Shown: piece by piece, positions 1-64,000 of the stretch
Position numbering within the stretch: position 1 is the first letter of the stretch
Layout: every line of letters begins with the position of its first letter
Assembly: GCA_965285935.1 (NCBI GenBank)
Contig: OZ260666.1
Span: 62,062,001-62,126,000 of the forward strand
DNA from: Ophelia neglecta
Lineage: Eukaryota
Direction: 5' to 3'
Length of the DNA: 64,000 nucleotides
The notes under the pieces: generated by a model
What the model was told of the DNA's origin: nothing
Databases searched by the model: none
The model's input: the letters and a program-made list of their open reading frames with translations, nothing else
Program-made: the position numbers and the translations under genes

Positions 1-682
1 CTTATCTTATCTACAAAATGTCAATTTGTTACCGGTCTTGGTCTATGTGCTAGCTGTAAGGAGATCAAAGACTCAAAACTTAATAAATTTAGACAGAATT
101 TAATACCACAAGCATTGACATTAAGTATGCAACTCAATCACATCCCTTAACTTAAGAATGTGGAGGCCATTTTAGTTTTCTGATCCCAATATCATGGTGC
201 CTATTGTGGTACCTGTATTCAGCTTTAAAACGAGGTTGACGTCTTGAAAAGTTCTCCTTAAGTTTAAGGAGGTTGTGTCAGTCATTTAGTTTTGAGGTCA
301 AATCTATTATTTAATTAGCTCATTACAGTAATATATAATAGTCTGATGTACCTCACAAGCAAATGCCTTTGTTTAAATATAATCATGCTTAAAAGATGGC
401 CAAAAGGATACCAAACAGTTGACAACCCCAAAAATGTATACCTCCACTGCAAGGTGGAGACATAAAAAAGTCCACTGGCACCTCTTTGATTGCCATGCAC
501 AAACATCTCATGATCTTTATCCGGAATGGAATAATACCTTTGCATTAAATCAGTTATGAATGCATCAGAATTATTGGTTTTCAAATAAGTTAACTGTTGC
601 TATTTGTCTGCTTAATTTAACTTCACTAAGAAAAGAAAAACATGCAGTTGAATAGTTTTTGTGTGATAAAAAAGTCACTTAC

Positions 683-835
683 ATTGGCTCCTACATATGC
701 TGATATTTCGCTGTTTTCCATTCGGTCGTAGACCTTGTCAGCATTTTTAGCATCGATGATATGTTTCTCATCATCTTTACTGACATAGAATATTGAGTCA
801 GTGGAACCATCGCTATTTCTCTTCATTTTGGTCAC
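683..835 (-). CDS. Coding exon of the KIAA1549-like gene: VTKMKRNSDGSTDSIFYVSKDDEKHIIDAKNADKVYDRMENSEISAYVGAN
   Basis: Acceptor ttattttatttcaag|GTG, donor AAT|gtaagt, 153 bp, phase 0-0. The spliced peptide (helix, polybasic site, VxVxxxxR, IFYV, helix, A..G) resembles my recollection of the KIAA1549/DUF3827 extracellular module; this is recognition by eye, not a search. Transmembrane and cytoplasmic exons would lie left of the window. Confidence 0.8.
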
Positions 836-948
836 CTTGAAATAAAATAACCTCAATACAGTGCAAAATAGGGTGCTAAGATTAAAAGGTTTATACTTCG
901 ATAATGATCGGCAAATAAAACATTGGCTACAATTTGCTTTGTTCTTAC

Positions 949-1055
949 ATGAACATCATGGTCATCTGGGTTTGGGGGCATCACATCAGGCACATCTCTC
1001 TTCCGTCGCCTTACAGCAGGTCTAGTCAGGGAAACTAGATATGCTTTCAGCAAGC
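949..1055 (-). CDS. Coding exon of the KIAA1549-like gene: (G)LLKAYLVSLTRPAVRRRKRDVPDVMPPNPDDHDVH
   Basis: Acceptor ttcttgttgcag|GC (phase 1, matching the giant-exon donor) and donor CAT|gtaaga (phase 0). Contains a polybasic RRRKR proprotein-convertase motif. Confidence 0.85.
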
Positions 1056-1259
1056 CTGCAACAAGAAGCTATACATTGAACCAAATAGTTTTAGAATGTA
1101 TTTACTGCTATGTACACTGGGTATACAATTTGAACCATATCTCAGATAAATTGGTGACATATCTGTCTAATATTACAATGTAAGGCATATTTTAGCAAAC
1201 TCATCCATATTAAACATATTAAGTCACATTGGTAGACATAACATGTTGTGAGCACTCAC

Positions 1260-4200
1260 CCCTCTCTATCTGTTTGATGTAGTCTGCTTCTGTAGAGTTG
1301 TGACCATACTGAGGTCGGATGGTCATCACCATCAGTTTGTCGTCTCCCACAACCAGTGGAGTGATAGTGGTCATTGGTTGAGGTGTAGTATAAGGCCGAG
1401 GAGAGGTATTTGGGCCAGGGAGATATTGTCCTGTGACCCCAGCTGAGCTTGCAGAGATTACACTTCCCAGGTCAGTGAATGCTTGGCTGGCAGTTTCTAT
1501 CTCTGTAGTGGCATGTGGCCGATTGTCGATGGACATTGTATTAAAAGAGGGTGAGACTGCTGCTTCATAATCTGACCCAGCTGTCACAGTCTTCGTCTTA
1601 TATATTGTCTCATTACCACTCACAAGAGTTTCAGGTAGAAGAGGAACAGGAGAAGAGAGGGAAAGAAGGCCAGTAAGCATAGGGGAGGCAGTTAGAATGT
1701 CAGAGGACAAGTCAGGGGTAAAGGCGGAAGGTGAAATTGAAGAGCTCTCGAAGGATAAACTAGGAATGATAGGAAGCATATTGCTTTGTAGATGCATGGT
1801 TTTTGGATCTAAATAGGAGGCATTTTTTGGATTTAAACTGGGTGATTTCTGAATGGAATCATTACCAGTTGTCTTAGCGGGGGACCAAAGGTCAGAAGCA
1901 ACATAATTCATTGTTGAATGTGATGATTCCAAACTATAAGATGTTACTGGTGTGCTGGCCACAAGGTTACCTGTAGTCCATGTTATATTTAGCAGTTTTG
2001 TGACTTCCTTACTGGGGGGTACAGTTTGCATGAAATAAGATGTCAAATTGTCCAAATCGATTTGACTTATTCCAATACTTTGAAGACCAACACCACTGGA
2101 AACCACATGGGAACTAGCAAAATATTTCATTGACCCATGAGGCAGAAACTGGGTGTCATTGCTACTTACAGACGTTAATGAGGTGGTCTCTGGTAAGACA
2201 GTTGCACTGGCAAGTACTGGAGCTAGCGAGACCTTTGCAGACCAGGGCAAGTATATGCTTCTCTCTGACATTACTAGTAAGCTATGTTTAATGGAAGGTA
2301 ATGAACTTTCCCTTTCCAGTTGGGATCTATTTAATTGACTACCTCTCATAAATTGATATACAGAACTTTCTGTAGAATTTATAAACAAGGTTTTGTTTGC
2401 TGTTGGTAAGAAAGAGAATGATGCTGTGGGGACGTGTGGCACAGTGCTACTTATAGGTTTACTGAGAGACATACTTGGACTTAGACTAGGAAGTGAAGGT
2501 AAAGAATAATGTCCTGTCAGGAACATATCACTATAAAGGGGGGTGAATGTAGACACTGTATCAGTCATGGTGGGGGAAATGAAGCTACTATCAGAAAGGT
2601 AGATACTACTTGCATATATTGTCAATAATTCACTATCAGAAAAACCCACGCTTGAGTTGGACGAATATACTAAGCTTTCACTTTCAACTAAATTAATTGG
2701 AAGATTATCACTTGAACCAACTGAACTGTTATCAGAAATAAAAGAAAGGGAGAACAATGATTCTCGTGTTCTGTTAAAAAAAGAAAGGGAATCACTAGGA
2801 TAAACATTGGTGTTGTAGACTGCAGTAGGATGCATTGAGGTGCTGTCATTGAGTGTTGGCCTGAAAGACAGATAAGTGGAAAGGGTGATATCACTTGCAC
2901 TTGGAAATGCAATTACAGTGGGAATTGTGATTAAAGTTTCACTTATTGAAGGCAAAATAGTTGCACTGTCTGAGATAAATGATGGACTATTGCTAACATA
3001 TGAGAAAGATGGGGTGGTGCTACTTTCATATTCACTGTCACTTGTAACAGGAATCTGGGACTGGCTATCTGAAAGCAATGTAGAAATTCTTCCACTGGGA
3101 AATATTCCTATACTTTCACTGCTGGGTGAAAACAGGATCCTTTCATTGTTTACAAGTGAGGAGGAAAATGTCCACAAGTCTGTAGGCATCAAGGGTAATC
3201 TATATGATTGATTTCTGGACCAGTTTTTGCTTGAAGAGTATACCCATGTCTCCAATCCAAGGGGTGCTGTTGGTAGGATTGATGTAGGTAAACTGGCGAT
3301 TGGATCTGGGTAAAATGATATGCTCTCAATTGATATAGGAGTACTTGAAATTCTGTCTTTTATTGTAGCCTTCATAGACTGATGATCCTTTGTTGAAACC
3401 AAAACAACACTATCACTTAGAGATGGAAAAATTAAAATACCATCAATGCCTGCCAAACTATTATTAGACAATGGAAATATAGATGTATTGCTATTCTGAA
3501 TATCTGTTAATATTTTGCTGGGAAATATTGAACTACTTTTACTTTCTGGCAGGAGTGGAGTTGTCCACAGAGAATCATTTGGGTGGGCTAATGCCGTATT
3601 CCTAAATAAAGGTGATTTTGACATGATACCCTTTATTGTTGACACAAAAGACATACTTTCACTTGGAAGTAGATTGCCTTCAGAAAGGAGTCTGCTTGAC
3701 ATAGTTGGATACAGCAGCATGCTATCATTAATTGTGGGCACTAAAGTTGGGAAAATGTTGGTAATCATTGATCCAGTATTGTTAGCAGCTGGTAAACTAG
3801 GTAGGCTACTATTAAATGAAGACCTCCATTTAATGCTACCACTTGCTTCGGTTGTAAAGCTCTTGATAGAATTGGGAATTATGGTAAACATTGTATATGT
3901 GACATTGGGAGTAAAAAAGTGGTTGTAATTTGGTGAGAGGGAACTTGGCGGGGTCTTAAATGAAGGGGAAACAGTTTGCAGAATCATTGAAGGTAAACTG
4001 ATGGCTGGATCTGGATGAACTGACATGTTCTCATTAGAAATATGAAAGCTTGAGAAACTTTCTGGAATTGGGTCCACCAAAGATTGATTATCACTTAGTG
4101 ACATCCAATAACTTTCACTTTCAGTTGGTAAAATTGACAAGATGTAACTGTCAACCAAACTATCATAAGGCATTGGAGATAAAGCAGTAATGTCATTTGG

Positions 4201-7200
4201 AAAGCCTGTAATTGTTTCTATTGGATAAAATGACATGTAGACATTTTCTGAAGGGTGAATGGATGAACTTTCTAGTTGTGTAGGAACATTTAAGTGACTA
4301 TCAATTGGAAAAGCTGATAAATAACTGCCAGGCAGGGGAAATGTTGACGTGCTATCTGATGAAGTTGATGAAACTGTGAAGCTTTCTCTTTGAAATGTCA
4401 TTGTGCTATCATGGGAGTTGACCAGTTCTGACATATAATCACTTACAGTTGGAGACAGTAACCTGCTGTTATAAATTGTTGACAATAAAGGTGGATTAAC
4501 ACTTGAGAAAGCTGATGTAGAATTCCCAACAGATGGAAAAGCAGACAGGATGTCACTAAATGAAGATACCAATGGCATGTTATTACTTGTGTCTATTGGA
4601 AAGCTATTATTAGAAGTGGGAAGTGTGGTCATCATTTTATCTGTCACATTGGAAGAAAGAAAGTGGCTGTCATTTGATGAAGGGAATTGAGTCTCAAAAC
4701 CAGAAACTGTAGGCAAAATCATTGAAGCTAAACTGAGGCTGGGATCTGGAGACATTGACTTAATCTCATTTGAAATAGGAAAGCCTGACAGACTTTCGTT
4801 TGTAGGATCAGTCAATGACTTACCATAGCTTGGTGAAATCAAATAGCTTTCTATTTGGGTGGGAAAAATAACAATGCTTTCACTGTAGACTAAACTGTCA
4901 TAAGTTATTGTCAGTTTAGCAATACTGCTATCTGAAAGACCTGTCATTGTTTCACGCAAAAGTAACGGCACACTACTACTTTCTATAGGGAGAGTATATT
5001 GACTCTCATGCTGTGCTGGAAAATTTGAGACTCTGTTGATTGAAAAAGCTGACACACTACCATTAGACATAGGAAATGTGGACATGCTATCAGATATAAT
5101 AGTTGAAACTGACATGCCTTCACTAGGAAATGTCACGGTGCCATCATCTGAAGTGGTCAGGTTCTTAGTTGGAGCCATGGACACACTGCCATTAAATGTT
5201 GGTAATAAAGTGGGAGCCGAATTTGAGAGAATTGAGAGGGTACTGCTTACCGTTGGAAAAGCAGCAGACAGGCTATCACTAAAGGAAGCTATCATCATAT
5301 GCATGCTATCACTTAGCTCTATCGAAAAGTTCTTGCTAGACTTGGGAAGTAAGGTCATTATTGCATCTGTCACATTGGGAGAAGGAAGGTGGTTATCATT
5401 TGATGAAGAAATGCTCATGCTATCTTTGGATTCTGCTGAAAAACTTTTACTAGACATAGGGATTATGGTTTTATATGTCACACTGGAAGCAAGAAGTTGG
5501 ATATCATTTGATGAAGGAAAACTGAGAAGAGTCTCCTGTGCAAGAGAAACTGTGGATAGGATCATTGATGGCAATCGGAGGCCTGAATCTGGAACTGATG
5601 ACATGCTTTCATTTGAAATATCAATGTTGGACAGATCCTGTTTTCTTGGACCCGACAATGACTGGCTATACTGGGGTGAAATCAAATAATTAGTTCTTTG
5701 CGTTGGGAAAATTGGTGTGCTGCCTCTAACACCAAAACTATTACTAGACTTCAGAAATGTATATGCTAGAAGTGATTCGCTGTTTTTATCAGTATGTAAG
5801 GCATGGACGCTTTCACTCATTGAAGGTGACAATGGTAAGATTTCACTTGTATGCTTGGAAAAGCTATAACTGGCAGTTGCGTGTAGGGTCATCATCGAAT
5901 CTGTTGCATTTGGGGAAAGAAAAATACTGTTGTCTGATGAGAACACCAACTTTAGACTCTCACTTGGCATAAGTGGTGTGTTTTCATCAACTTTGGGGAA
6001 CAATGATGAACCATGCTTTTTTAACTGTAACACAGAGGAGCTATGAATTGTTACTTTGGGAACATTGGAAACACTGGTAGTTTCCAATGGCACAACAGAC
6101 TTATTGTAAGTTAGTTCAGATAATCCAGAGAAGCTTTGGCTTTGGAAAATAGAACTACTGGGGTCTGGGGGGAGAAAGTTAGTTTGGTTTTTGATAGATG
6201 TAGAAAAAAGTTCTGTACTGACTACATTGGACTGAGTGTTACTACTTGAAGCAATACTAGGTATATGATCAGTGGAAGAAAGAGGCACAAGACTAAAACT
6301 TTGCTGTAATACAGACAATGTGCTTTGGCTAAGTGACATGGTACTTTGAAATAATGAATTATTGCTTGAAAAGGGAGGCCTAGAAATTAAATCTATGGCT
6401 GAAGACAGGGATAATGGGATATTGTTTAATACTGTTGAATTTGAAACTGAAAATAAGGATAAATTAGCATTTATAGGCGCAGTAATGGAAAAGTTTTCAG
6501 TAGATAGTAACTGAGTGAAGCTATCTGTTTTAAACATAGCATTTGTATCCACAGCAGTCGGATACATTGACCTGCTAGTATAAGGTAAAGTGGGTAAAGT
6601 ATTAAGTGTCGGGATAAATTCAGATCTGTCGTTGGGTAACAATAAAAGACTATCTACTGACGATAAAATGGAAGGAATTGTGTAAGGGCTTCCACTGGCT
6701 AACTTCGAACGCCTGTTTATTGGACGGGAATAGTTAGGGCTTGTACTTGGTAATGGGGGCAGATTGGTTCCTAAGGGGGAATAATCCGGATTAATAGTTT
6801 GAAAATTAATTTGGTTCTCCAATAAGGTGGGGTGGTTAGGGCTCATATTGGACACAATCGAAAGACTGTCTGCTGAAGGGGATAAGTTAGTGGTGGTACT
6901 GGGCAATGCAGAAAAGTTATCTACTGAAGTGCCATAGTAAGGGATAGTGGTGGGTAACACAGAAAATGAATATACCAATGGGATATTTGTTGACATACCA
7001 TTATTTTTTTCTGTCTCAGATGATTTAAAAGCGGCTGGGAAAGCTGTTTCACTGACACGTTTTACTTCTGACTTACTCATTATTGGAGGGGCTAAATTCC
7101 ACGAGCTTCTGTCAATTAATGATGGATTGGAGAGACTGGCACTTTGGGTTGCACTGGGAGAGAATAGTGGACTCTCAGACGGAAATGCCACTAATACACT

Positions 7201-10200
7201 TTCCTTGTTAAAGGAGTTAATCTGGTTATTACCCGATGAATTCATATATACATCACTTTGGGCTGAGGAGATGGAAAAACCATCACTTTTAGGTTTTACA
7301 TCAGAAGAATTGGCCCCAAGTGGTGATCGATGAGAAAATAGATTGCTTTTCAAATAGATGGAACTAGAACCTGGAACTACTGTATTGCTCAAACGACCAG
7401 TGGATGGCTCAAACATGTTCACACTTGGTGAACTGTGAAGCAAACTATAGCTTTTGGAATTCCCCATGACGGATGCAAATACAAACAAGCTATCCCCAGG
7501 TGCAGAATTTGTAGTTAAACTACTAGCTTCTAAATACATATTGCTATTTATATCACTGGGAAAGGTTGGAATGCTATATCTCCAACTGGGTTGCTCATCT
7601 GAGAGAACAAAGCTGTCTGTTTGGATATTTAAACTGGTACGGATTTCCACAGAATGAATTAATGGCAATTTGGTTTCAATTCTTATAGGTTGAGATATAA
7701 TACTAGAAGATCTAGTCTCAAGTGTAAAGCTTTCTGATTCGGACAGTAAAATCGAATTGTACTCAGTTGAGTGAGCCATTGATGATGGCAGTACGCTTGT
7801 AGCTGACAAAGATGGATAATGTTCATCTGGTAACAAAAAGCTAGTCATGGATTCACTGTCCAAAAGAGGAGTTGTGTTATCACTAGTTGAAGAAGACATT
7901 GCTTTGATGGCTTGACTTAGTTGAAGATCGTCTGAAAGTGAGTCTCGCGGATTGAGTGACAAACCTTTAGGTAGATTGTAAGATGATGACACAACTTCTC
8001 TTTGAAAGGGAGACGAGGCACTTATCTCACTCGATTTTAGAATGCTTTGGATGGCTTCAGTGTTTAGGATTGTTGGTGTTAGGCTTGGTTCAAGTAAGCT
8101 AGACCCACTATTACTCCACTGAGAAGTCATATGTGGAATATTAGTTGAATTAATAGCCTTAGCTGTGTCATACTGTGAGCTATCAGACCCACCGTCGGCA
8201 AAGGAAGGACTTGGCATCCTGGTATTAAGAGAAATTCGAGATGCCAAACGTTCACTATGATGGGAGGAACGCAAGGCGCTATTCTCTACTAATTGTGAAT
8301 AGTCATGTAGGCCACCATTCAGGTTGGGAGGGATTTCGCTGGATATGTGGTGATCAGAAGTCTCCAGGTCATTCAAAGACGTTGAAAGTATTGCAGGTGA
8401 AATTGGTTTGGTAACTGACGACTGTATCACTTTGGTACTAGAAGAACTAGAAGAACCTAGAAGATGCATGCTTTCACGCTTCTCTTTGGTGCTTGAAGTT
8501 ACAGACAAATCAAATTTTGGTGGGACTGGAACAGCTCCTTTTGATATGCTGAACTGTATAAAGCGTTTAGTACGGTCAACACTTTTAATGATGGGAAAAA
8601 CAGATTGACTTGCCGCAGTGTGTCTATTTTCTCTGTGCGTTGAAAGTTTGTTGTTTTGTGTAGAAGACCGTGAATACATGTTTGTTGGAGTCCCAATAGG
8701 TGATGTTATCAAGGTCTCTGGAGAGGTGGGGAGTGGAGGAGTTCTAGTGGACGACAATTGGTAAAAACCTGCAGTTCCTTGTATGGACTGTGAAACAACG
8801 GAATCATTTACACCGACGGTTCTCAAAACAAACTTTTGAGATGATGCTGATGATACCAAACTTGCTATGGCCAAAGATAGTAATTTCATTCTACTAGAAG
8901 TGGAACTACCAGCCCAACTCAAACCATGTGATTTGGAGCTTGCAATACCCAGAAGACCAGTGGAGAGGATAGGGATCAAATTGGAACGCGGGTCCCACAT
9001 AGAAGACTCACCCCATGAAGAACTACTCAGGATCAGTTGCGATTTGCCAAGTTGAGGTAGGCCTTGTATGTCCGTAAATATTGGATTGATATCGCTAAAG
9101 AAATCATCGAATGCTGAAGTCTTTGGCGCCAACTTAGTTGACGCTGAAAAAAGGGAACCATATGGTGAGGGCAGGTGCTCTTGTACATTATCGCTGACAA
9201 TCTTTGACATCATCCTGGAGAGGTATCTACTATCTGCCAAATTGAAATGATTTTGTGATTTATGTGTGCCAACAGTACGGGGCTTATTGTTGCTTAAGTA
9301 TGTTACAGAAGGCCACAGGGTATTTGGAGGTTTTTTACTATGCCAGTTTGGCAAGGATACGAAATTATATCCACTTGCTAAAATCCCAGAGATTTTCGTG
9401 GTGGGTATATCAGAAATGCTATATTGATCCGTCTCACTGTGCTTTGCATCATCGTACATACTAAAGAGCACTGGTTTAGAAGTAAACGACCCTTCACTCC
9501 ACATGTCTCCACGTAAATCAGTTACAAATGTTGCAAGTAGTATAGACATGGTGCCAAGAGGGGCAGATTGATGCATTATACTAGATTTGGATGATGGTAC
9601 CTTTTTAATTGAACTGTATGCGTATATTTCACTAGATTTGCGCGGCCGAAAACCATTTAAGACAGGTCTGGATGGATGTTTTATTCCGGTTTGTGTTGCC
9701 TCCATACCACCAACGGGTCGTATACTAGACTGTGTTACTGTCTTGCTCTCAATGAGCCAGGACGCGGAGGCATTAATGAATTGGGTTGATGATATATTTA
9801 TAACAATTCCAGATGGAGTTACCATAGCGGATTGTGACGGGCCATGACGTAGGTCGAGGCTAGATGTGAACTCCCAACTCTCTGGAAACGACGTAAATTT
9901 TTCACTCGGAAATAATGACATCATGGAATTTTTGGAAGGGAGACTGGATTTTTCGTGAAGTTGGAAATGAACATTTGAGGGACTATCGCGTAGAAAAGCT
10001 GATGCTGTACCGCTAGACAGAGTAAACATGGGAATGCCATCAGATATACTTGTAAAAACTGGTACGCCTTCACCTGGAAACACCATTATGCTATCATTCG
10101 AAGTGAGAAGGTCTGACACGTAGTCATTCAGAGTTGGAGACAGTGACATGTTGTTATTAAATTTGGACAATAATGTTGGAGCAATATTTAAGACATCAGA

Positions 10201-13200
10201 TGCAGCATTGCTAACAATTGGATTACCAAAACTGCTAGCTGGTAACGAAGGCGCAAAGGTCATGAAATTAGTTAGGTCAGAAAAATTATTACTAGAAGTG
10301 GGAATTATGGCCATGGTTATAGCTGTCACATCGGTAGAAAGAAAGTCATTGTTTCTTGATGAGAGGTAACTTAACTCAGTCTCAGACCCATTGGAAACTG
10401 TGGCCAGCATCATTGATAGAATATCAAAGATTGGATCCTTGTAAATTGAAAACGTCTCATTTAATATAGGTAAGTTTGACAGACTTCGGCCTATTGTGTA
10501 AACCAAAGACTGACTGTGCAAAGTAGGAATCAAATCACTTTTCATTCGAGAGGGAGAAAAGGACATGCTTTCACTATGCACAAAACTTTCATAAGGCAAT
10601 AGATATTTAGATGTACTGCTGCCTGAAATACCAGCCAATGTATTACTCGGAGCTACTGGCATAATCAAATTCGTTGATAGGGGAGTGAATAGACTGTTAC
10701 GTCGAGTCAGATTATTAAAGAAAATATCGCTTTGAAAACCTGAAACCCTACTGCCAGAAAGAGGATATAATGATATGTTATCAGGCATGGTCGGAAAACT
10801 TGTAATGTCTCTTTTTTTAAAGGTCATTGTGCTCTCATCTGAAAATATCAGGTTTGACCTATTATCCCTCAATGGTGGAGCGAGCAACATGCTGTCATTT
10901 AATGTTGACAATAAAGAAGGAGCAATATTTGAGAGAAGTGATGCAGTATTTCTAAATGTTGGAAAAGCTGGAAGGCTAGTTTTTATTGAAGGGACAAACA
11001 GCATGATTTTATTTGATTCTGCTAACAATCTATAGCTATAAGTCACACTGGGAGAAAGGGAATCGATGTCCATTGATAATTGGAAACTGGACAGAGTCTC
11101 AAATCCAAGCGAATTTTCTCCGATCACATCCAATAACGAATGGATATTCCTTGTTGAAATCAAATAACTTTCCATTGGTGTGGGGGAAATCGGCATTTGT
11201 TCACTATACACATTCACACTTGAAATCTGAAAGTTGGAGAAACTTTCTTGCATAGGGTCCCCCAACGGTTGATCATCACTTGGTGATATCAAATAACTTT
11301 CACTTTCAGTTGGTAAAATCGACAAGATGTAACTGTCAACCAAACTATCATAAGGCATTGGAGATATAGCAGTAATGCCATTTGGAAAGCCTTTAAATGT
11401 TTCTATTCGATAAAATGACATGATGACATTTTCTGAAGGGTGAATTGATGAACTTTCAAGTTGTGTAGGAACATTTAGGTCACTATTAATTGGAAAAACT
11501 GATAAATAACTGCCAGACAGTGGAAATGTGGACGTGCTATAAGATGAAGTTGGTGAAACTGTGAAGCTTTCTCTTTGAAATGTCATTGTGCTATCATGGG
11601 AGTTGACCAGTTCTGACATATAATCACTTACAGTTGGAGACAGTAACCTGCTGTCATAAATTGTTGACAATAAAGGTGGATTAACACTTGAGAAAACTGA
11701 TGTAGAATTCCCAACAGATGGAAAAGCAGACAGGATGTCACTAAATGAAGATACCAATGGCATGTTATTACTTGTGTCTATTGGAAAGCTCTTATTAGAA
11801 GTGGGAAGTGTGGTCATCATTTTATATGTCACATTGGAAGAAAGGAAGTGGCTGTCATTTGATGAAGGGAATTGAGTCTCAAAACTAGAAACTGTAGGCA
11901 AAATGATTGAAGCTAAACTGAGGCTGGGACCTGGAGACATTGACTTTATCTCATTTGAAATAGGAAAGCTTGAGAGACTTTCGTTTATAGGATCAGTCAA
12001 TGACTTACCATAGCTTGGTGAAATCAAATAACTTTCTATTTGGGTGGGAAAAATCACAATGCTTTCACTGTAGACTAAACTGTCATAAGTTATTGTCAGG
12101 TTAGCTATACTGCTATCTGAAAGACCTGTCATTGTTTCACGCAAAAGTAACGGCATACTACTACTTTCTATAGGGAGAGTATATTGACTCTCATGCTGTG
12201 CTGGAAAATTTGAGACTCTGTTGATTGAAAAAGCTGACACACTACCATTAGACATAGGAAATGTGGACATGCTATCAGATATAATAGTTGAAACTGACAT
12301 GCCTTCACTAGGAAATGTCACGGTGCCATCATCTGAAGTGGTCAGGTTCTTAGTTGGAGTCATGGACACACTGCTATTAAATGTTGGTAATAAAGTGGGA
12401 GCCGAATTTGAGAGAATTGAGAGGGTACTGCTTACCCTTGGAAAAGCAGCAGACAGGCTATCACTAAAGGAAGCTATCATCATATGCATGCTATCACTTA
12501 GCTCTATCGAAAAGTTCTTGCTAGACTTGGGAAGTAAGGTCATTATTGCATCTGTCACATTGGGAGAAGGAAGTTGGTTATCATTTGATGAAGAAATGCT
12601 CATGCTATCTTTGGATTCTGCTGAAAAACTTTTACTAGACATAGGGATTATGGTTTTATATGTCACACTGGAAGCAAGAAGTTGGATATCATTTGATGAA
12701 GGAAAACTGAGAAGAGTCTCCTGTGCAGGAGAAACTGTGGATAGGATCATTGACGGCAATCGGAGGCCTGAATCTGGAACTGATGACATGCTTTCCTTTG
12801 AAATATCAATGTTGGACAGATCCTGTTTTCTTGGACCCGAGAATGACTGGCTATACTGGGGTGAAATCAAATAATTAGTTCTTTGCGTTGGGAAAATTGG
12901 TGTGCTGCCTCTAACACCAAAACTATTACTAGACTTCAGAAATGTATATGCTAGAAGTGATTCGCTGTTTTTATCAGTATGTAAGGCATGGACGCTTTCA
13001 CTCATTGAAGGTGACAATGTAGGGTGTAGGGTCATCATCGAATCTGTTGCATTTGGGGAAAGAAAAATACTGTTGTCTGATGAAAACACCAAATTTAGAC
13101 TCTCACTTGGCATAAGTGGTGTGTTTTCAATAACTATGGGGAACAATGATGAACTGTGCATTTTTAACTGTAACACAGATGTGCTATGAATTGAAACTTT

Positions 13201-16200
13201 GGGAACATTGGAAACACTGGTAGTTTCCAATGGCATAACAGACTTATTGTAAGTTAGTTCAGAGAATCCAGAGAAGCTTTGGCTTTGGAAAATAGAACTA
13301 CTGAGGTCTGGGGGGAGAAAGTTAGTTTGGCTTTTGTTAGAAAAAAGGTCTGTACTGACTAAATTGGACGGAGTTTTACTACTTGCAGCAATACTTGTTA
13401 TATGATCAGTGGAAGAAAGAGGCACAAGACTAAAACTTTGCTGTAATAGAGACAATGTGCTTTTGCTAAGTGACATGGTACTTTGAAATAATGAATTATT
13501 GCTTGAAAAGGGAGGCCTAGAAATTAAATCTACGGCTGAAGACAGGGAGAATAGGATATTGTTTAATACTGTTGAATTTGAAACTGAAAATAAGGACAAA
13601 TTAGCATTTACAGGCGCAGTAATGGAAAAGTTTTCAGTAGATAGTAACTGAGTCAAGCTATCTGTTTTAAACATAGCATTTGTATCCACAGCAGTCGAAT
13701 ACATTGACCTGCTAGTATAAGGTAAAGTGCGTAAAGTATTAAGTGTAGGGATAAATTCAGATCTGTCGTTGGGTAACATTAAAAGACTATCTACTGACGA
13801 TAAAATGGAAGGAATTGTATAAGGGCTTCCACTGGCTAACTTCGAACGCCTGTTCATTGGAAGGGAATAGTCAGGGCTTGTACTTGGTAATGGGGGTAGA
13901 TTGGTTCCTAAGGGGGAATAATCCGGATTAATAGTTTGCAAAACAGTTTGGTTCTCCACTAAAGTGGGGTGGTTAGGGCTCATATTGGACACAATAGAAA
14001 GACTGTCTGCTGAAGGGGATAAGTTAGTGGTGGTACTGGGCAATGCAGAAAAGTTATCTACTGAAGTGCCATAGTAAGGGATAGTGGTGGGTAACACAGA
14101 AAATGAATATACCAATGGGATATTTGTTGACATACCATTATTTTTTTCTGTCTCAGATGATTTAAAAGCGGCTGGGAAAGCTGTTTCACTGACACGTTTT
14201 ACTTCTGACTTACTCATTATTGGAGGGGCTAAATTCCACGAGCTTCTGTCAATTAATGATGGATTGGAGAGACTGACACTTTGGGTTGCACTGGGAGAGA
14301 ATAGTGGACTCTCAGACGGAAATGCCACTAATACACTTTCCTTGTTAAAGGAATTCATCTGGTTATCACCCGATGAATTCATATATACATCACTTTGGGC
14401 TGAGGAGATGGGAAAACCATCACTTTTAGGTTTTACATCAGAAGAATTGGCCCCAAGTGGTGATCGATGAGAAAATAGATTGTTTTTCAAATAGATGGAA
14501 CTAGAATCTGGAACTACTGTATTGCTCAAACGACCAGTGGATGGCTCAAACATGTTCACACTTGGTGAACTGTGAAGCAAACTATAGCTTTTGGAATTCC
14601 CCATGACGGATGCAAATACAAACAAGCTATCCCCAGGTGCAGAATTGGTAGTTAAACTACTAGCTTCTAAATACATATTGCTATTTACATCACTGGGAAA
14701 GGTTGGAATGCTATATCTCCAACTGGGTTGCTCATCTGAGAGAACAAAGCTGTCTGTTTGGATATTTAAACTGGTACGGATTTCCACAGAATGAATTAAT
14801 GGCAATTTGGTTTCAATTCTTATTGGTTGAGATATAATACTAGAAGATCTAGTCTCAAGTGTAAAGCTTTCTGATTCGGACAGTAAAATCGAATTGTACT
14901 CAGTTGAGTGAGTCATTGATGATGGGAGTACGCTTGTAGCTGACAAAGATGGATAATGTTCATCTGGGAACAAAAAGCTAGTCATGGATTCACTGTGCAA
15001 AAGAGGAGTTGTGTTATCACTAGTTGAAGAAGACATTCCATTAGGTAGTTTGTAAGATGATGACACAACTTCTCTTTGAAAGGGAGACGAGGCACTTATC
15101 TCACTCGATTTTAGAATGCTTAGGATGGATTCAGTGTTTAGGATTGTTGATGTTAGGCTTGGTTCAAGTAAGCTAAACCCACTATTACTCCACTGAGAAG
15201 TCATATGTGGAATATTAGTTGAATTAATAGCCTTAGCTGTGTCATACTGTGAGCTATCAGACTCAACATCGGCAAAGGAAGGACTTGGCATCCTGGTATT
15301 AAGAGAAATTCGAGATGCCAAACGTTCACTATGATGGGAGGAACGCAAGGCGCTATTCTCTACTAATTGTGAATAGTTATGTTGGCCACCATTCAGGGTG
15401 GGAGGGATTTCGCTGGATATGTGGTGATCAGAAGTCTCCAGGTCATTCAAAGACGTGGAAAGTATTGCAGGTGAAATTGGTTTGGTAACTGACGACTGTA
15501 TCACTTTGGTACTAGAAGAACTAGAAGAACCTAGAAGATGCATGCTTTCACGCTTCTCTTTGGTGCTTGAAGTTACAGACAAATCAAATTTTGGTGGGAC
15601 TGGAACAGCTCCTTTTGATATGCTGAACTGTATAAAGCGTTTAGTACGGTCAACACTTTTAATGATGGGAAAAACAGATTGACTTGCCGCAGTGTGTCTA
15701 TTTTCTCTGTGCGTTGAAAGTTTGTTGTTTTGTGTAGAAGACCGTGAATACATGTTTGTTGGAGTCCCAATAGGTGATGTTATCAAGGTCTCTGGAGAGG
15801 TGGGGAGTGGAGGAGTTTTGGTTGACGACAATTGGTAAAAACCTGCAGTTCCTTGTATGGACTGTGAAACAACGGAATCATTTACACCGACGGTTCTCAA
15901 AACAAACTTTTGAGATGATGCTGATGATACCAAACTTGCTATGGCCAAAGATAGTAATGTCATTCTACTAGAAGTGGAACTACCAGCCCAACTCAAACCA
16001 TGTGATTTGGAGCTTGCAATACCCAGAAGACCAGTGGAGAGGATAGGGATCAAATTGGAACGCGGGTCCCACATAGAAGACTCACCCCATGAAGAACTAC
16101 TCAGGATCAGTTGCGATTTGCCAAGTTGAGGTAGGCCTTGTATGTCCGTAAATATTGGATTGATATCGCTAAAGAAATCATCGAATGCTGAAGTCTTTGG

Positions 16201-19200
16201 CGCCAACTTAGTTGACGCTGAAAGAAGGGAACCATATGGTGAGGGCAGGTGCTCTTGTACATAATCGCTGACAATCTTTGACATCATCCTGGAGAGGTAT
16301 CTACTATCTGCCAAATTGAAATGATTTTGTGATTTATGTGTGCCAACAGTACGGGGCTTATTGTTGCTTAAGTATGTTACAGAAGGCCACAGGGTATTTG
16401 GCGGTTTTTTACTATGCCAGTTTGGCAAGGATACGAAATTATATCCACTTGCTAAAAACCCAGAGATTTTCGTGGTGGGTATATCAGAAATGCTATATTG
16501 ATCCGTCTCACTGTGCTTTGCATCATCGTACATACTAAAGAGCACTGGTTTAGAAGTAAACGACCCTTCACTCCATATGTCTCCACGTGAATCAGTTACA
16601 AATGTTGCAAGTAGTATAGACATGGTGCCAAGAGGGGCAGATTGATGCATTATACTAGATTTGGATGATGGTAACTTTTTAATTGAACTGTATGCGTATA
16701 CTTCACTAGATTTGCGCGGCCGAAAACCATTTAAGACAGGTCTGGATGGATGTTTTATTCCGGTTTGTGTTGCCTCCATACCACCAACGGGTCGTATACT
16801 AGACTGTGTTACTGTCTTGCTCTCAATGAGCCAGGACGCGGAGGCATTAATGAATTGGGTTGATGATATATTTATAACAATTCCAGATGGGGTTACCATA
16901 GCGGATTGTGACGGGCCATGACGTAGGTCGAGGCTAGATGTGAACTCCCAACTCTCTGGAAACGACGTAAATTTTTCACTCTGAAATAATGATATCATGA
17001 AATCTTTGGAAGGGAGACTGGATTTTTCGTGAAGTTGGAAATGAACATTTGAGGGACTATCGCGTAGAAAAGCTGATGCTGTACCGCTAGACAGAGTAGA
17101 CATGGGAATGCCATCAGATATACTTGTAAAAACTAGTACGCCTTCACCTGGAAACACAATTATGCTATCATTCGAAGTGAGAAGGTCTGACACGTAGTCA
17201 TTCAGAGTTGGAGACAGTGACATGTTGTTATTAAATTTGGACAATAATGTTGGAGCAATATTTAAGACATCAGATGCAGCATTGCTAACAATTGGATTAC
17301 CAAAACTGCTAGCTGGTAACGAAGGCGCAAAGGTCATGAAATTAGTTAGGTCAGAAAAATTATTACTAGAAGTGGGAATTATGGCCATGGTTATAGCTGT
17401 CACATCGGTAGAAAGAAAGTCATTGTTTCTTGATGAGAGGAAACTTAACTCAGTCTCAGACCCATTGGAAACTGTGGCCAGCATCATTGATAGAATATCA
17501 AAGATTGGATCCTTGTAAATTGAAAACGTCTCATTTAATATAGGTAAGTTTGACAGACTTCGGCCTATTGTGTAAACCAAAGACTGACTGTGCAAAGTAG
17601 GAATCAAATCACTTTTCATTCGAGAGGGAGAAAAGGGCATGCTTTCACTATCCACAAAACTTTCATAAGGCAATAGATATTTAGATGTACTGCTGCCTGA
17701 AATACCAGCCAATGTATTACTCGGAGCTACTGGCATAATCAAATTCGTTGATAGGGGAGTGAATAGACTGTTACGTCGAGTCAGATTATTAAAGAAAATA
17801 TCGCTTTGAAAACCTGAAACCCTACTGCCAGAAAGAGGATATAATGATATGTTATCAGGCATGGTCGGAAAACTTGTAATGTCTCTTTTTTTAAAGGTCA
17901 TTGTGCTCTCATCTGAAAATATCAGGTTTGACCTATCATCCCTCAAAGGTGGAGCGAGCAACATTCTGTCATTTAATGTTGACAATAAAGAAGGAGCAAT
18001 ATTTGAGAGAAGTGATGCAGTATTTCTAAATGTTGGAAAAGCTGGAAGGCTAGTTTTTATTGAAGGGACAAACAGCATGATTTTATTTGATTCTGCTAAT
18101 AATCTATAGCTATAAGTCACACTGGGAGAAAGGGAATCGATGTCCATTGATAATTGGAAACTGGACAGAGTCTCAAATCCAAGCGAATTTTCTCCAATCA
18201 CATCCAATAACGAATGGATATTCCTTGTTAAAATCAAATAACTTTCCATTGGTGTGGGGGAAATCGGCATTTGTTCACTATACACGTTCACTCTTGAAAT
18301 CTGAAAGTTGGAGAAACTTTCTTGCATAGGGTCCCCCAACGATTGATCATCACTTGGTGATATCAAATAACTTTCACTTTCAGTTGGTAAAATCGACAAG
18401 ATGTAACTGTCAACCAAACTATCATAAGGCATTGGAGATATAGCAGTAATGCCATTTGGAAAGCCTTTAAATGTTTCTATTCGATAAAATGACATGATGA
18501 CATTTTCTGAAGGGTGAATTGATGAACTTTCAAGTTGTGTAGGAACATTTAGGTCACTATTAATTGGAAAAACTGATAAATAACTGCCAGACAGTGGAAA
18601 TGTGGACGTGCTATAAGATGAAGTTGGTGAAACTGTGAAGCTTTCTCTTTGAAATGTCATTGTGCTATCATGGGAGTTGACCAGTTCTGACATATAATCA
18701 CTTACAGTTGGAGACAGTAACCTGCTGTCATAAATTGTTGACAATAAAGGTGGATTAACACTTGAGAAAACTGATGTAGAATTCCCAACAGATGGAAAAG
18801 CAGACAGGATGTCACTAAATGAAGATACCAATGGCATGTTATTACTTGTGTCTATTGGAAAGCTCTTATTAGAAGTGGGAAGTGTGGTCATCATTTTATA
18901 TGTCACATTGGAAGAAAGGAAGTGGCTGTCATTTGATGAAGGGAATTGAGTCTCAAAACTAGAAACTGTAGGCAAAATCATTGAAGCTAAACTGAGGCTG
19001 GGACCTGGAGACATTGACTTTATCTCATTTGAAATAGGAAAGCTTGACAGACCTTCGTTTATAGGATCAGTCAATGACTTACCATAGCTTGGTGAAATCA
19101 AATAGCTTTCTATTTGGGTGGGAAAAATCACAATACTTTCACTGTAGACTAAACTGTCATAAGTTATTGTCAGTTTAGCAATACTGCTATCTGAAAGACC

Positions 19201-22200
19201 TGTCATTGTTTCACGCAAAAGTAACGGCACACTACTACTTTCTATAGGGAGAGTATATTGACTCTCATGCTGTGCTGGAAAATTTGAGAGTCTGTTTATT
19301 GAAAAATCTGACATGCTACCATTAGACATAGGAAATGTGGACATGCTATCAGATATAATAGTTGAAACTGACCTGCCTTCACTAGGAAATGTCACGGTGC
19401 CATCATCTGAAGTGGGCAGGTTCTTAGTTGGAGACGTGGACACACTGCCATTAAATGTCGGTAATAAAGTGGGAGCCGAATTTGAGAGAATTGAGAGGGT
19501 ACTGCTAACAGTTGGAAAAGCAGCAGACAGGCTATCACTAAAGGAAGCCATCATCAAATGCATGCTATCACTTAGCTCTATCGAAAAGTTTTTGCTAGAC
19601 GTGGGAAGTAAGGTCATTATTGCATCTGTCACATTAGGAGAAGGAAGGTGGTTATCCTTTGATGAAGAAATGCTCATGCTATCTTTGGATTCTGCTGAAA
19701 AACTTTTACTAGACATAGGGATTATGGTTTTATATGTCACACTGGAGGCAAGAAGTTGGTTATCATTTGATGAAGGAAAACTGAGAAGAGTCTCCAGTGC
19801 AGGGGAAACTGTGGACAGGATCATTGATGTCAATTGGATGCGTGAATCTGGAAATAATGACATTCTATCATTTGAAATATCAATATTGGACAGATTCTGT
19901 TTTCTTGAACCCGAGAATGACTGGCTATACTGAGGCGAAATCAAATAATTAGTTCTTTGCGCTGGGAAAATTGGTGTGCTGCCTCTAACACCTAAACGAT
20001 TACTAGGCATTAGAAATGTATATGCTAGAAGTGATTTGCTGTTTTTATCAGTATGTAAGGCATGGATGCTTTCACTCATTGAAGGTGACAATGTTAAGAC
20101 TTCCCTTGGATGCTTGGAAAAGCTATAACTGGCAGTTGCGTGTAGGGTCATCATTGTATCTGTTGCATTTGAGGAAAGAAAAATACTGTTGTCTGATGAG
20201 AACACCAACTTTAGACTCTCACTTGGCATAAGTGGTGTGTTTTCAATAACTATGGGGAACAATGATGAACTGTGTTTTTTAAACTGTAATACAGATGAGC
20301 TATGTATTGGAACTTTGTGAACATTGGAAACACTGGTAGTTTCCAATGGCATAACAGACTTATTGTAATTTAGTTCAGAGAATCCAGAGAAGCTTTGGCT
20401 TTGGAAAATAGAACTACTGAGGTCTGGGGGGAGAAAGTTAGTTTGGTTTTTGTTAGATGTAGCAGTGGAAGAAAGAGGCACAAGACTTAAACTCTGCTGT
20501 AATACAGACAATGTGCTTTGGCTAAGTGACATGGTACTTTGAAATAATGAATTATTGCTTGAAAAGGGAGGCCTAGAAATTAAATCTACGGCTGAAGACA
20601 GGGAGAATAGGATATTGTTTAATACTGTTGAATTTGAAACTGAAAATAAGGACAAATTAGCATTTACTGGCGCAGTAATGGAAAAGTTTTCAGTAGATAG
20701 TAACTGAGTCAAGCTATCTGTTTTAAACATAGCATTTGTATCCACAGCAGTCGAATACATTGACCTGCTAGTATAAGGTAAAGTGGGTAAAGTATTAAGT
20801 GTAGGGATAAATTCAGATCTGTCGTTGGGTAACATTAAAAGACTATCTACTGACGATAAAATGGAAGGGCTTCCACTGGCTAACTTCGAACGCCTGTTTA
20901 TTGGACGGGAATAGTCAGGGCTTGTACTTGGTAATGGGGGCAGATTGGTTCCTAAGGGGGAATAATCCGGATTAATAGTTTGCAAAACAGTTTGGTTCTC
21001 CACTAAAGTGGGGTGGTGAGGGCTCATATTGGACACAATAGAAAGACTGTCTGCTGAAGGGGATAAGTTAGTGGTGGTACTGGGCAATGCAGAAAAGTTA
21101 TCTACTGAAGTGCCATAGTAAGGGATAGTGGTGGGTAATGCAGAAAATGAATGTACCAATGGGATATTGGTTGACATACCATTATTTTTTTCTGTCTTAG
21201 ATGATTTAAAAGCGGCTGGGAAAGCTGTTTCACTGACACTTTTTACTTCTGACTTACTCATTATTGGATGGGCTAAATTCCACGAGCTTCTGTCAATTAA
21301 TGATGGATTGGAGAGACTGACACTTTGTGTTGCACTGGGAGAGAAACGTGGACTCTCAGACGGAAATGCCACTAATAAACTTTCCTTGTTAAAGGAATTC
21401 ATCTGGTTATCACCCGATGAATTCATATATACATCACTTTGGGCTGAGGAGATGGGAAAACCATCACTTTTAGGTTTTAAATCAGAAAAATTTGCTCCAA
21501 CTGGTGATCGATGAGAAAATAGATTGCTTTTCAAATAGATTGAACTAGAACCTGGAACTACTGTATTGCTCAAACGACCAGTGGATGGCTCAAACATGTT
21601 CATACTTGGTGAAATGTGAAGCAAACTATAGCTTTTGGAATTCCCCATGACGGATGCAAATACAAACAAGTTATCCCAAGGTGCAGAATTGGTAGTTAAA
21701 CTACTAGCTTCTAAATACATATTGCTATTTACATCACTGGGAAAAGTTGAAATGCTATGACTCCAACTGGGTTGCTCATCTGAGAGAACAAAGCTGTCTG
21801 TTTGGATATTTAAACTGGTACTGATTTCTACAGAATGAATGAATGGCAATTTGGTTTCAATTCTTATTGGTTGAGATATAATACTAGAAGATCTAGTCTC
21901 AAGTGTAAAGCTTTCTGATTCGGACAGTAAAATCGAATTGTACTCAGTTGAGTGAGTCATTGGTGATGGGAGTACGCTTGTAGCTGACAAAGATTGATAA
22001 TGCTCATCTGGTAACAAAAAGCTAGTCATGGATTCACTGTCCAAAAGAGGAGTTGTGTTATCACTAGTTGAAGAAGACATTGCTTTGATGGCTTGACTTA
22101 GTTGAAGATCGTCTGAAAGTGAGTCTCGCGGATTGAGTGACAAACCATTAGGTAGTTTGTAAGATGGTGACACAACTTCACTTTGAAAGGAAGTCGAGGC

Positions 22201-25200
22201 ACTTATCTTACTCGATTTTAGAATGTTTTGGATAGATTCAGTGTTTATGATTGTTGATGATAGGCTTGGTTCAAGTAAGCTGGGCCCACTATTAGTCGAT
22301 TGAGAAGTCATATGTGGAATGTTAGTTGAATTAATAGCCTTAGCTGTGTCATACTGTGAGCTATCAGACCCACCGTCGGCAAAGGAAGGACTTGGCATCC
22401 TGGTATTAAGAGAAATTCGAGATGCCAAACGTTCACTATGATGTGAGGAATGCAAGGCCCTATTATCTACCAATTGTGAAGAGTCATGTAGGCCACCGTT
22501 CAGGGTGGAAGGGATTTCGCTGGATATGTGATGATCAGACGTCTCCAGGTCATTGAAAGACGTTGAAAGTATTGCAGGTGAAATTGGTTTGGTAACTGAC
22601 GACTGTATCACTTTGGTACTAGAAGAACTAGAAGAACCTAGAAGATGCATGCTTTCACGCTTCTCTTTGGTGATAGAAGTTACAGACAAATCAAATATTG
22701 GTAGGACTGGAACAGCTCCTCTTGATAAGCTGAACTGTATAAAGGGTTTGGTACGGTCGACACTTTTAGTGATGGGAAACACAGACTGACCTGCTGCAGT
22801 GTGTCTACTTTCACTGAGTGTTGAAAGTTTCTTGTTTTGTGAAGGAGACCGTGAAAACATGTTTGTTGGCGTCCCAATAGGTGATGTTATCAAGGTCTCT
22901 GGAGAGGTGGGGAGAGGAGGGGTTCTAGTGGACGACAATTGGTAAAAACCTGCAGTTCCTTGTATGGACTGTGAAACAACGGAATCATTTACACCGACGG
23001 TTCTCAAAACAAACTTTTGAGATGATGCTGATGATACCAAACTTGCTATGGCCAAAGATAGTAATGTCATTCTACTAGAAGTTGAACTACCAGCGCAACT
23101 CAAACCATGTGATTTGGAGCTTGCAATACCCAGAAGACCAGTGGAGAGCATAGGGATCAAACTGGAACGCGGGTCCCACATAGAAGACTCACCCCATGAA
23201 GAACTACTCAGGATCAGTTGCGATTTGCCAAGTTGAGGTAGGCCTTGTATGTCCGTAAATATTGGATTGATATCGCTAAAGAAATCAACGAATGCTGAAG
23301 TCTTTGGCGCCAACTTAGTTGACGCTGAAAAAAGGGAATCATATGGTGAGGGCAGGTGCTTTTGTACATAATCGCTGACATTCTTTGACATCATCCTGGT
23401 AAGGTATCTACTATCTGCTAAATTGAAATGATTCTGTGATTTATGTGTGCCAACAGTAAGGGGTTTATTGTTGCTTAAATATGTTACATAAGGCCACAGG
23501 GTATTTGTAGGTTTTTTACTATGCCAGTTTGGCATTGATACGAATTTATATCCACTTGCTAAAAACCCAGAGATTTTCCTGGTGGGTATATCAGAAATGC
23601 TATATTGACCCGTCTCACTTTGCTTTGCATCATCGTACATACTAAAGAGCACTGGTTTAGAAGTATACGACCCTTCACTCCATATGTCTCTACGTGAATC
23701 AGTTACAACTGTTGCAAGTAGTATAGAGATGGTGCCATGAGGGGCAGATTGATGCATTATACTAGATTTGGATGATGGTACCTTTTTAATTGAACTGTAT
23801 GGGTATACTTCCCTGGATTTGCGCGGCCGAAAATCATTTAAGACAGGGCTGGATGGATGTTTTATTCCGGTTTGTGTTGCCTCCATACCACTAACGGGTC
23901 GTATACTAGACTGTGATGCTGTCTTGCTCTTAATAAGCCAGGACGCGGAGGCATTACTGAATTGGGTTGATGATATATTTATAACAATTCCAGATGGGGT
24001 TTCCATATCGGATTGTGACGGTCCCTGAAGTAGGTATGACGTGAACTCCCAACTCTCTAGAAACGCCGTGAATTTTTCACTCGGAAATAATGACATTAAT
24101 AAATTTTCGGAAGGGAGACTGGATATTCCGTGAAATTGGAAATGAACATTTGAGGGACTATCACGAAGAAAAGCTGATGCTGTACCGCTAGACAGAGTAG
24201 ACATGGGAATGCCATCAGATATACTTGTAAAAACTGGTACGCCTTCACCTGGAAACACCATTATGTTATCATTCGAAATGAGAAGGTCTGACACGTAATC
24301 ATTCACAGTTGGAGACAGTGACATGCTGTTATTAAATTTGGACAATAATGTTGGAGCAATATTTAAGACATCAGATGCAGCATTGCTATCAATTGAATTA
24401 CCATAACTGCTAGCTGGTAAAGAAGGCGCAAAGGTAACGATATTATTTAGGTCGACAGAAAAATTATAACTCGAAGTGGGAGTTATGGCCATGGTCATAA
24501 CTGTCACATCCGTAGAAAGAAAGTCATTGTTTCTTGATGAGAGGTAACTTAACTCAGTCTCAGACCCATTGGAAACTGTGGCCAGCATCATTGATAGAAA
24601 ACCAAAGATGGGATCCTTGTAAATTGAAATCGTCTCATTCAATATAGATAAGTTTGACAGACTTCGGCCTATTGTGTAAACCAAAGACTGACTGTGCATA
24701 GGAGGAATCAAATCACTTTTCATTCGAGAGGGGGAAAAGGACATGCTTTCACTCTCCGCAAAACTTTCATAAGGCAATAGATATTTAGATGTACTGCTGC
24801 CTGATATACCAGCCAATGTATTACTCGGAGCTACTGGCATAATCAAATTCCTTGATAGGGGAGTGAATAGACGAGGCAGATTATTTAAGAAAATATCGCT
24901 TTGAAAACCTGAAACCTTACTGCCAGAAAGAGGATATAATGATATATTATCAGGCATGGTCGGAAAACTTGTAATGTCTCTTTCTTTAAAGGTCATTGTG
25001 CTCTCATCTGAAAATATCAGGTTTGACCTATCATCCCTCAATGGTGGAGCGAGCAACATGCTGTCATTTAATGTTGACAATAAAGAAGGAGCAATATTTG
25101 AGAGAAGTGATGCAGTATTTCTAAATGTTGGAAAAGCTGGAAGGCTAGTTTTTATTGAAGGGACAAACAGCATGATTTTATTCGATTCTGCTAACAATCT

Positions 25201-28200
25201 ATAGCTATAAGTAGGAACTATAGTAACCATTATATCTGTAACACTGGGAGAAAGGGAATCGATGTCCATTGACAATTGGAAACTGGACATAGTCTCAAAT
25301 CCAAGCGAATTTTCTCTGATCGCATCCAATAACGAATGGCTATTCCTTGTTGAAATCAAATAACTTTGAATTGGTGTTGGGGAAATCGGCATTTGTTCAC
25401 TATAAACGTTCTCATTTGAAATCTGAAATTTGGAGAAACTTTCATGTATAAAGTCCACCAACGATTGCTTATCATTTGTTGACATCAAATAAATTTCCCT
25501 TTCAGTTGGTAAAATCGACAAGATGTAACTGTCAACCAAACTATCATAAGGCATTGGAGATATAGCAGTAATGCCATTTTGAAAGCCTGTAATTGTTTCT
25601 ATTGGATAAAATGACATGATGACATTTACTGAAGGGTGAATCAATGAATTTTCAAGTTGTGTAGGAACATTAAAGTGATTGTCAATTGGAAAAGCTGATA
25701 AATAACTGCCAGACAGGGGAAATGTTGACGTGCTATTAGATGAAGTTGGTGAAACTGTGAAGCTTTCTCTTTGAAATGTCATTGTGCTATCATGGGAGTT
25801 GACCAGTTCTGACATATAATCAGTTACAGTTGGAGACAGTAACCTGCTGTCATAAATTGTTGACAATAAAGGTGGATTAACACTTGAGAAAACTGATGTA
25901 GAATTCCCAACAGATGGAAATGCAGCCAGGACGTCACTAAATGAATATACCAATGTCATGTTATTACTTGTGTCTATTGGAAAGCTCTTATTAGAAGTGA
26001 GAAGTGTGGTCATCATTTTATCTGTTACATTGGCAGAAAGGAAGTGGCTGTCATTTGATGAAGGGAATTGAGTCTCAAAACCAGAAACTGTTGGCAAAAT
26101 CATTGAAGCTAAACTGAGGTTGGGATCTGGAGACATTGACTTTATCTCATTTGAAATAAGAAAGCATGACAAACTTTCGTTTGTAGGATCAGTCAATGAC
26201 TTACCATAGCTTGGTGAAATCAAATGACTTTCTATTTGGGTGGGAAAAATCACAATGCTTTCACTGTAGACTAAACCATCATTAGTTATTGTAAGTTTAG
26301 CAATACTGCTATTTGAAATACCTGTCATTGTTTCACTCGAAAATAACGGCACTCTACTACTTTCTATCGGGAAAGTATATTGACTCTCATGCTGTGCTGG
26401 AAAATTTGAGAGACTGTTGATAGATAAAGCTGACACGCTACCATTGGACATAGGAAATGTGGACATGCTATCAGATATGATAGTTGAAACTTCACTTGGA
26501 AATGTTACGGTGACATCATTTGAAGTGGGCAGGTTCTTAGTTGGAGACGTGGACACACTGCCATTAAATGTCGGTAATAAAGTGGGAGCCGAATTTGAGA
26601 GAATTGAGAGGGTACTGCTTACAGTTGGAAAAGCAGCAGACAGGCTATCACTAAAGGAAGCCATCGTCATATGCATGCTATCACTTAGCTCTTTCGAAAA
26701 GTTCTTGCTAGACGTGGGAAGTAAGCTCATTATTGCATTTGCCACATTGGGTAAAGGAAGGTGGTTATCATTTGATGAAGAAATGATCATGCTATCTGTG
26801 GATTCTGCTGAAAAACTCTTACTAGACGTAAGGAGAATGATTTTATACGTCACACTGGAACCAAGAATTTGGATATCATTTGATGAAGGAAAACTGAGAA
26901 GAGTCTCCTGTGCAGGGGAAACTGTGGACAGGATCATTGATGACAATTGGAGGCCTAAATTTGGAACTGATGACATGCTTTCATTTGAAATATCAATGTT
27001 GGTCAGATCCTGTTTTCTTGGACCCGAGAATAACTGGCTATACTGGGGCGAAATCGAATAATTAGTTCTTTGCGTTGGGAAAATTGGTGTGCTGCCTTCA
27101 ACACCTAAACTATTACTTGGCATTAGAAATGCATATGTGAGAAGTGATTCACTGTTTTTATCAGTATTTAAGGCATGAATGCTTTCACTCATTGAAGGTG
27201 ACAATTCCAAGATTTCACTTGGATGCTTGGAAAAGCTATAACTGGCTGTTGCGTGTAGGGTCATCATTGCATCTGTTGCATTTGGGGAAAGAAAAATGCT
27301 ATTGTCTAATGAGAACAGCAACTTTAGACTGTCACTTGGCATAAGTGGTGTGTTTTCATCACCTATGGGGAACAATGATGAACTGTGCATTTTTAACTGT
27401 AACACAGATGAGCTAGGAAATTCTACTTTGGGAACATTGGAAACACTGGTAGTTTCCAATGGCATAACAGACTTATTGAAATTTTGGTCAGAGAATCCAG
27501 GGATACTTTTGCTTTGGAAAATAAAACTACAAAGTTCTGGGGGGAGTAAGTTTGTTTGGTTTTTATTAGATGTAGAAAAAAGTTCTGTACTGACTAAATT
27601 GGACTGATTTATACTACTTGAAGCAATACTAGATATATGATCAGTGGAAGAAAGAGGCACAAGGCTAATACTTTGCTTTAATACAGACAATGTGCTTTGG
27701 CTAAGTGACATGGTACTTTGAAATAATGAGTTGCTTGAAACGGGAGGCCTAGAAATTAAATGTACGGCTGAAGACAAAAAGAATGGGATATTGTTTAATA
27801 CTTTTGAATTTGAAACTGAAAATAAGGACAAATTAGCATCTACAGGCGGAGTAATGGAAAAGTTTTCAGTAGATAGTAACTGAGTTAAGCTATCTGTTTT
27901 AAACATAGCATTTGTATCCACAGCATTCGGATACATTGACCTGCTATTAGGTAAAGTTGGTAAATTGCCTAAAGTATCATTTGCAGAATGGTAAATTGGT
28001 GGAGTCCCATTTGGCAAAATAGTTATGCTATCACTTCCAGAGGGGTACAACAATGAATCAGTCGGAGATACAAAGTCCGAGATGGATTCAGGCCTTATAG
28101 GCGAGTTAGTGATGAGTGAGGCAGAAATAGTATTAAGTGTAGGTATAAATTCAGATCTGTCGTTGGGTAACATAAAAAGACTATCTACTGACGATAAAAT

Positions 28201-31200
28201 ATAAGGAATTGTGTAAGGGCTTCCACTGGCTAACGTCGAACGCCTGTTTATTGGACGGGAATAGTTTGGACTTGTACTTGGTAATGGGGGCAGACTGGTT
28301 CCTAAGGGGGAATCGTCCGCAATAATAGTTTGCAAATCAGTTTGGTTCTCCACTAAGGTGGGGTGGTAAGAGCTCATACTGGACACAATCGAAAGACTGT
28401 CTGCTGAAAATGATAAGTTAGTGGTGGTACTGGGCAATGCAGAAAAGTTATCTACTGAAGTGCCATAGTTAGGGATAGTGGTGGGTAATACAGAAAATGA
28501 ATTCACCAATGGGATATTTGTTGACATACCATTATTTTTTTCTGTCTTAGATGATTTAAAAGCTGATTTACTGACACTTTTTACTTCTGACTTACTCATT
28601 ATTGGAGGGGCTAAATTCCAAGAGCTTCTGTCAATTAATGGTGGATTGGAGAGACTGACACTTTGGGTTGCACTGGGAGAGAATAGTGGACTCTCAGACG
28701 GAAATACCACTAATAAACTTTCCTTGTTAAAGGAATTCATCTGGTTATCACCCAATGAGTTCATATATACATCACTTTGGGCTGAGGAGATGGAAAAACC
28801 ATCACTTTTATGATTTAAATCAGAAGAATTTGCCCCAAGTGGTGATCGATGAGAAAAAAGATTGCTTTTCAAATAGATGGAACTAGAACCTGGAACTACT
28901 GTATTGCCCAAACGACCAGTGGATGGCTCAAACATGTTCATACTTGGTGCAATGTGAAACAAACTATAGCTTTTGGAATTCCCCTTGACGGTTGCAAATA
29001 CAAACAAGCTATTCCAAGGTGCAGAATTGGTAGTGAAAGTACTATCTTCTAAATACATATTGCTATTTACATCACTGGGAAAAGTTGAAATGCTATGACT
29101 CCAACTGGGTTGCTCATCTGAGAGAACAAAGCTGTCTTTATGGATCATTAAACTATAACTGCTTTCCACAGAATGTATTAATGCCAATTTGGTTCCACTT
29201 TTTACTTGTTGAGCTATGATACTAGAAGAGCTAGTCTCAAGTGTAAAGCTTTCAGATTTGGAAAGTAAAATCGACTTGTTCTCATTTGAGTGGTTCATTG
29301 ATGATGGGCGTATACTTGTAGCTGGCAAAGATGGGAAACGTTCACCTGGTGACAAAAAGCTAGTCATGGAGTCACTGTCCACAAGAGGATTTGTGTTATC
29401 CCTGGTTGAAGAAAACATTGCTGCTATGGCTTGGCTTAGTTGAAGATTATTTGAAAGCGAGTCTCGAGGATTGGCTGAAAAACTATTAGGTAGTTTGTAA
29501 GATGAAAACAAACCTTTACTTTGAAAATGAGACGAGGCACTTATCTCACTCGATTTTAGAATAGTTCGCGTAGATTTAGTGTATATGATTGTTGATGTTA
29601 AGCTTGGTTCAAGTAAGCTGAACACACCAAAAGTCGTTTGAGAAGTCATATGTGGAGTGTAAGTTGAATTAGTAGCCCTAACTGTGTCATACTGTGAGCT
29701 ATCAGACTCAACATCGGCAAATGAAGGACTTATTTGCACCCTGGTATTAAGAGAAATTCGAGATGCCAATCGGTCATTATGATCTAAGGAATGCAAGGCG
29801 TTATTTTCTACTGATTGTGACGAGTCAGGTTTTTTAAGTGGGCCACTATTCATCGCGGGAGGAATTTCGCTGGATATGTGGTGATCAGAAGTCTCCAGGT
29901 CATTCACAGAAGCGGAAATTATTGCAGGTGAAACTGGTTTGGTAACTGACGACTGTATCACTTTGGTACAAGAAGAACTAGAAGAACCTAGAAGATGCAT
30001 GCTTTCACGCTTCTCTTTGGTGATAGAAGTTACAGACAAATCAAATATTGGTAGGACTGGAACAGCTCCTCTTGATAAGCTGAACTGTATAAAGGGTTTG
30101 GTACGGTCGACACTTTTAGTGATGGGAAACACAGACTGACTTGCTGCAGTGTGTCTATTTTCACTGAGTGTTGAAAGTTTCTTGTTTTGGGTAGAAGACC
30201 GTGAATACATGTTCGTTGGAGTCCCAATAGGTGATGTTATCAAGGTCTCTGGAGAGGTGGGGAGTGGAGGGGTTCTAGTGGACGACAATTGGTAAAAACC
30301 TGCAGTTCCTTGTTTGGACTGTGAAACAACGGAATCATTTACACCGACTGTTCTCAAAACAATCTTCTGAGAAGATGCTGATGATACTAAACTTGCTATA
30401 GCCAAAGATAGTAATGACATCTTTCTAGATGTTGAGCCAGCCCAACTCAAACCATGTGATTGGGAGCTTGCAACACTCAGAAGACCAGTGGAGAGGATAG
30501 GGATCAAACTGAAACTTGGGTCCCAAAAAGAAGACTTTTTCCGTGAATAACTACTCACGATCACTTGGGATTTTCCCTGTTGAGGTAAGCCTAGTATGTC
30601 GGTAAATATTGGATTGATATCATTAAGAGAATCGACAAATCCTGAAGTGTTCGGCACTTCTGACATACTCATTAATGAAGGGGCTAAGTACTTCCAGCTT
30701 CTCTCAATTCCTGATGGATTAGGGAGACTATCACTGGGATATATTATGACACTGTCAGTTGAAGAGGAGTAGGATAGATGACTGTTTTTCTCAGAGGAAA
30801 ATTCCAACGATAAACTTTCACTGTCAGATAAATATATCGGTCTGTCATTGGGAGAGCTTGAACTTACATCCCTGTGGGTTGGGAATATTGAAAATTCCCC
30901 ACAACTGATGACCATCTTTGACATTATGCTTGGGTGGAATTTACTATCCAATGAATTTGAATATTCCTGTAGTATATGTGTACCTAAACTATGGGATGTA
31001 GCTAGAATGAATAGTTTGTTTGTATTCTCTATCTCTCTTGAATCAGAGGCCCTAGTTACGTTTATGAGAAGAGACACAGTCCCTTTGGAATTGGGGACCT
31101 GTGACTTCAGTTTAGCAGACACATTGGAAATGAGCAACAGAGTCAAAGGTATATCAAGCATTGTAGAACTATGCTGCATTATTGTTGAAATAACAAAATC

Positions 31201-34200
31201 AGTGGCATTGGGTATTTGTGAAATTTCAATGACTGACCTGATTGTTTTCTGTAACTTTGAATCATGATTGGCATACAAACTGGTGCCCATGGTGTTGGAA
31301 GTTTGGGAAATGGAATTTGCTGAACTTTGTTGCACTGAAATTAAACCTTTAGCACTATAGATACTGTGCATGTATGTGACTGAACTTAAAGATAATAAGG
31401 GTTTCTGCCTATACATTGGGACAGTGGTTCTATTTGCCTGCATTGCAGAAAAGAAGGGCCTTGTGGAACTTTTAATTTCTGGATGAAATGTGTGAGCACT
31501 GATGGAACTGGATGTTTGTGAAGAAACCACAATAGACGAGGATGGTACTATAAATGTCATACTTTTCTTCGAAATTGTTCTGGCAATGGTTGCATAGCTA
31601 TTACCTCCAGACAACCTAGAACTTAATAACTTGGATACATCACCTGAAGAAGTGAATATGTTTGAAGTAGTAAAATTTCTCGGTGATGTAAACTTGGAAT
31701 GTAAAGCAGGACTTGAACTTTTTCTGTTCCTGTACAGGATTATTATACTGGATGTATGAGAATTAACTTGATTTCTTTTACCATCAGTGTTAATAAGAAC
31801 CTTCCTGTTGGGATGATTAATACCACTGTGCATACTGGACGTGAATTTTGTAACAGAATTCAGATCTAGTTTTACTCTTTTAGCTAAGGCACTGTCAGTT
31901 CTCCTACTCGGCACACTTACAGGTAAACTATATGTATGTGAAGATGAATTGATGGCAGCTCTGTCATCAGATAATTTGTGCAAGGTACTGGATATAGATG
32001 ATAGTGTCATCAGCACACGTTCTTTTGGATTCACTGACATAGTGGAAATGGGGGCTCCAGTCTCAGACAATGAACTAGTAAACATTACAGATGTTAGGAA
32101 TTTTGGGGACCTTTGCACATAAGTAGAAGTATGGATAAATGCATTATTATACAGTGCCTTCGAAGTGCTAGTAGAGGACAATATGGTTTTTCTATATGTT
32201 TCAGCTTCAGACAAACTCAGTGCAGAATCAACAACACCTGTGTTGAAAATTGGCTGGAAAGGAAAGGATGGAGCCAGAGCTACTTGAAAAACTGAAGAGG
32301 CAAAGTTTCTTTGATTTTTAATATTATTATTTTGTTCGACAACTGTTGATTTGACAATGTCACTTTTGTTGGATAGTGACCTCTCACTTTTTGTGGGTAT
32401 AATAGCTGCTATTAAGGTCTTGGAATCTAGGACAGTGGACAAACTAGGAGTGGGAACATGATTTTCTTCCAAAAAGTCAGATGTATATAAATCATTTACA
32501 ACTGAAGGATCAACAAGAGAGATGAAATTGCCTGTGATGGTAATCCTTTGTTTTGATTCCTTAGAAACAAGGGAAGCTGTTAAGGAGATTATTGTTGGCT
32601 CTGATTTTGTCTGGACTTGTTTCAGCCACAGGGATAGCTCCATTTCAAATGGCTCAGTGTTTATCACAAATGAACTGTTATTTTTTATCATAGAGACCTC
32701 GGAAAATGGGATGGATGTTTTGTCATGTGACAAAATGTCTTCATACTCATTAAATTCAGGTAATGCTGACCTTTCACTTAATAAGGGTGGGCTTCCAGGC
32801 AAGTTGGTATTAATTGTTAAGTGGATAGAATTTGAAATGAATGTTCTATTTAAACCAATCCATATTATTTCTGTCCCAGCTGTCCCAGTCAAGTTCGAAA
32901 ATGATAACATGTAACTGGGCACGCTTGGGATGCTGGGGTCTTGTGACCAAAACAAGCCATTGGATATATTGTGAAGACTTTCTTGACCATGATTCAATAG
33001 GAAAAGAGAATGAGAAGGAAGATGTACAAACCCAGAAGTGAGGATAATGTGTGACTGGTTCTTCGTTATGATTTTACGTTGGTCTGCAACACTGGTTTTA
33101 GTGGCATTAGTGATTTTGGTGGGCCAAACATTTTCTCTGCTCATGCCAGGTGATATGGTGTGTAGGACCTCAATATTCAGTGGTACAGTTTTTAATTTCA
33201 AAGAAGACACAGTGGAAGGAAACTCCTTTACTTTATGTGTTCCTAATGGTTCTCCGTCGCTAATAACCACTGAATTAGGTCCCTCTTGAATGTTGCTACC
33301 CCATCCTTTGCTCCTTGAAATTCTGCTATTAACAACAGAAATTGTTATCTGAATGTTTGGTTGCAGGCTGGGTGTATCTACAATGCTTGACACATAGTGT
33401 TCCTGTATTAAAAATGAGGACTTAGTGGTTATGCTGTCAACTGTCATTCCATTTCCCTGGGTGAGAGACTGCAGATAAATAAGTCTGGAGTTGCTGAAGG
33501 GACTTTTGGCCGCATCATAGTCTGGAAGGTCCACATTATTGATTTCCATATTTCTCACATAATTGTATGTAGCTGAAGTTTGCTCCCTTGCAGCTTGTGT
33601 GTAACTGATAACAGCTGTTTCAGAGAGGACAGAGTTAGCCACTGTATAAATATAATTGCTATTATCAGTCTGTAAAAATCCTGTGGTGGTTTGACTGCTG
33701 AGGATGTTGACCTTCTCCAATTTTGATATTAAATCCACAGAATAAATGTAACCTTTCAAGTGACTGTCCATGTTTGAAAAGTTTGGCCAGATTTCTGTCC
33801 TGAAGCCTGTCCCCTCAAAGTTCCCACTATCAGTGGGAGATAATGGGGAGGTGATAAAGTGCTTTGCAATGCCATGCATTGTGTCTCCCTCTTGCTTAGA
33901 AAATAAGCCTCCTGTAATTGAAATCAATGGAATAGATGACTTCCTACAGCTTGATATTATCTCATCATTCACTTTGACATTACTTATAAAGCTGGTGGAT
34001 ATTAATTTACTGAGACTAGTTGTGTTATTACCCCGGATAGCCAATGACTTGATGTCAGCTATGCCTATTCTGTGGTTGCTTCCATGTTTGTGAGAAGTTG
34101 AGTTGAAGGAATTGATTTTGGTGTTCATTTCTCTGGTCACTGGGGTAGGTGTTTCCAATTCAAATTTGACAGCAACATGGAAACTCTGAGTTTTAACCCT

Positions 34201-35987
34201 TTTATTGAATCCCAACAAGCCACTTTCCAGGCTAGTAGATTGTGATGTGTAAAAGTGAATGTCATTTGGAGTTCTGCTTTGAAATCCACCAGGTCCTGGT
34301 GTAGCTGCTGTGAGGTATGGTGTTACAGTATCCTTTAGTACAGTGTTCACCATATATAAATTGGGGATAGTTGTGTCCTTTCTTTTGTTCAATTCGGAAA
34401 AAGATGATTTCGCAATGATTACTGAATTGGATGTGGAGTGCATTGACAAATCAAATGTCTTTGAAAGTCTCCAATTTACTTGCAATATTGGGATTTCTGA
34501 TATCTTAAATGAACTCCCAAGGAAACTTGATCGTAGCAGGATTTTGAATGATGAAACATCAGAGTTTTCCTTTTCATTATCAAGGACTATTGCAGCAGCA
34601 GACTGTGCAAATGCAAATTGAAAACTGTTATCAGTCTTGAAATGCAAATCTCCATGTGGAACATAGGACTCAAGAATGCCATCCATATTGGTTGAGAAGG
34701 AAAATTCATAAAATGGCTTTTTTGTGCTCAAATCTTTGTGTTCTTCAAGTTTAGACACCATGAATGCAATATGCAAGTGATTTGGGTCACTTTGATTTGC
34801 TAAATGACTATTTGCATTGAAAGAACTTGACAACATTATTCTTTCAGTTGTTACCTTGGAACTATATATCGCATCACTGGGTGAATTAAACTCTCCTGAA
34901 TTGGCCATAATCATAGTGAAAGTGGTGTCATTGGCACGTTCCTGCTGGGAAGATGATGCTGCTTCATCGTGAGGTTGGAACACATTGCTAAATGTCCTAG
35001 ATTCCTGCATTTTCCGGATGGCCTGAGGATAGTCCAACACATGTGTAGGATTAACATTGCTCTTCTGGATGAAGACACTGGATGTTTTTTGTGATATTGT
35101 GCCATCTGCAAATCCCTTTAATTGGTGGGTGCTTTCAAAAGTAAGTCCCTTCTTATCTCTTGGTTTAGGGTTTTCTGCTATTACTATTTTACTTTCATGT
35201 TCTGCAAGAGTCTGTGTATAAGTGTATGCATACTCATGCACCTCGGTAGTAGCAACCTTCAAAAGTGCATAGTCATCAACTGTGTTTGCATCCACATGTC
35301 CCAAAGTCAAAGAAAAATATATGAAGGCTGCTATCATGAATACTGAAGATACTGAGGTCGGAGGCCTTCTACTTTTAGAGGCAACAGACAAGGACGATAC
35401 AAGACAAGATATAACACATTGTATCACAAAAGGTAGCATTAGCACAATATAAGGTAAGAGCTTTAGCATTATACTTTTGGTGCGAACTTCAAATTTTGAA
35501 CAGTTGAATTTTGTCTCCCCAATGTGAATCATCTTTTCCTGCAATGTTGCTTCTCTTCGTGACTTCCTACATGCTCCTTTGGTGTGCAGTTTCTTTCCTC
35601 CTACCTCAGGCGTGCTAGAAATTCCTTCAGCATTGAGAAATTGCATTTCAGCCTGCATAATTGTTTCCACACAGGCATTGTTTCCTGTTTCCTTTGAGCA
35701 GGCAGTTTTAAATTTATCTGAAAATTCCAATTGATCTTGGACTGGATAACAGGAGGTGGACTGCAACCATGAGCTTGCCATTTTCAATGAAATTTGAGTC
35801 AGCCATGCCACGCTAAATTTGTAAATGCAACATAACACTCCTTTCAACCTCAGATACCCAGAGTTTGTTACTCCAGAGTCCTGTGGCATCAGTTTTAGGG
35901 CAGGGGTGGTTCTTCCAATGCCTTCTTGTCCAGTGATAATTGCTCTGAGAATAGCTGGTCTCACTCCTACAAATTGGTCTTCATTAC
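1260..35987 (-). CDS. Giant coding exon (34,728 bp, ~11,576 codons) of a KIAA1549/UPF0606-like protein; Ser-rich mucin-like ectodomain
   Basis: The ORF 1219..35964 has no stop over 11,581 codons. Minus-strand acceptor ttttttgtttcag|GTAATGAAG (exon starts 35987; the frame stays open to it: xG-N-E-D-Q-F-V-G-V-R-P). Donor AGGG|gtgagt (exon ends 1260). Both junctions are phase 1. The ORF-track start at 35964 is GTG; the first in-frame ATG in the exon is 35889. Hydrophobic segments follow ATG 35469 (MLKLLPYIVLMLPFVIQCVISCLV) and ATG 35337 (MIAAFIYFSLTLGHVDA, signal-peptide-like). Confidence 0.85.
4040..30625 (-). repeat. Coding tandem macro-repeat, ~3.7 copies of a 7.07-7.35 kb unit inside the giant exon
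   Basis: The marker peptide DINPIFTDI recurs near 30610, 23260, 16155 and 9080. Homologous ORF-track features are offset by 7350 (30030/22680), 7107 (23048/15941) and 7074 (15941/8867). The fourth copy is partial and ends near 4040. Confidence 0.97.
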
Positions 35988-38900
35988 CTGAAACAAAAAA
36001 TTAGTTACTTTTGTCTCACTTTATACTTATCTATGTACAGCTGTAAAATGAAGACTATTTAGGTGGGCAAATGATATAGGAGGTATTACTACACTTCATT
36101 TTACAACATTGAATTGAATGTACACTAGGTACAAACTACTGATATTAACAACTGAGTTCTAATGTCCTTAGTGCCAATTAAGTGTTCTGATAATTAATAG
36201 TTACTGACTAAGGAAACTGAACACAGGATATAGTCAATTTATGGCCACAACTATTCTCAACTTGTATTCAAATGTGCGTGTTATGATAATTTAAGCGAGT
36301 TGACTGCTTTTTTAGATACGGGGACCACAATTTAGCACAGTGGATAAAATAAAATGACTTAGGTCATACTGAAAACCACATGCCGATTGTGTCATTGGTT
36401 TATCTATTTGGAAGTGTATATTCATGCTTCCTACACATGACTGAATATTTGTCAGCAGAATGACGACAAAATGTCATGGAGGGGGCAAAGTTGAAAAAAA
36501 TCGACTCTGTTTTGCAATACAGGAAAAAAGGGCCATAAGAACAAATTACTAGTACAATAAGTCAGAAATAGGTCTGAACTACAGGATAGGAACAGAAGAA
36601 ATTGTTATGCGCAGCAGTACAAGCATCCCTGGAGAACATGATAGCAGAATTTTGCACCTATGTTGGCTTTCATATACTTTTAGCAGAATTTTTCAACCCA
36701 GACTCTGTATGAAAGGCTGTTATACTGAAGGTACTGTACAATACCCTGGTACACATGTATAGGTGCAAAGGATGAAAATGATTGGTGCAGAATTACCACC
36801 TGCACAGTGTAAAAAACAAATCTCAAAATAGATGCTTGCCCAGTCCGATGACCATTGCAAAAAAAAAATATTCCCAATAAATGTCTTCATTTATTTTGTC
36901 TACCTGATGAAGGCCAACAAGGTATCAATTGTTCTAAATTTTTGCCCCTATATCATGAAAGCATGAGACACTTCTCCCTTAAGAATCTATGTAATGAGAA
37001 TTTTTTTTCATATATAACATATATTATAACTTGGAGAGCAGGCATGATTTAATGGGGAGGCTATTAAGATTTAACATGATAACAGAGCAAACAAATTAAA
37101 CTTATTGATTAAATCTTACTACAACCTATGATCATTCTTTCATAATGATTAATAAGACCAATTTATTGATTGAGGAACTTTCTTTTTACTTATCGTATTG
37201 CAGATTGGTGCCAGATGGTGTTAGTTTTGTTTAAATCTTAATTGATCAAAGCCAAGTGAATTGCATTTGTAGGAGAGACCACTGAAATCTGATGCTGGAG
37301 GTCATAATTTATTATCAACATAGCCAGTTTATTTGCCTTTGAAATGAATGTGCAGGAAAAGATTTATTGAAGATAATCATTAAAAGTGGTATGTTTTTGG
37401 GTGAAAAGTACCTCATACAGATTTTCCCCCACCCTGGTTGCATGGGAAAGACAGGAACACAATGAGAAACAATTTTCATTTAAAGATAACTTTGACCAAA
37501 ATTGCAGGTTAGCTGAACATAGTTCCAGTACCATACATCTCTGAAGTTAGCAATTCTTTATCATCTCCCAAATCAAATCTTTATCCCAAGTTTATATTTG
37601 AAATCATTCAGAATTCGCCAAGGGGTCATCCCAAACACAAACAATATCTATTTCTTGATAAGTTCTTCTATATCAAACTTTTAGGTTGAAAATATATACC
37701 ATTTAATCCATTAAATATTAATGAATGATATATCTTTCATATATTTTGCTGACACACAGGTCTACATTGCGGCAGAAGTGTAGTTAGGTAGTACATGTAC
37801 TGTGTTTGAATGTAGGGTGTGATGTCATATTACATGAGTTTCTAAGGACTTGTATTTTGGGAATGCTTCTGTTAAAAGTTCCAATTCAAGTCTAATTACA
37901 TGTATTTTATATTAAAACTTAATCAATGTGCAACAGCAGTGTATAATTTCAATTGCTTTACCAAATTTCATTACTTTTCAAGTAATATATGGCTATTTTT
38001 TTCCGCATTCGAAATGTCTTTGTGTTGTTGCTTTTGGATTTATATAATAGTATTTGGCCTTTAATAAACCCACATGCAACATTGTATGAACATTCATTTA
38101 CATTTATTCCCATATTGTTCACATCTTAAATCTAAACAGAAAGTAGTTATTATATTTGAAAATCATGTCAGTTAGAATGCATATAGGCCTAACCCAGAAT
38201 CACCGTGCAATTTTGACAGACATAGTATCTGTCACACAACATTTAGGTACATGTCTTATTACCACGAATAAGATTTAAATGAAACTTACCAAAGTTTATC
38301 AATATAGACAAGTCATTATTCTCTGTGTGCCTACTCCCATAGCCAGATTGACTTAAAGCGATAATATTAAGCAGTATTGTCAATGATAGTTTTTTTGTTG
38401 TCTCCATGTTAAAAATTAGGTGTTCTCCTGACTGATTCCCGATCAATGTGATTCAAGTTCCAAATGTCCTTATCGGGTAGGTGTCCCTTTCAAGTAGAAG
38501 TCTTCAACTGGGATTAATTCTCACAAGACTTTTATAAAATCAGTTTTTACAGCTGTTGCCATCATGCTGAGTGGCTACATTCATGGTACATTACAAAACC
38601 ATTGTGTATTTAGACAGGCCAATTGTCATATGAATTGATCTAAAAAAAAATTATAAAAAAACCGTGGGCTAAATCTCATTGAAGTCACTTCAAAATATCC
38701 ATTCCTTTGACTGAGTTTCTATGACTCTTTTGTGTATATGAGTGTTTGTGTGACATTCAAACAGCCATGCACAGGACCAATATTCAGGAAGGCCAGCATC
38801 TCAGATTACAAGCCTATGTCTTATCTCCCATTGTGCTTTGATTGCTGATTACTGACTGTATCAATTCCCAAAGCAATTAAACAGGTAATTCATACTGAAA

Positions 38901-39303
38901 ACACACATATGCTGGATTTCTGAGCCCTCCTCCCCCCCCCCCCCCTCTCCCCCGGCAGGTTCTAAACTATACAGAATCGAAGATATCCTTCAATGGAAAA
39001 TTCATGTATTCAAGTTACCTTTATATGCACTGTGTAAGTCTATAATCCTTAATTAAGGATCAATAATTTGCCTCAAACAAATTTCTCAAGGCCATAAACT
39101 TTGCGATCCATTTCCAGCCTCTGCATACAAAATATGGCTGTAAAAAACTGGTTACCACAGATAATCCATAACTATCAAACAATTAAATGGTGTTATATTT
39201 GCACATTCATTTTTTTAAACACAACACATGCCTTATAATTGTGTTGTATTTTCTTATTCAGTTAGAAGTTTACATGTACATTTAAACTGTGACTCACAAT
39301 TAC

Positions 39304-39436
39304 CTTGTGTCTGTGGCTTAGCTTTTGTTTCTGGCCACTTATCAACTGAAACCTCGTGGATATGATGCCTTCCCTTTTCCAGAAGAGAGATAATTATAAG
39401 GAATGGTGTAAAACCTTCACCATTTGAAACAGGCTG
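39304..39436 (-). other. Candidate upstream exon of the KIAA1549-like gene (probably 5' UTR)
   Basis: Pyrimidine-rich tandem acceptor ttttttcctgagtttctag|cag| and donor CAAG|gtaatt (a second gtgagt lies 6 nt further on). It is open in the frame that joins the giant exon in phase 1 but has no in-frame ATG. Confidence 0.4.
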
Positions 39437-40090
39437 CTAGAAACTCAGGAAAAAATATCCTATCCTTGTGTGCTCATTGGATATGCTGCTGAAGGGCTCT
39501 ATATATAAATATAAAAACAGACACATCTCAAAGATGTTGTGCCCTTTAATCTTCAAAAGTATGAATATGTATTGATTACAAAAGGTGTGTCAACAAAAAG
39601 AAATTCAGCTCAACATACACATGTGCACTGGGCATGTATTGATTTAAATTATCTATGTCCATGGCAACTGTAACACCTGTGGATGTCTGCTTAGCATGGG
39701 AATAGGAAAAATAACCTCCTCACAAATGTCCTAAGTAAAAGTTTAGAGTGGTGGATGCCATGAAAATCTTCCCTTCATACTTAAACTTGTAAACATTATA
39801 GAACAATAAATTTATTAAAGCTATCTATTTGTCACATATTCAAAAAATGAATATAACTGAAACAATACCACCTATATTAGAAGAACTGAGCAAGGCAAGG
39901 TCTTGCAAGCTGTTCAAATAACATAAAAGGCGCTGCACATGTTCACACCTGAATGGATATCAGTTTAAGTTATATAGGCCTACATGTATTGAATGTCACC
40001 AACAGATCAAATTGACATTGATGATGAGGGAATGGAAGTTCCCAGAACTCAGCACAGGTGGCTTTGAAGGCAAATAGATTGTATAGTTAA

Positions 40091-40200
40091 GATTCAGATT
40101 CAGATTCAGATATATTTATTCGACCATAGCAAAATGAACATGTACAATGATTGATGGTAAATTATAATTATAGCCATGGAGACCCTCACTAAGATTTAGG
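40091..40200 (-). mobile_element. 3' tail remnant of a LINE/SINE; inner limit approximate
   Basis: The minus strand reads AATAAA followed by (TCTGAA)3, the poly(A)-signal plus short-repeat tail typical of L2/CR1-group elements. Confidence 0.45.
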
Positions 40201-40974
40201 TAATCGCTAGCATGAGAGCCACCATAAATAGTTCAAATAGTAGCTTGTAATGAACCTTAATTTTACAACTAGATATGTACTAGATATGTACTAGATATAT
40301 ATGAATTTGAACTAATGAGTATATATGCTTCACAAAAACACATTGATCTAACAAAACGTTTCTAATGTATAAATCAAGTTTTACACAAGGTATCACAGTG
40401 ATTAAAACATATTTAAAGTGACAGTAGGTACATATACGTTAACAGGAAAATATGCAGCACTTCCTGTCAGCAGGTCCTTCATATACTTATGTATGGGAGT
40501 TAACCACTCACCCCCACCCCCAATAGAGGGGAGAACCTCTGACAGAGGGGCTTAATTATGATATTGGTATATGAGGATATGACATTTTTTTTGTTGGTTT
40601 CCAGAACCTGGCATTACATGTATGGGCAAGGTGTATGGGGTACATTTTCAACTAACCTTGGTAAATATGGATGGGTATGTGTATTCCATTTTTACATGAA
40701 TGGAAAGATAGAATGTAACCTGAATTAGCTGGGCCTATTCACTCTCTATATAAATGAGCCAATATTTAATTTTATAGGGTCGGGTACACATTTGATGTAC
40801 TTTTTACATGGGTGGGTCGAGTTTTCAGAACCTCAAAGTCACCTCTATGTCTAAATGTTTTGAATCCAACACCCCACCACCACCATAACTCAGAACAATC
40901 CAATCTAGGCTTGAAGGGACACCCCCAGCAGGCGTTCAAAACATAGGCAACTAGAAGTATGTATGTAACTTCTG

Positions 40975-41057
40975 TGCCCCCCCCCCCCCTTTTTAATTTC
41001 TGCACATGGAGTGTCCCCCCCCTCCCCCCCCCCTGGAAATTCCTGGATCTGCCCCTG
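40975..41057 (-). mobile_element. Single terminus of a probable non-autonomous DNA transposon
   Basis: The minus strand reads CAGGGGCAGATCCAGGAATTTCCAGGGGGGG with poly-G runs, a common invertebrate MITE end. No partner end found. Confidence 0.35.
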
Positions 41058-41800
41058 GATGCACACTCTTCCCATAAATAGTGAAGGCTCAATTAACGAG
41101 GTGTCATTTAATTGAGCCTGGTTTTGGCAACAATTTGATAAAGCCTCTTGTTGGAGACTTAACTGCAACAAGTCTGTGACTCAAGCCTATCAGAGGCCCG
41201 CCTAATTTCTTGACCCTGATCACTCCCCACCGCATCCATTACTAATGCCAATTAACAATAGTCTACCCTTTAATATAAATATTCAACATGACAAAGTCAA
41301 TTCAAACCATAATTTATGTGCTTGGTTTGCATTGGTACCCCCCCCCCCCACACGTACACACACCCACAATCGATTGTTTGCCCTACGTTTTCACCCCGGG
41401 GGTTTTCACTTTTCTACTGGGAGCTGCAGATACGTCTAGTTTTTTTAATTTTCATATTTTAATTTTTGTGCAAGTAAATTTTCAAATTATATTCTTTGTT
41501 ATTCCTAAAAAGGAGCTTGTAGATCAAACTGACATCTGTCTGTAAGCAGGTAAGCACTGCCAGTGAAGTAGGCCCTAATGCATTGTGCCGTTTTAAAATA
41601 GAAAGGTGGGGTTTTTATTTAAAAGCCGAGGCGCGGAGCCTGGCTGAGGTACATTCCCGAGATTATAACAAAACCCAAGAAATTTATAACCTTGTCACTA
41701 ACCCTTTCACTTTCCCTGGAATTACCACCAGGACTAGCACGAGTCTTGATGACGATTTTTTGCTTCATGCCATTGAGAAATACCCATGAACTCCTCATAC

Positions 41801-41900
41801 CTTCCGCACCTCCGCGTGTTAATCGTTGGTGAGGGAAGTGTGCTCACAGTTTAGCTCATTCTGACAAAACGAACAAAACCGCCAAAACTGATTCAACACG
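41801..41900 (-). other. Candidate first (non-coding) exon of the KIAA1549-like gene; 5' limit approximate
   Basis: Good minus-strand donor GGAAG|gtatga at 41801/41800, in a relatively CpG-rich region next to the FAM199X first exon. Confidence 0.4.
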
Positions 41901-42421
41901 TGCACCTTCACGTGACTTCGTTTAAAGCGTGGCCTCTGCTCTACGTAGCCTTGACCTTTAAATTCAGCCTGATGCCGCCGGTGATCTAAAAGAAAGCTTT
42001 TCTATTCAAAAACTTGAATGTTATGCTAAATTGTTATCTTAAATGATGTGTGAAGGTGTCCACCTTTAGGTCTTAGCTTAGCATCTAGGATAAAGCACTT
42101 TCCGTTAATGTTTCGTGCTTTTCCAGGGCCTATCATAATGTATATGAAATGTAGCGGAAACACGTTCTAGGGTCAGAGGTCATTCGAAGTAATTTTGACC
42201 AATTAGATGATAGAATGCGAAAATCTCCGGAGTGCTTGTGACGTTTCCCGGCACCTTTTTGTTCCACGTTGGAATTCTAGCTCTTAAGTTACAAAGTTTT
42301 TCATAGTTTGGTCTCATTGTTAACGCATGGTTATTGTAAAAAATTGACAGACATCCACCCGGGTCCTCACTGATTCGAAATATTACATTTCACATAACTA
42401 AGGGGGCGTAAATTCGACAGA
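41850..42421. promoter_or_regulatory. Probable bidirectional promoter between the KIAA1549-like gene (-) and FAM199X (+)
   Basis: Divergent first-exon donors lie ~650 bp apart (41800 on -, 42451 on +). Local CpG is raised. Motifs: two CACGTG E-boxes (41897, 41909), CCAAT (42199), TGACGT (42239) and TTTCCCGG (42244). Confidence 0.5.
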
Positions 42422-42450
42422 ATGATCGCCGAAACAGCTGTACTATCAAG
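42422..42450 (+). CDS. FAM199X: FAM199X coding exon 1 (MIAETAVLS-R)
   Basis: ATG at 42422, donor AAG|gtatgg. Its phase 2 end matches the exon 2 acceptor. Confidence 0.65.
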
Positions 42451-44208
42451 GTATGGTATGGCTTCATTTTAGCGTGTATCCCACCTTCCACATGACGTGT
42501 TGAGTCGGGAAGAAATGTCAATCCTAGTGCAATTTAACATTACTGTTTAGAATCAAATGCATGTAATATTTACAATGACAATTTTACGAGAAATTATTAG
42601 ACTGCATATGCGTGTATATATCAACTTCCTATTTCGAGTTTGGTTTATTGCAATGTTGCTGGCTATTTTCTGTCGGAAGTACTAGGCCTATATCAACGTG
42701 TTGAACCTTTAATTAAGTTCCATCTGGATCTTCACCGCAAGTCATCTGGTCAGTAGTTCTTTGGCGGGTCCCCCTGATACCATGCACTAATTTCTGTCGG
42801 ATTGCTCTTAAACAATAATGATTAGTCGCTTAACCATCATGTGACTGTGTTCAAATACAGCTTAACTCTTTACATTCAGAAAATACAGTTTAAAAGTTGA
42901 TGTGGCTTCAAAACCACATGGAAAAGATAGGACATGGGAATTCAAAAACTGTCCAGCCATTGCAGGTGGCCGTTCATCGGAGGGGCCCTGCATTGCAGAG
43001 ACAACTGTAGTCGCAGACTGTAGTAACGATAGAGAATTTTACACAAACCTAGGACAAATCAATATCTGGAATGACCAAAAAATTTTATAATGCTTTATTT
43101 ATTAACAGTTTTCCTATAATGTTTTCATAAAGTTTAATTTGCACTTTTTCTGGCCTGTAGCATATTTCCGTAAGTTGCTAGCTTTACGTGTGCTACATAA
43201 GATGGACTTAGATAGCTTATAAAAAGTGATTATGTTACCTCTGCGTTCTTCACGCATAACAGTGAGCAAAAGACTTATTAAAATGAGGGTCATGCGTCCG
43301 GTCGGACTCACTGCCCTGTGTTGTTTTATTAAATTGCCAGTGGTAGTTTGCCGTCATATTATTACTTGCGTCTTTCAATCTATGATGGGCTCTGTACTCT
43401 GACCCATTCACTCTCCATACAAATGCGTTGGCTGGTTCCCTGGTCACTCGTTGAGAGTGATGTAACAGAGAGAAGTGCTGTGAGTTTTACCAGGGAACCA
43501 GCGAATCCACATCCGGTGATATTCCGCTAACAGGATTAATGGTGTAGTGATAGGCGGCTCAAGTATCTCCTTAAAGTTCCGAGATGCTCCGGAGATTGGT
43601 GAACGATATTTTTCGTATGAAAAATTCCATACAAGATTTGATTTAATGTATGAAGTACATGTACTATTTAGAGCTGTCAGAGATGTATATACTCAGAGAT
43701 TGGAATCGAGGCATTCGGCCGCAAAGAAATAACTGCGTTATTCATATGCTAATGAACTGCGAATCAGGTTGCACATGGCAGAAATGTCCGGACGAGCCAA
43801 TATGTAAACAAACTACGGGTAAGCCCCAGCAATGCGGAATAGCTGCAGAAAACTTATTTATTGTATATTTTCTGCCCTGACAACGATTGAAAATGGAAAA
43901 CTTCTCTTCTATAATACACCAGGAAGAACTTTTGACAGAAGTCTTGTTGATTATTGCCGAAAAGCCACAATATAAAGAGGTTTCATCATTACAAATGTCC
44001 ACTGTCAGCAACCTGGCAAGCACGTGGTGGTAATGTCAGACCAATACGTTAAGGGTGAAAATGGGACACTATGAGGAGCACTTTGGTCTAATTGTGAAGT
44101 ATTGAACAATACTTGATGTTCAAAGTAGTCATGAAACACATATTCATTAAACAAAATTGATGTTTGACAAAACATTAAGCGGGAAAAGTATAAGGCGCAA
44201 TACACATA

Positions 44209-45498
44209 CAGTGGAATCCGTCCTTGCGGGCATCTCACAAATATGGGCATTTCCAAATTGCAGGCAAAAAATCCTAGTCCCGTCAATTTTAACTTGTGAA
44301 TTATAGGGGCGGGCATCTCGGAAATGCAGGCATCCCCGAATTACGGGCACTGCTTTTGGTCCATAGGGCCAATTTTATCTCCATAATACGGTCATTGCCC
44401 AGTGTGTGGACGCCCATGTGCGTTTGTTTATCGCACCGGCAGACCTGGCATTGCCACGCAGTACACAACATTATCCTGTCATCTGGCTATTACAGAACAT
44501 ACAATAAAACCCATCCTTTTGTTCATGTTCACACCTTGCCGGCATATTAATTAGCGATTAAAGGCCAAGATCTGTTTGTTTATATTACCAAATACCCAGC
44601 GTTCCCAAGTTTGGTTCTTGATTGCGATATTCCGAGTCCCTTTGCTGAGGTAACCTAAGCAAAATGCAATCAAATTAACCGAGTTGAACATGGGAGGAGT
44701 CACACCTCTACAGGTTTTCGTTGCTTTGTTGTTTTCTTTGATCAGACATAGATAAGTTGGAGTGTCACTCTGGATGGCTTTGATTTCAAGCACAAACAGA
44801 CCAGACGTTTAGATATTGCTGTATAGTTCACATCATTCGCTGATAGATTCAACTTGCTCCTGTTAATGCATTACTCAGCATTCACTCAGTCGCGGAGACC
44901 GCCAGATGGCATCAGAGTTTACTCGCACAGAACTTCCACTAGGGAAGAAAGTGGACAGGGGTCTACACTAACTTTCTCAGCACTTGCCCCGAGGGCAAGT
45001 AGCACCAGGAAACTACTTGCCCGCACCATAGGCTTACTGTCCCAAAAAATATTTGTACATCAAAAATATACAAGATATCCAACAATCGGCGAGTTGGGGA
45101 ATTTTAGCAGGTTGCCCGGCGGAAAGTAAGTATCTAAAACCTTTGTGCCCGCAAGCAGATTTGAGGTGCCCCGGGACGTCGGGCAATAGTTAGTGTAGAC
45201 CCCTGGTGGAGCTGATAAATAGAACCAATAAGATGAAAATCAGTCCGAGAAAGTTGGGAGAACAAGAGTTTGGCGTAGGAAAGACGCAGGCTGCCAACAT
45301 CCTCAAACGAAAACCAAACATTCTCGATGCCTAAAGAATAAAATGTGTTGCGTTTATTTACTTAGTCCCATGCACTCCCCCCTTCATCCCTAACCCGCCC
45401 ATCTCTATTTTATTGGCCATCCCGGAATCAAGGGCATCCCCAAATTAAGGCCAAAAATGTACAGTCCGCTGGGTGCCCTTAATTGAGGGATTCCCCTG
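44209..45498. mobile_element. Non-autonomous Tc1/mariner-pogo-like element nested in the outer element
   Basis: TA|CAGTGGAATCCGTC...GAGGGATTCCCCTG|TA: imperfect TIRs, TA target duplication, and subterminal GGGCATC(C/T)C repeats at both ends. Confidence 0.75.
44956..45205. mobile_element. 250-bp MITE with hAT-like CAGGG termini, nested in the pogo-like element
   Basis: Perfect 18-bp TIR CAGGGGTCTACACTAACT / AGTTAGTGTAGACCCCTG, 5-bp direct repeat GTGGA on both sides, and internal TGCCCG repeats. Confidence 0.85.
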
Positions 45499-46875
45499 TA
45501 TAATGTTCCAATATGGCCGCTTAGGGCCAGGATCTCTGAGACTATCACTGATTGTATTGGTGCAAAAATAACGTCTCTGACGCATGCCACTGAAGCAATA
45601 ATCCTACGTTCCGATTTTCTGTACTAAAATATTTAAAATAATGTTACAGTTGCCTTCTCAGGTGGTGTAAAACGCTGACTACACCAATTTATTTCTGTTT
45701 GTGTTTGATGACCACTGTTCGCTCAGCTTCCTCGATATGAACACAATGGCGGCTCTCAGAAATTCGCGCACATTTCCCGCGTACAGCGTGATCTCGTGTG
45801 CGGGTAATCTATTACCATTTGCGCAATGTATAAGAAGGGCCCAATTCCAATCTCTGAGTATATACATCTCTGAAGCTGATTATCAATTGCAGCACATTCT
45901 GCTGGATATCAATATGTATCATGATACACATAACTTAGGCGTCGCATCTAGGTACAGGCAATTTATTATAGAATAAACTGAATAATACTCTGATTTGTGG
46001 TAGGGTAGGCCACCTTTAAAACTTTTCTGAACTGGCAGAATAAAACAATTGAAATTTTAGAACCCAACTCGTGCTTAGGCCTAGAGAAAAATATGCCAGT
46101 TTCCGGTTACATGCTGAAAAAAAACAAGGGTAGGTAGGTCGAAAAATAATTTTATTTTGCCAAAATTTTTTATAGATTTGTAAGGTTAGATTTATCATCG
46201 CAGAAAGGTTCCTAGTATTCAGCTTATTGCTGCGGGTGCTGTGAGAGATTGATGGATATGTGTGAACATTGACACTGACATTCACACTAGCGCAACTGAC
46301 AGCAAAGAGTTTCTTTGGTATATATATTAAATTCTAGGTTCCATCAGGGAACCAGAAAAAAAAGTTATGCCTTACAACATATTTCTTGTGTTATTTCCCA
46401 GAATTGGACGGCTTGACTGAGTTGTCAACAATATTTTCATATTGTATCTAATTTCAGGTATATCTTGACACAACCTGCATATTATCTCCCCTCTAGACAC
46501 ATACTGCCATTTTAAGTTGTGTGCGATGATGGCATACTTGTAATAAAGATTTTCAATCCTATGTTTCCCTTCAAATGGAATTAAATTTCTCCTATTTCTA
46601 ATTGTTGCAGTCCATGGCAAACAGACTTTTCATTGAAGGATGATGGGTTGTTTGATTCAGTGTTTGACAGGTTTGTCTTTTCTCTCATCATATGCCATTC
46701 ACCATGTTAAGACATCTATTTGTGGCAGAAAAGAAATGAAAAATCCAAGTAAGGAACAAATGTGTGAATTAAATGAGAATAAACTGATGTTGTTTGAAAG
46801 CAAACTTGAGGGAAAAAAATGGCAGCTTAAATGTACATGCTCATGTTTTGTATTCTGCTTTCTGTTCTCTTACAG

Positions 46876-47075
46876 GAGTAAGTTCCTGGCTAGTGATGAC
46901 TTTGGGAGGATCACAACTGAAATGAGTTCAGTGTCCAGTGGCAACAGCGTAGCAAGCTCTGTTTGTAGTGAAGAGACCCCGATTGATACCGAATTAGATG
47001 ACCATCTGTTTGCAAGCAACAATGGATATCTTAACAGCTCTATCTTGGGGGTGTTTGGTGAAGGAAGTGTGGCGG
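46876..47075 (+). CDS. FAM199X: FAM199X coding exon 2 (SKFLASDDF...GNSVASSVCSEE...FGEGSVA)
   Basis: Acceptor ttctcttacag|, donor G|gtaggc, 200 bp, phase 2-1. The motifs KFL, SVASS..SEE and F.EGSV match vertebrate FAM199X as I recall it. Confidence 0.85.
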
Positions 47076-47354
47076 GTAGGCATGTAATACATATTTTCCT
47101 TTGTGCTGATCCCATCAATGAATGGCATATAAATTCTTTTCATTTTATATTCTCTTAAGATATATGTTATTGAATATAATTCAGTTTTGCAAGATCAATC
47201 TTCATACAGTTCTGTTATTAATGCCAACTTACACAGGGATTTAATACTTATTTATATGGAACTTGAATTTCATAGTCTCAAGTTAATGCCAAGTTCACTT
47301 ATCGTATTTGTAATTACAAACACTTTCTGTTATTAAAATATAATTTTAATGCAA

Positions 47355-47524
47355 TCGGTGTCAGTATAATGTGACTGGGTGGGGATCCCTGTCTGGTGTC
47401 TACGGCAGGTACTCCAGTGAGGCAGCACTATAAAGAGGTCATTGATCCCACTGTCACAAGTAGGCACCATAGCTATATGACCATATAAGTGTTGAAAGCC
47501 ACATAAAACCACAAACAACCAACC
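47355..47524 (+). mobile_element. 5'-truncated SINE, resembling the MESC/Meta-type SINE core and tail
   Basis: GTCAGTATAATGTGACTGGGTGGGG...CAGTGAGGCAGCACTATAAA...GTTGAAAG...TAAAAC followed by a (C)AAC-type tail. Family recognised from memory, not from a search. Confidence 0.6.
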
Positions 47525-47543
47525 AGCGTTGATTTTTTTTCAG

Positions 47544-47724
47544 TTGAAGCCATGCCTTCCATTAGTTTGTGGGATAACGATGTGCTGGACAATGATCTCA
47601 AGCTGTTAGACATCTTGACAGACGAGGACTATGATGTAACCCCCAGCATACCTAGTCACCCGCCAGTCAGCCATAAACGATCCTTATCAGAATCAATTAC
47701 TGAACATAAACCAGCCACACCATG
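47544..47724 (+). CDS. FAM199X: FAM199X coding exon 3 (VEAMPSISLWD...DVTPSIPSHP...PATPW)
   Basis: Acceptor ttttttttcag|, donor TG|gtgagt, 181 bp, phase 1-2, open frame, DVxPSIPSxP motif. Confidence 0.9.
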
Positions 47725-48247
47725 GTGAGTGAATCTCTTATTATTAAGACAAATTTATTTGATATTTTAAAAATCTCATATGTGGCCATCCAGTTGACCC
47801 ATTATATAAGAATTGTGTCAACTTTACTGATAGCTTCTGCTCTGTAGTAAGCGACAATACTTAAATAAGCGCCAACAATCCCTTTTTCTGGCAAAATCCT
47901 ACCATTTTGACTCTTGCTAGGTTTCGGGAGGTTTAGGCATAAAAATGAAAGTGGAGAATTCTTTAATTTTTCCAGGGTCACTTAAATATTCAAGTGCCCT
48001 TGGGACTTGTAACAGAGAATACAGTATGTAAAAATGGCCGATGGTAGTCTTCCCAATATACCTGCTCAATGCATCATAGCTTTCTTCATATGGCAGTTTT
48101 AAGCGAATCAAATAAATAAAAGAAACAAAGTAGATATAATAAGAATTTATTAAAAGTGGGCTTCAAGTCGCGAAGTAATTTCATTTTGCATTTAGGAAAT
48201 GTTGGCTTAAAATGGATTTAAAAGATTAAAAACTTTTCCTGTTTCAG

Positions 48248-48399
48248 GTCCAAAGTTTGCAGTAGGGAACAGATATCAATAGTTGAGGACTTAACCCAAA
48301 TTATCAGTACACAGATGGGTCTACGAGAGCAGTTAGAAGTAATCCGCATCATCAACCCCACAGCCCACGTCTCGCCTACTGACTCTGAGTTTGTAATAG
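48248..48399 (+). CDS. FAM199X: FAM199X coding exon 4 (WSKVCSREQ...STQMGLREQLEVIRIINPTAHVSPTDSEFVI)
   Basis: Acceptor ttcctgtttcag|, donor AG|gtaagt, 152 bp. Very close to the FAM199X core as I recall it ([31 protein letters not shown]). Confidence 0.95.
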
Positions 48400-48466
48400 G
48401 TAAGTGCTTCCAAAGGACGGCATTAGAAAAGGCATGAAGAATGGCCTCTTACTGGTCCAGTATTGA

Positions 48467-51400
48467 GCATGTTTCAGTTAATCATTTTATAAATGACCTA
48501 TTTATTTCACCTGTTAGAAAATTGTTGCTAACATCCATAAATTACATTGTAATGATTGATTGCAGCAATATATGAAGGGATTACTTAAACAATATTAAAC
48601 CTGCACAGAACCTGATGACTTTTTTTGGGGGGGGGGGGGAGGGGTACTGAAAGGAATTGCAAAATTAATGATTATCAGAAGTGAGATATTTATTAGTTGT
48701 CAGTTTTCTTTTTGCACTTTTTCTAGCCTGTAATATATATCTGTAAATTACAAGCTCCACGAGTGCTATATAATAATTGGACTTTGATAGCTTAAATAGC
48801 TCAATAATAGCTTTTTGAGTGAAAAATTCCAGACAAAGTTTTAGGAACAAATTAAATGCCAGATGTTGACTTATTCCCTGTATCCCAAACACTATGCCAC
48901 TTTGCTCCAAATGTACTAATTTGATTTGTCAAGACAAGTAAAGTATAGAGGGAGGGATATGTTAAATATATAATATTAATGTTTTATTATTTTCACAGAG
49001 CTTTTCCTGCATGTGCATGTTTCAGTTAATCATTTTATAAATGACATATTTATTTCACCTGTTAGAAAATTGTTGCTAACATCCATAAATTACATTGTAA
49101 TGATTGATTGCAGCAATATATGAAGGGATTACTTAACAATATTAAACCTGCACAGAACCTGATGACTTTTTTTGGGGGGGGGGGAGGGTACTGAAAGGAA
49201 TTGCAAAATTAATGATTATCAGAAGTGAGATATTTATTAGTTGTCAGTTTTCTTTTTGCACTTTTTCTAGCCTGTAATATATATCTGTAAATTACAAGCT
49301 CCACGAGTGCTATATAATAATTGGACTTTGATAGCTTAAATAGCTCAATAATAGCTTTTTGAGTGAAAAATTCCAAACAAAGTTTTAGGAACAAATTAAA
49401 TGCCAGATGTTGACTTATTCCCTGTATCCCCAACACTATGCCACTTTGCTCCAAATGTACTAATTTGATTTGTCAAGACAAGTAAAGTATAGAGGGAGGG
49501 GTATGTTAAATATATAATATTAATGTTTTATTATTTTCACAGAGCTTTTCCTGCATGTGGATGTTTCAGTTAATCATTTTATAAATGACCTATTTATTTC
49601 ACCTGTTAGAAAATTGTTGCTAATATCCATAAATTACATTGTAATGATTGATTGCAGCTATATATGAAGGGATTACTTAAACAATATTAAACCTGCACAG
49701 AACCTGATGACTTTTTTGGGGGGGGGGGGGGAGAGGGGAGGGGTACTGAAAGGAATTGCAAAATTAATGATTATCAGAAGTGAGATATTTATTAGTTGTC
49801 AGTTTTCTTTTTGCACTTTTTCTAGCCTGTAATATATATCTGTAAATTACAAGCTCCACGAGTGCTATATAATAATTGGACTTTGATAGCTTAATAGCTC
49901 AATAATAGCTTTTTGAGTGAAAAATTCCAGACAAAGTTTTAGGAACAAATTAAATGCCAGATGTTGACTTATTCCCTGTATCCCAAACACTATGCCACTT
50001 TGCTCCAAATGTACTAATTTGATTTGTCAAGACAAGTAAAGTATAGAGGGAGGGATATGTTAAATATATAATATTAATGTTTTATTATTTTCACAGAGCT
50101 TTTCCTGCATGTGCATGTTTCAGTTAATCATTTTATAAATGACATATTTATTTCACCTGTTAGAAAATTGTTGCTAACATCCATAAATTACATTGTAATG
50201 ATTGATTGCAGCAATATATGAAGGGATTACTTAACAATATTAAACCTGCACAGAACCTGATGACTTTTTTTTGGGGGGGGGGGGGGAGGGGTACTGAAAG
50301 GAATTGCAAAATTAATGATTATCAGAAGTGAGATATTTATTAGTTGTCAGTTTTCTTTTTGCACTTTTTCTAGCCTGTAATATATATCTGTAAATTACAA
50401 GCTCCACGAGTGCTATATAATAATTGGACTTTGATAGCTTAAATAGCTCAATAATAGCTTTTTGAGTGAAAAATTCCAAACAAAGTTTTAGGAACAAATT
50501 AAATGCCAGATGTTGACTTATTCCCTGTATCCCCAACACTATGCCACTTTGCTCCAAATGTACTAATTTGATTTGTCAAGACAAGTAAAGTATAGAGGAG
50601 GGGTATGTTAAATATATAATATTAATGTTTTATTATTTTCACAGAGCTTTTCCTGCATGTGGATGTTTCAGTTAATCATTTTATAAATGACCTATTTATT
50701 TCACCTGTTAGAAAATTGTTGCTAATATCCATAAATTACATTGTAATGATTGATTGCAGCTATATATGAAGGGATTACTTAAACAATATTAAACCTGCAC
50801 AGAACCTGATGACTTTTTTTGGGGGGGGGGGGAGAGGGGAGGGGTACTGAAAGGAATTGCAAAATTAATGATTATCAGAAGTGAGATATTTATTAGTTGT
50901 CAGTTTTCTTTTTGCACTTTTTCTAGCCTGTAATATATATCTGTAAATTACAAGCTCCACGAGTGCTATATAATAATTGGACTTTGATAGCTTAAATAGC
51001 TCAATAATAGCTTTTTGAGTGAAAAATTCCAGACAAAGTTTTAGGAACAAATTAAATGCCAGATGTTGACTTATTCCCTGTATCCCAAACACTATGCCAC
51101 TTTGCTCCAAATGTACTAATTTGATTTGTCAAGACAAGTAAAGTATAGAGGGAGGGATATGTTAAATATATAATATTAATGTTTTATTATTTTCACAGAG
51201 CTTTTCCTGCATGTGCATGTTTCAGTTAATCATTTTATAAATGACATATTTATTTCACCTATTAGAAAATTGTTGCTAACATCCATAAATTACATTGTAA
51301 TGATTGATTGCAGCAATATATGAAGGGATTACTTAAACAATATTAAACCTGCACAGAACCTGATGACTTTTTTTTTGGGGGGGGGGGGAGAGGGGAGGGG

Positions 51401-51762
51401 TACTGAAAGGAATTGCAAAATTAATGATTATCAGAAGTGAGATATTTATTAGTTGTCAGTTTTCTTTTTGCACTTTTTCTAGCCTGTAATATATATTGTA
51501 AATTACAAGCTCCACGAGTGCTATATAATAATTGGACTTTGATAGCTTAAATAGGTCAATAATAACTTTTTGAGTGAAAAATTCCAAACAAAGTTTTAGG
51601 AACAAATTAAATGCCAGATGTTGACTTATTCCCTGTATCCCAAACACTATGCCACTTCGCTCCAAATGTACTAATTTGATTTGTCAAGACAAGTAAAGTA
51701 TAGAGGGAGGGGTATGTTAAATATATAATATTAATGTTTTATTATTTTCACAGAGCTTTTCC
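48467..51762. repeat. Tandem array, 6 x ~545-555 bp, in FAM199X intron 4
   Basis: Unit starts (CATGTTTCAGTTAATC or GATGTTTCAGTTAATC) near 48467, 49015, 49559, 50113, 50661 and 51215. Copies are nearly identical apart from T/G homopolymer lengths and a few diagnostic substitutions. Confidence 0.97.
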
Positions 51763-52645
51763 ATTGATGCCAAAAACAGTTATTTCTTCTCACACTAATA
51801 AACCGTCCAATCATTGTGTCAAGATCTTTGTCAGGAACGGGATCATTTGGGTTGACATCAAATCAAAATGGAATAGCCTATTAACTATGACTGTGGTTTT
51901 TGCATGATTTATAAAAAAATGACTGAATATAAAGAAAATATTACTGAATAAAATTGTTTGTCTAAAATATTCAGGGATGCTCATATATATTTAGGTGTGT
52001 TAATTTTCCTTATCCATTAATTCATTTACTTTCATATAATATTTTTTGTTTTGGTTTAACTAAGACCCTAAAAAGATGGTATGAACTAATACCAGAAGAT
52101 GAAAATGGAATGAAAAGAAAATATACTAGTAACATATAATTAGTAATATGCACTTTTTCTAGCCTGTAGCATACTTTTATGAGTTGCAGGCTCTACGAGT
52201 GCTATATAAAATGGAATTTGATAGCTTAGACAGCTTATGCATAGCTCTTTAAGTGAAAATTTCCAAACAATGTTTTTGAAAAAAAAAGTTACTTAAAACA
52301 GCATAATAGGCCTGAATGTACATTTGAGTGTGTGTGTGTTGGGGTGGGGGGGGGGGGGGGCAATAAATTTACCTTTGGTGGTAGAAGGATGGTTCATATA
52401 AATAAGATATTGCCCAGAGGGTGTGGAGGATAGAAAAGTTAAAGATTAAACAAAACATGTGAGAAATTACACCCCCACATATTTTGAAATGGAGTTGCCT
52501 TTTGACTGTGATATGGATTTTCCACCATTTTTTTTTTAAAAATTAATGAACTAAATTGTTACTTGCAAATAATGCCAGTACCTGTGATTTCTGCAGGAAG
52601 AATATTTAAATTTTCATCTTAAAAATAATAAATTTTGCATTGCAG

Positions 52646-52830
52646 ACCTCAATTGTTTAAATGATGATAAGCTGCATGAGATTCGTGAGTATGTTCGCCG
52701 CCATGCCAGATGCACATCAAACAGCACCACATTAAGTAACAACAACTGTACAGACCAGAGCAGCTGCTGTAGTTCTGTGGAGAGCAGTAGCGAATGTAAC
52801 TCGCCCCCACAGAAAAGAGTTCCAACAAAA
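52646..52830 (+). CDS. FAM199X: FAM199X coding exon 5 (DLNCLNDDKLHEIREYVRRH...Ser/Cys-rich linker...KRVPTK)
   Basis: Acceptor ttttgcattgcag|, donor AAA|gtgagt, 185 bp, phase 1-0. The LNCLxDxKLxxxRxY motif continues exon 4. Confidence 0.93.
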
Positions 52831-52983
52831 GTGAGTAGAGGTGAAAACTGCCATTTATCAGATAAACATTTCTTTCCAACAGCAGAATAGAAGTATGATG
52901 TTCTTGACAATGTTGTAATAAGAACAGTTTAAGGTTTAGAGGCCTGCTGTGTATATGACTCACCATATGTTATATGTGTTTAG

Positions 52984-53151
52984 AAGCAGCGCCGGGAGGA
53001 GCGCCGGGAGGCCAGACAGAGACAGAGAAAAGAGTACAGGCAGATGATGAAAGAGCGTCGCAGCGGTCTCTTCCAAAAAGAGGAAGTCCTCTCCCTCAAC
53101 AGCTGTGACCAAGACAATGCTGACGATGACCAGGACATAGATATATTATAA
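52984..53151 (+). CDS. FAM199X: FAM199X terminal coding exon (KQRREE...KERRSGLFQKEEVLSL...DQDIDIL*)
   Basis: Acceptor tatgtgtttag|, stop TAA at 53149-53151. The KERxSGLFxxEEVLSL motif and acidic D(I/V)D(I/V)L end match FAM199X. Joined CDS = 915 bp, 304 aa. AATAAA at ~53208. Confidence 0.93.
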   Translation, partial: KQRREERREARQRQRKEYRQMMKERRSGLFQKEEVLSLNSCDQDNADDDQDIDIL

Positions 53152-53509
53152 CCAGCCTAGTACAATATGCATACTCTTTTGGATTTTTCAGAGTGGATTT
53201 GGAGAGAAATAAAACTAAATCCGGAATCAGGAGTTTAGGAAAACATTGAAACTCTTTCCAACTTCCCCATTTCGGAAAATTGGAAGTGGGGATGGAAATT
53301 AAGCTACTATTAAATTTTTATACTCAGGAATGGTTTAAGAATTGCCCTTTAGCTTAATGATTGTTTGTGTAATGGTACGCACGAACAATTATATTTCAGC
53401 ACAATTTTTTATTTGATTCTCTTACAAAATACCAGTCTGGAAGATGTAGAAAGAGTATGCCATATGACATCCACTAGCCTGTAAACGGCAGATCTCACTA
53501 GATACATTC

Positions 53510-55330
53510 ACATCTCCCCTGTCTCCACTGTGATAAGAGGAGGACATCTCCTACCGTCCTTCTCTGCTAAGATATATCTCTGGTCTCCTCCCTTCTGGGG
53601 CATATCTCTATAATATCCTCTCTGTTAGGAGGACACCTCTCTTTTCTCCTCTCTGCTAGGACATTTCTCATGTCCCCTCTCTGTTAGGAGGACACCTCGC
53701 TTGTCTCCTCTCTAATAGGACATATCTCCTGTCTCCTCTCTGTTAGGAAGACACCTCTCTTGTCTCCTCTCTGCTGGGACATATCTCATGTCCCCTCTCT
53801 GTTAGGAGGACACCTCTCTTGTCCCCTCTCTGCTAGGACATATCTCCTGTCTGCTCTCTGTTAGGAGGACACCTCTCCTGTCTGCTCTCTGTTAGGTGGA
53901 CACCTCTCCTGTCCCCTCTCTGTTAGGAGGACACCTCTCTTGTCCCCTCTCTGCTAGGACATATCTCCTGTCTGCTCTCTGTTAGGAGGACACCTCTCCT
54001 GTCTGCTCTCTGTTAGGTGGACACCTCTCCTGTCCCCTCTCTGTTAGGAGGACACCTCTCTTGTCCCCTCTCTGCTAGGACATATCTCCTGTCTGCTCTC
54101 TGTTAGGAGGACACCTCTCCTGTCTCCTCTCTGTTAGGTGGACACCTCTCCTGTCCCCTCTCTGTTAGGAGGACACCTCTCTTGTCCCCTCTCTGCTAGG
54201 ACATATCTCCTGTCTGCTCTCTGTTAGGAGGACACCTCTCCTGTCTGCTCTCTGCTAGGTGGACACCTCTCCTGTCTCCTCTCTGTTAGGAGGACACCTC
54301 TCTTGTCTCCTCTCTGCTGGGACATATCTCATGTCCCCTCTCTGTTAGGAGGACACCTCTCTTGTCTCCTCTCTGTTAGGTGGACATATCTCCTGTCTCC
54401 TCTCTGTTAGGAGGACGCCTCTCTTGTCCCCTCTCTGCTGGGACATATCTCATGTCCCCTCTCTGTTAGGAGGACACCTCTCTTGTCCCCTCTCTGCTAG
54501 GACATATCTCCTGTCTCGTCTCTGTTAGGAGGACACCTCTCCTGTCTCCTCTCTGCTGGGACATATCTCATGTCCCCTCTCTGTTAGGAGGACACCTCTC
54601 TTGTCCCCTCTCTGTTAGGAGGACGCCTCTCTGTTAGGAGGACGCCTCTCTGTTAGGAGGACACATCTCCTGTCCCCTCTCTGTTAGGAGGACACCTCTC
54701 TTGTCTCCTCTCTGCTAGGACATATCTCATGTCCCCTCTCTGTTAGGAGGACACCTCGCTTGTCTCCTCTCTAATAGGACATATCTCCTGTATCCTCTCT
54801 GTTAGGAGAACACCTCTCCTGGCCCCTCTCTGTTAGGAGGACACCTCTCTTGTCTCCTCTCTGCTAGGACATATCTCATGTCCCCTCTCTGTTAGGAGGA
54901 CACCTCGCTTGTCTCCTCTCTAATAGGACATATCTCCTGTCTCCTCTCTGTTAGGAGGACACCTCTCCTGGCCCCTCTCTGCTAGGACATATCTCTTGTC
55001 TCCTCTCTGTTAGGAGGACATATCTCCTGTCTCCTCTCTGTTAGGAGGACACCTCTCTTGTCTCCTCTCTGTTAGGAGGACACCTCTCCTGTCCCCTCTC
55101 TGTTAGGAGGACACATCTCTTGTCTCCTCTCTGTTAGGCGGACACCTCTCCTGTCCCCTCTCTGTTAGGAGGACACCTCTCCTGTCCCCTCTCTGTTAGG
55201 AGGACATATCTCCTGTCTCCTCTCTGTTAGGAGGACACCTCTCCTGTCCCCTCTCTGTTGGGAGAACACCTCTCCTCTCTGCTTGGACGTATATCCTGTG
55301 TCCTCTCTGTTAGGTGGACACCTCTCCTGT
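53510..55330. repeat. Minisatellite with 31-bp and 28-bp unit variants, downstream of the FAM199X stop
   Basis: Units CTCTCTGTTAGGAGGACACCTCTCYTGTCYC (31 bp) and CTCTCTGCTAGGACATATCTCMTGTCYS (28 bp), about 60 units, degenerate at both edges. Confidence 0.97.
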
Positions 55331-57571
55331 ATCATGTGTTATGGTGATGTCCACATCGGCTGCTGCCTCAGATAAACTACCTCCTAACGGTTTTATTCTG
55401 TGTCTTATGAAGCCTGTTTATAAATAGCTGGACAATTCAGATGCAAATGATTTGTAATGATGTTTGTTTCTTGTGAGATCTGATGTGAATTATAAATTGT
55501 ACATGTGTGTATATCTTTTGAGAATTATTGAATTGGAAAGTGCAAATGTCAGGTTCAATGTTAAGATTAAATATATATTTCAAATTTAGTGAAGTATCAA
55601 CTAAAATATTTATTTCTACTTTTACAACGTGGTACTTGGTCTAACCACTAGTAATAATTTATTAATGGGTCTATCTAATGAAATTAAATTTATCAATTTT
55701 ATTTAAAAGTATTCTAAAACAAAGCTGCTTCTCAGCGAACTTTACCACTCAGCATTAAAGTGCCATCGCACTAAGTGATTATCTGTTTGGTCACAATAAA
55801 TGAACTAATCCCAATGTAATTTGACTTGAGAGCACTGGCAAACCCAATTGCTGTACCAATTTGAAAATAAAAATTATATTAAAATTGAATACACCTGTAT
55901 ATCAGATGCACTTTTTCTAGCCTGTAATATGTTTTTATAAATTGCAGGCTCTACGAGTGCTATATAAATTGGAATTTGATAGCTTAGACAGCTTATGCAT
56001 AGCTTTTTAAGTGAAATATTCCAATTTTCGGTGACCAGAAGCTCGTTTAGTACATAAGATATAAACAACGTGAATATTTAAACGATAATTGGTACACTTA
56101 AGACAAATAAAAGAAAACCAGATCATTCCCTTTAAATGATTCTAGCGTGGTCAGATTTTGAAAACATATCGTTGTATACCACTAATTAAAGATATTTAGG
56201 GGTAGCGGTAAGGGATGGGAGGGGCATTTTTCTTTTTCTTTTTTTAATCTATAGGAAGTTGCAACAGAGTATTAATTGAATGCAAAGGGTTTCTACAAAA
56301 CTCAATTTGGCTGATAAATGAACGATAGAATGAAAGGCAGATGGACATTGCTGAAAGTGCAGAGGGATTAATTTGATGCTGTGGCAGACACAAGAATTTT
56401 CCGGGTCCCCTGCGAATGCGGGGGCCATGGCAGGCCTGCTCATTGTGCGTTTTTATCACTAAGTAACAAATTAAATAATTAAAACCAATTAATAGAGAAA
56501 TGTCCAATGTTACGTAGGTCTATGCATAGCAGTTCATGTGTACCATACTTCATACTGTTCTCCATTTTAACATAGGCGTACAACCAAACTTCAGAAACCC
56601 CGCACTAAATTAGGAGAAGGAAAATTTATACATATCACGACTAAAAGAAAACATGTAGCAGAAAAAAACCATATTATTGGTAAGGAGGTCAAAAACTTTT
56701 AAATAACAAGACTGAGTACCCTTTTGAAATGTCCTCTGGAAACTCCTGACAGGTGAAAGGGAGGCAAATTGAAATCATACCTTGGGGGGGGGGGGGGGGA
56801 GGAGGCAAGGGTGAGGGGTGCACATTTTCCCCATCCATGGATATGCAAAGTACCGGTATGCATTATGTGCCTAGAATTAAGAATAGTTGAGTGCGGATGA
56901 ATTTTCTGTTTACGAACTCAACAAGAGGCCAATGTCAAACTGAAGGTCATCAGTGGAATCCAAACACATAACTTCTCGGTGGTGGTCAATACTTTTTTTA
57001 TGGCTACAAGTATCTAGTTATTAAAGTGGTCCAAAGGACAAGCAGCTGATGAACAAGCTAAGTGAGAGCTGTAGGGTAAGACCGCCTAACTTCTCGCACT
57101 TTTTACTAAATTTGGATTGAGACTTTTGTTAGAACCATGGCGGTAAAGGAGCCTGAAAATGGAAGTACTATTTGCCCGAGCTTCACGCAAACTTGTTTAA
57201 TTTCGCTTACAGCATGAGTGGTTTTATGTTCTATATTGTACTGTGAATTAGAAAACTCCTGAAATATGTATTTCTTTATATACTTAGAAGAGTATGAATG
57301 GTAAAATGAGAAATAAACAATAAATATGATATTTTCTAATTAACTTCGAGATTTGCCTCACTTCGCCCACCCACATAGTCAATTTACGTAATAAAGGGTC
57401 ATAGACCCGCAACATGGCTTGGACAAAATATACTTTTTTTTTATGTTTTTGAAACAAAATATTGATACATTATTGATGTCGGATAATTTTTAAGTTATGA
57501 TAAGCATTGCCCCGCTTGTTTACTGCTTGGTATTTATGTAAAATTCATTTCAAAATAGCACGCGAAGTCCG

Positions 57572-57654
57572 GCCATAGCCATAGCCATAGCCGTAGCCAT
57601 AGCCATAGCCACAGCTATAGCCACAGCCATAGCCACAGCCATAGCCATAGCCAT
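57572..57654. repeat. (GCCATA)n hexanucleotide microsatellite, ~14 units with GCCACA/GCCGTA variants
   Basis: Read directly from the sequence. Confidence 0.95.
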
Positions 57655-58398
57655 TCGAGGTGCGAAGCTAAGACAACATATCCAAATATGTTTTTGCTAT
57701 AAACAACCCTTTTTGCAATAAGTATTCACAAAATAAAATAAGAGCAACAGAGAAAAACAATTTCTTATGGAATAATACCCTCCGTGTGTGTTTGTGTTAA
57801 CTTCTGCCTCACAGGGCTGCTGCTTATATTCGTTTTAACTATATGTGATATTTCTAAAAAAAATTAAACAAATTTAATGTTCATTTTTAAGTTAAAAATG
57901 TCCGCAGCTGGTTCCCACAAATATACACACAACCATTCATGGTTCCGTTTGGTAGATAATGATCAGAGCTACAGATATGTTTATTTCTTGGTGGGGGCTA
58001 GACGCACCAAACCCCCGGGTAAAAAGCACCCCTGTGCCTTTTGCTCCGATTAACCAAATGTTGACGTCGTTATGTAAAATCATGCCCTGGATACTTAATT
58101 CTTCAGAAGCAAATTTATCTCAACATTCTAAATGAAAATCGTAAAGCAAAAAGGTTGTTCATTTTGTAAACAAAATCCATTTGAAAATGTACGAAAAGTA
58201 ACAAAATAACAGCGTTAAAGGGAAGCAATGTCCTTACTTAAACCAGGTGGTTTAAGTAACACGATTGCCACGGCTTCTGGAGAGAACAACAACTAAGCAC
58301 AAGCCATTTAATGTGTTTGAAGGTATCACCTGTCTCCACGGAGCCCATTCGCTGGACCTGTGGTGCGGCACTCCTCCTTTGAGGACATTAATTACTAT

Positions 58399-59067
58399 TT
58401 TCCTAAACTTTCCGCGCATAAAGTAGTCGTATTCCCATCATAACTTGCTCGGAATAAGACTAGGTCATGCGAGGAATTAAACAATGTGGACTTTCCTTTA
58501 GATTCACCGTACACTGTGCGTGGGTTAAGCCTTTTATCTGAGCGGAATAAGCCTACTTCCTCAGTGGAATTAGCCGAATTTCTGCGCGGCAATAAACGAT
58601 GTGCGAATTTACCTTGTCCTATTTAACATTAGTTAATAACACGACATAAAAACAATGCATTTTACATAAAAGTCTCCATATTTTCTCCCCATTTATCACA
58701 CGTGTGAATTAACAGAACACCAATAAAAAGTTTAATAATCAATCATAGGAAACTAAGTCAATATATTACGTGATTTGGGTGAAAAGTACACCAGATAAAT
58801 AATAAACACGGGGATTTAGATCCACAGACTAAAAATACCAGTACATAGTCTTCTGGACCAAAAACACCTCGATAAGGTCTCTAATCCATCAAGTACGCTT
58901 ATTTTATTTAGTTATAGGGTTGAGTCGGGTAATCTCGCGCAGAAAATAGCCTCATTCCGCGCATGGATTAAGGCTACACTGTGTGCAGAATTAGGCGCTG
59001 CCCGTAATTACCCGACTTTCCCCTCAATTTACAATATAGTGCTAAGCGCGCGGAACCTATAAGGAAA
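58399..59067. mobile_element. Old palindromic (MITE-like) element with long imperfect inverted arms
   Basis: tttcctaaactttccgcgc... pairs imperfectly with ...gcgcggaacctataaggaaa. An inner arm, agccttttatctgagcggaataagcct (~58528), pairs with agcctcattccgcgcatggattaaggct (~58948). Confidence 0.45.
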
Positions 59068-59199
59068 GAGACCTGCGTTCACACTGTGTCCGGAGTAAGC
59101 CTGCTAGCTGAGCGAAATTAGCCCTTTACGTTTTATTTTCCGTAGCCTTTCTATGTATAAGCATTGATAAATTCAAAACCCCGAATAGGCCTAGGCATA

Positions 59200-62100
59200 T
59201 TGCAACAACAATGACAAACTTCGATACCAGCAGCACAAAAGGTGAAGGAGAACCAGAAACAGTTACGCGACAGAATAAACAATTTAGAAAGTACGAAAGA
59301 TGAAGACGGAAAGCTCTGGGAAGCTAATGGAAAAATGATGTATAGCATGCTCGATGACATTGAAAAACTGGAAAGACATGCAGCTTTCCCAAGATTGCCA
59401 TACTCTCCGGCCACCGATCCTGCCCCGTACCAAGCCCCTGTATTCTCCAAGTTAAATACTCACACGAGTGGCGTTCCTCGAGAAATGCAACCGCAGCAGG
59501 TAAACTTGGGAAGAACTACATGTAATCAGGTAGTAGATATGAATGTTCGATCAGCGGACTATGAACTAAACGGAGAAAATATGTATTCGTAAATACCCGT
59601 CAGAATAAGAAGGACGGAGCCAGACCAGCCCATGAACCAAGCAAGGAAAAGGCACAATGTGAATACACACGATACACAAACATACTACCGACGTGACACA
59701 AAAAGAACTGTTAAAGATACATTGCCACAAGGTATTGTTAAGTTTTACCTTGGAAATAAGGGAAGAAACGACGGCTGAAATATTTCATGGTTTTCTAAGT
59801 GAAAACTACTTTTTTGATGCCATTGAAGTAAGTGTCATGAAAAGTAAAACAACGGATGGCTTTGCAGCAATATTGACAATCAATAAAGTATTCACGGACG
59901 CGATACTTTCGAAAGACTTTTGGCCAAAAGGGGTTTATGCCCGCCATTGGAGGGATTACAAGAACATTTACTAGCAGTATGAGAGAAAAATCGCCGAATT
60001 CAACTGCCAGGGAAGCATGAGGAATGCTGGAAACATACAAGAGCTTTTGACCTCATATGACCTCGATGTCTTTGCCCTCACTGAACATAGGCTATTTCCA
60101 AACAGCCTTCATTTTCTGGGCTGTATGCATATATGTATCACTCGATTCACTGAACTCTTATAGGAGGGGGAAAGGTGGGGTGGCACTTATTTGGAATAGA
60201 AAATTAATAAATAAGATTAGATCTAAATCGCTCCCAACAAACTGTGACAGAATCGTTGAAATCGAAATTGAATATGGGAAAAAAACAGTTTATCACTCTC
60301 TTTGCTGTGTACCTACCTTCGTCGAACAACTCGGATGCATCATTTAACGAGTGTATAGTCATGCTTGACTAACTTTATCTTGAGTACTCTATCTATAGTA
60401 GGGTCATTATCATGGGGGACATGAACGCTGGTGTAGAAGGACCTAGGCTTCAACAGATTAATGTTTACAAACGGACAAAATTATTGAAGCTGTTTATGGA
60501 TAGAAATGACTTTCTCTCTCTCTGGGGTGAATTATAGTACCGGCCCATTATTCAGCTTCGAGCAGGGCGACAACTTACATAGCCTCTTTGACCACATCTT
60601 GCTTCCACTGACCATGTATGACCTTGTGTTGACCAGTTGTGTCCTTGATAGATATGTGCTGAACGTAAGTGATCACACGCCAGTCATGGCATGAATCACT
60701 GCGGAATAACTGTACTGCCAGTAATATTTAAAGTGTTTGAGCGAGTCATTTTACTCCGCCTGCAACGTTGGCTCGGTGACTGTCGGCAGCTTAGGCCCTT
60801 TCCACACCCACTTCAGTTTGGCTATCAGCGAGGAATGTGTAGTTTGATGACCTCCTATGTACTCCAAGACACTATCAGATTCCATGTAGAGAGAGAGGAA
60901 GCCCCGTGTCCGCCTGCTTTCTTGACTCTGCTACGGCATTCGATGTGGTGTGGCATGCTTGTCTCTTTGTGAAGCTCCATAAACTCGGCATACGTGGAAA
61001 AACATGGAAACTACTTGTAAACTCATATTCTGACATGACTAATAAAATACTCGTGTATGGTGAACTGTCGCAAAGCATAGCTGTCAATCAGTCTGTGAGA
61101 CCAGGAGCTGTTCTTGGCCCGTGGTTCTTTTAAGTTTATGATGTTTTACGATGAAATGCTATGGCAGTTGCAGGACTCTGGGTTAGGAGTGCGAGTAATG
61201 GACATATTCACCGGATGTCCCACTCAGGCAGATGATATTGTGTTGCTCTCTCTGTATCCTGATGACTTACAAAGCATGATTAATATTTGTTCGAGCTATG
61301 CGAAACAATGGAGGTTTAGATTCAACCCCGGGATAAGTAAAATAATGATTTTCGGGAAACGTCGGACAAAATCAAAACAAAACCAAGTGCATTGGCTCCT
61401 CGACGGGACACAGCTACCTGTAGTTGACGAGGAGACACATGTTGGCATACGGCTTAACAATAGGTTCAGCTCCGGAAGCCAAACGTCAGACGCCTGTAAG
61501 AGAGCCAGGGGACAGATTGCAGCCCTCTTTAGGCTGGGAGCTGGCCCAATAACTCTCACCAAACTCTACAAAAGCACTGTAGTGCCAAGTGCTTTCTATA
61601 GTTGTGAACTCTGGAATGACCTTACCAGCAGCCAGTTACAAGAATTGGAGGGATTCATACGGCTTGCGCTAGATATTTCAGGGTTTCCACCCACAATCCG
61701 ACTCCCAAATGACTTGCAATGATTGGATGGTGGTCTCTCTTTAGTGAATTTGCAATGCGTAAGCTCCGATTCTTTGGAAGAATTTGCAGATTACCGGACT
61801 CAAGTATAAAGAAACTCTTTCTACTCAAACTGTGGATCTCGGAGCGTTCTTTCTTAACGGACTCGAGTTTAAGTAGTGTGGACCAACTCCATTATAATTT
61901 GGTCATAAATGAAATGTCCAGTCCCCAACTTCTCTGGCAAACTCACCGATTCTGCCTGAGTAGTAGGGCTGCTGTTGGGGACTACGCAAAACTGTACGTG
62001 GTACCTTTTAGTTTTGTTGGATCCTGTCACTTATGCGGGGACAATTTTTGAGACCTTATAGTTCACAGACTTACTGAGTGCTCTCACTATGCAACTCATC

Positions 62101-62645
62101 GAGAAGTGTTTTGGACAGTAACCGACAATGTGTCACTGTATTTTGTCAACTATATAGAGACTTGCTCGAATAGGGACCTTGCCCTAACTATGCTTGGCTG
62201 TCCCGGTGAAGACATTGAGGCAGATGAGGTAATAGTGATTTAGACATGGGCTGCCAAAGTATTTAAAGAAGTAGGCAAACACATTTGGAATTGCGATGTA
62301 TGTAAACATGTTATTTGGAAAAGTCGGTAAAACTCATTTACCCCATGCGACAATCACATTGTAGCAAATTAGAGTAAGTTTATATTATGTAGGCTATGTT
62401 TTTATGTGATGGTTTCAATTGTAGAATACTGGGTGAGAGATATACGTTCTGAGACTTGACGCTTTAATGTCGAGAATGATAATGATGATATGTTTAAGCA
62501 AGTCTGCTTGTGAATTTCATATAATGGATTTGATTGATTATGATATTTAACATTTTCAATTGACACGTTACTTTTTTCACTTTAAATATATTATTTCTAT
62601 ATTCACTTTTATATGGTGTACTCTTCGATATCGGAGGAAATAAAG
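59200..62645 (+). mobile_element. Decayed non-LTR retrotransposon (APE-RT-CCHC; RTEX- or CR1/L2-group-like), with ORF1 remnant and frameshifted ORF2; 5' limit approximate
   Basis: ORF1-like coiled coil and ...FWPKGVYARHW end (59242-59974). APE motifs DVFALTEH, GKGGVAL, IMGDMNA, FDHIL and SDHTPV (~59980-60690). RT motifs QFGYQRG, FLDSATAFDVVWH, VRPGAVLGP and QADDIVLL (60691-61400). C-terminal CHLC...H...C (~62025-62080). Ends GGAGGAAATAAA. Multiple stops and frameshifts. Confidence 0.92.
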
Positions 62646-62659
62646 TCACAGTGATTGTT

Positions 62660-63590
62660 CATAGTATACTTGGTGTGTTGCCATTAAAAAATACTGATCG
62701 ATGAGAAAAAACTGCTGTTTATGGGAAGAATAATGCAACTTCCGCCAAACCATTTGGTGGTGAAAGTCTTCCGGGAGAGACTTCAGCATGCTTTATTCTC
62801 CTCAATATCAGGATACGGACTCCCACCTGACCTGATGGAGTGCATACGTCGTCTCGGTCTACGTGACCACCTCTTACGTCTGTATCGGTACGCTGAATGG
62901 CCAAGCCAGCTGGAATGGAAGCACTCGGCACAACAGCATCCTATTTTCCACACCTCAGGGGCTGCTTTTCCGCTCTTGGCAGCATTGCCAGTAAAGCAAT
63001 ATTAGCGCCATCCCCTTTTTCAATGTGTGAGGAAGAAATAACGGATACTGTGACTCACTTCATTTGTACATGCCCCAATTTCAGAGATGTACGCGATTTG
63101 CATTGGGATGCTATTTTTGATAACCCTCCACTCGCTGTGCACTTATATCAAATGGACAACAGGGATTTCGTGAAGGCTCTTTTTAGTAAAATTCAGTGTC
63201 ACCAGTACAATGTCGATGAGCTTCATCTCCAAAACCTAGAACTGCTAAAACTAACTGCTATCTACTGGGGTAGAATACATGATATTCTATAAGTGATTAA
63301 CAGCAAAAGTGGCAAACCATATAATTATGAAACAATCAAAGCTTATTGTATTATTTATAATATCTTCTATAACTGACTAAATTAATGATAACTGGTTTTC
63401 AAGAATACACATGTCAATTGTACCATCTTTATAGATTCATCTGAACTGGGCTTATTACCTTATTTTTCTTTCTTTTCTTTTTATATATATATAAGTATAT
63501 ACGTGAGTAGATTTTGTTTTTGTTATAATAATATGCTCCTCTGTTGTAAATGAGGGAAATAAAGGAAATAAATAAATAAATAAAATAAAT
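62660..63590 (+). mobile_element. Second, 5'-truncated non-LTR retrotransposon (ORF2 C-terminus plus 3' UTR)
   Basis: KLLFMGRIMQLP parallels KLRFFGRICRLP in the first element. Degenerate zinc knuckle (xSMCEEEITDTVTHFICTC), AT-rich 3' UTR, GAGGGAAATAAA and an (AATA)n tail. Confidence 0.8.
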
Positions 63591-64000
63591 ATATATATGT
63601 TACGCGCTATCTACCGATCCGCGCTATCTTAAGATTGCGCAGCACAAAGTACGGATCCTAACTTTTGCGCGGCAATCTTAAGATCGCGCTGCGTCATTTA
63701 ACTATCTGCGCAATCTTCTGATCGACCTGAAATGTCTAATGAACACTGCTTCTCATCATACTTTCGACGCTGTAATATTAACCGTTTTTAAGAAAAGTAT
63801 GCTTGTTCAGTGAAGTCGCTCGGTTAATCGCAAGTAAGCGGTCTTCAGCGACCCTTATAAAACCGTAGGATATGTCTAGACTATAGTCTATTGTAGTATC
63901 GTCGTAACATCCTAGGCCTAATTAGATGTAGATATAAGCGACGCCTCCTTTGGTTGCCGTTGGCTTTCGATGGAAATTGTCGGTGATGTACCGTGCTTCG

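Follow-up and report, generated by a model that had tools for sequence, protein, structure and literature searches.

A 34.7-kb coding exon for a serine-rich repeat ectodomain with a probable KIAA1549-like membrane anchor in Ophelia neglecta

Background

Concerning the membrane proteins of the KIAA1549 type (UPF0606; Pfam family PF12877, DUF3827), we know of no established function, even in humans. In the membrane-tethered mucins (MUC12, MUC16, MUC4, MUC3A, MUC17), a giant repeat exon codes for the bulk of a type I membrane glycoprotein, which is proteolytically processed near the membrane; the repeat units measure between tens of residues and 156 aa, and those of MUC16 are long and degenerate. 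The usual criterion for a PTS domain is a content of about 40% or more Ser plus Thr with at least 5% Pro over 100 aa. Such exons can reach a very large size: alleles of the VNTR exon of human MUC12 encode 4,677-23,080 aa, and those of the MUC4 VNTR are up to 27.8 kb long (PMC13345508). By these figures, the benchmark of human exons against which a preliminary description had considered the exon presented here to be exceptional is outdated, and this exon stays within the sizes known for mucin exons.

The window, i.e., the whole stretch of DNA that was analysed, comprises 64,000 nucleotides of Ophelia neglecta (GenBank assembly GCA_965285935.1, contig OZ260666.1, positions 62,062,001 to 62,126,000). 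With a probability of roughly 0.7, we take it to contain a real single giant exon of a single-copy animal gene, which would code for a Ser-rich, disordered ectodomain with a KIAA1549-like anchor and would have grown by amplification of a 7.1-kb unit.

Results and discussion

The interval 1260-35987 (34,728 bp) is free of stops in one of its three sense frames, as had been stated before, and contains 694 and 1,149 stops in the other two. In the ORF listing, positions 1219-35964 of the minus strand form a single ORF of 11,581 codons; no other ORF in the window attains 400 aa. Over its length, the five alternative frames carry between 346 and 1,148 stops each, with a longest open run of 228 aa. 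With stops that frequent, chance cannot account for 11,500 consecutive open codons. The window sequence is without N. A pyrimidine tract and CAG/GT form the predicted acceptor at 35987, and G/GTGAGT the predicted donor at 1260; the canonical borders and the phase match to two downstream exons (1055-949 and 835-683) could likewise be confirmed, the frame staying open throughout. The giant exon may be the first coding exon of the gene, since it harbours several in-frame Met codons (aa 26, 62, 145, 166, 176, and 210) as well as all hydrophobic segments of the N-terminus. The features of the locus are compiled in Table 1.

Table 1. Features of the giant-exon gene (positions in the window, except for the transmembrane exon)
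Feature	Position	Strand	Basis or remark
Giant coding exon, 34,728 bp	1260..35987	-	stop-free frame from acceptor onward
Two hydrophobic segments (aa 166-196, 203-226), the only ones in the ORF; probable signal peptide or signal anchor	35287..35469	-	sequence
Non-repeated N-terminal ectodomain, ~1,540 aa; Ser climbs from 14% to 23%	30656..35286	-	self-comparison, composition
Partial macro-repeat unit U0, 3.1 kb; oldest copy, dS ~0.135 to other units	27576..30655	-	self-comparison, dS
Macro-repeat unit U1, 7,113 bp, 2,371 aa	20463..27575	-	self-comparison
Macro-repeat unit U2, 7,121 bp, 2,374 aa; 97% identity to U3, dS 0.03	13342..20462	-	self-comparison
Macro-repeat unit U3, 7,138 bp, 2,379 aa	6204..13341	-	self-comparison
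Partial macro-repeat unit U4, 2.2 kb	4023..6203	-	self-comparison
Older sub-repeat block (example), four full and three partial copies, unit ~225 aa	16888..20232	-	sub-repeat comparison
Equivalent sub-repeat blocks in other units	24028-27345, 9814-13116, 3331-5973	-	sub-repeat comparison
Non-repeated C-terminal ectodomain, 920 aa	1260..4022	-	self-comparison; no homologue found among 1.84 billion proteins
Exon 2, 35 codons and split codon; furin-type RRRKR site at 997-1011	949..1055	-	AG/GT borders, open in phase
Exon 3, 51 aa, motif IFYVSKDD	683..835	-	AG/GT borders, open in phase
Transmembrane exon, phase 0/0	L006:9250-9447	-	AG and GTAAGT borders; 1,235 bp past exon 3, ~1.2 kb outside the window; predicted junction of 683 (exon 3) to C9:62,061,447

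The exon product would consist of an N-terminal signal sequence or anchor and a Ser-rich ectodomain of about 11,340 residues; its calculated mass of about 1.23 MDa without glycosylation agrees with the earlier estimate of more than 1.2 MDa. The ectodomain (~11,340-11,400 residues; S 21%, T 8%, P 7%) is predicted to be disordered, contains 3,338 Ser/Thr and 190 NxS/T sequons, and is almost devoid of Cys, nine of the 16 Cys of the giant ORF being situated before aa 188. Hydrophobic residues account for 29% of the product. Pfam domains were not found in the giant-exon product, and a phmmer search with its last 920 aa among 1.84 billion representative proteins yielded no match, neither to vertebrate mucins nor to any other protein. 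Elsewhere in the window, the ORFs at 60-63 kb were considered as reverse-transcriptase remnants, a guess that had no Pfam support and was dropped.

The short exons following the giant one would supply a juxtamembrane module (~150 aa, including the furin-type RRRKR site), one transmembrane (TM) helix, and a long tail with conserved motifs, such that the gene model spans around 50 kb (C9:62,048,312-62,097,987, minus strand). The TM exon codes for a clean helix followed by basic residues, and the tail exons begin right at the AGs of pyrimidine tracts, in phase 0. The tail contains around 14 copies of a 9-aa repeat (RPDSYTTRG/D) as well as the motifs AGxFExVAKxSR and LLDxAFxL and a C-terminal REEL. 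Tail exons are conserved in two other species, those behind ERR14113986 and ERZ25069296: P0001 is 62% identical over the terminal exon, and P0002/L017 shows 80% identity, with two consecutive exons kept on a single genomic contig. Both contigs are too short to span an orthologous giant exon, that of P0001 stopping 21 bp ahead of its terminal exon and that of P0002 measuring 1.9 kb in all. ESM Atlas look-ups with the terminal exon and with the motif exon of the tail gave no usable match.

Concerning the membership in the KIAA1549 family, the proposal of the preliminary description stands only in part. The match to PF12877/DUF3827 fails exon by exon: at E<=10, the profile (gathering score 24 bits) matched neither the tail of the giant exon nor exons 2-4 nor any of nine downstream exon candidates, each compared singly; individual exons of this genome's true KIAA1549 gene, in contrast, do match it (27.7 bits). 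The latter gene lies 26 Mb away (C9:35,806,226-35,820,624, i.e., C9:35.81 Mb) and exhibits colinear matches at profile positions 136-189, 197-266, 258-285, 481-514, and 620-675. Because the profile picks this different gene, the giant-exon gene is, as judged from the profile search, not the KIAA1549 orthologue. A further PF12877 match at C1:51.11 Mb turned out to be spurious, being a TM match within an LRR protein. When the Ser-rich exon of the true KIAA1549 gene served as query in a word-based search, no match was returned.

What remains of the proposal is a likely divergent paralogy. The two genes possess in the same order a Ser-rich and nearly Cys-free ectodomain on one large exon ending in phase 1, an RRKR site around 85 aa ahead of the TM helix (86 versus 84 aa in the two genes), an exon with I-[FY]-Y-x-x-x-D-D, a single TM helix, and a long tail with AGxFExVAKxSR, LLDxAFxL, and a C-terminal REEL, the spacing of the features agreeing within 1-3 residues. 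Exon 3 aligns with the exon of the KIAA1549 gene that matches profile positions 197-266. The strongest similarity is that between the motif exon AGQFEHVAKMSRL and AGEFENVAKLSRV of the KIAA1549 gene (BLASTP E=6e-6, shuffle p 3e-5), with identity at 9 of 13 positions in the cytoplasmic motif; further pairs reached p ~0.01-0.02 (RRKR exon), ~0.01 (exon 3), ~0.02 (TM exon), ~0.055 (LLDxAFxL motif), and ~0.02 (C-terminal 60 aa). Fisher's combination of the six colinear pairs, which were partly picked after inspection, gives p=3e-6, and in a matrix of 12 x 9 exons four of the five cells with p<=0.02 are situated on the colinear diagonal. Intron positions are only roughly common to both genes, as the phases disagree in one case and a displacement of about 25 residues affects the first intron. 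Given these colinear, weak to moderate exon similarities with conserved spacing, divergent paralogy to the KIAA1549/UPF0606 gene of this genome is the most likely origin of the anchoring module (juxtamembrane part, TM helix, and tail); homology to a bona fide PF12877 member is detectable with a moderate signal. There are also differences between the two genes: the giant exon has ten times the length of the ectodomain exon in the KIAA1549 gene (11,575 versus 1,112 codons), and the 7.1-kb macro-repeats and the RPDSYTTRG/D tail repeat belong to this gene.

The gene might instead be a lineage-specific tethered mucin-like gene without kinship to KIAA1549, with a layout brought about by convergence and by chance short matches. 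The lack of any PF12877 match in its exons is in line with this, and so are the hhalign result for the C-terminal motif alone (probability 1%, not significant), the searches of the own genome with exon 3, the motif exon, and the terminal exon (each found itself only), the tblastx comparison of the downstream DNA with the KIAA1549 locus (a shared interspersed repeat only), and one junk pair that equalled the E-value of the motif pair in an all-against-all ORF comparison; furthermore, furin sites are common in the stalks of shed membrane proteins. However, the clustering of low p-values on the colinear diagonal, their combined value, the identities in the cytoplasmic motif, and the conserved spacing argue against it, and we consider it unlikely.

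Irrespective of this kinship, the organization of the gene resembles that of the tethered mucins in that a giant repeat exon would encode the greater part of a type I membrane glycoprotein, the RRRKR site being the predicted counterpart of their processing near the membrane. The size is comparable to the range of MUC12 and MUC4, and the repeats are long and degenerate as in MUC16, although the unit of around 2,370 aa is far longer than those known from tethered mucins. A Ser/Thr-rich ectodomain, a single TM helix near the middle or in the C-terminal part, and a long cytoplasmic tail, as found here, make up the architecture of UPF0606, yet this layout is generic to membrane mucins and discriminates poorly. 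By Pfam, SEA, EGF, and NIDO/AMOP/vWD domains are absent from the tail of the giant exon and from exons 2-4, compared exon by exon. The designation as mucin-like holds loosely: tandem repeats inside one large exon are present (3.7 copies of 7.1 kb with nested units of ~225 aa), but Ser plus Thr amounts to about 29% of the product, below the classical mucin level, and none of the 1,125 windows of 100 aa reaches 40% Ser plus Thr with at least 5% Pro (544 reach at least 30% Ser plus Thr). Among giant repeat exons of the kind found in tethered mucins, the present one is striking, though not unprecedented.

If the donor at 1260 were unused or only partly used, the frame of the giant exon would continue for 13 codons to a stop at 1219-1221, and the main product would be secreted. 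This appears improbable in view of the strong donor, of three successive phase-compatible exons ending in a textbook TM helix, and of the conservation in other species of exons even further downstream.

Concerning the repeats, about 77% of the giant exon (4023-30655, 26.6 kb) is taken up by a 7.1-kb unit repeated 3.7 times in tandem, the copies being 87-97% identical in self-BLAST. Tandem Repeats Finder, run with periods up to 500, detected nothing, as the units are far longer; they surfaced in the self-BLAST. Within the units, the older sub-repeats fall into four types that are mutually 32-45% identical; at the DNA level they are only about 65% identical and still in frame. AlphaFold2 gave a mean pLDDT of 32.6 for the block at 16888..20232, in line with the predicted disorder. 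The present exon length would result from recent tandem amplification of the 7.1-kb unit (dS 0.03-0.135), which would already have held the older repeats of ~225 aa.

The exon could be real and its length inflated by the assembly, with at least one 7.1-kb unit (e.g., U2 or U3) representing a falsely duplicated haplotype. U2 and U3 differ by about 3%, i.e., only about twice the 1.5% by which contigs of the same sample depart from the reference, and short-read contigs are collapsed within the repeat, such that they cannot confirm the order of units. However, the window is gap-free, distinct in-frame indels tell the units apart, and in all three DNA runs the k-mer depth of U4 is higher than in the unique flank by a factor of ~1.5-6, which fits several copies. 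Inflation of this kind seems to us very unlikely, and even minus one unit the exon would measure 27.6 kb.

The frame of the giant exon is under selection, as all 12 indels between the macro-repeat copies have lengths divisible by three, stops are absent, and dN/dS is around 0.7 (0.66-0.75 between copies). Computed over the ORF, 3.46% of random substitutions create a stop; among the approximately 490 substitutions that separate U1, U2, and U3, about 17 stops would be expected, and none is observed. In the contigs of the three DNA runs compared, which cover introns, the variants include an in-frame insertion of 12 nt and a net deletion of 42 nt. With 10 nonsynonymous versus 2 synonymous variants in the unique C-terminal part, the constraint on residues is very weak, such that selection maintains the open frame and hardly the individual residues. 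A silent relic or recent pseudogene with a frame not yet decayed would fit this weak constraint, but is highly improbable in view of the missing stops, the in-frame indels, the old sub-repeats still in frame, and the tail exons conserved across species.

Conclusions

The giant-exon gene, most likely a divergent KIAA1549 paralogue, would give rise to a heavily glycosylated polymer of micrometre scale at the cell surface or in shed form (glycocalyx or mucus), and cleavage at the basic site would free the ectodomain or leave it attached non-covalently. If expressed, the product would rank among the largest single-exon polypeptides described for an invertebrate, at ~1.23 MDa before glycosylation. 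A modest Ser-rich ectodomain exon could, by in-frame amplification of a 7.1-kb unit, be inflated ten-fold in short evolutionary time with only the frame conserved. Annotation based on Pfam would overlook the relationship to KIAA1549, and gene predictors may split or skip such exons.

For the poorly understood KIAA1549 family, this would mean the gain of a member of mucin scale. It is a tentative and rather doubtful idea that KIAA1549-type proteins serve in general as anchors for length-tunable glycopolymer ectodomains, of which the giant-exon paralogue with its very young 7.1-kb in-exon macro-VNTR, whose copy number may differ between individuals, would be a natural extreme; if true, this paralogue could expose the role of the ectodomain, e.g., as a spacer in the periciliary or epidermal glycocalyx or as a shed mucus polymer.

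Open reading frame and splice borders

Within the window only one ORF of at least 400 aa exists; its translation comprises 11,581 residues. Over the 34,728 bp of the giant exon, one sense frame is devoid of stops and the two others contain 694 and 1,149; over the ORF, each of the five alternative frames contains between 346 and 1,148 stops, and no open run in them exceeds 228 codons. The window is free of N, and a chance origin of the 11,581-codon open frame is excluded. At the upstream border a pyrimidine tract is followed by CAG/GT, and the frame begins to be open precisely there; the downstream border is G/GTGAGT, and exons 2 and 3, with AG/GT borders, both carry on the frame. The ORF listing, the stop counts and the border sequences thus confirm the stop-free 34.7-kb frame, bordered by splice sites and in phase with two downstream exons, that had been proposed in the preliminary description. 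The acceptor (window 35975-36000) reads CAG/GTAATG, with a donor-like GT immediately after the AG. Because the sense strand is C-rich (at second positions C is the most frequent base, 32.5%), GC skew on the plus strand is steadily positive (0.13-0.245) over window 2000-34000; it is about 0 at both exon borders, and the outline of the exon is visible from the skew alone.

Features of the giant-exon gene, its surroundings and the KIAA1549 gene (L numbers denote extracted loci; C9 is the contig of the window, which occupies its positions 62,062,001-62,126,000)
Feature	Position	Strand	Remarks
Giant exon	window 1260-35987	-	
Sole ORF of at least 400 aa	window 1219-35964	-	
7.1-kb unit array	window 4023-30655 (ORF nt 5310-31942)	-	order: partial U0, U1, U2, U3, partial U4; DNA identity 87-97%
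Exon 2	window 1055-949	-	
Exon 3	window 835-683	-	
Exon 4 (transmembrane)	L006:9250-9447	-	1,235 bp past exon 3; phase 0/0; AG and GTAAGT borders
Putative cytoplasmic exon	L006:7045-7731 (C9:62,059,045-62,059,731)	-	open segment; about 14 tandem copies of 9-aa RPDSYTTRG/D
Terminal exon	L007:6312-6779		stop at end
ORF cluster	window 59,151-63,292	+	90-200 aa each
KIAA1549/UPF0606 gene	C9:35,806,226-35,820,624 (L011-L013)	+	PF12877; same contig, 26 Mb from window
Interspersed repeat, ~200 bp	L008:9452-9673; L013:1579-1795, 2873-3068; L012:8677-8861		possibly SINE-like
UBA-domain-like ORF, related assembly	L016:9479-9724 and 10468-10528	- (9479-9724)	ENA ERZ25069296

Composition and repeat structure

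The translation is rich in Ser (20.8%), followed by Leu (9.9%), Thr (8.4%) and Pro (7.2%), and contains 16 Cys, nine of which lie before residue 188. Past the hydrophobic segments, the ectodomain comprises 11,342 aa (1.23 MDa) with 3,338 Ser/Thr and 190 NxS/T sequons. Self-comparison revealed that a 7.1-kb unit is repeated in tandem. Each unit encloses older sub-repeats, about 225 aa in length, which together fill a block of about 1,100 aa; an HMM located 30 of them, full or partial, belonging to four types with 32-45% identity between types. An AlphaFold2 model of one sub-repeat, computed from an alignment of 15 full copies, has a mean pLDDT of 32.6 and nearly no secondary structure. No Pfam domain was found in the first 1,000 aa, in aa 1001-5400 or in the last 1,000 aa, and no relatives of the ectodomain were detected in a search with the last 920 aa of the exon against 1.84 billion representative proteins. 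No 100-aa window of the ectodomain attains 40% S+T together with at least 5% P; judged from its sequence, the ectodomain fits the description of a mucin-like polymer, Ser-rich and disordered, better than that of a classical PTS mucin.

Selection and variation

Among the units, dN/dS is 0.66-0.75, and dS amounts to 0.03 between U2 and U3, 0.077 between U1 and U2, and about 0.135 between U0 and the others. All 12 gaps in the U1/U2/U3 DNA alignment are multiples of three. With a stop-creating share of 3.46% of random substitutions in the ORF, about 17 stops are expected for the approximately 490 substitutions separating these three units; none was observed. Three DNA runs of a single sample include contigs that diverge from the reference by about 1.5% and contain a 12-nt in-frame insertion at window 2907; at window 5834-5881 they skip 46 nt and substitute 4 letters, a net in-frame deletion of 42 nt that may stem from another repeat copy. 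The single-base variants listed in the unique C-terminal part comprise 10 nonsynonymous, 2 synonymous and no stop-creating changes. In-frame gaps, missing stops, dN/dS and variants together therefore indicate that the reading frame and general composition are under selection and that individual residues are hardly constrained, as would be expected of a disordered glycopolymer.

In U4 the k-mer depth is roughly 1.5- to 6-fold the depth of the unique flank, which fits a multi-copy array; short-read contigs do not confirm the unit number. The U2-U3 duplication is very young (its dS is about twice the within-sample divergence), which suggests ongoing length change, and the 7.1-kb unit is possibly polymorphic in copy number.

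N-terminus and downstream exons

The only hydrophobic stretches of the translation are situated at aa 163-197 and aa 203-226, and Met codons occur in frame at aa 26, 62, 145, 166, 176 and 210, so that the giant exon would itself hold a signal sequence or signal anchor; it may be the first coding exon. Met166 is preceded by 165 open codons, a run whose chance occurrence is unlikely given a background of 6-10% stops per codon, which argues for a translation start probably situated at Met26 or Met62, or for continuation from an upstream exon.

In the predicted product of exon 4, 19 residues lead up to a transmembrane helix rich in Leu and Ile, and a basic stop-transfer stretch follows it. More open segments follow on the same strand, starting in phase 0 right after pyrimidine-tract AGs. 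For the RPDSYTTRG/D segment no Pfam match was found; its unit, rich in Tyr, Ser and Thr, may constitute a repeated phosphorylation or docking motif. Two tail exons exhibit 80% amino acid identity to a genomic contig of 1.9 kb from another species (L017, protein P0002), and for the terminal exon the identity to a gene call in a third assembly (L016, protein P0001) is 62%. On these comparisons the tail of the gene, with provisional exon borders, is conserved between species. In all, the gene extends over about 50 kb, and a single exon accounts for 34.7 kb of this.

Concerning neighbouring features, the UBA-domain-like ORF of the related assembly lies some 9 kb downstream of the terminal exon of the orthologous gene and is read from the other strand. 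The ORF cluster inside the window resembles retroelement remnants by eye; no Pfam match was obtained at E<=0.01, so this assignment found no support there.

Relationship to KIAA1549

In a whole-genome profile search, PF12877 matched a colinear exon set at C9:35.81 Mb and had no match at the giant-exon locus; a further match on contig C1 is a spurious transmembrane match within an LRR protein. The gene at C9:35.81 Mb possesses an RRKR exon and a TM exon, one exon matching PF12877 positions 197-266 and a C-terminal exon with a score of 27.7 bits, and by these matches is the KIAA1549 orthologue. Its Ser-rich, Cys-free exon has 1,112 codons, whereas the ectodomain of the giant-exon gene is ten-fold larger and contains the 7.1-kb macro-repeats. 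Taken exon by exon, the giant-exon gene does not match PF12877 even at E<=10, so the DUF3827 match envisaged in the preliminary description fails at this level. Neither tblastx nor searches of the own genome linked the two loci; the only tblastx tie between the region downstream of the giant-exon gene and the KIAA1549 locus is the interspersed repeat, which both share.

Direct comparison of the two genes, conducted exon by exon throughout, yielded colinear similarities.

Similarities between the giant-exon gene and the KIAA1549 gene of the same genome
Giant-exon gene	KIAA1549 gene	E	p
Cytoplasmic AGQFEHVAKMSRL	AGEFENVAKLSRV	6e-6 (BLASTP)	3e-5 (shuffle)
RRRKR exon	RRKR exon		about 0.01-0.02
IFYVSKDD	IYYLVEDD	0.011	about 0.01
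TM exon	TM exon		about 0.02
VLDEAFPL	LLDQAFAL		about 0.055
C-terminal 60 residues, incl. LLRAIREEL	incl. LLDSVREEL		about 0.02

The cytoplasmic motif is also kept in the orthologue P0002. Fisher's combination of the six colinear pairs, which were partly chosen after inspection, gives p=3e-6. When every exon of one gene was set against every exon of the other (a 12 x 9 matrix), five cells had p<=0.02, four of them on the colinear diagonal. Spacing is similar in the giant-exon gene and the KIAA1549 gene, with 86 vs 84 aa separating the RRKR site and the TM helix, 30 vs 27 aa separating this site and the YY-DD motif, and 56 vs 57 aa separating the motif and the helix; the Ser-rich exon ends in phase 1 in both genes, and one intron phase is unlike between them. 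In an all-against-all ORF comparison, a junk ORF pair scored level with the best pair. We consider the giant-exon gene to be probably (at about 0.7) homologous to the KIAA1549 gene, as a divergent paralogue. The membership of the KIAA1549 family claimed initially is thus retained as a probable kinship, on the colinear exon similarity, but this similarity lies below profile thresholds and the orthologue is the gene at C9:35.81 Mb.

Proposed working and size of the protein

The prediction of a tethered giant glycoprotein is supported by the giant frame, the in-phase downstream exons and the TM exon. The N-terminal signal or anchor would send the Ser-rich chain to the lumen, and by prediction this chain would likely be heavily O- and N-glycosylated. 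The juxtamembrane module bears a furin-type site, a basic RxKR-type site being retained with the Arg>Lys variant at window 1010; shedding of the ectodomain is therefore conceivable, as is its non-covalent retention. The latter would resemble MUC1, MUC4 and MUC16, in which the ectodomain is held non-covalently. The conserved motifs of the tail suggest cytoplasmic partners.

In the preliminary description the exon had been measured against MUC16 (~21.7 kb). This benchmark is outdated by the mucin alleles of PMC13345508, where human MUC12 VNTR-exon alleles code for as many as 23,080 aa and MUC4 VNTR alleles are as long as 27,843 bp, and a record size is not supported; the lengths of tethered-mucin alleles in that paper therefore place a 34.7-kb exon inside the known range. 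The novelty lies in three features found together: the anchor is KIAA1549-like, the ectodomain is enlarged ten-fold, and the 7.1-kb macro-repeat lies within one uninterrupted exon.

What the first reader, a model, noticed from the sequence alone, without database searches (positions are those of the whole stretch)
4040..30625. ~2,400-aa protein repeat unit in ~3.7 copies, with every indel preserving frame
Seen: copy-to-copy offsets change only by multiples of 3. Between copies 3 and 4 they run 7074, 7137, 7185; the 63-bp step is loss of LSLNPRDSLSDDLQLSQAIKA in copy 3. There are many substitutions but no stops. Known: mucin VNTR units are typically tens to a few hundred residues. Inference: selection maintains reading frame and length rather than exact sequence, which argues that the repeat region is translated and that length may be polymorphic.
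Basis: partly seen in the sequence, partly recalled or inferred. Interest (0 to 1): 0.8.

Follow-up and report, generated by a model that had tools for sequence, protein, structure and literature searches.

The report
In-frame 7-kb repeats in giant exon
A spiralian invertebrate gene for a very long, sugar-carrying membrane protein lengthened its outer stalk by copying a 7.1-kb coding block nearly four times inside one 34.7-kb exon without ever breaking the reading frame; this is an extreme case of how mucin-like proteins are already known to grow, not a new kind of system.

Summary
On the minus strand, one 34,728-nt exon (35987 to 1260) is open for 11,576 codons. Its middle (window 4099-30732) holds 3.74 tandem copies of a 2,358-2,468-aa unit. 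Each unit contains about 4.5 older sub-repeats of about 245 aa. All 17 secure indels between copies are multiples of three. The coding frame has 0 stops in 8,878 codons; the other five frames have 260-912. A non-coding 550-nt array in the same window carries mostly 1-nt indels. dN/dS is 0.67-0.81, and divergence steps down 9%, 5%, 2% towards the 3' end. This fits successive tandem duplications in a translated, weakly constrained, predicted-disordered Ser-rich stalk.

Downstream exons add a juxtamembrane module with an RRRKR furin-type site, a membrane helix and a long tail. That layout matches KIAA1549 and tethered mucins. The Pfam KIAA1549 model, however, hits another locus in this genome, not this gene.

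No relatives of the ectodomain were found in public proteins. Expression, true copy number and copy-number polymorphism could not be tested. Another first-reader note on this same stretch had already noted the giant exon. Verdict: a new variant of a known kind, of moderate interest.

The parts
1260..35987 (-). Single giant coding exon, 34,728 nt = 3 x 11,576. It starts and ends in phase 1.
   Evidence: Open frame. Donor G|GTGAGT after base 1260. Pyrimidine tract plus CAG acceptor ending at 35988. No Pfam domain anywhere in it.
4099..30732 (-). Super-repeat array: 3.74 tandem copies of a unit of about 7.1 kb (2,358-2,468 aa), ORF residues 1745-10622.
25477..30732 (-). P1: the partial 5'-most copy (1,752 aa) and the oldest, about 90.7% nt identity to the others. 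It carries a private 165-nt insertion.
18355..25476 (-). P2: full copy (2,374 aa), 95.4% and 94.9% nt identity to P3 and P4.
11281..18354 (-). P3: full copy (2,358 aa), 97.8% nt identity to P4. It lacks 63, 42 and 6 nt relative to P4.
4099..11280 (-). P4: full copy (2,394 aa), the youngest pair with P3. The array ends at a sub-repeat unit boundary.
15037..15038 (-). Site of the in-frame 63-nt (21-aa) deletion in gene-order copy 3.
   Evidence: Read-derived contigs carrying the extra 63 nt break here.
7901..7963 (-). The 63 nt retained in copy 4. The homologous segments in copies 1 and 2 start at 29482 and 22144.
16936..20340 (-). Block of about 4.5 sub-repeats of about 245 aa inside one period. 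Units are 29-46% identical to each other, but 87-90% identical to the same-position unit in other periods. Equivalent blocks lie at 24037-27444, 9862-13218 and 2668-6078.
   Evidence: hmmsearch iteration; alignment A1. The profile hits only this exon in the genome.
30733..35987 (-). Unique N-terminal part of the exon, about 1,750 aa. The first 260 aa are not Ser-rich and contain two hydrophobic stretches. The start codon and signal peptide are not settled.
1260..2667 (-). Unique C-terminal part of the exon, about 470 aa. It ends in the first strand and helix of the juxtamembrane module.
949..1055 (-). Next exon (phase 1 to 0). It encodes the rest of the helix and an RRRKR furin-type site at 997-1011.
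   Evidence: Canonical acceptor and donor, read; coordinates.
683..835 (-). Following exon (51 aa, phase 0/0), the second half of the juxtamembrane module. The transmembrane exon lies just outside the window at L005:9249-9448 (-).

Best explanation
The flagged stretch is the middle of one 34.7-kb coding exon of a gene for a giant single-pass membrane glycoprotein.

The exon encodes about 11,600 residues. They are Ser-rich (S 21%, T 8%, P 7%) and almost free of cysteine, carry about 190 N-glycan sequons, and are predicted disordered. This reads as a mucin-like stalk. Small downstream exons then add a juxtamembrane module with an RRRKR furin-type site, a membrane helix about 85 residues later, and a long cytoplasmic tail.

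The stalk grew in two stages:
1. An old amplification of a unit of about 245 aa.
2. Three successive in-frame tandem duplications of a 7.1-kb composite block, made of about 1,250 aa of unique sequence plus about 4.5 sub-repeats. The newest copies lie at the 3' end.

Selection removes frameshifts and stops strictly but tolerates most amino-acid changes and in-frame indels. What matters is therefore a long, open, glycosylatable chain. Each block would add roughly 0.6 um of extended chain (inference from general polymer figures).

Shown: the anatomy, the frame conservation, dN/dS below 1, and the downstream exon structure. Inferred: translation, glycosylation, furin cleavage, unequal recombination as the mechanism, and kinship with KIAA1549 (about 55%).
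For: - One open frame of 11,581 codons.
- 17 of 17 indels are 3n.
- 0 stops in the coding frame against 260-912 in the other frames.
- A non-coding array in the same window has mostly 1-nt indels.
- dN/dS is 0.67-0.81, with a significant synonymous excess for five of six pairs.
- Identity forms a ladder: 97.8%, 95% and 90.7%.
- Sub-repeat units cluster by position rather than by copy.
- The array ends at a unit boundary.
- The composition is mucin-like, and the AF2 model of the sub-repeat has pLDDT 34.5 with no secondary structure.
- Four consecutive exons have canonical splice sites and matching phases, and encode RRRKR and a membrane helix.
- Human KIAA1549 is described as signal peptide, O-glycan domain, Ser/Thr region, SEA-like domains with a furin site in the membrane-proximal one, TM and a long C-terminal domain (PMC13570299).
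- The genome's Pfam-positive KIAA1549 gene has the same layout, with a 1,112-aa S/T exon and an RRKR module.
- That gene shares a 16-residue tail motif with this gene (phmmer E = 2e-4 in a targeted search). The motif pattern occurs nowhere else in the genome.
Against: - There is no expression evidence. Only three DNA runs of one sample hold the sequence.
- Copy number rests on the assembly alone. The laid contigs are 100-450 nt and cannot span a unit.
- For the youngest pair, dN/dS does not differ significantly from 1.
- S+T+P is 36%, lower than in classical mucin domains.
- PF12877 gives no hit on any exon of this gene, even at E = 10, and no SEA domain is detected.
- A wrong-strand hit of similar E-value in the reciprocal search shows that short-motif statistics here are soft.
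- No homologue of the ectodomain was found anywhere, so conservation across species cannot be used as support.
Confidence: 0.78

Rival explanations
1. Assembly artefact. Part of the array, especially the 97.8%-identical P3/P4 pair, is really two haplotypes of a heterozygous individual stacked in tandem, so the true copy number is lower.
For: - P3-P4 divergence (2.2%) is within the range of allelic divergence in marine invertebrates (general knowledge).
- Read-derived contigs include variants found in none of the four assembled copies, so the sample is heterozygous here.
- No spanning reads could be examined.
Against: - The window has no N and no contig break.
- The probe finds no separate haplotig elsewhere.
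- P1 and P2 differ by 5-9% and carry private in-frame indels, which is too much for alleles.
- The identity ladder and the phase shift of the youngest duplication fit real tandem events.
Confidence: 0.08
2. The gene is a tethered mucin that converged on the KIAA1549 layout. It is not a KIAA1549 paralogue, so the resemblance is functional only.
For: - PF12877 hits only C9:35.806-35.816 Mb, not this locus.
- Exon-by-exon hmmscan at E = 10 is blank.
- The ectodomains show no significant similarity.
- The only significant match is one 16-residue motif.
- The acceptor phase in front of that motif seems to differ between the two genes.
Against: - The order of parts is the same in both genes: a big S/T exon, a module with a tetrabasic site, TM, and a long tail.
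- The best, though weak, hit of the second juxtamembrane exon falls on the collinear PF12877 exon.
- The motif is unique to the two genes in 762 Mb.
- Even the true orthologue barely reaches the Pfam cut-off exon by exon, at 25 bits.
Confidence: 0.4
3. The similarity gradient reflects concerted evolution (gene conversion homogenising neighbouring copies) rather than the order of duplications. On this reading the copies could all be old.
For: - Identity is mosaic along the unit, 0.94-1.00 for the closest pair in 100-codon bins.
- The array is not an integer number of periods, and its 3' edge abuts diverged sub-repeats.
Against: - After re-registering the periods, the pairwise values form a clean nested ladder over the whole unit.
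- Low-identity bins coincide with indel-rich segments that are low in all pairs. That points to local fast evolution rather than conversion tracts.
Confidence: 0.2
4. The open frame is a recently dead or never-translated sequence (a pseudogene or satellite) that has not yet accumulated stops.
For: No RNA or protein evidence. No homologues.
Against: - There are 11,576 open codons, including about 2,700 outside the repeats, at 38% GC, where a random frame stops about every 15 codons.
- Only 3n indels have accumulated over up to 9% divergence.
- dN/dS is below 1.
- Downstream exons are intact and phase-matched.
Confidence: 0.03

Closest known systems
KIAA1549 (UPF0606, Pfam PF12877), human type I membrane protein
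   Same: The order of parts described in PMC13570299 is the same: a large O-glycosylated Ser/Thr-rich ectodomain, a juxtamembrane SEA-like region with a furin site, one TM and a long cytoplasmic domain. Here RRRKR lies about 85 residues before the helix. One tail motif is shared with this genome's PF12877-positive gene.
   Different: The ectodomain is more than 10 times longer (11,600 aa against about 900) and is built from nested repeats. There is no PF12877 match exon by exon. Only one SEA-like-looking module is present, not three. The tail has its own 10-aa repeat. The type of glycosylation is unknown.
Tethered mucins with giant VNTR exons (MUC12, MUC16, MUC1)
   Same: A single very large exon encodes a disordered, glycosylatable stalk, followed by a juxtamembrane module, TM and tail. 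In-frame length change is the mode of evolution. Human MUC12 alleles reach a 23,080-aa protein (PMC13345508), so the exon size here is not unprecedented.
   Different: The unit is about 2,360 aa, not tens to hundreds of residues. There are only 3.74 copies, diverged by 2-9%, so the array is not homogenised. S+T+P is 36%. No Pfam SEA domain is detected.
MUC5B central-exon super-repeats
   Same: Composite super-repeats inside one exon, each combining a repeat region with unique sequence: four units of 528 aa in a 10.7-kb exon (PMC6780288, citing Desseyn 1997). Variation in the number of whole repeat domains is reported in humans (PMC13345508).
   Different: The unit here is about 4.5 times larger, lacks Cys-rich domains, and belongs to a membrane-anchored protein rather than a gel-forming one.
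Large-unit in-exon coding repeats such as filaggrin (324-aa units) and epiplakin (about 500-aa units); from my own knowledge, not checked here
   Same: Tandem in-frame duplication of long coding blocks within a single exon. The youngest copies are nearly identical.
   Different: Those units are folded or processed functional domains. Here the unit is predicted to be disordered stalk.

Membership tests
KIAA1549 / UPF0606 (PF12877) | Match to the Pfam PF12877 profile above its cut-off | tested here: not met
   The genome-wide six-frame search hits C9:35.806-35.816 Mb only. hmmscan of ten exon translations of this gene at E = 10 gives no PF12877 hit. The test was exon by exon; the spliced protein was not joined or searched.
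KIAA1549 / UPF0606 (PF12877) | Type I topology: large Ser/Thr-rich ectodomain, single TM, long cytoplasmic domain | tested here: met
   Composition. TM exon with a run of hydrophobic residues. Tail exons. The signal peptide is not located.
KIAA1549 / UPF0606 (PF12877) | Furin-type site inside a membrane-proximal SEA-like domain | tested here: inconclusive
   RRRKR is present about 85 residues before the TM. The strand-helix-site-strand pattern is parallel by eye to the orthologue's RRKR exon. The fold was not tested because that needs joined exons. Cleavage cannot be tested here.
KIAA1549 / UPF0606 (PF12877) | Sequence similarity of the cytoplasmic domain to family members | tested here: inconclusive
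   One 16-residue motif is shared with the genome's PF12877 gene (phmmer E = 2e-4, tblastn 0.002-0.003). It is unique to the two loci. Nothing else matches.
Tethered (membrane) mucins | Tandem-repeat Pro/Thr/Ser-rich domain in one large exon | tested here: met
   34.7-kb exon with nested repeats, S+T 29%, P 7%. The composition is less extreme than in classical PTS domains.
Tethered (membrane) mucins | SEA domain (PF01390) next to the membrane | tested here: not met
   No Pfam hit on the exon end or on the two juxtamembrane exons. The spliced module was not tested.
Tethered (membrane) mucins | Dense O-glycosylation of the stalk | not testable with these tools
   Only composition and predicted disorder are available.
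Coding VNTR (polymorphic copy number) | Different copy numbers among individuals | not testable with these tools
   One sample only, and only short contigs. There is a possible allelic form of the 63-nt indel.

The most novel reading that the evidence does not exclude
This is a lineage-specific giant paralogue of KIAA1549. Its extracellular stalk is tuned in steps of about 2,360 residues (about 0.6 um) by unequal recombination between 7.1-kb in-frame modules. Copy number and smaller in-frame indels still segregate in populations. That would make it a natural length series for asking what ectodomain length does in the KIAA1549 family of O-glycosylated receptors.
Probability: 0.2. Interest if true: 0.55.

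Novelty: new variant of a known kind. Interest (0 to 1): 0.36.

Why it matters
The case shows cleanly, with an internal non-coding control, that selection on a mucin-like stalk acts on openness and length rather than on sequence, even when the duplicated block is 7 kb.

If the KIAA1549 kinship holds, it gives that poorly understood family an invertebrate member with an ectodomain ten times longer, and so a natural experiment on stalk length. KIAA1549 is studied mostly as the BRAF fusion partner in a childhood brain tumour.

There is also a practical point. Gene predictors and protein databases miss this gene entirely: no self-hit came back from 1.84 billion representatives. Giant repeat exons in invertebrate genomes therefore remain under-annotated.

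Tried and rejected
- **Pfam.** Scans over the whole exon, one full period, both unique ends and ten downstream exon translations gave nothing meaningful.
- **Word-index protein searches.** All three were blank: a 10,000-aa reference scored on one copy, one full period, and the N-terminal 1,744 aa inside a 5,000-aa reference.
- **Exhaustive phmmer.** The last 1,200 aa of the exon against 1.84 billion representatives gave 0 hits.
- **ESM Atlas.** A look-alike search with a tail exon scored at most 0.77, which is uninformative.
- **AlphaFold2.** The sub-repeat alignment folded to pLDDT 34.5, so no fold search was made.
- **Sequencing runs.** Only three DNA runs of one sample hold the sequence, and none is RNA. 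The laid contigs are too short to size the array, and depth was not used, as the tool advises.
- **KIAA1549 by Pfam.** Rejected for this locus as a formal membership. It is kept as the closest architecture.
- **Ectodomain against the orthologue's S/T exon.** No significant similarity.
- **A lower-order period inside the 245-aa unit.** No clear signal; autocorrelation shows only weak lags at 10 and 28.
- **Retroelement guess.** I took the ORFs at 60-63 kb for a retroelement by eye, but Pfam does not support that.
- **Own-genome DNA search.** It was repeated with 1.5 kb.
- **My own errors.** My first control alignment of the 31-nt array was mis-set and is discarded (first lines). One offset error was corrected.
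Full report
**Where and what.** The window is G000:C9:62,062,001-62,126,000 of a 762-Mb assembly. Earlier notes of this scan call the organism a spiralian invertebrate; I did not check that. The flagged stretch lies on the minus strand inside one open frame, 1219-35964, of 11,581 codons, or 11,593 stop-to-stop.
- The exon ends at 1260 with G|GTGAGT.
- A pyrimidine tract plus CAG acceptor ends at 35988.
- The exon is therefore 34,728 nt = 3 x 11,576, in phase 1 at both ends.
- An earlier first-reader note on this stretch (s1-743183) gives the same coordinates, and another (s1-743285) the same phases.

**The repeat.**
- Tiled self-BLAST and the repeat finder show a tandem super-repeat over ORF residues 1745-10622 (window 4099-30732).
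- A nucleotide MAFFT alignment of the four copies gives 92-97% identity.
- The indel events are 3, 9, 3, 63, 12, 12, 165, 3, 3, 66, 6, 42, 9, 27, 9, 3 and 6 nt. That is 17 events in securely homologous sequence, all multiples of three.
- Two more 3n events lie at the diverged 3' edge. MAFFT's 65+1 and 1+5 split resolves to 66 and 6.

**Controls.**
- Over the same DNA the coding frame has 0 stops in 8,878 codons. The other five frames have 260-912.
- In the upstream non-coding part of the window, a 550-nt tandem array (48,464-51,765) has six units 97.3-99.8% identical. It shows 10 gap patterns, 9 of them not multiples of three and mostly 1 nt.
- The 31/121-nt array at 53,616-55,330 has 5-6% indel columns, and its unit spacings vary by 1-2 nt.
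- The 3n rule is therefore specific to the open frame.

**Selection and history.**
- Identity is mosaic in my first register. Copies 3 and 4 are closest in the first 1,500 codons of the unit, and copies 2 and 3 in the rest.
- I re-registered the periods so that the array ends at residue 10622: P1 partial 25477-30732, P2 18355-25476, P3 11281-18354, P4 4099-11280.
- This gives a clean ladder. P3-P4 is 97.8% identical, P2-P3 and P2-P4 are 95.4% and 94.9%, and P1 against the rest is about 90.7%.
- Nei-Gojobori dN/dS is 0.67-0.71 for the older pairs, with a synonymous excess at P = 4e-4 to 4e-3. It is 0.81 (P = 0.15) for the youngest pair.
- The simplest reading is three successive tandem duplications with the newest at the 3' end. 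Selection against frame loss is strict, and purifying selection on residues is weak.

**Nested structure.**
- An iterated HMM finds about 4.5 units of about 245 aa in each period, and two more diverged units after the array.
- Units at the same position in different periods are 87-90% identical. Units within a period are 29-46% identical. The 245-aa amplification therefore predates the 7.1-kb duplications.
- The 3' end of the array (10622 | 10627) coincides with a unit boundary. This hints at unequal recombination between sub-repeats (inference).
- The array is not an integer number of periods, and I could not reconstruct its exact origin.
- The unit profile matches only this exon in the whole genome. 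A 1.5-kb DNA probe finds only the four copies, so this is not a dispersed element.

**What the protein looks like.**
- Composition is S 21%, L 10%, T 8%, P 7%. There are 16 Cys in 11,581 residues, 9 of them in the first 500, and 189 N-x-S/T sequons.
- Pfam finds nothing.
- AlphaFold2 on the unit alignment gives pLDDT 34.5 and no secondary structure.
- This is a disordered, glycosylatable stalk.

**Downstream exons.** They have canonical splice sites and matching phases:
- 1055-949, carrying RRRKR at 997-1011;
- 835-683;
- a transmembrane exon just outside the window (L005:9448-9249);
- tail exons, including about 12 copies of a 10-residue repeat.

**Comparison with known families.**
- A 2026 JBC paper describes human KIAA1549 as a signal peptide, an O-mannosylated domain, a Ser/Thr region, three SEA-like domains with a furin site in the membrane-proximal one, a TM and a long C-terminal domain. 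It likens the protein to MUC1 (PMC13570299). That is the layout seen here.
- However, PF12877 hits a different gene on the same chromosome (C9:35.806-35.816 Mb) and not this one.
- That gene has a 1,112-aa S/T-rich exon followed by an RRKR-bearing module. It shares one 16-residue tail motif with this gene, and the motif pattern occurs only at these two loci in the genome.
- The pattern was derived from those two sequences, so only its absence elsewhere is informative. A reciprocal search also produced a wrong-strand hit of similar E-value.
- I put kinship at about 55% and file the gene as KIAA1549-like in architecture only.
The SEA-like fold and Pfam membership of the spliced protein are therefore untested.

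**Relatives.** No protein similar to any part of the ectodomain was found by three word-index searches. The exhaustive search of 1.84 billion representatives also found none, not even the protein itself. The gene is unannotated in public collections, and its ectodomain is either lineage-specific or evolving too fast to trace.

**Reads.**
- Only three DNA runs of one sample hold the sequence, and none is RNA.
- The laid contigs are 100-450 nt. They break exactly at the three P3 indel sites: 15037, 13341 and 13019.
- One 451-nt contig is P3-like over 312 nt (3 differences), carries the extra 63 nt, and matches neither copy 2 nor copy 4 there. Three other variants occur in none of the assembled copies.
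- This suggests heterozygosity, possibly including the in-frame 63-nt indel. Contigs can be chimeric between paralogues, however, and copy number could not be checked.

**Verdict.**
- The phenomenon is a large-unit version of something known. MUC5B has four 528-aa composite super-repeats in one exon (PMC6780288). Human MUC12 alleles reach 23,080 aa (PMC13345508).
- What stands out is the unit size (about 2,360 aa), the three-level history, and the KIAA1549-like anchor.
- Interest is moderate.

Noticed in passing
window 48464-51765: A non-coding tandem array of six units of about 550 nt, 97-99.8% identical, in an AT-rich stretch upstream of the giant exon. Each unit holds an 87-codon open frame on the minus strand that is probably fortuitous. 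TRF missed the array because its period exceeds 500. I used it as the neutral indel control.
   Followed up: partly
window 53616-55330: A GC-richer array with strong AT skew. It has a 31-nt unit in a 121-nt higher-order pattern, about 55 units, 79-86% matches and 5-6% indels.
   Followed up: partly
G000:C9:35806226-35816330 (+), loci L023/L024: The genome's Pfam-positive KIAA1549 gene. It has a 1,112-aa S/T-rich exon, then exons matching PF12877 positions 136-189 (with an RRKR site), 197-266, 481-514 and 620-675.
   Followed up: partly
L005:7045-7731 (-), just beyond the window's low end: A cytoplasmic tail exon of the same gene with about 12 in-frame tandem copies of a 10-residue unit (RPDSYTTRD/G type). 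This is a second, small coding repeat in the gene.
   Followed up: no
window 35200-35987 (-): The first 260 or so codons of the giant exon are not Ser-rich and contain two hydrophobic stretches that could be a long signal peptide or anchor. The acceptor CAG is followed at once by GTAATG, as another note of the scan pointed out. Where translation starts is unresolved, and no upstream exon with a signal peptide was evident in 36-53 kb.
   Followed up: partly
G000:C9:62041465-62041648 and C9:35821526-35821859: A short stretch shared between the two loci, 64% identity over 42 aa and matching in several frames. It is most likely a common interspersed repeat, not coding homology.
   Followed up: no
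window 13500-13000 and homologous sites (alignment codons about 1000-1200): An indel-rich, faster-evolving segment of the unit (66-, 6- and 42-nt indels). It is low in identity in all copy pairs.
   Followed up: no
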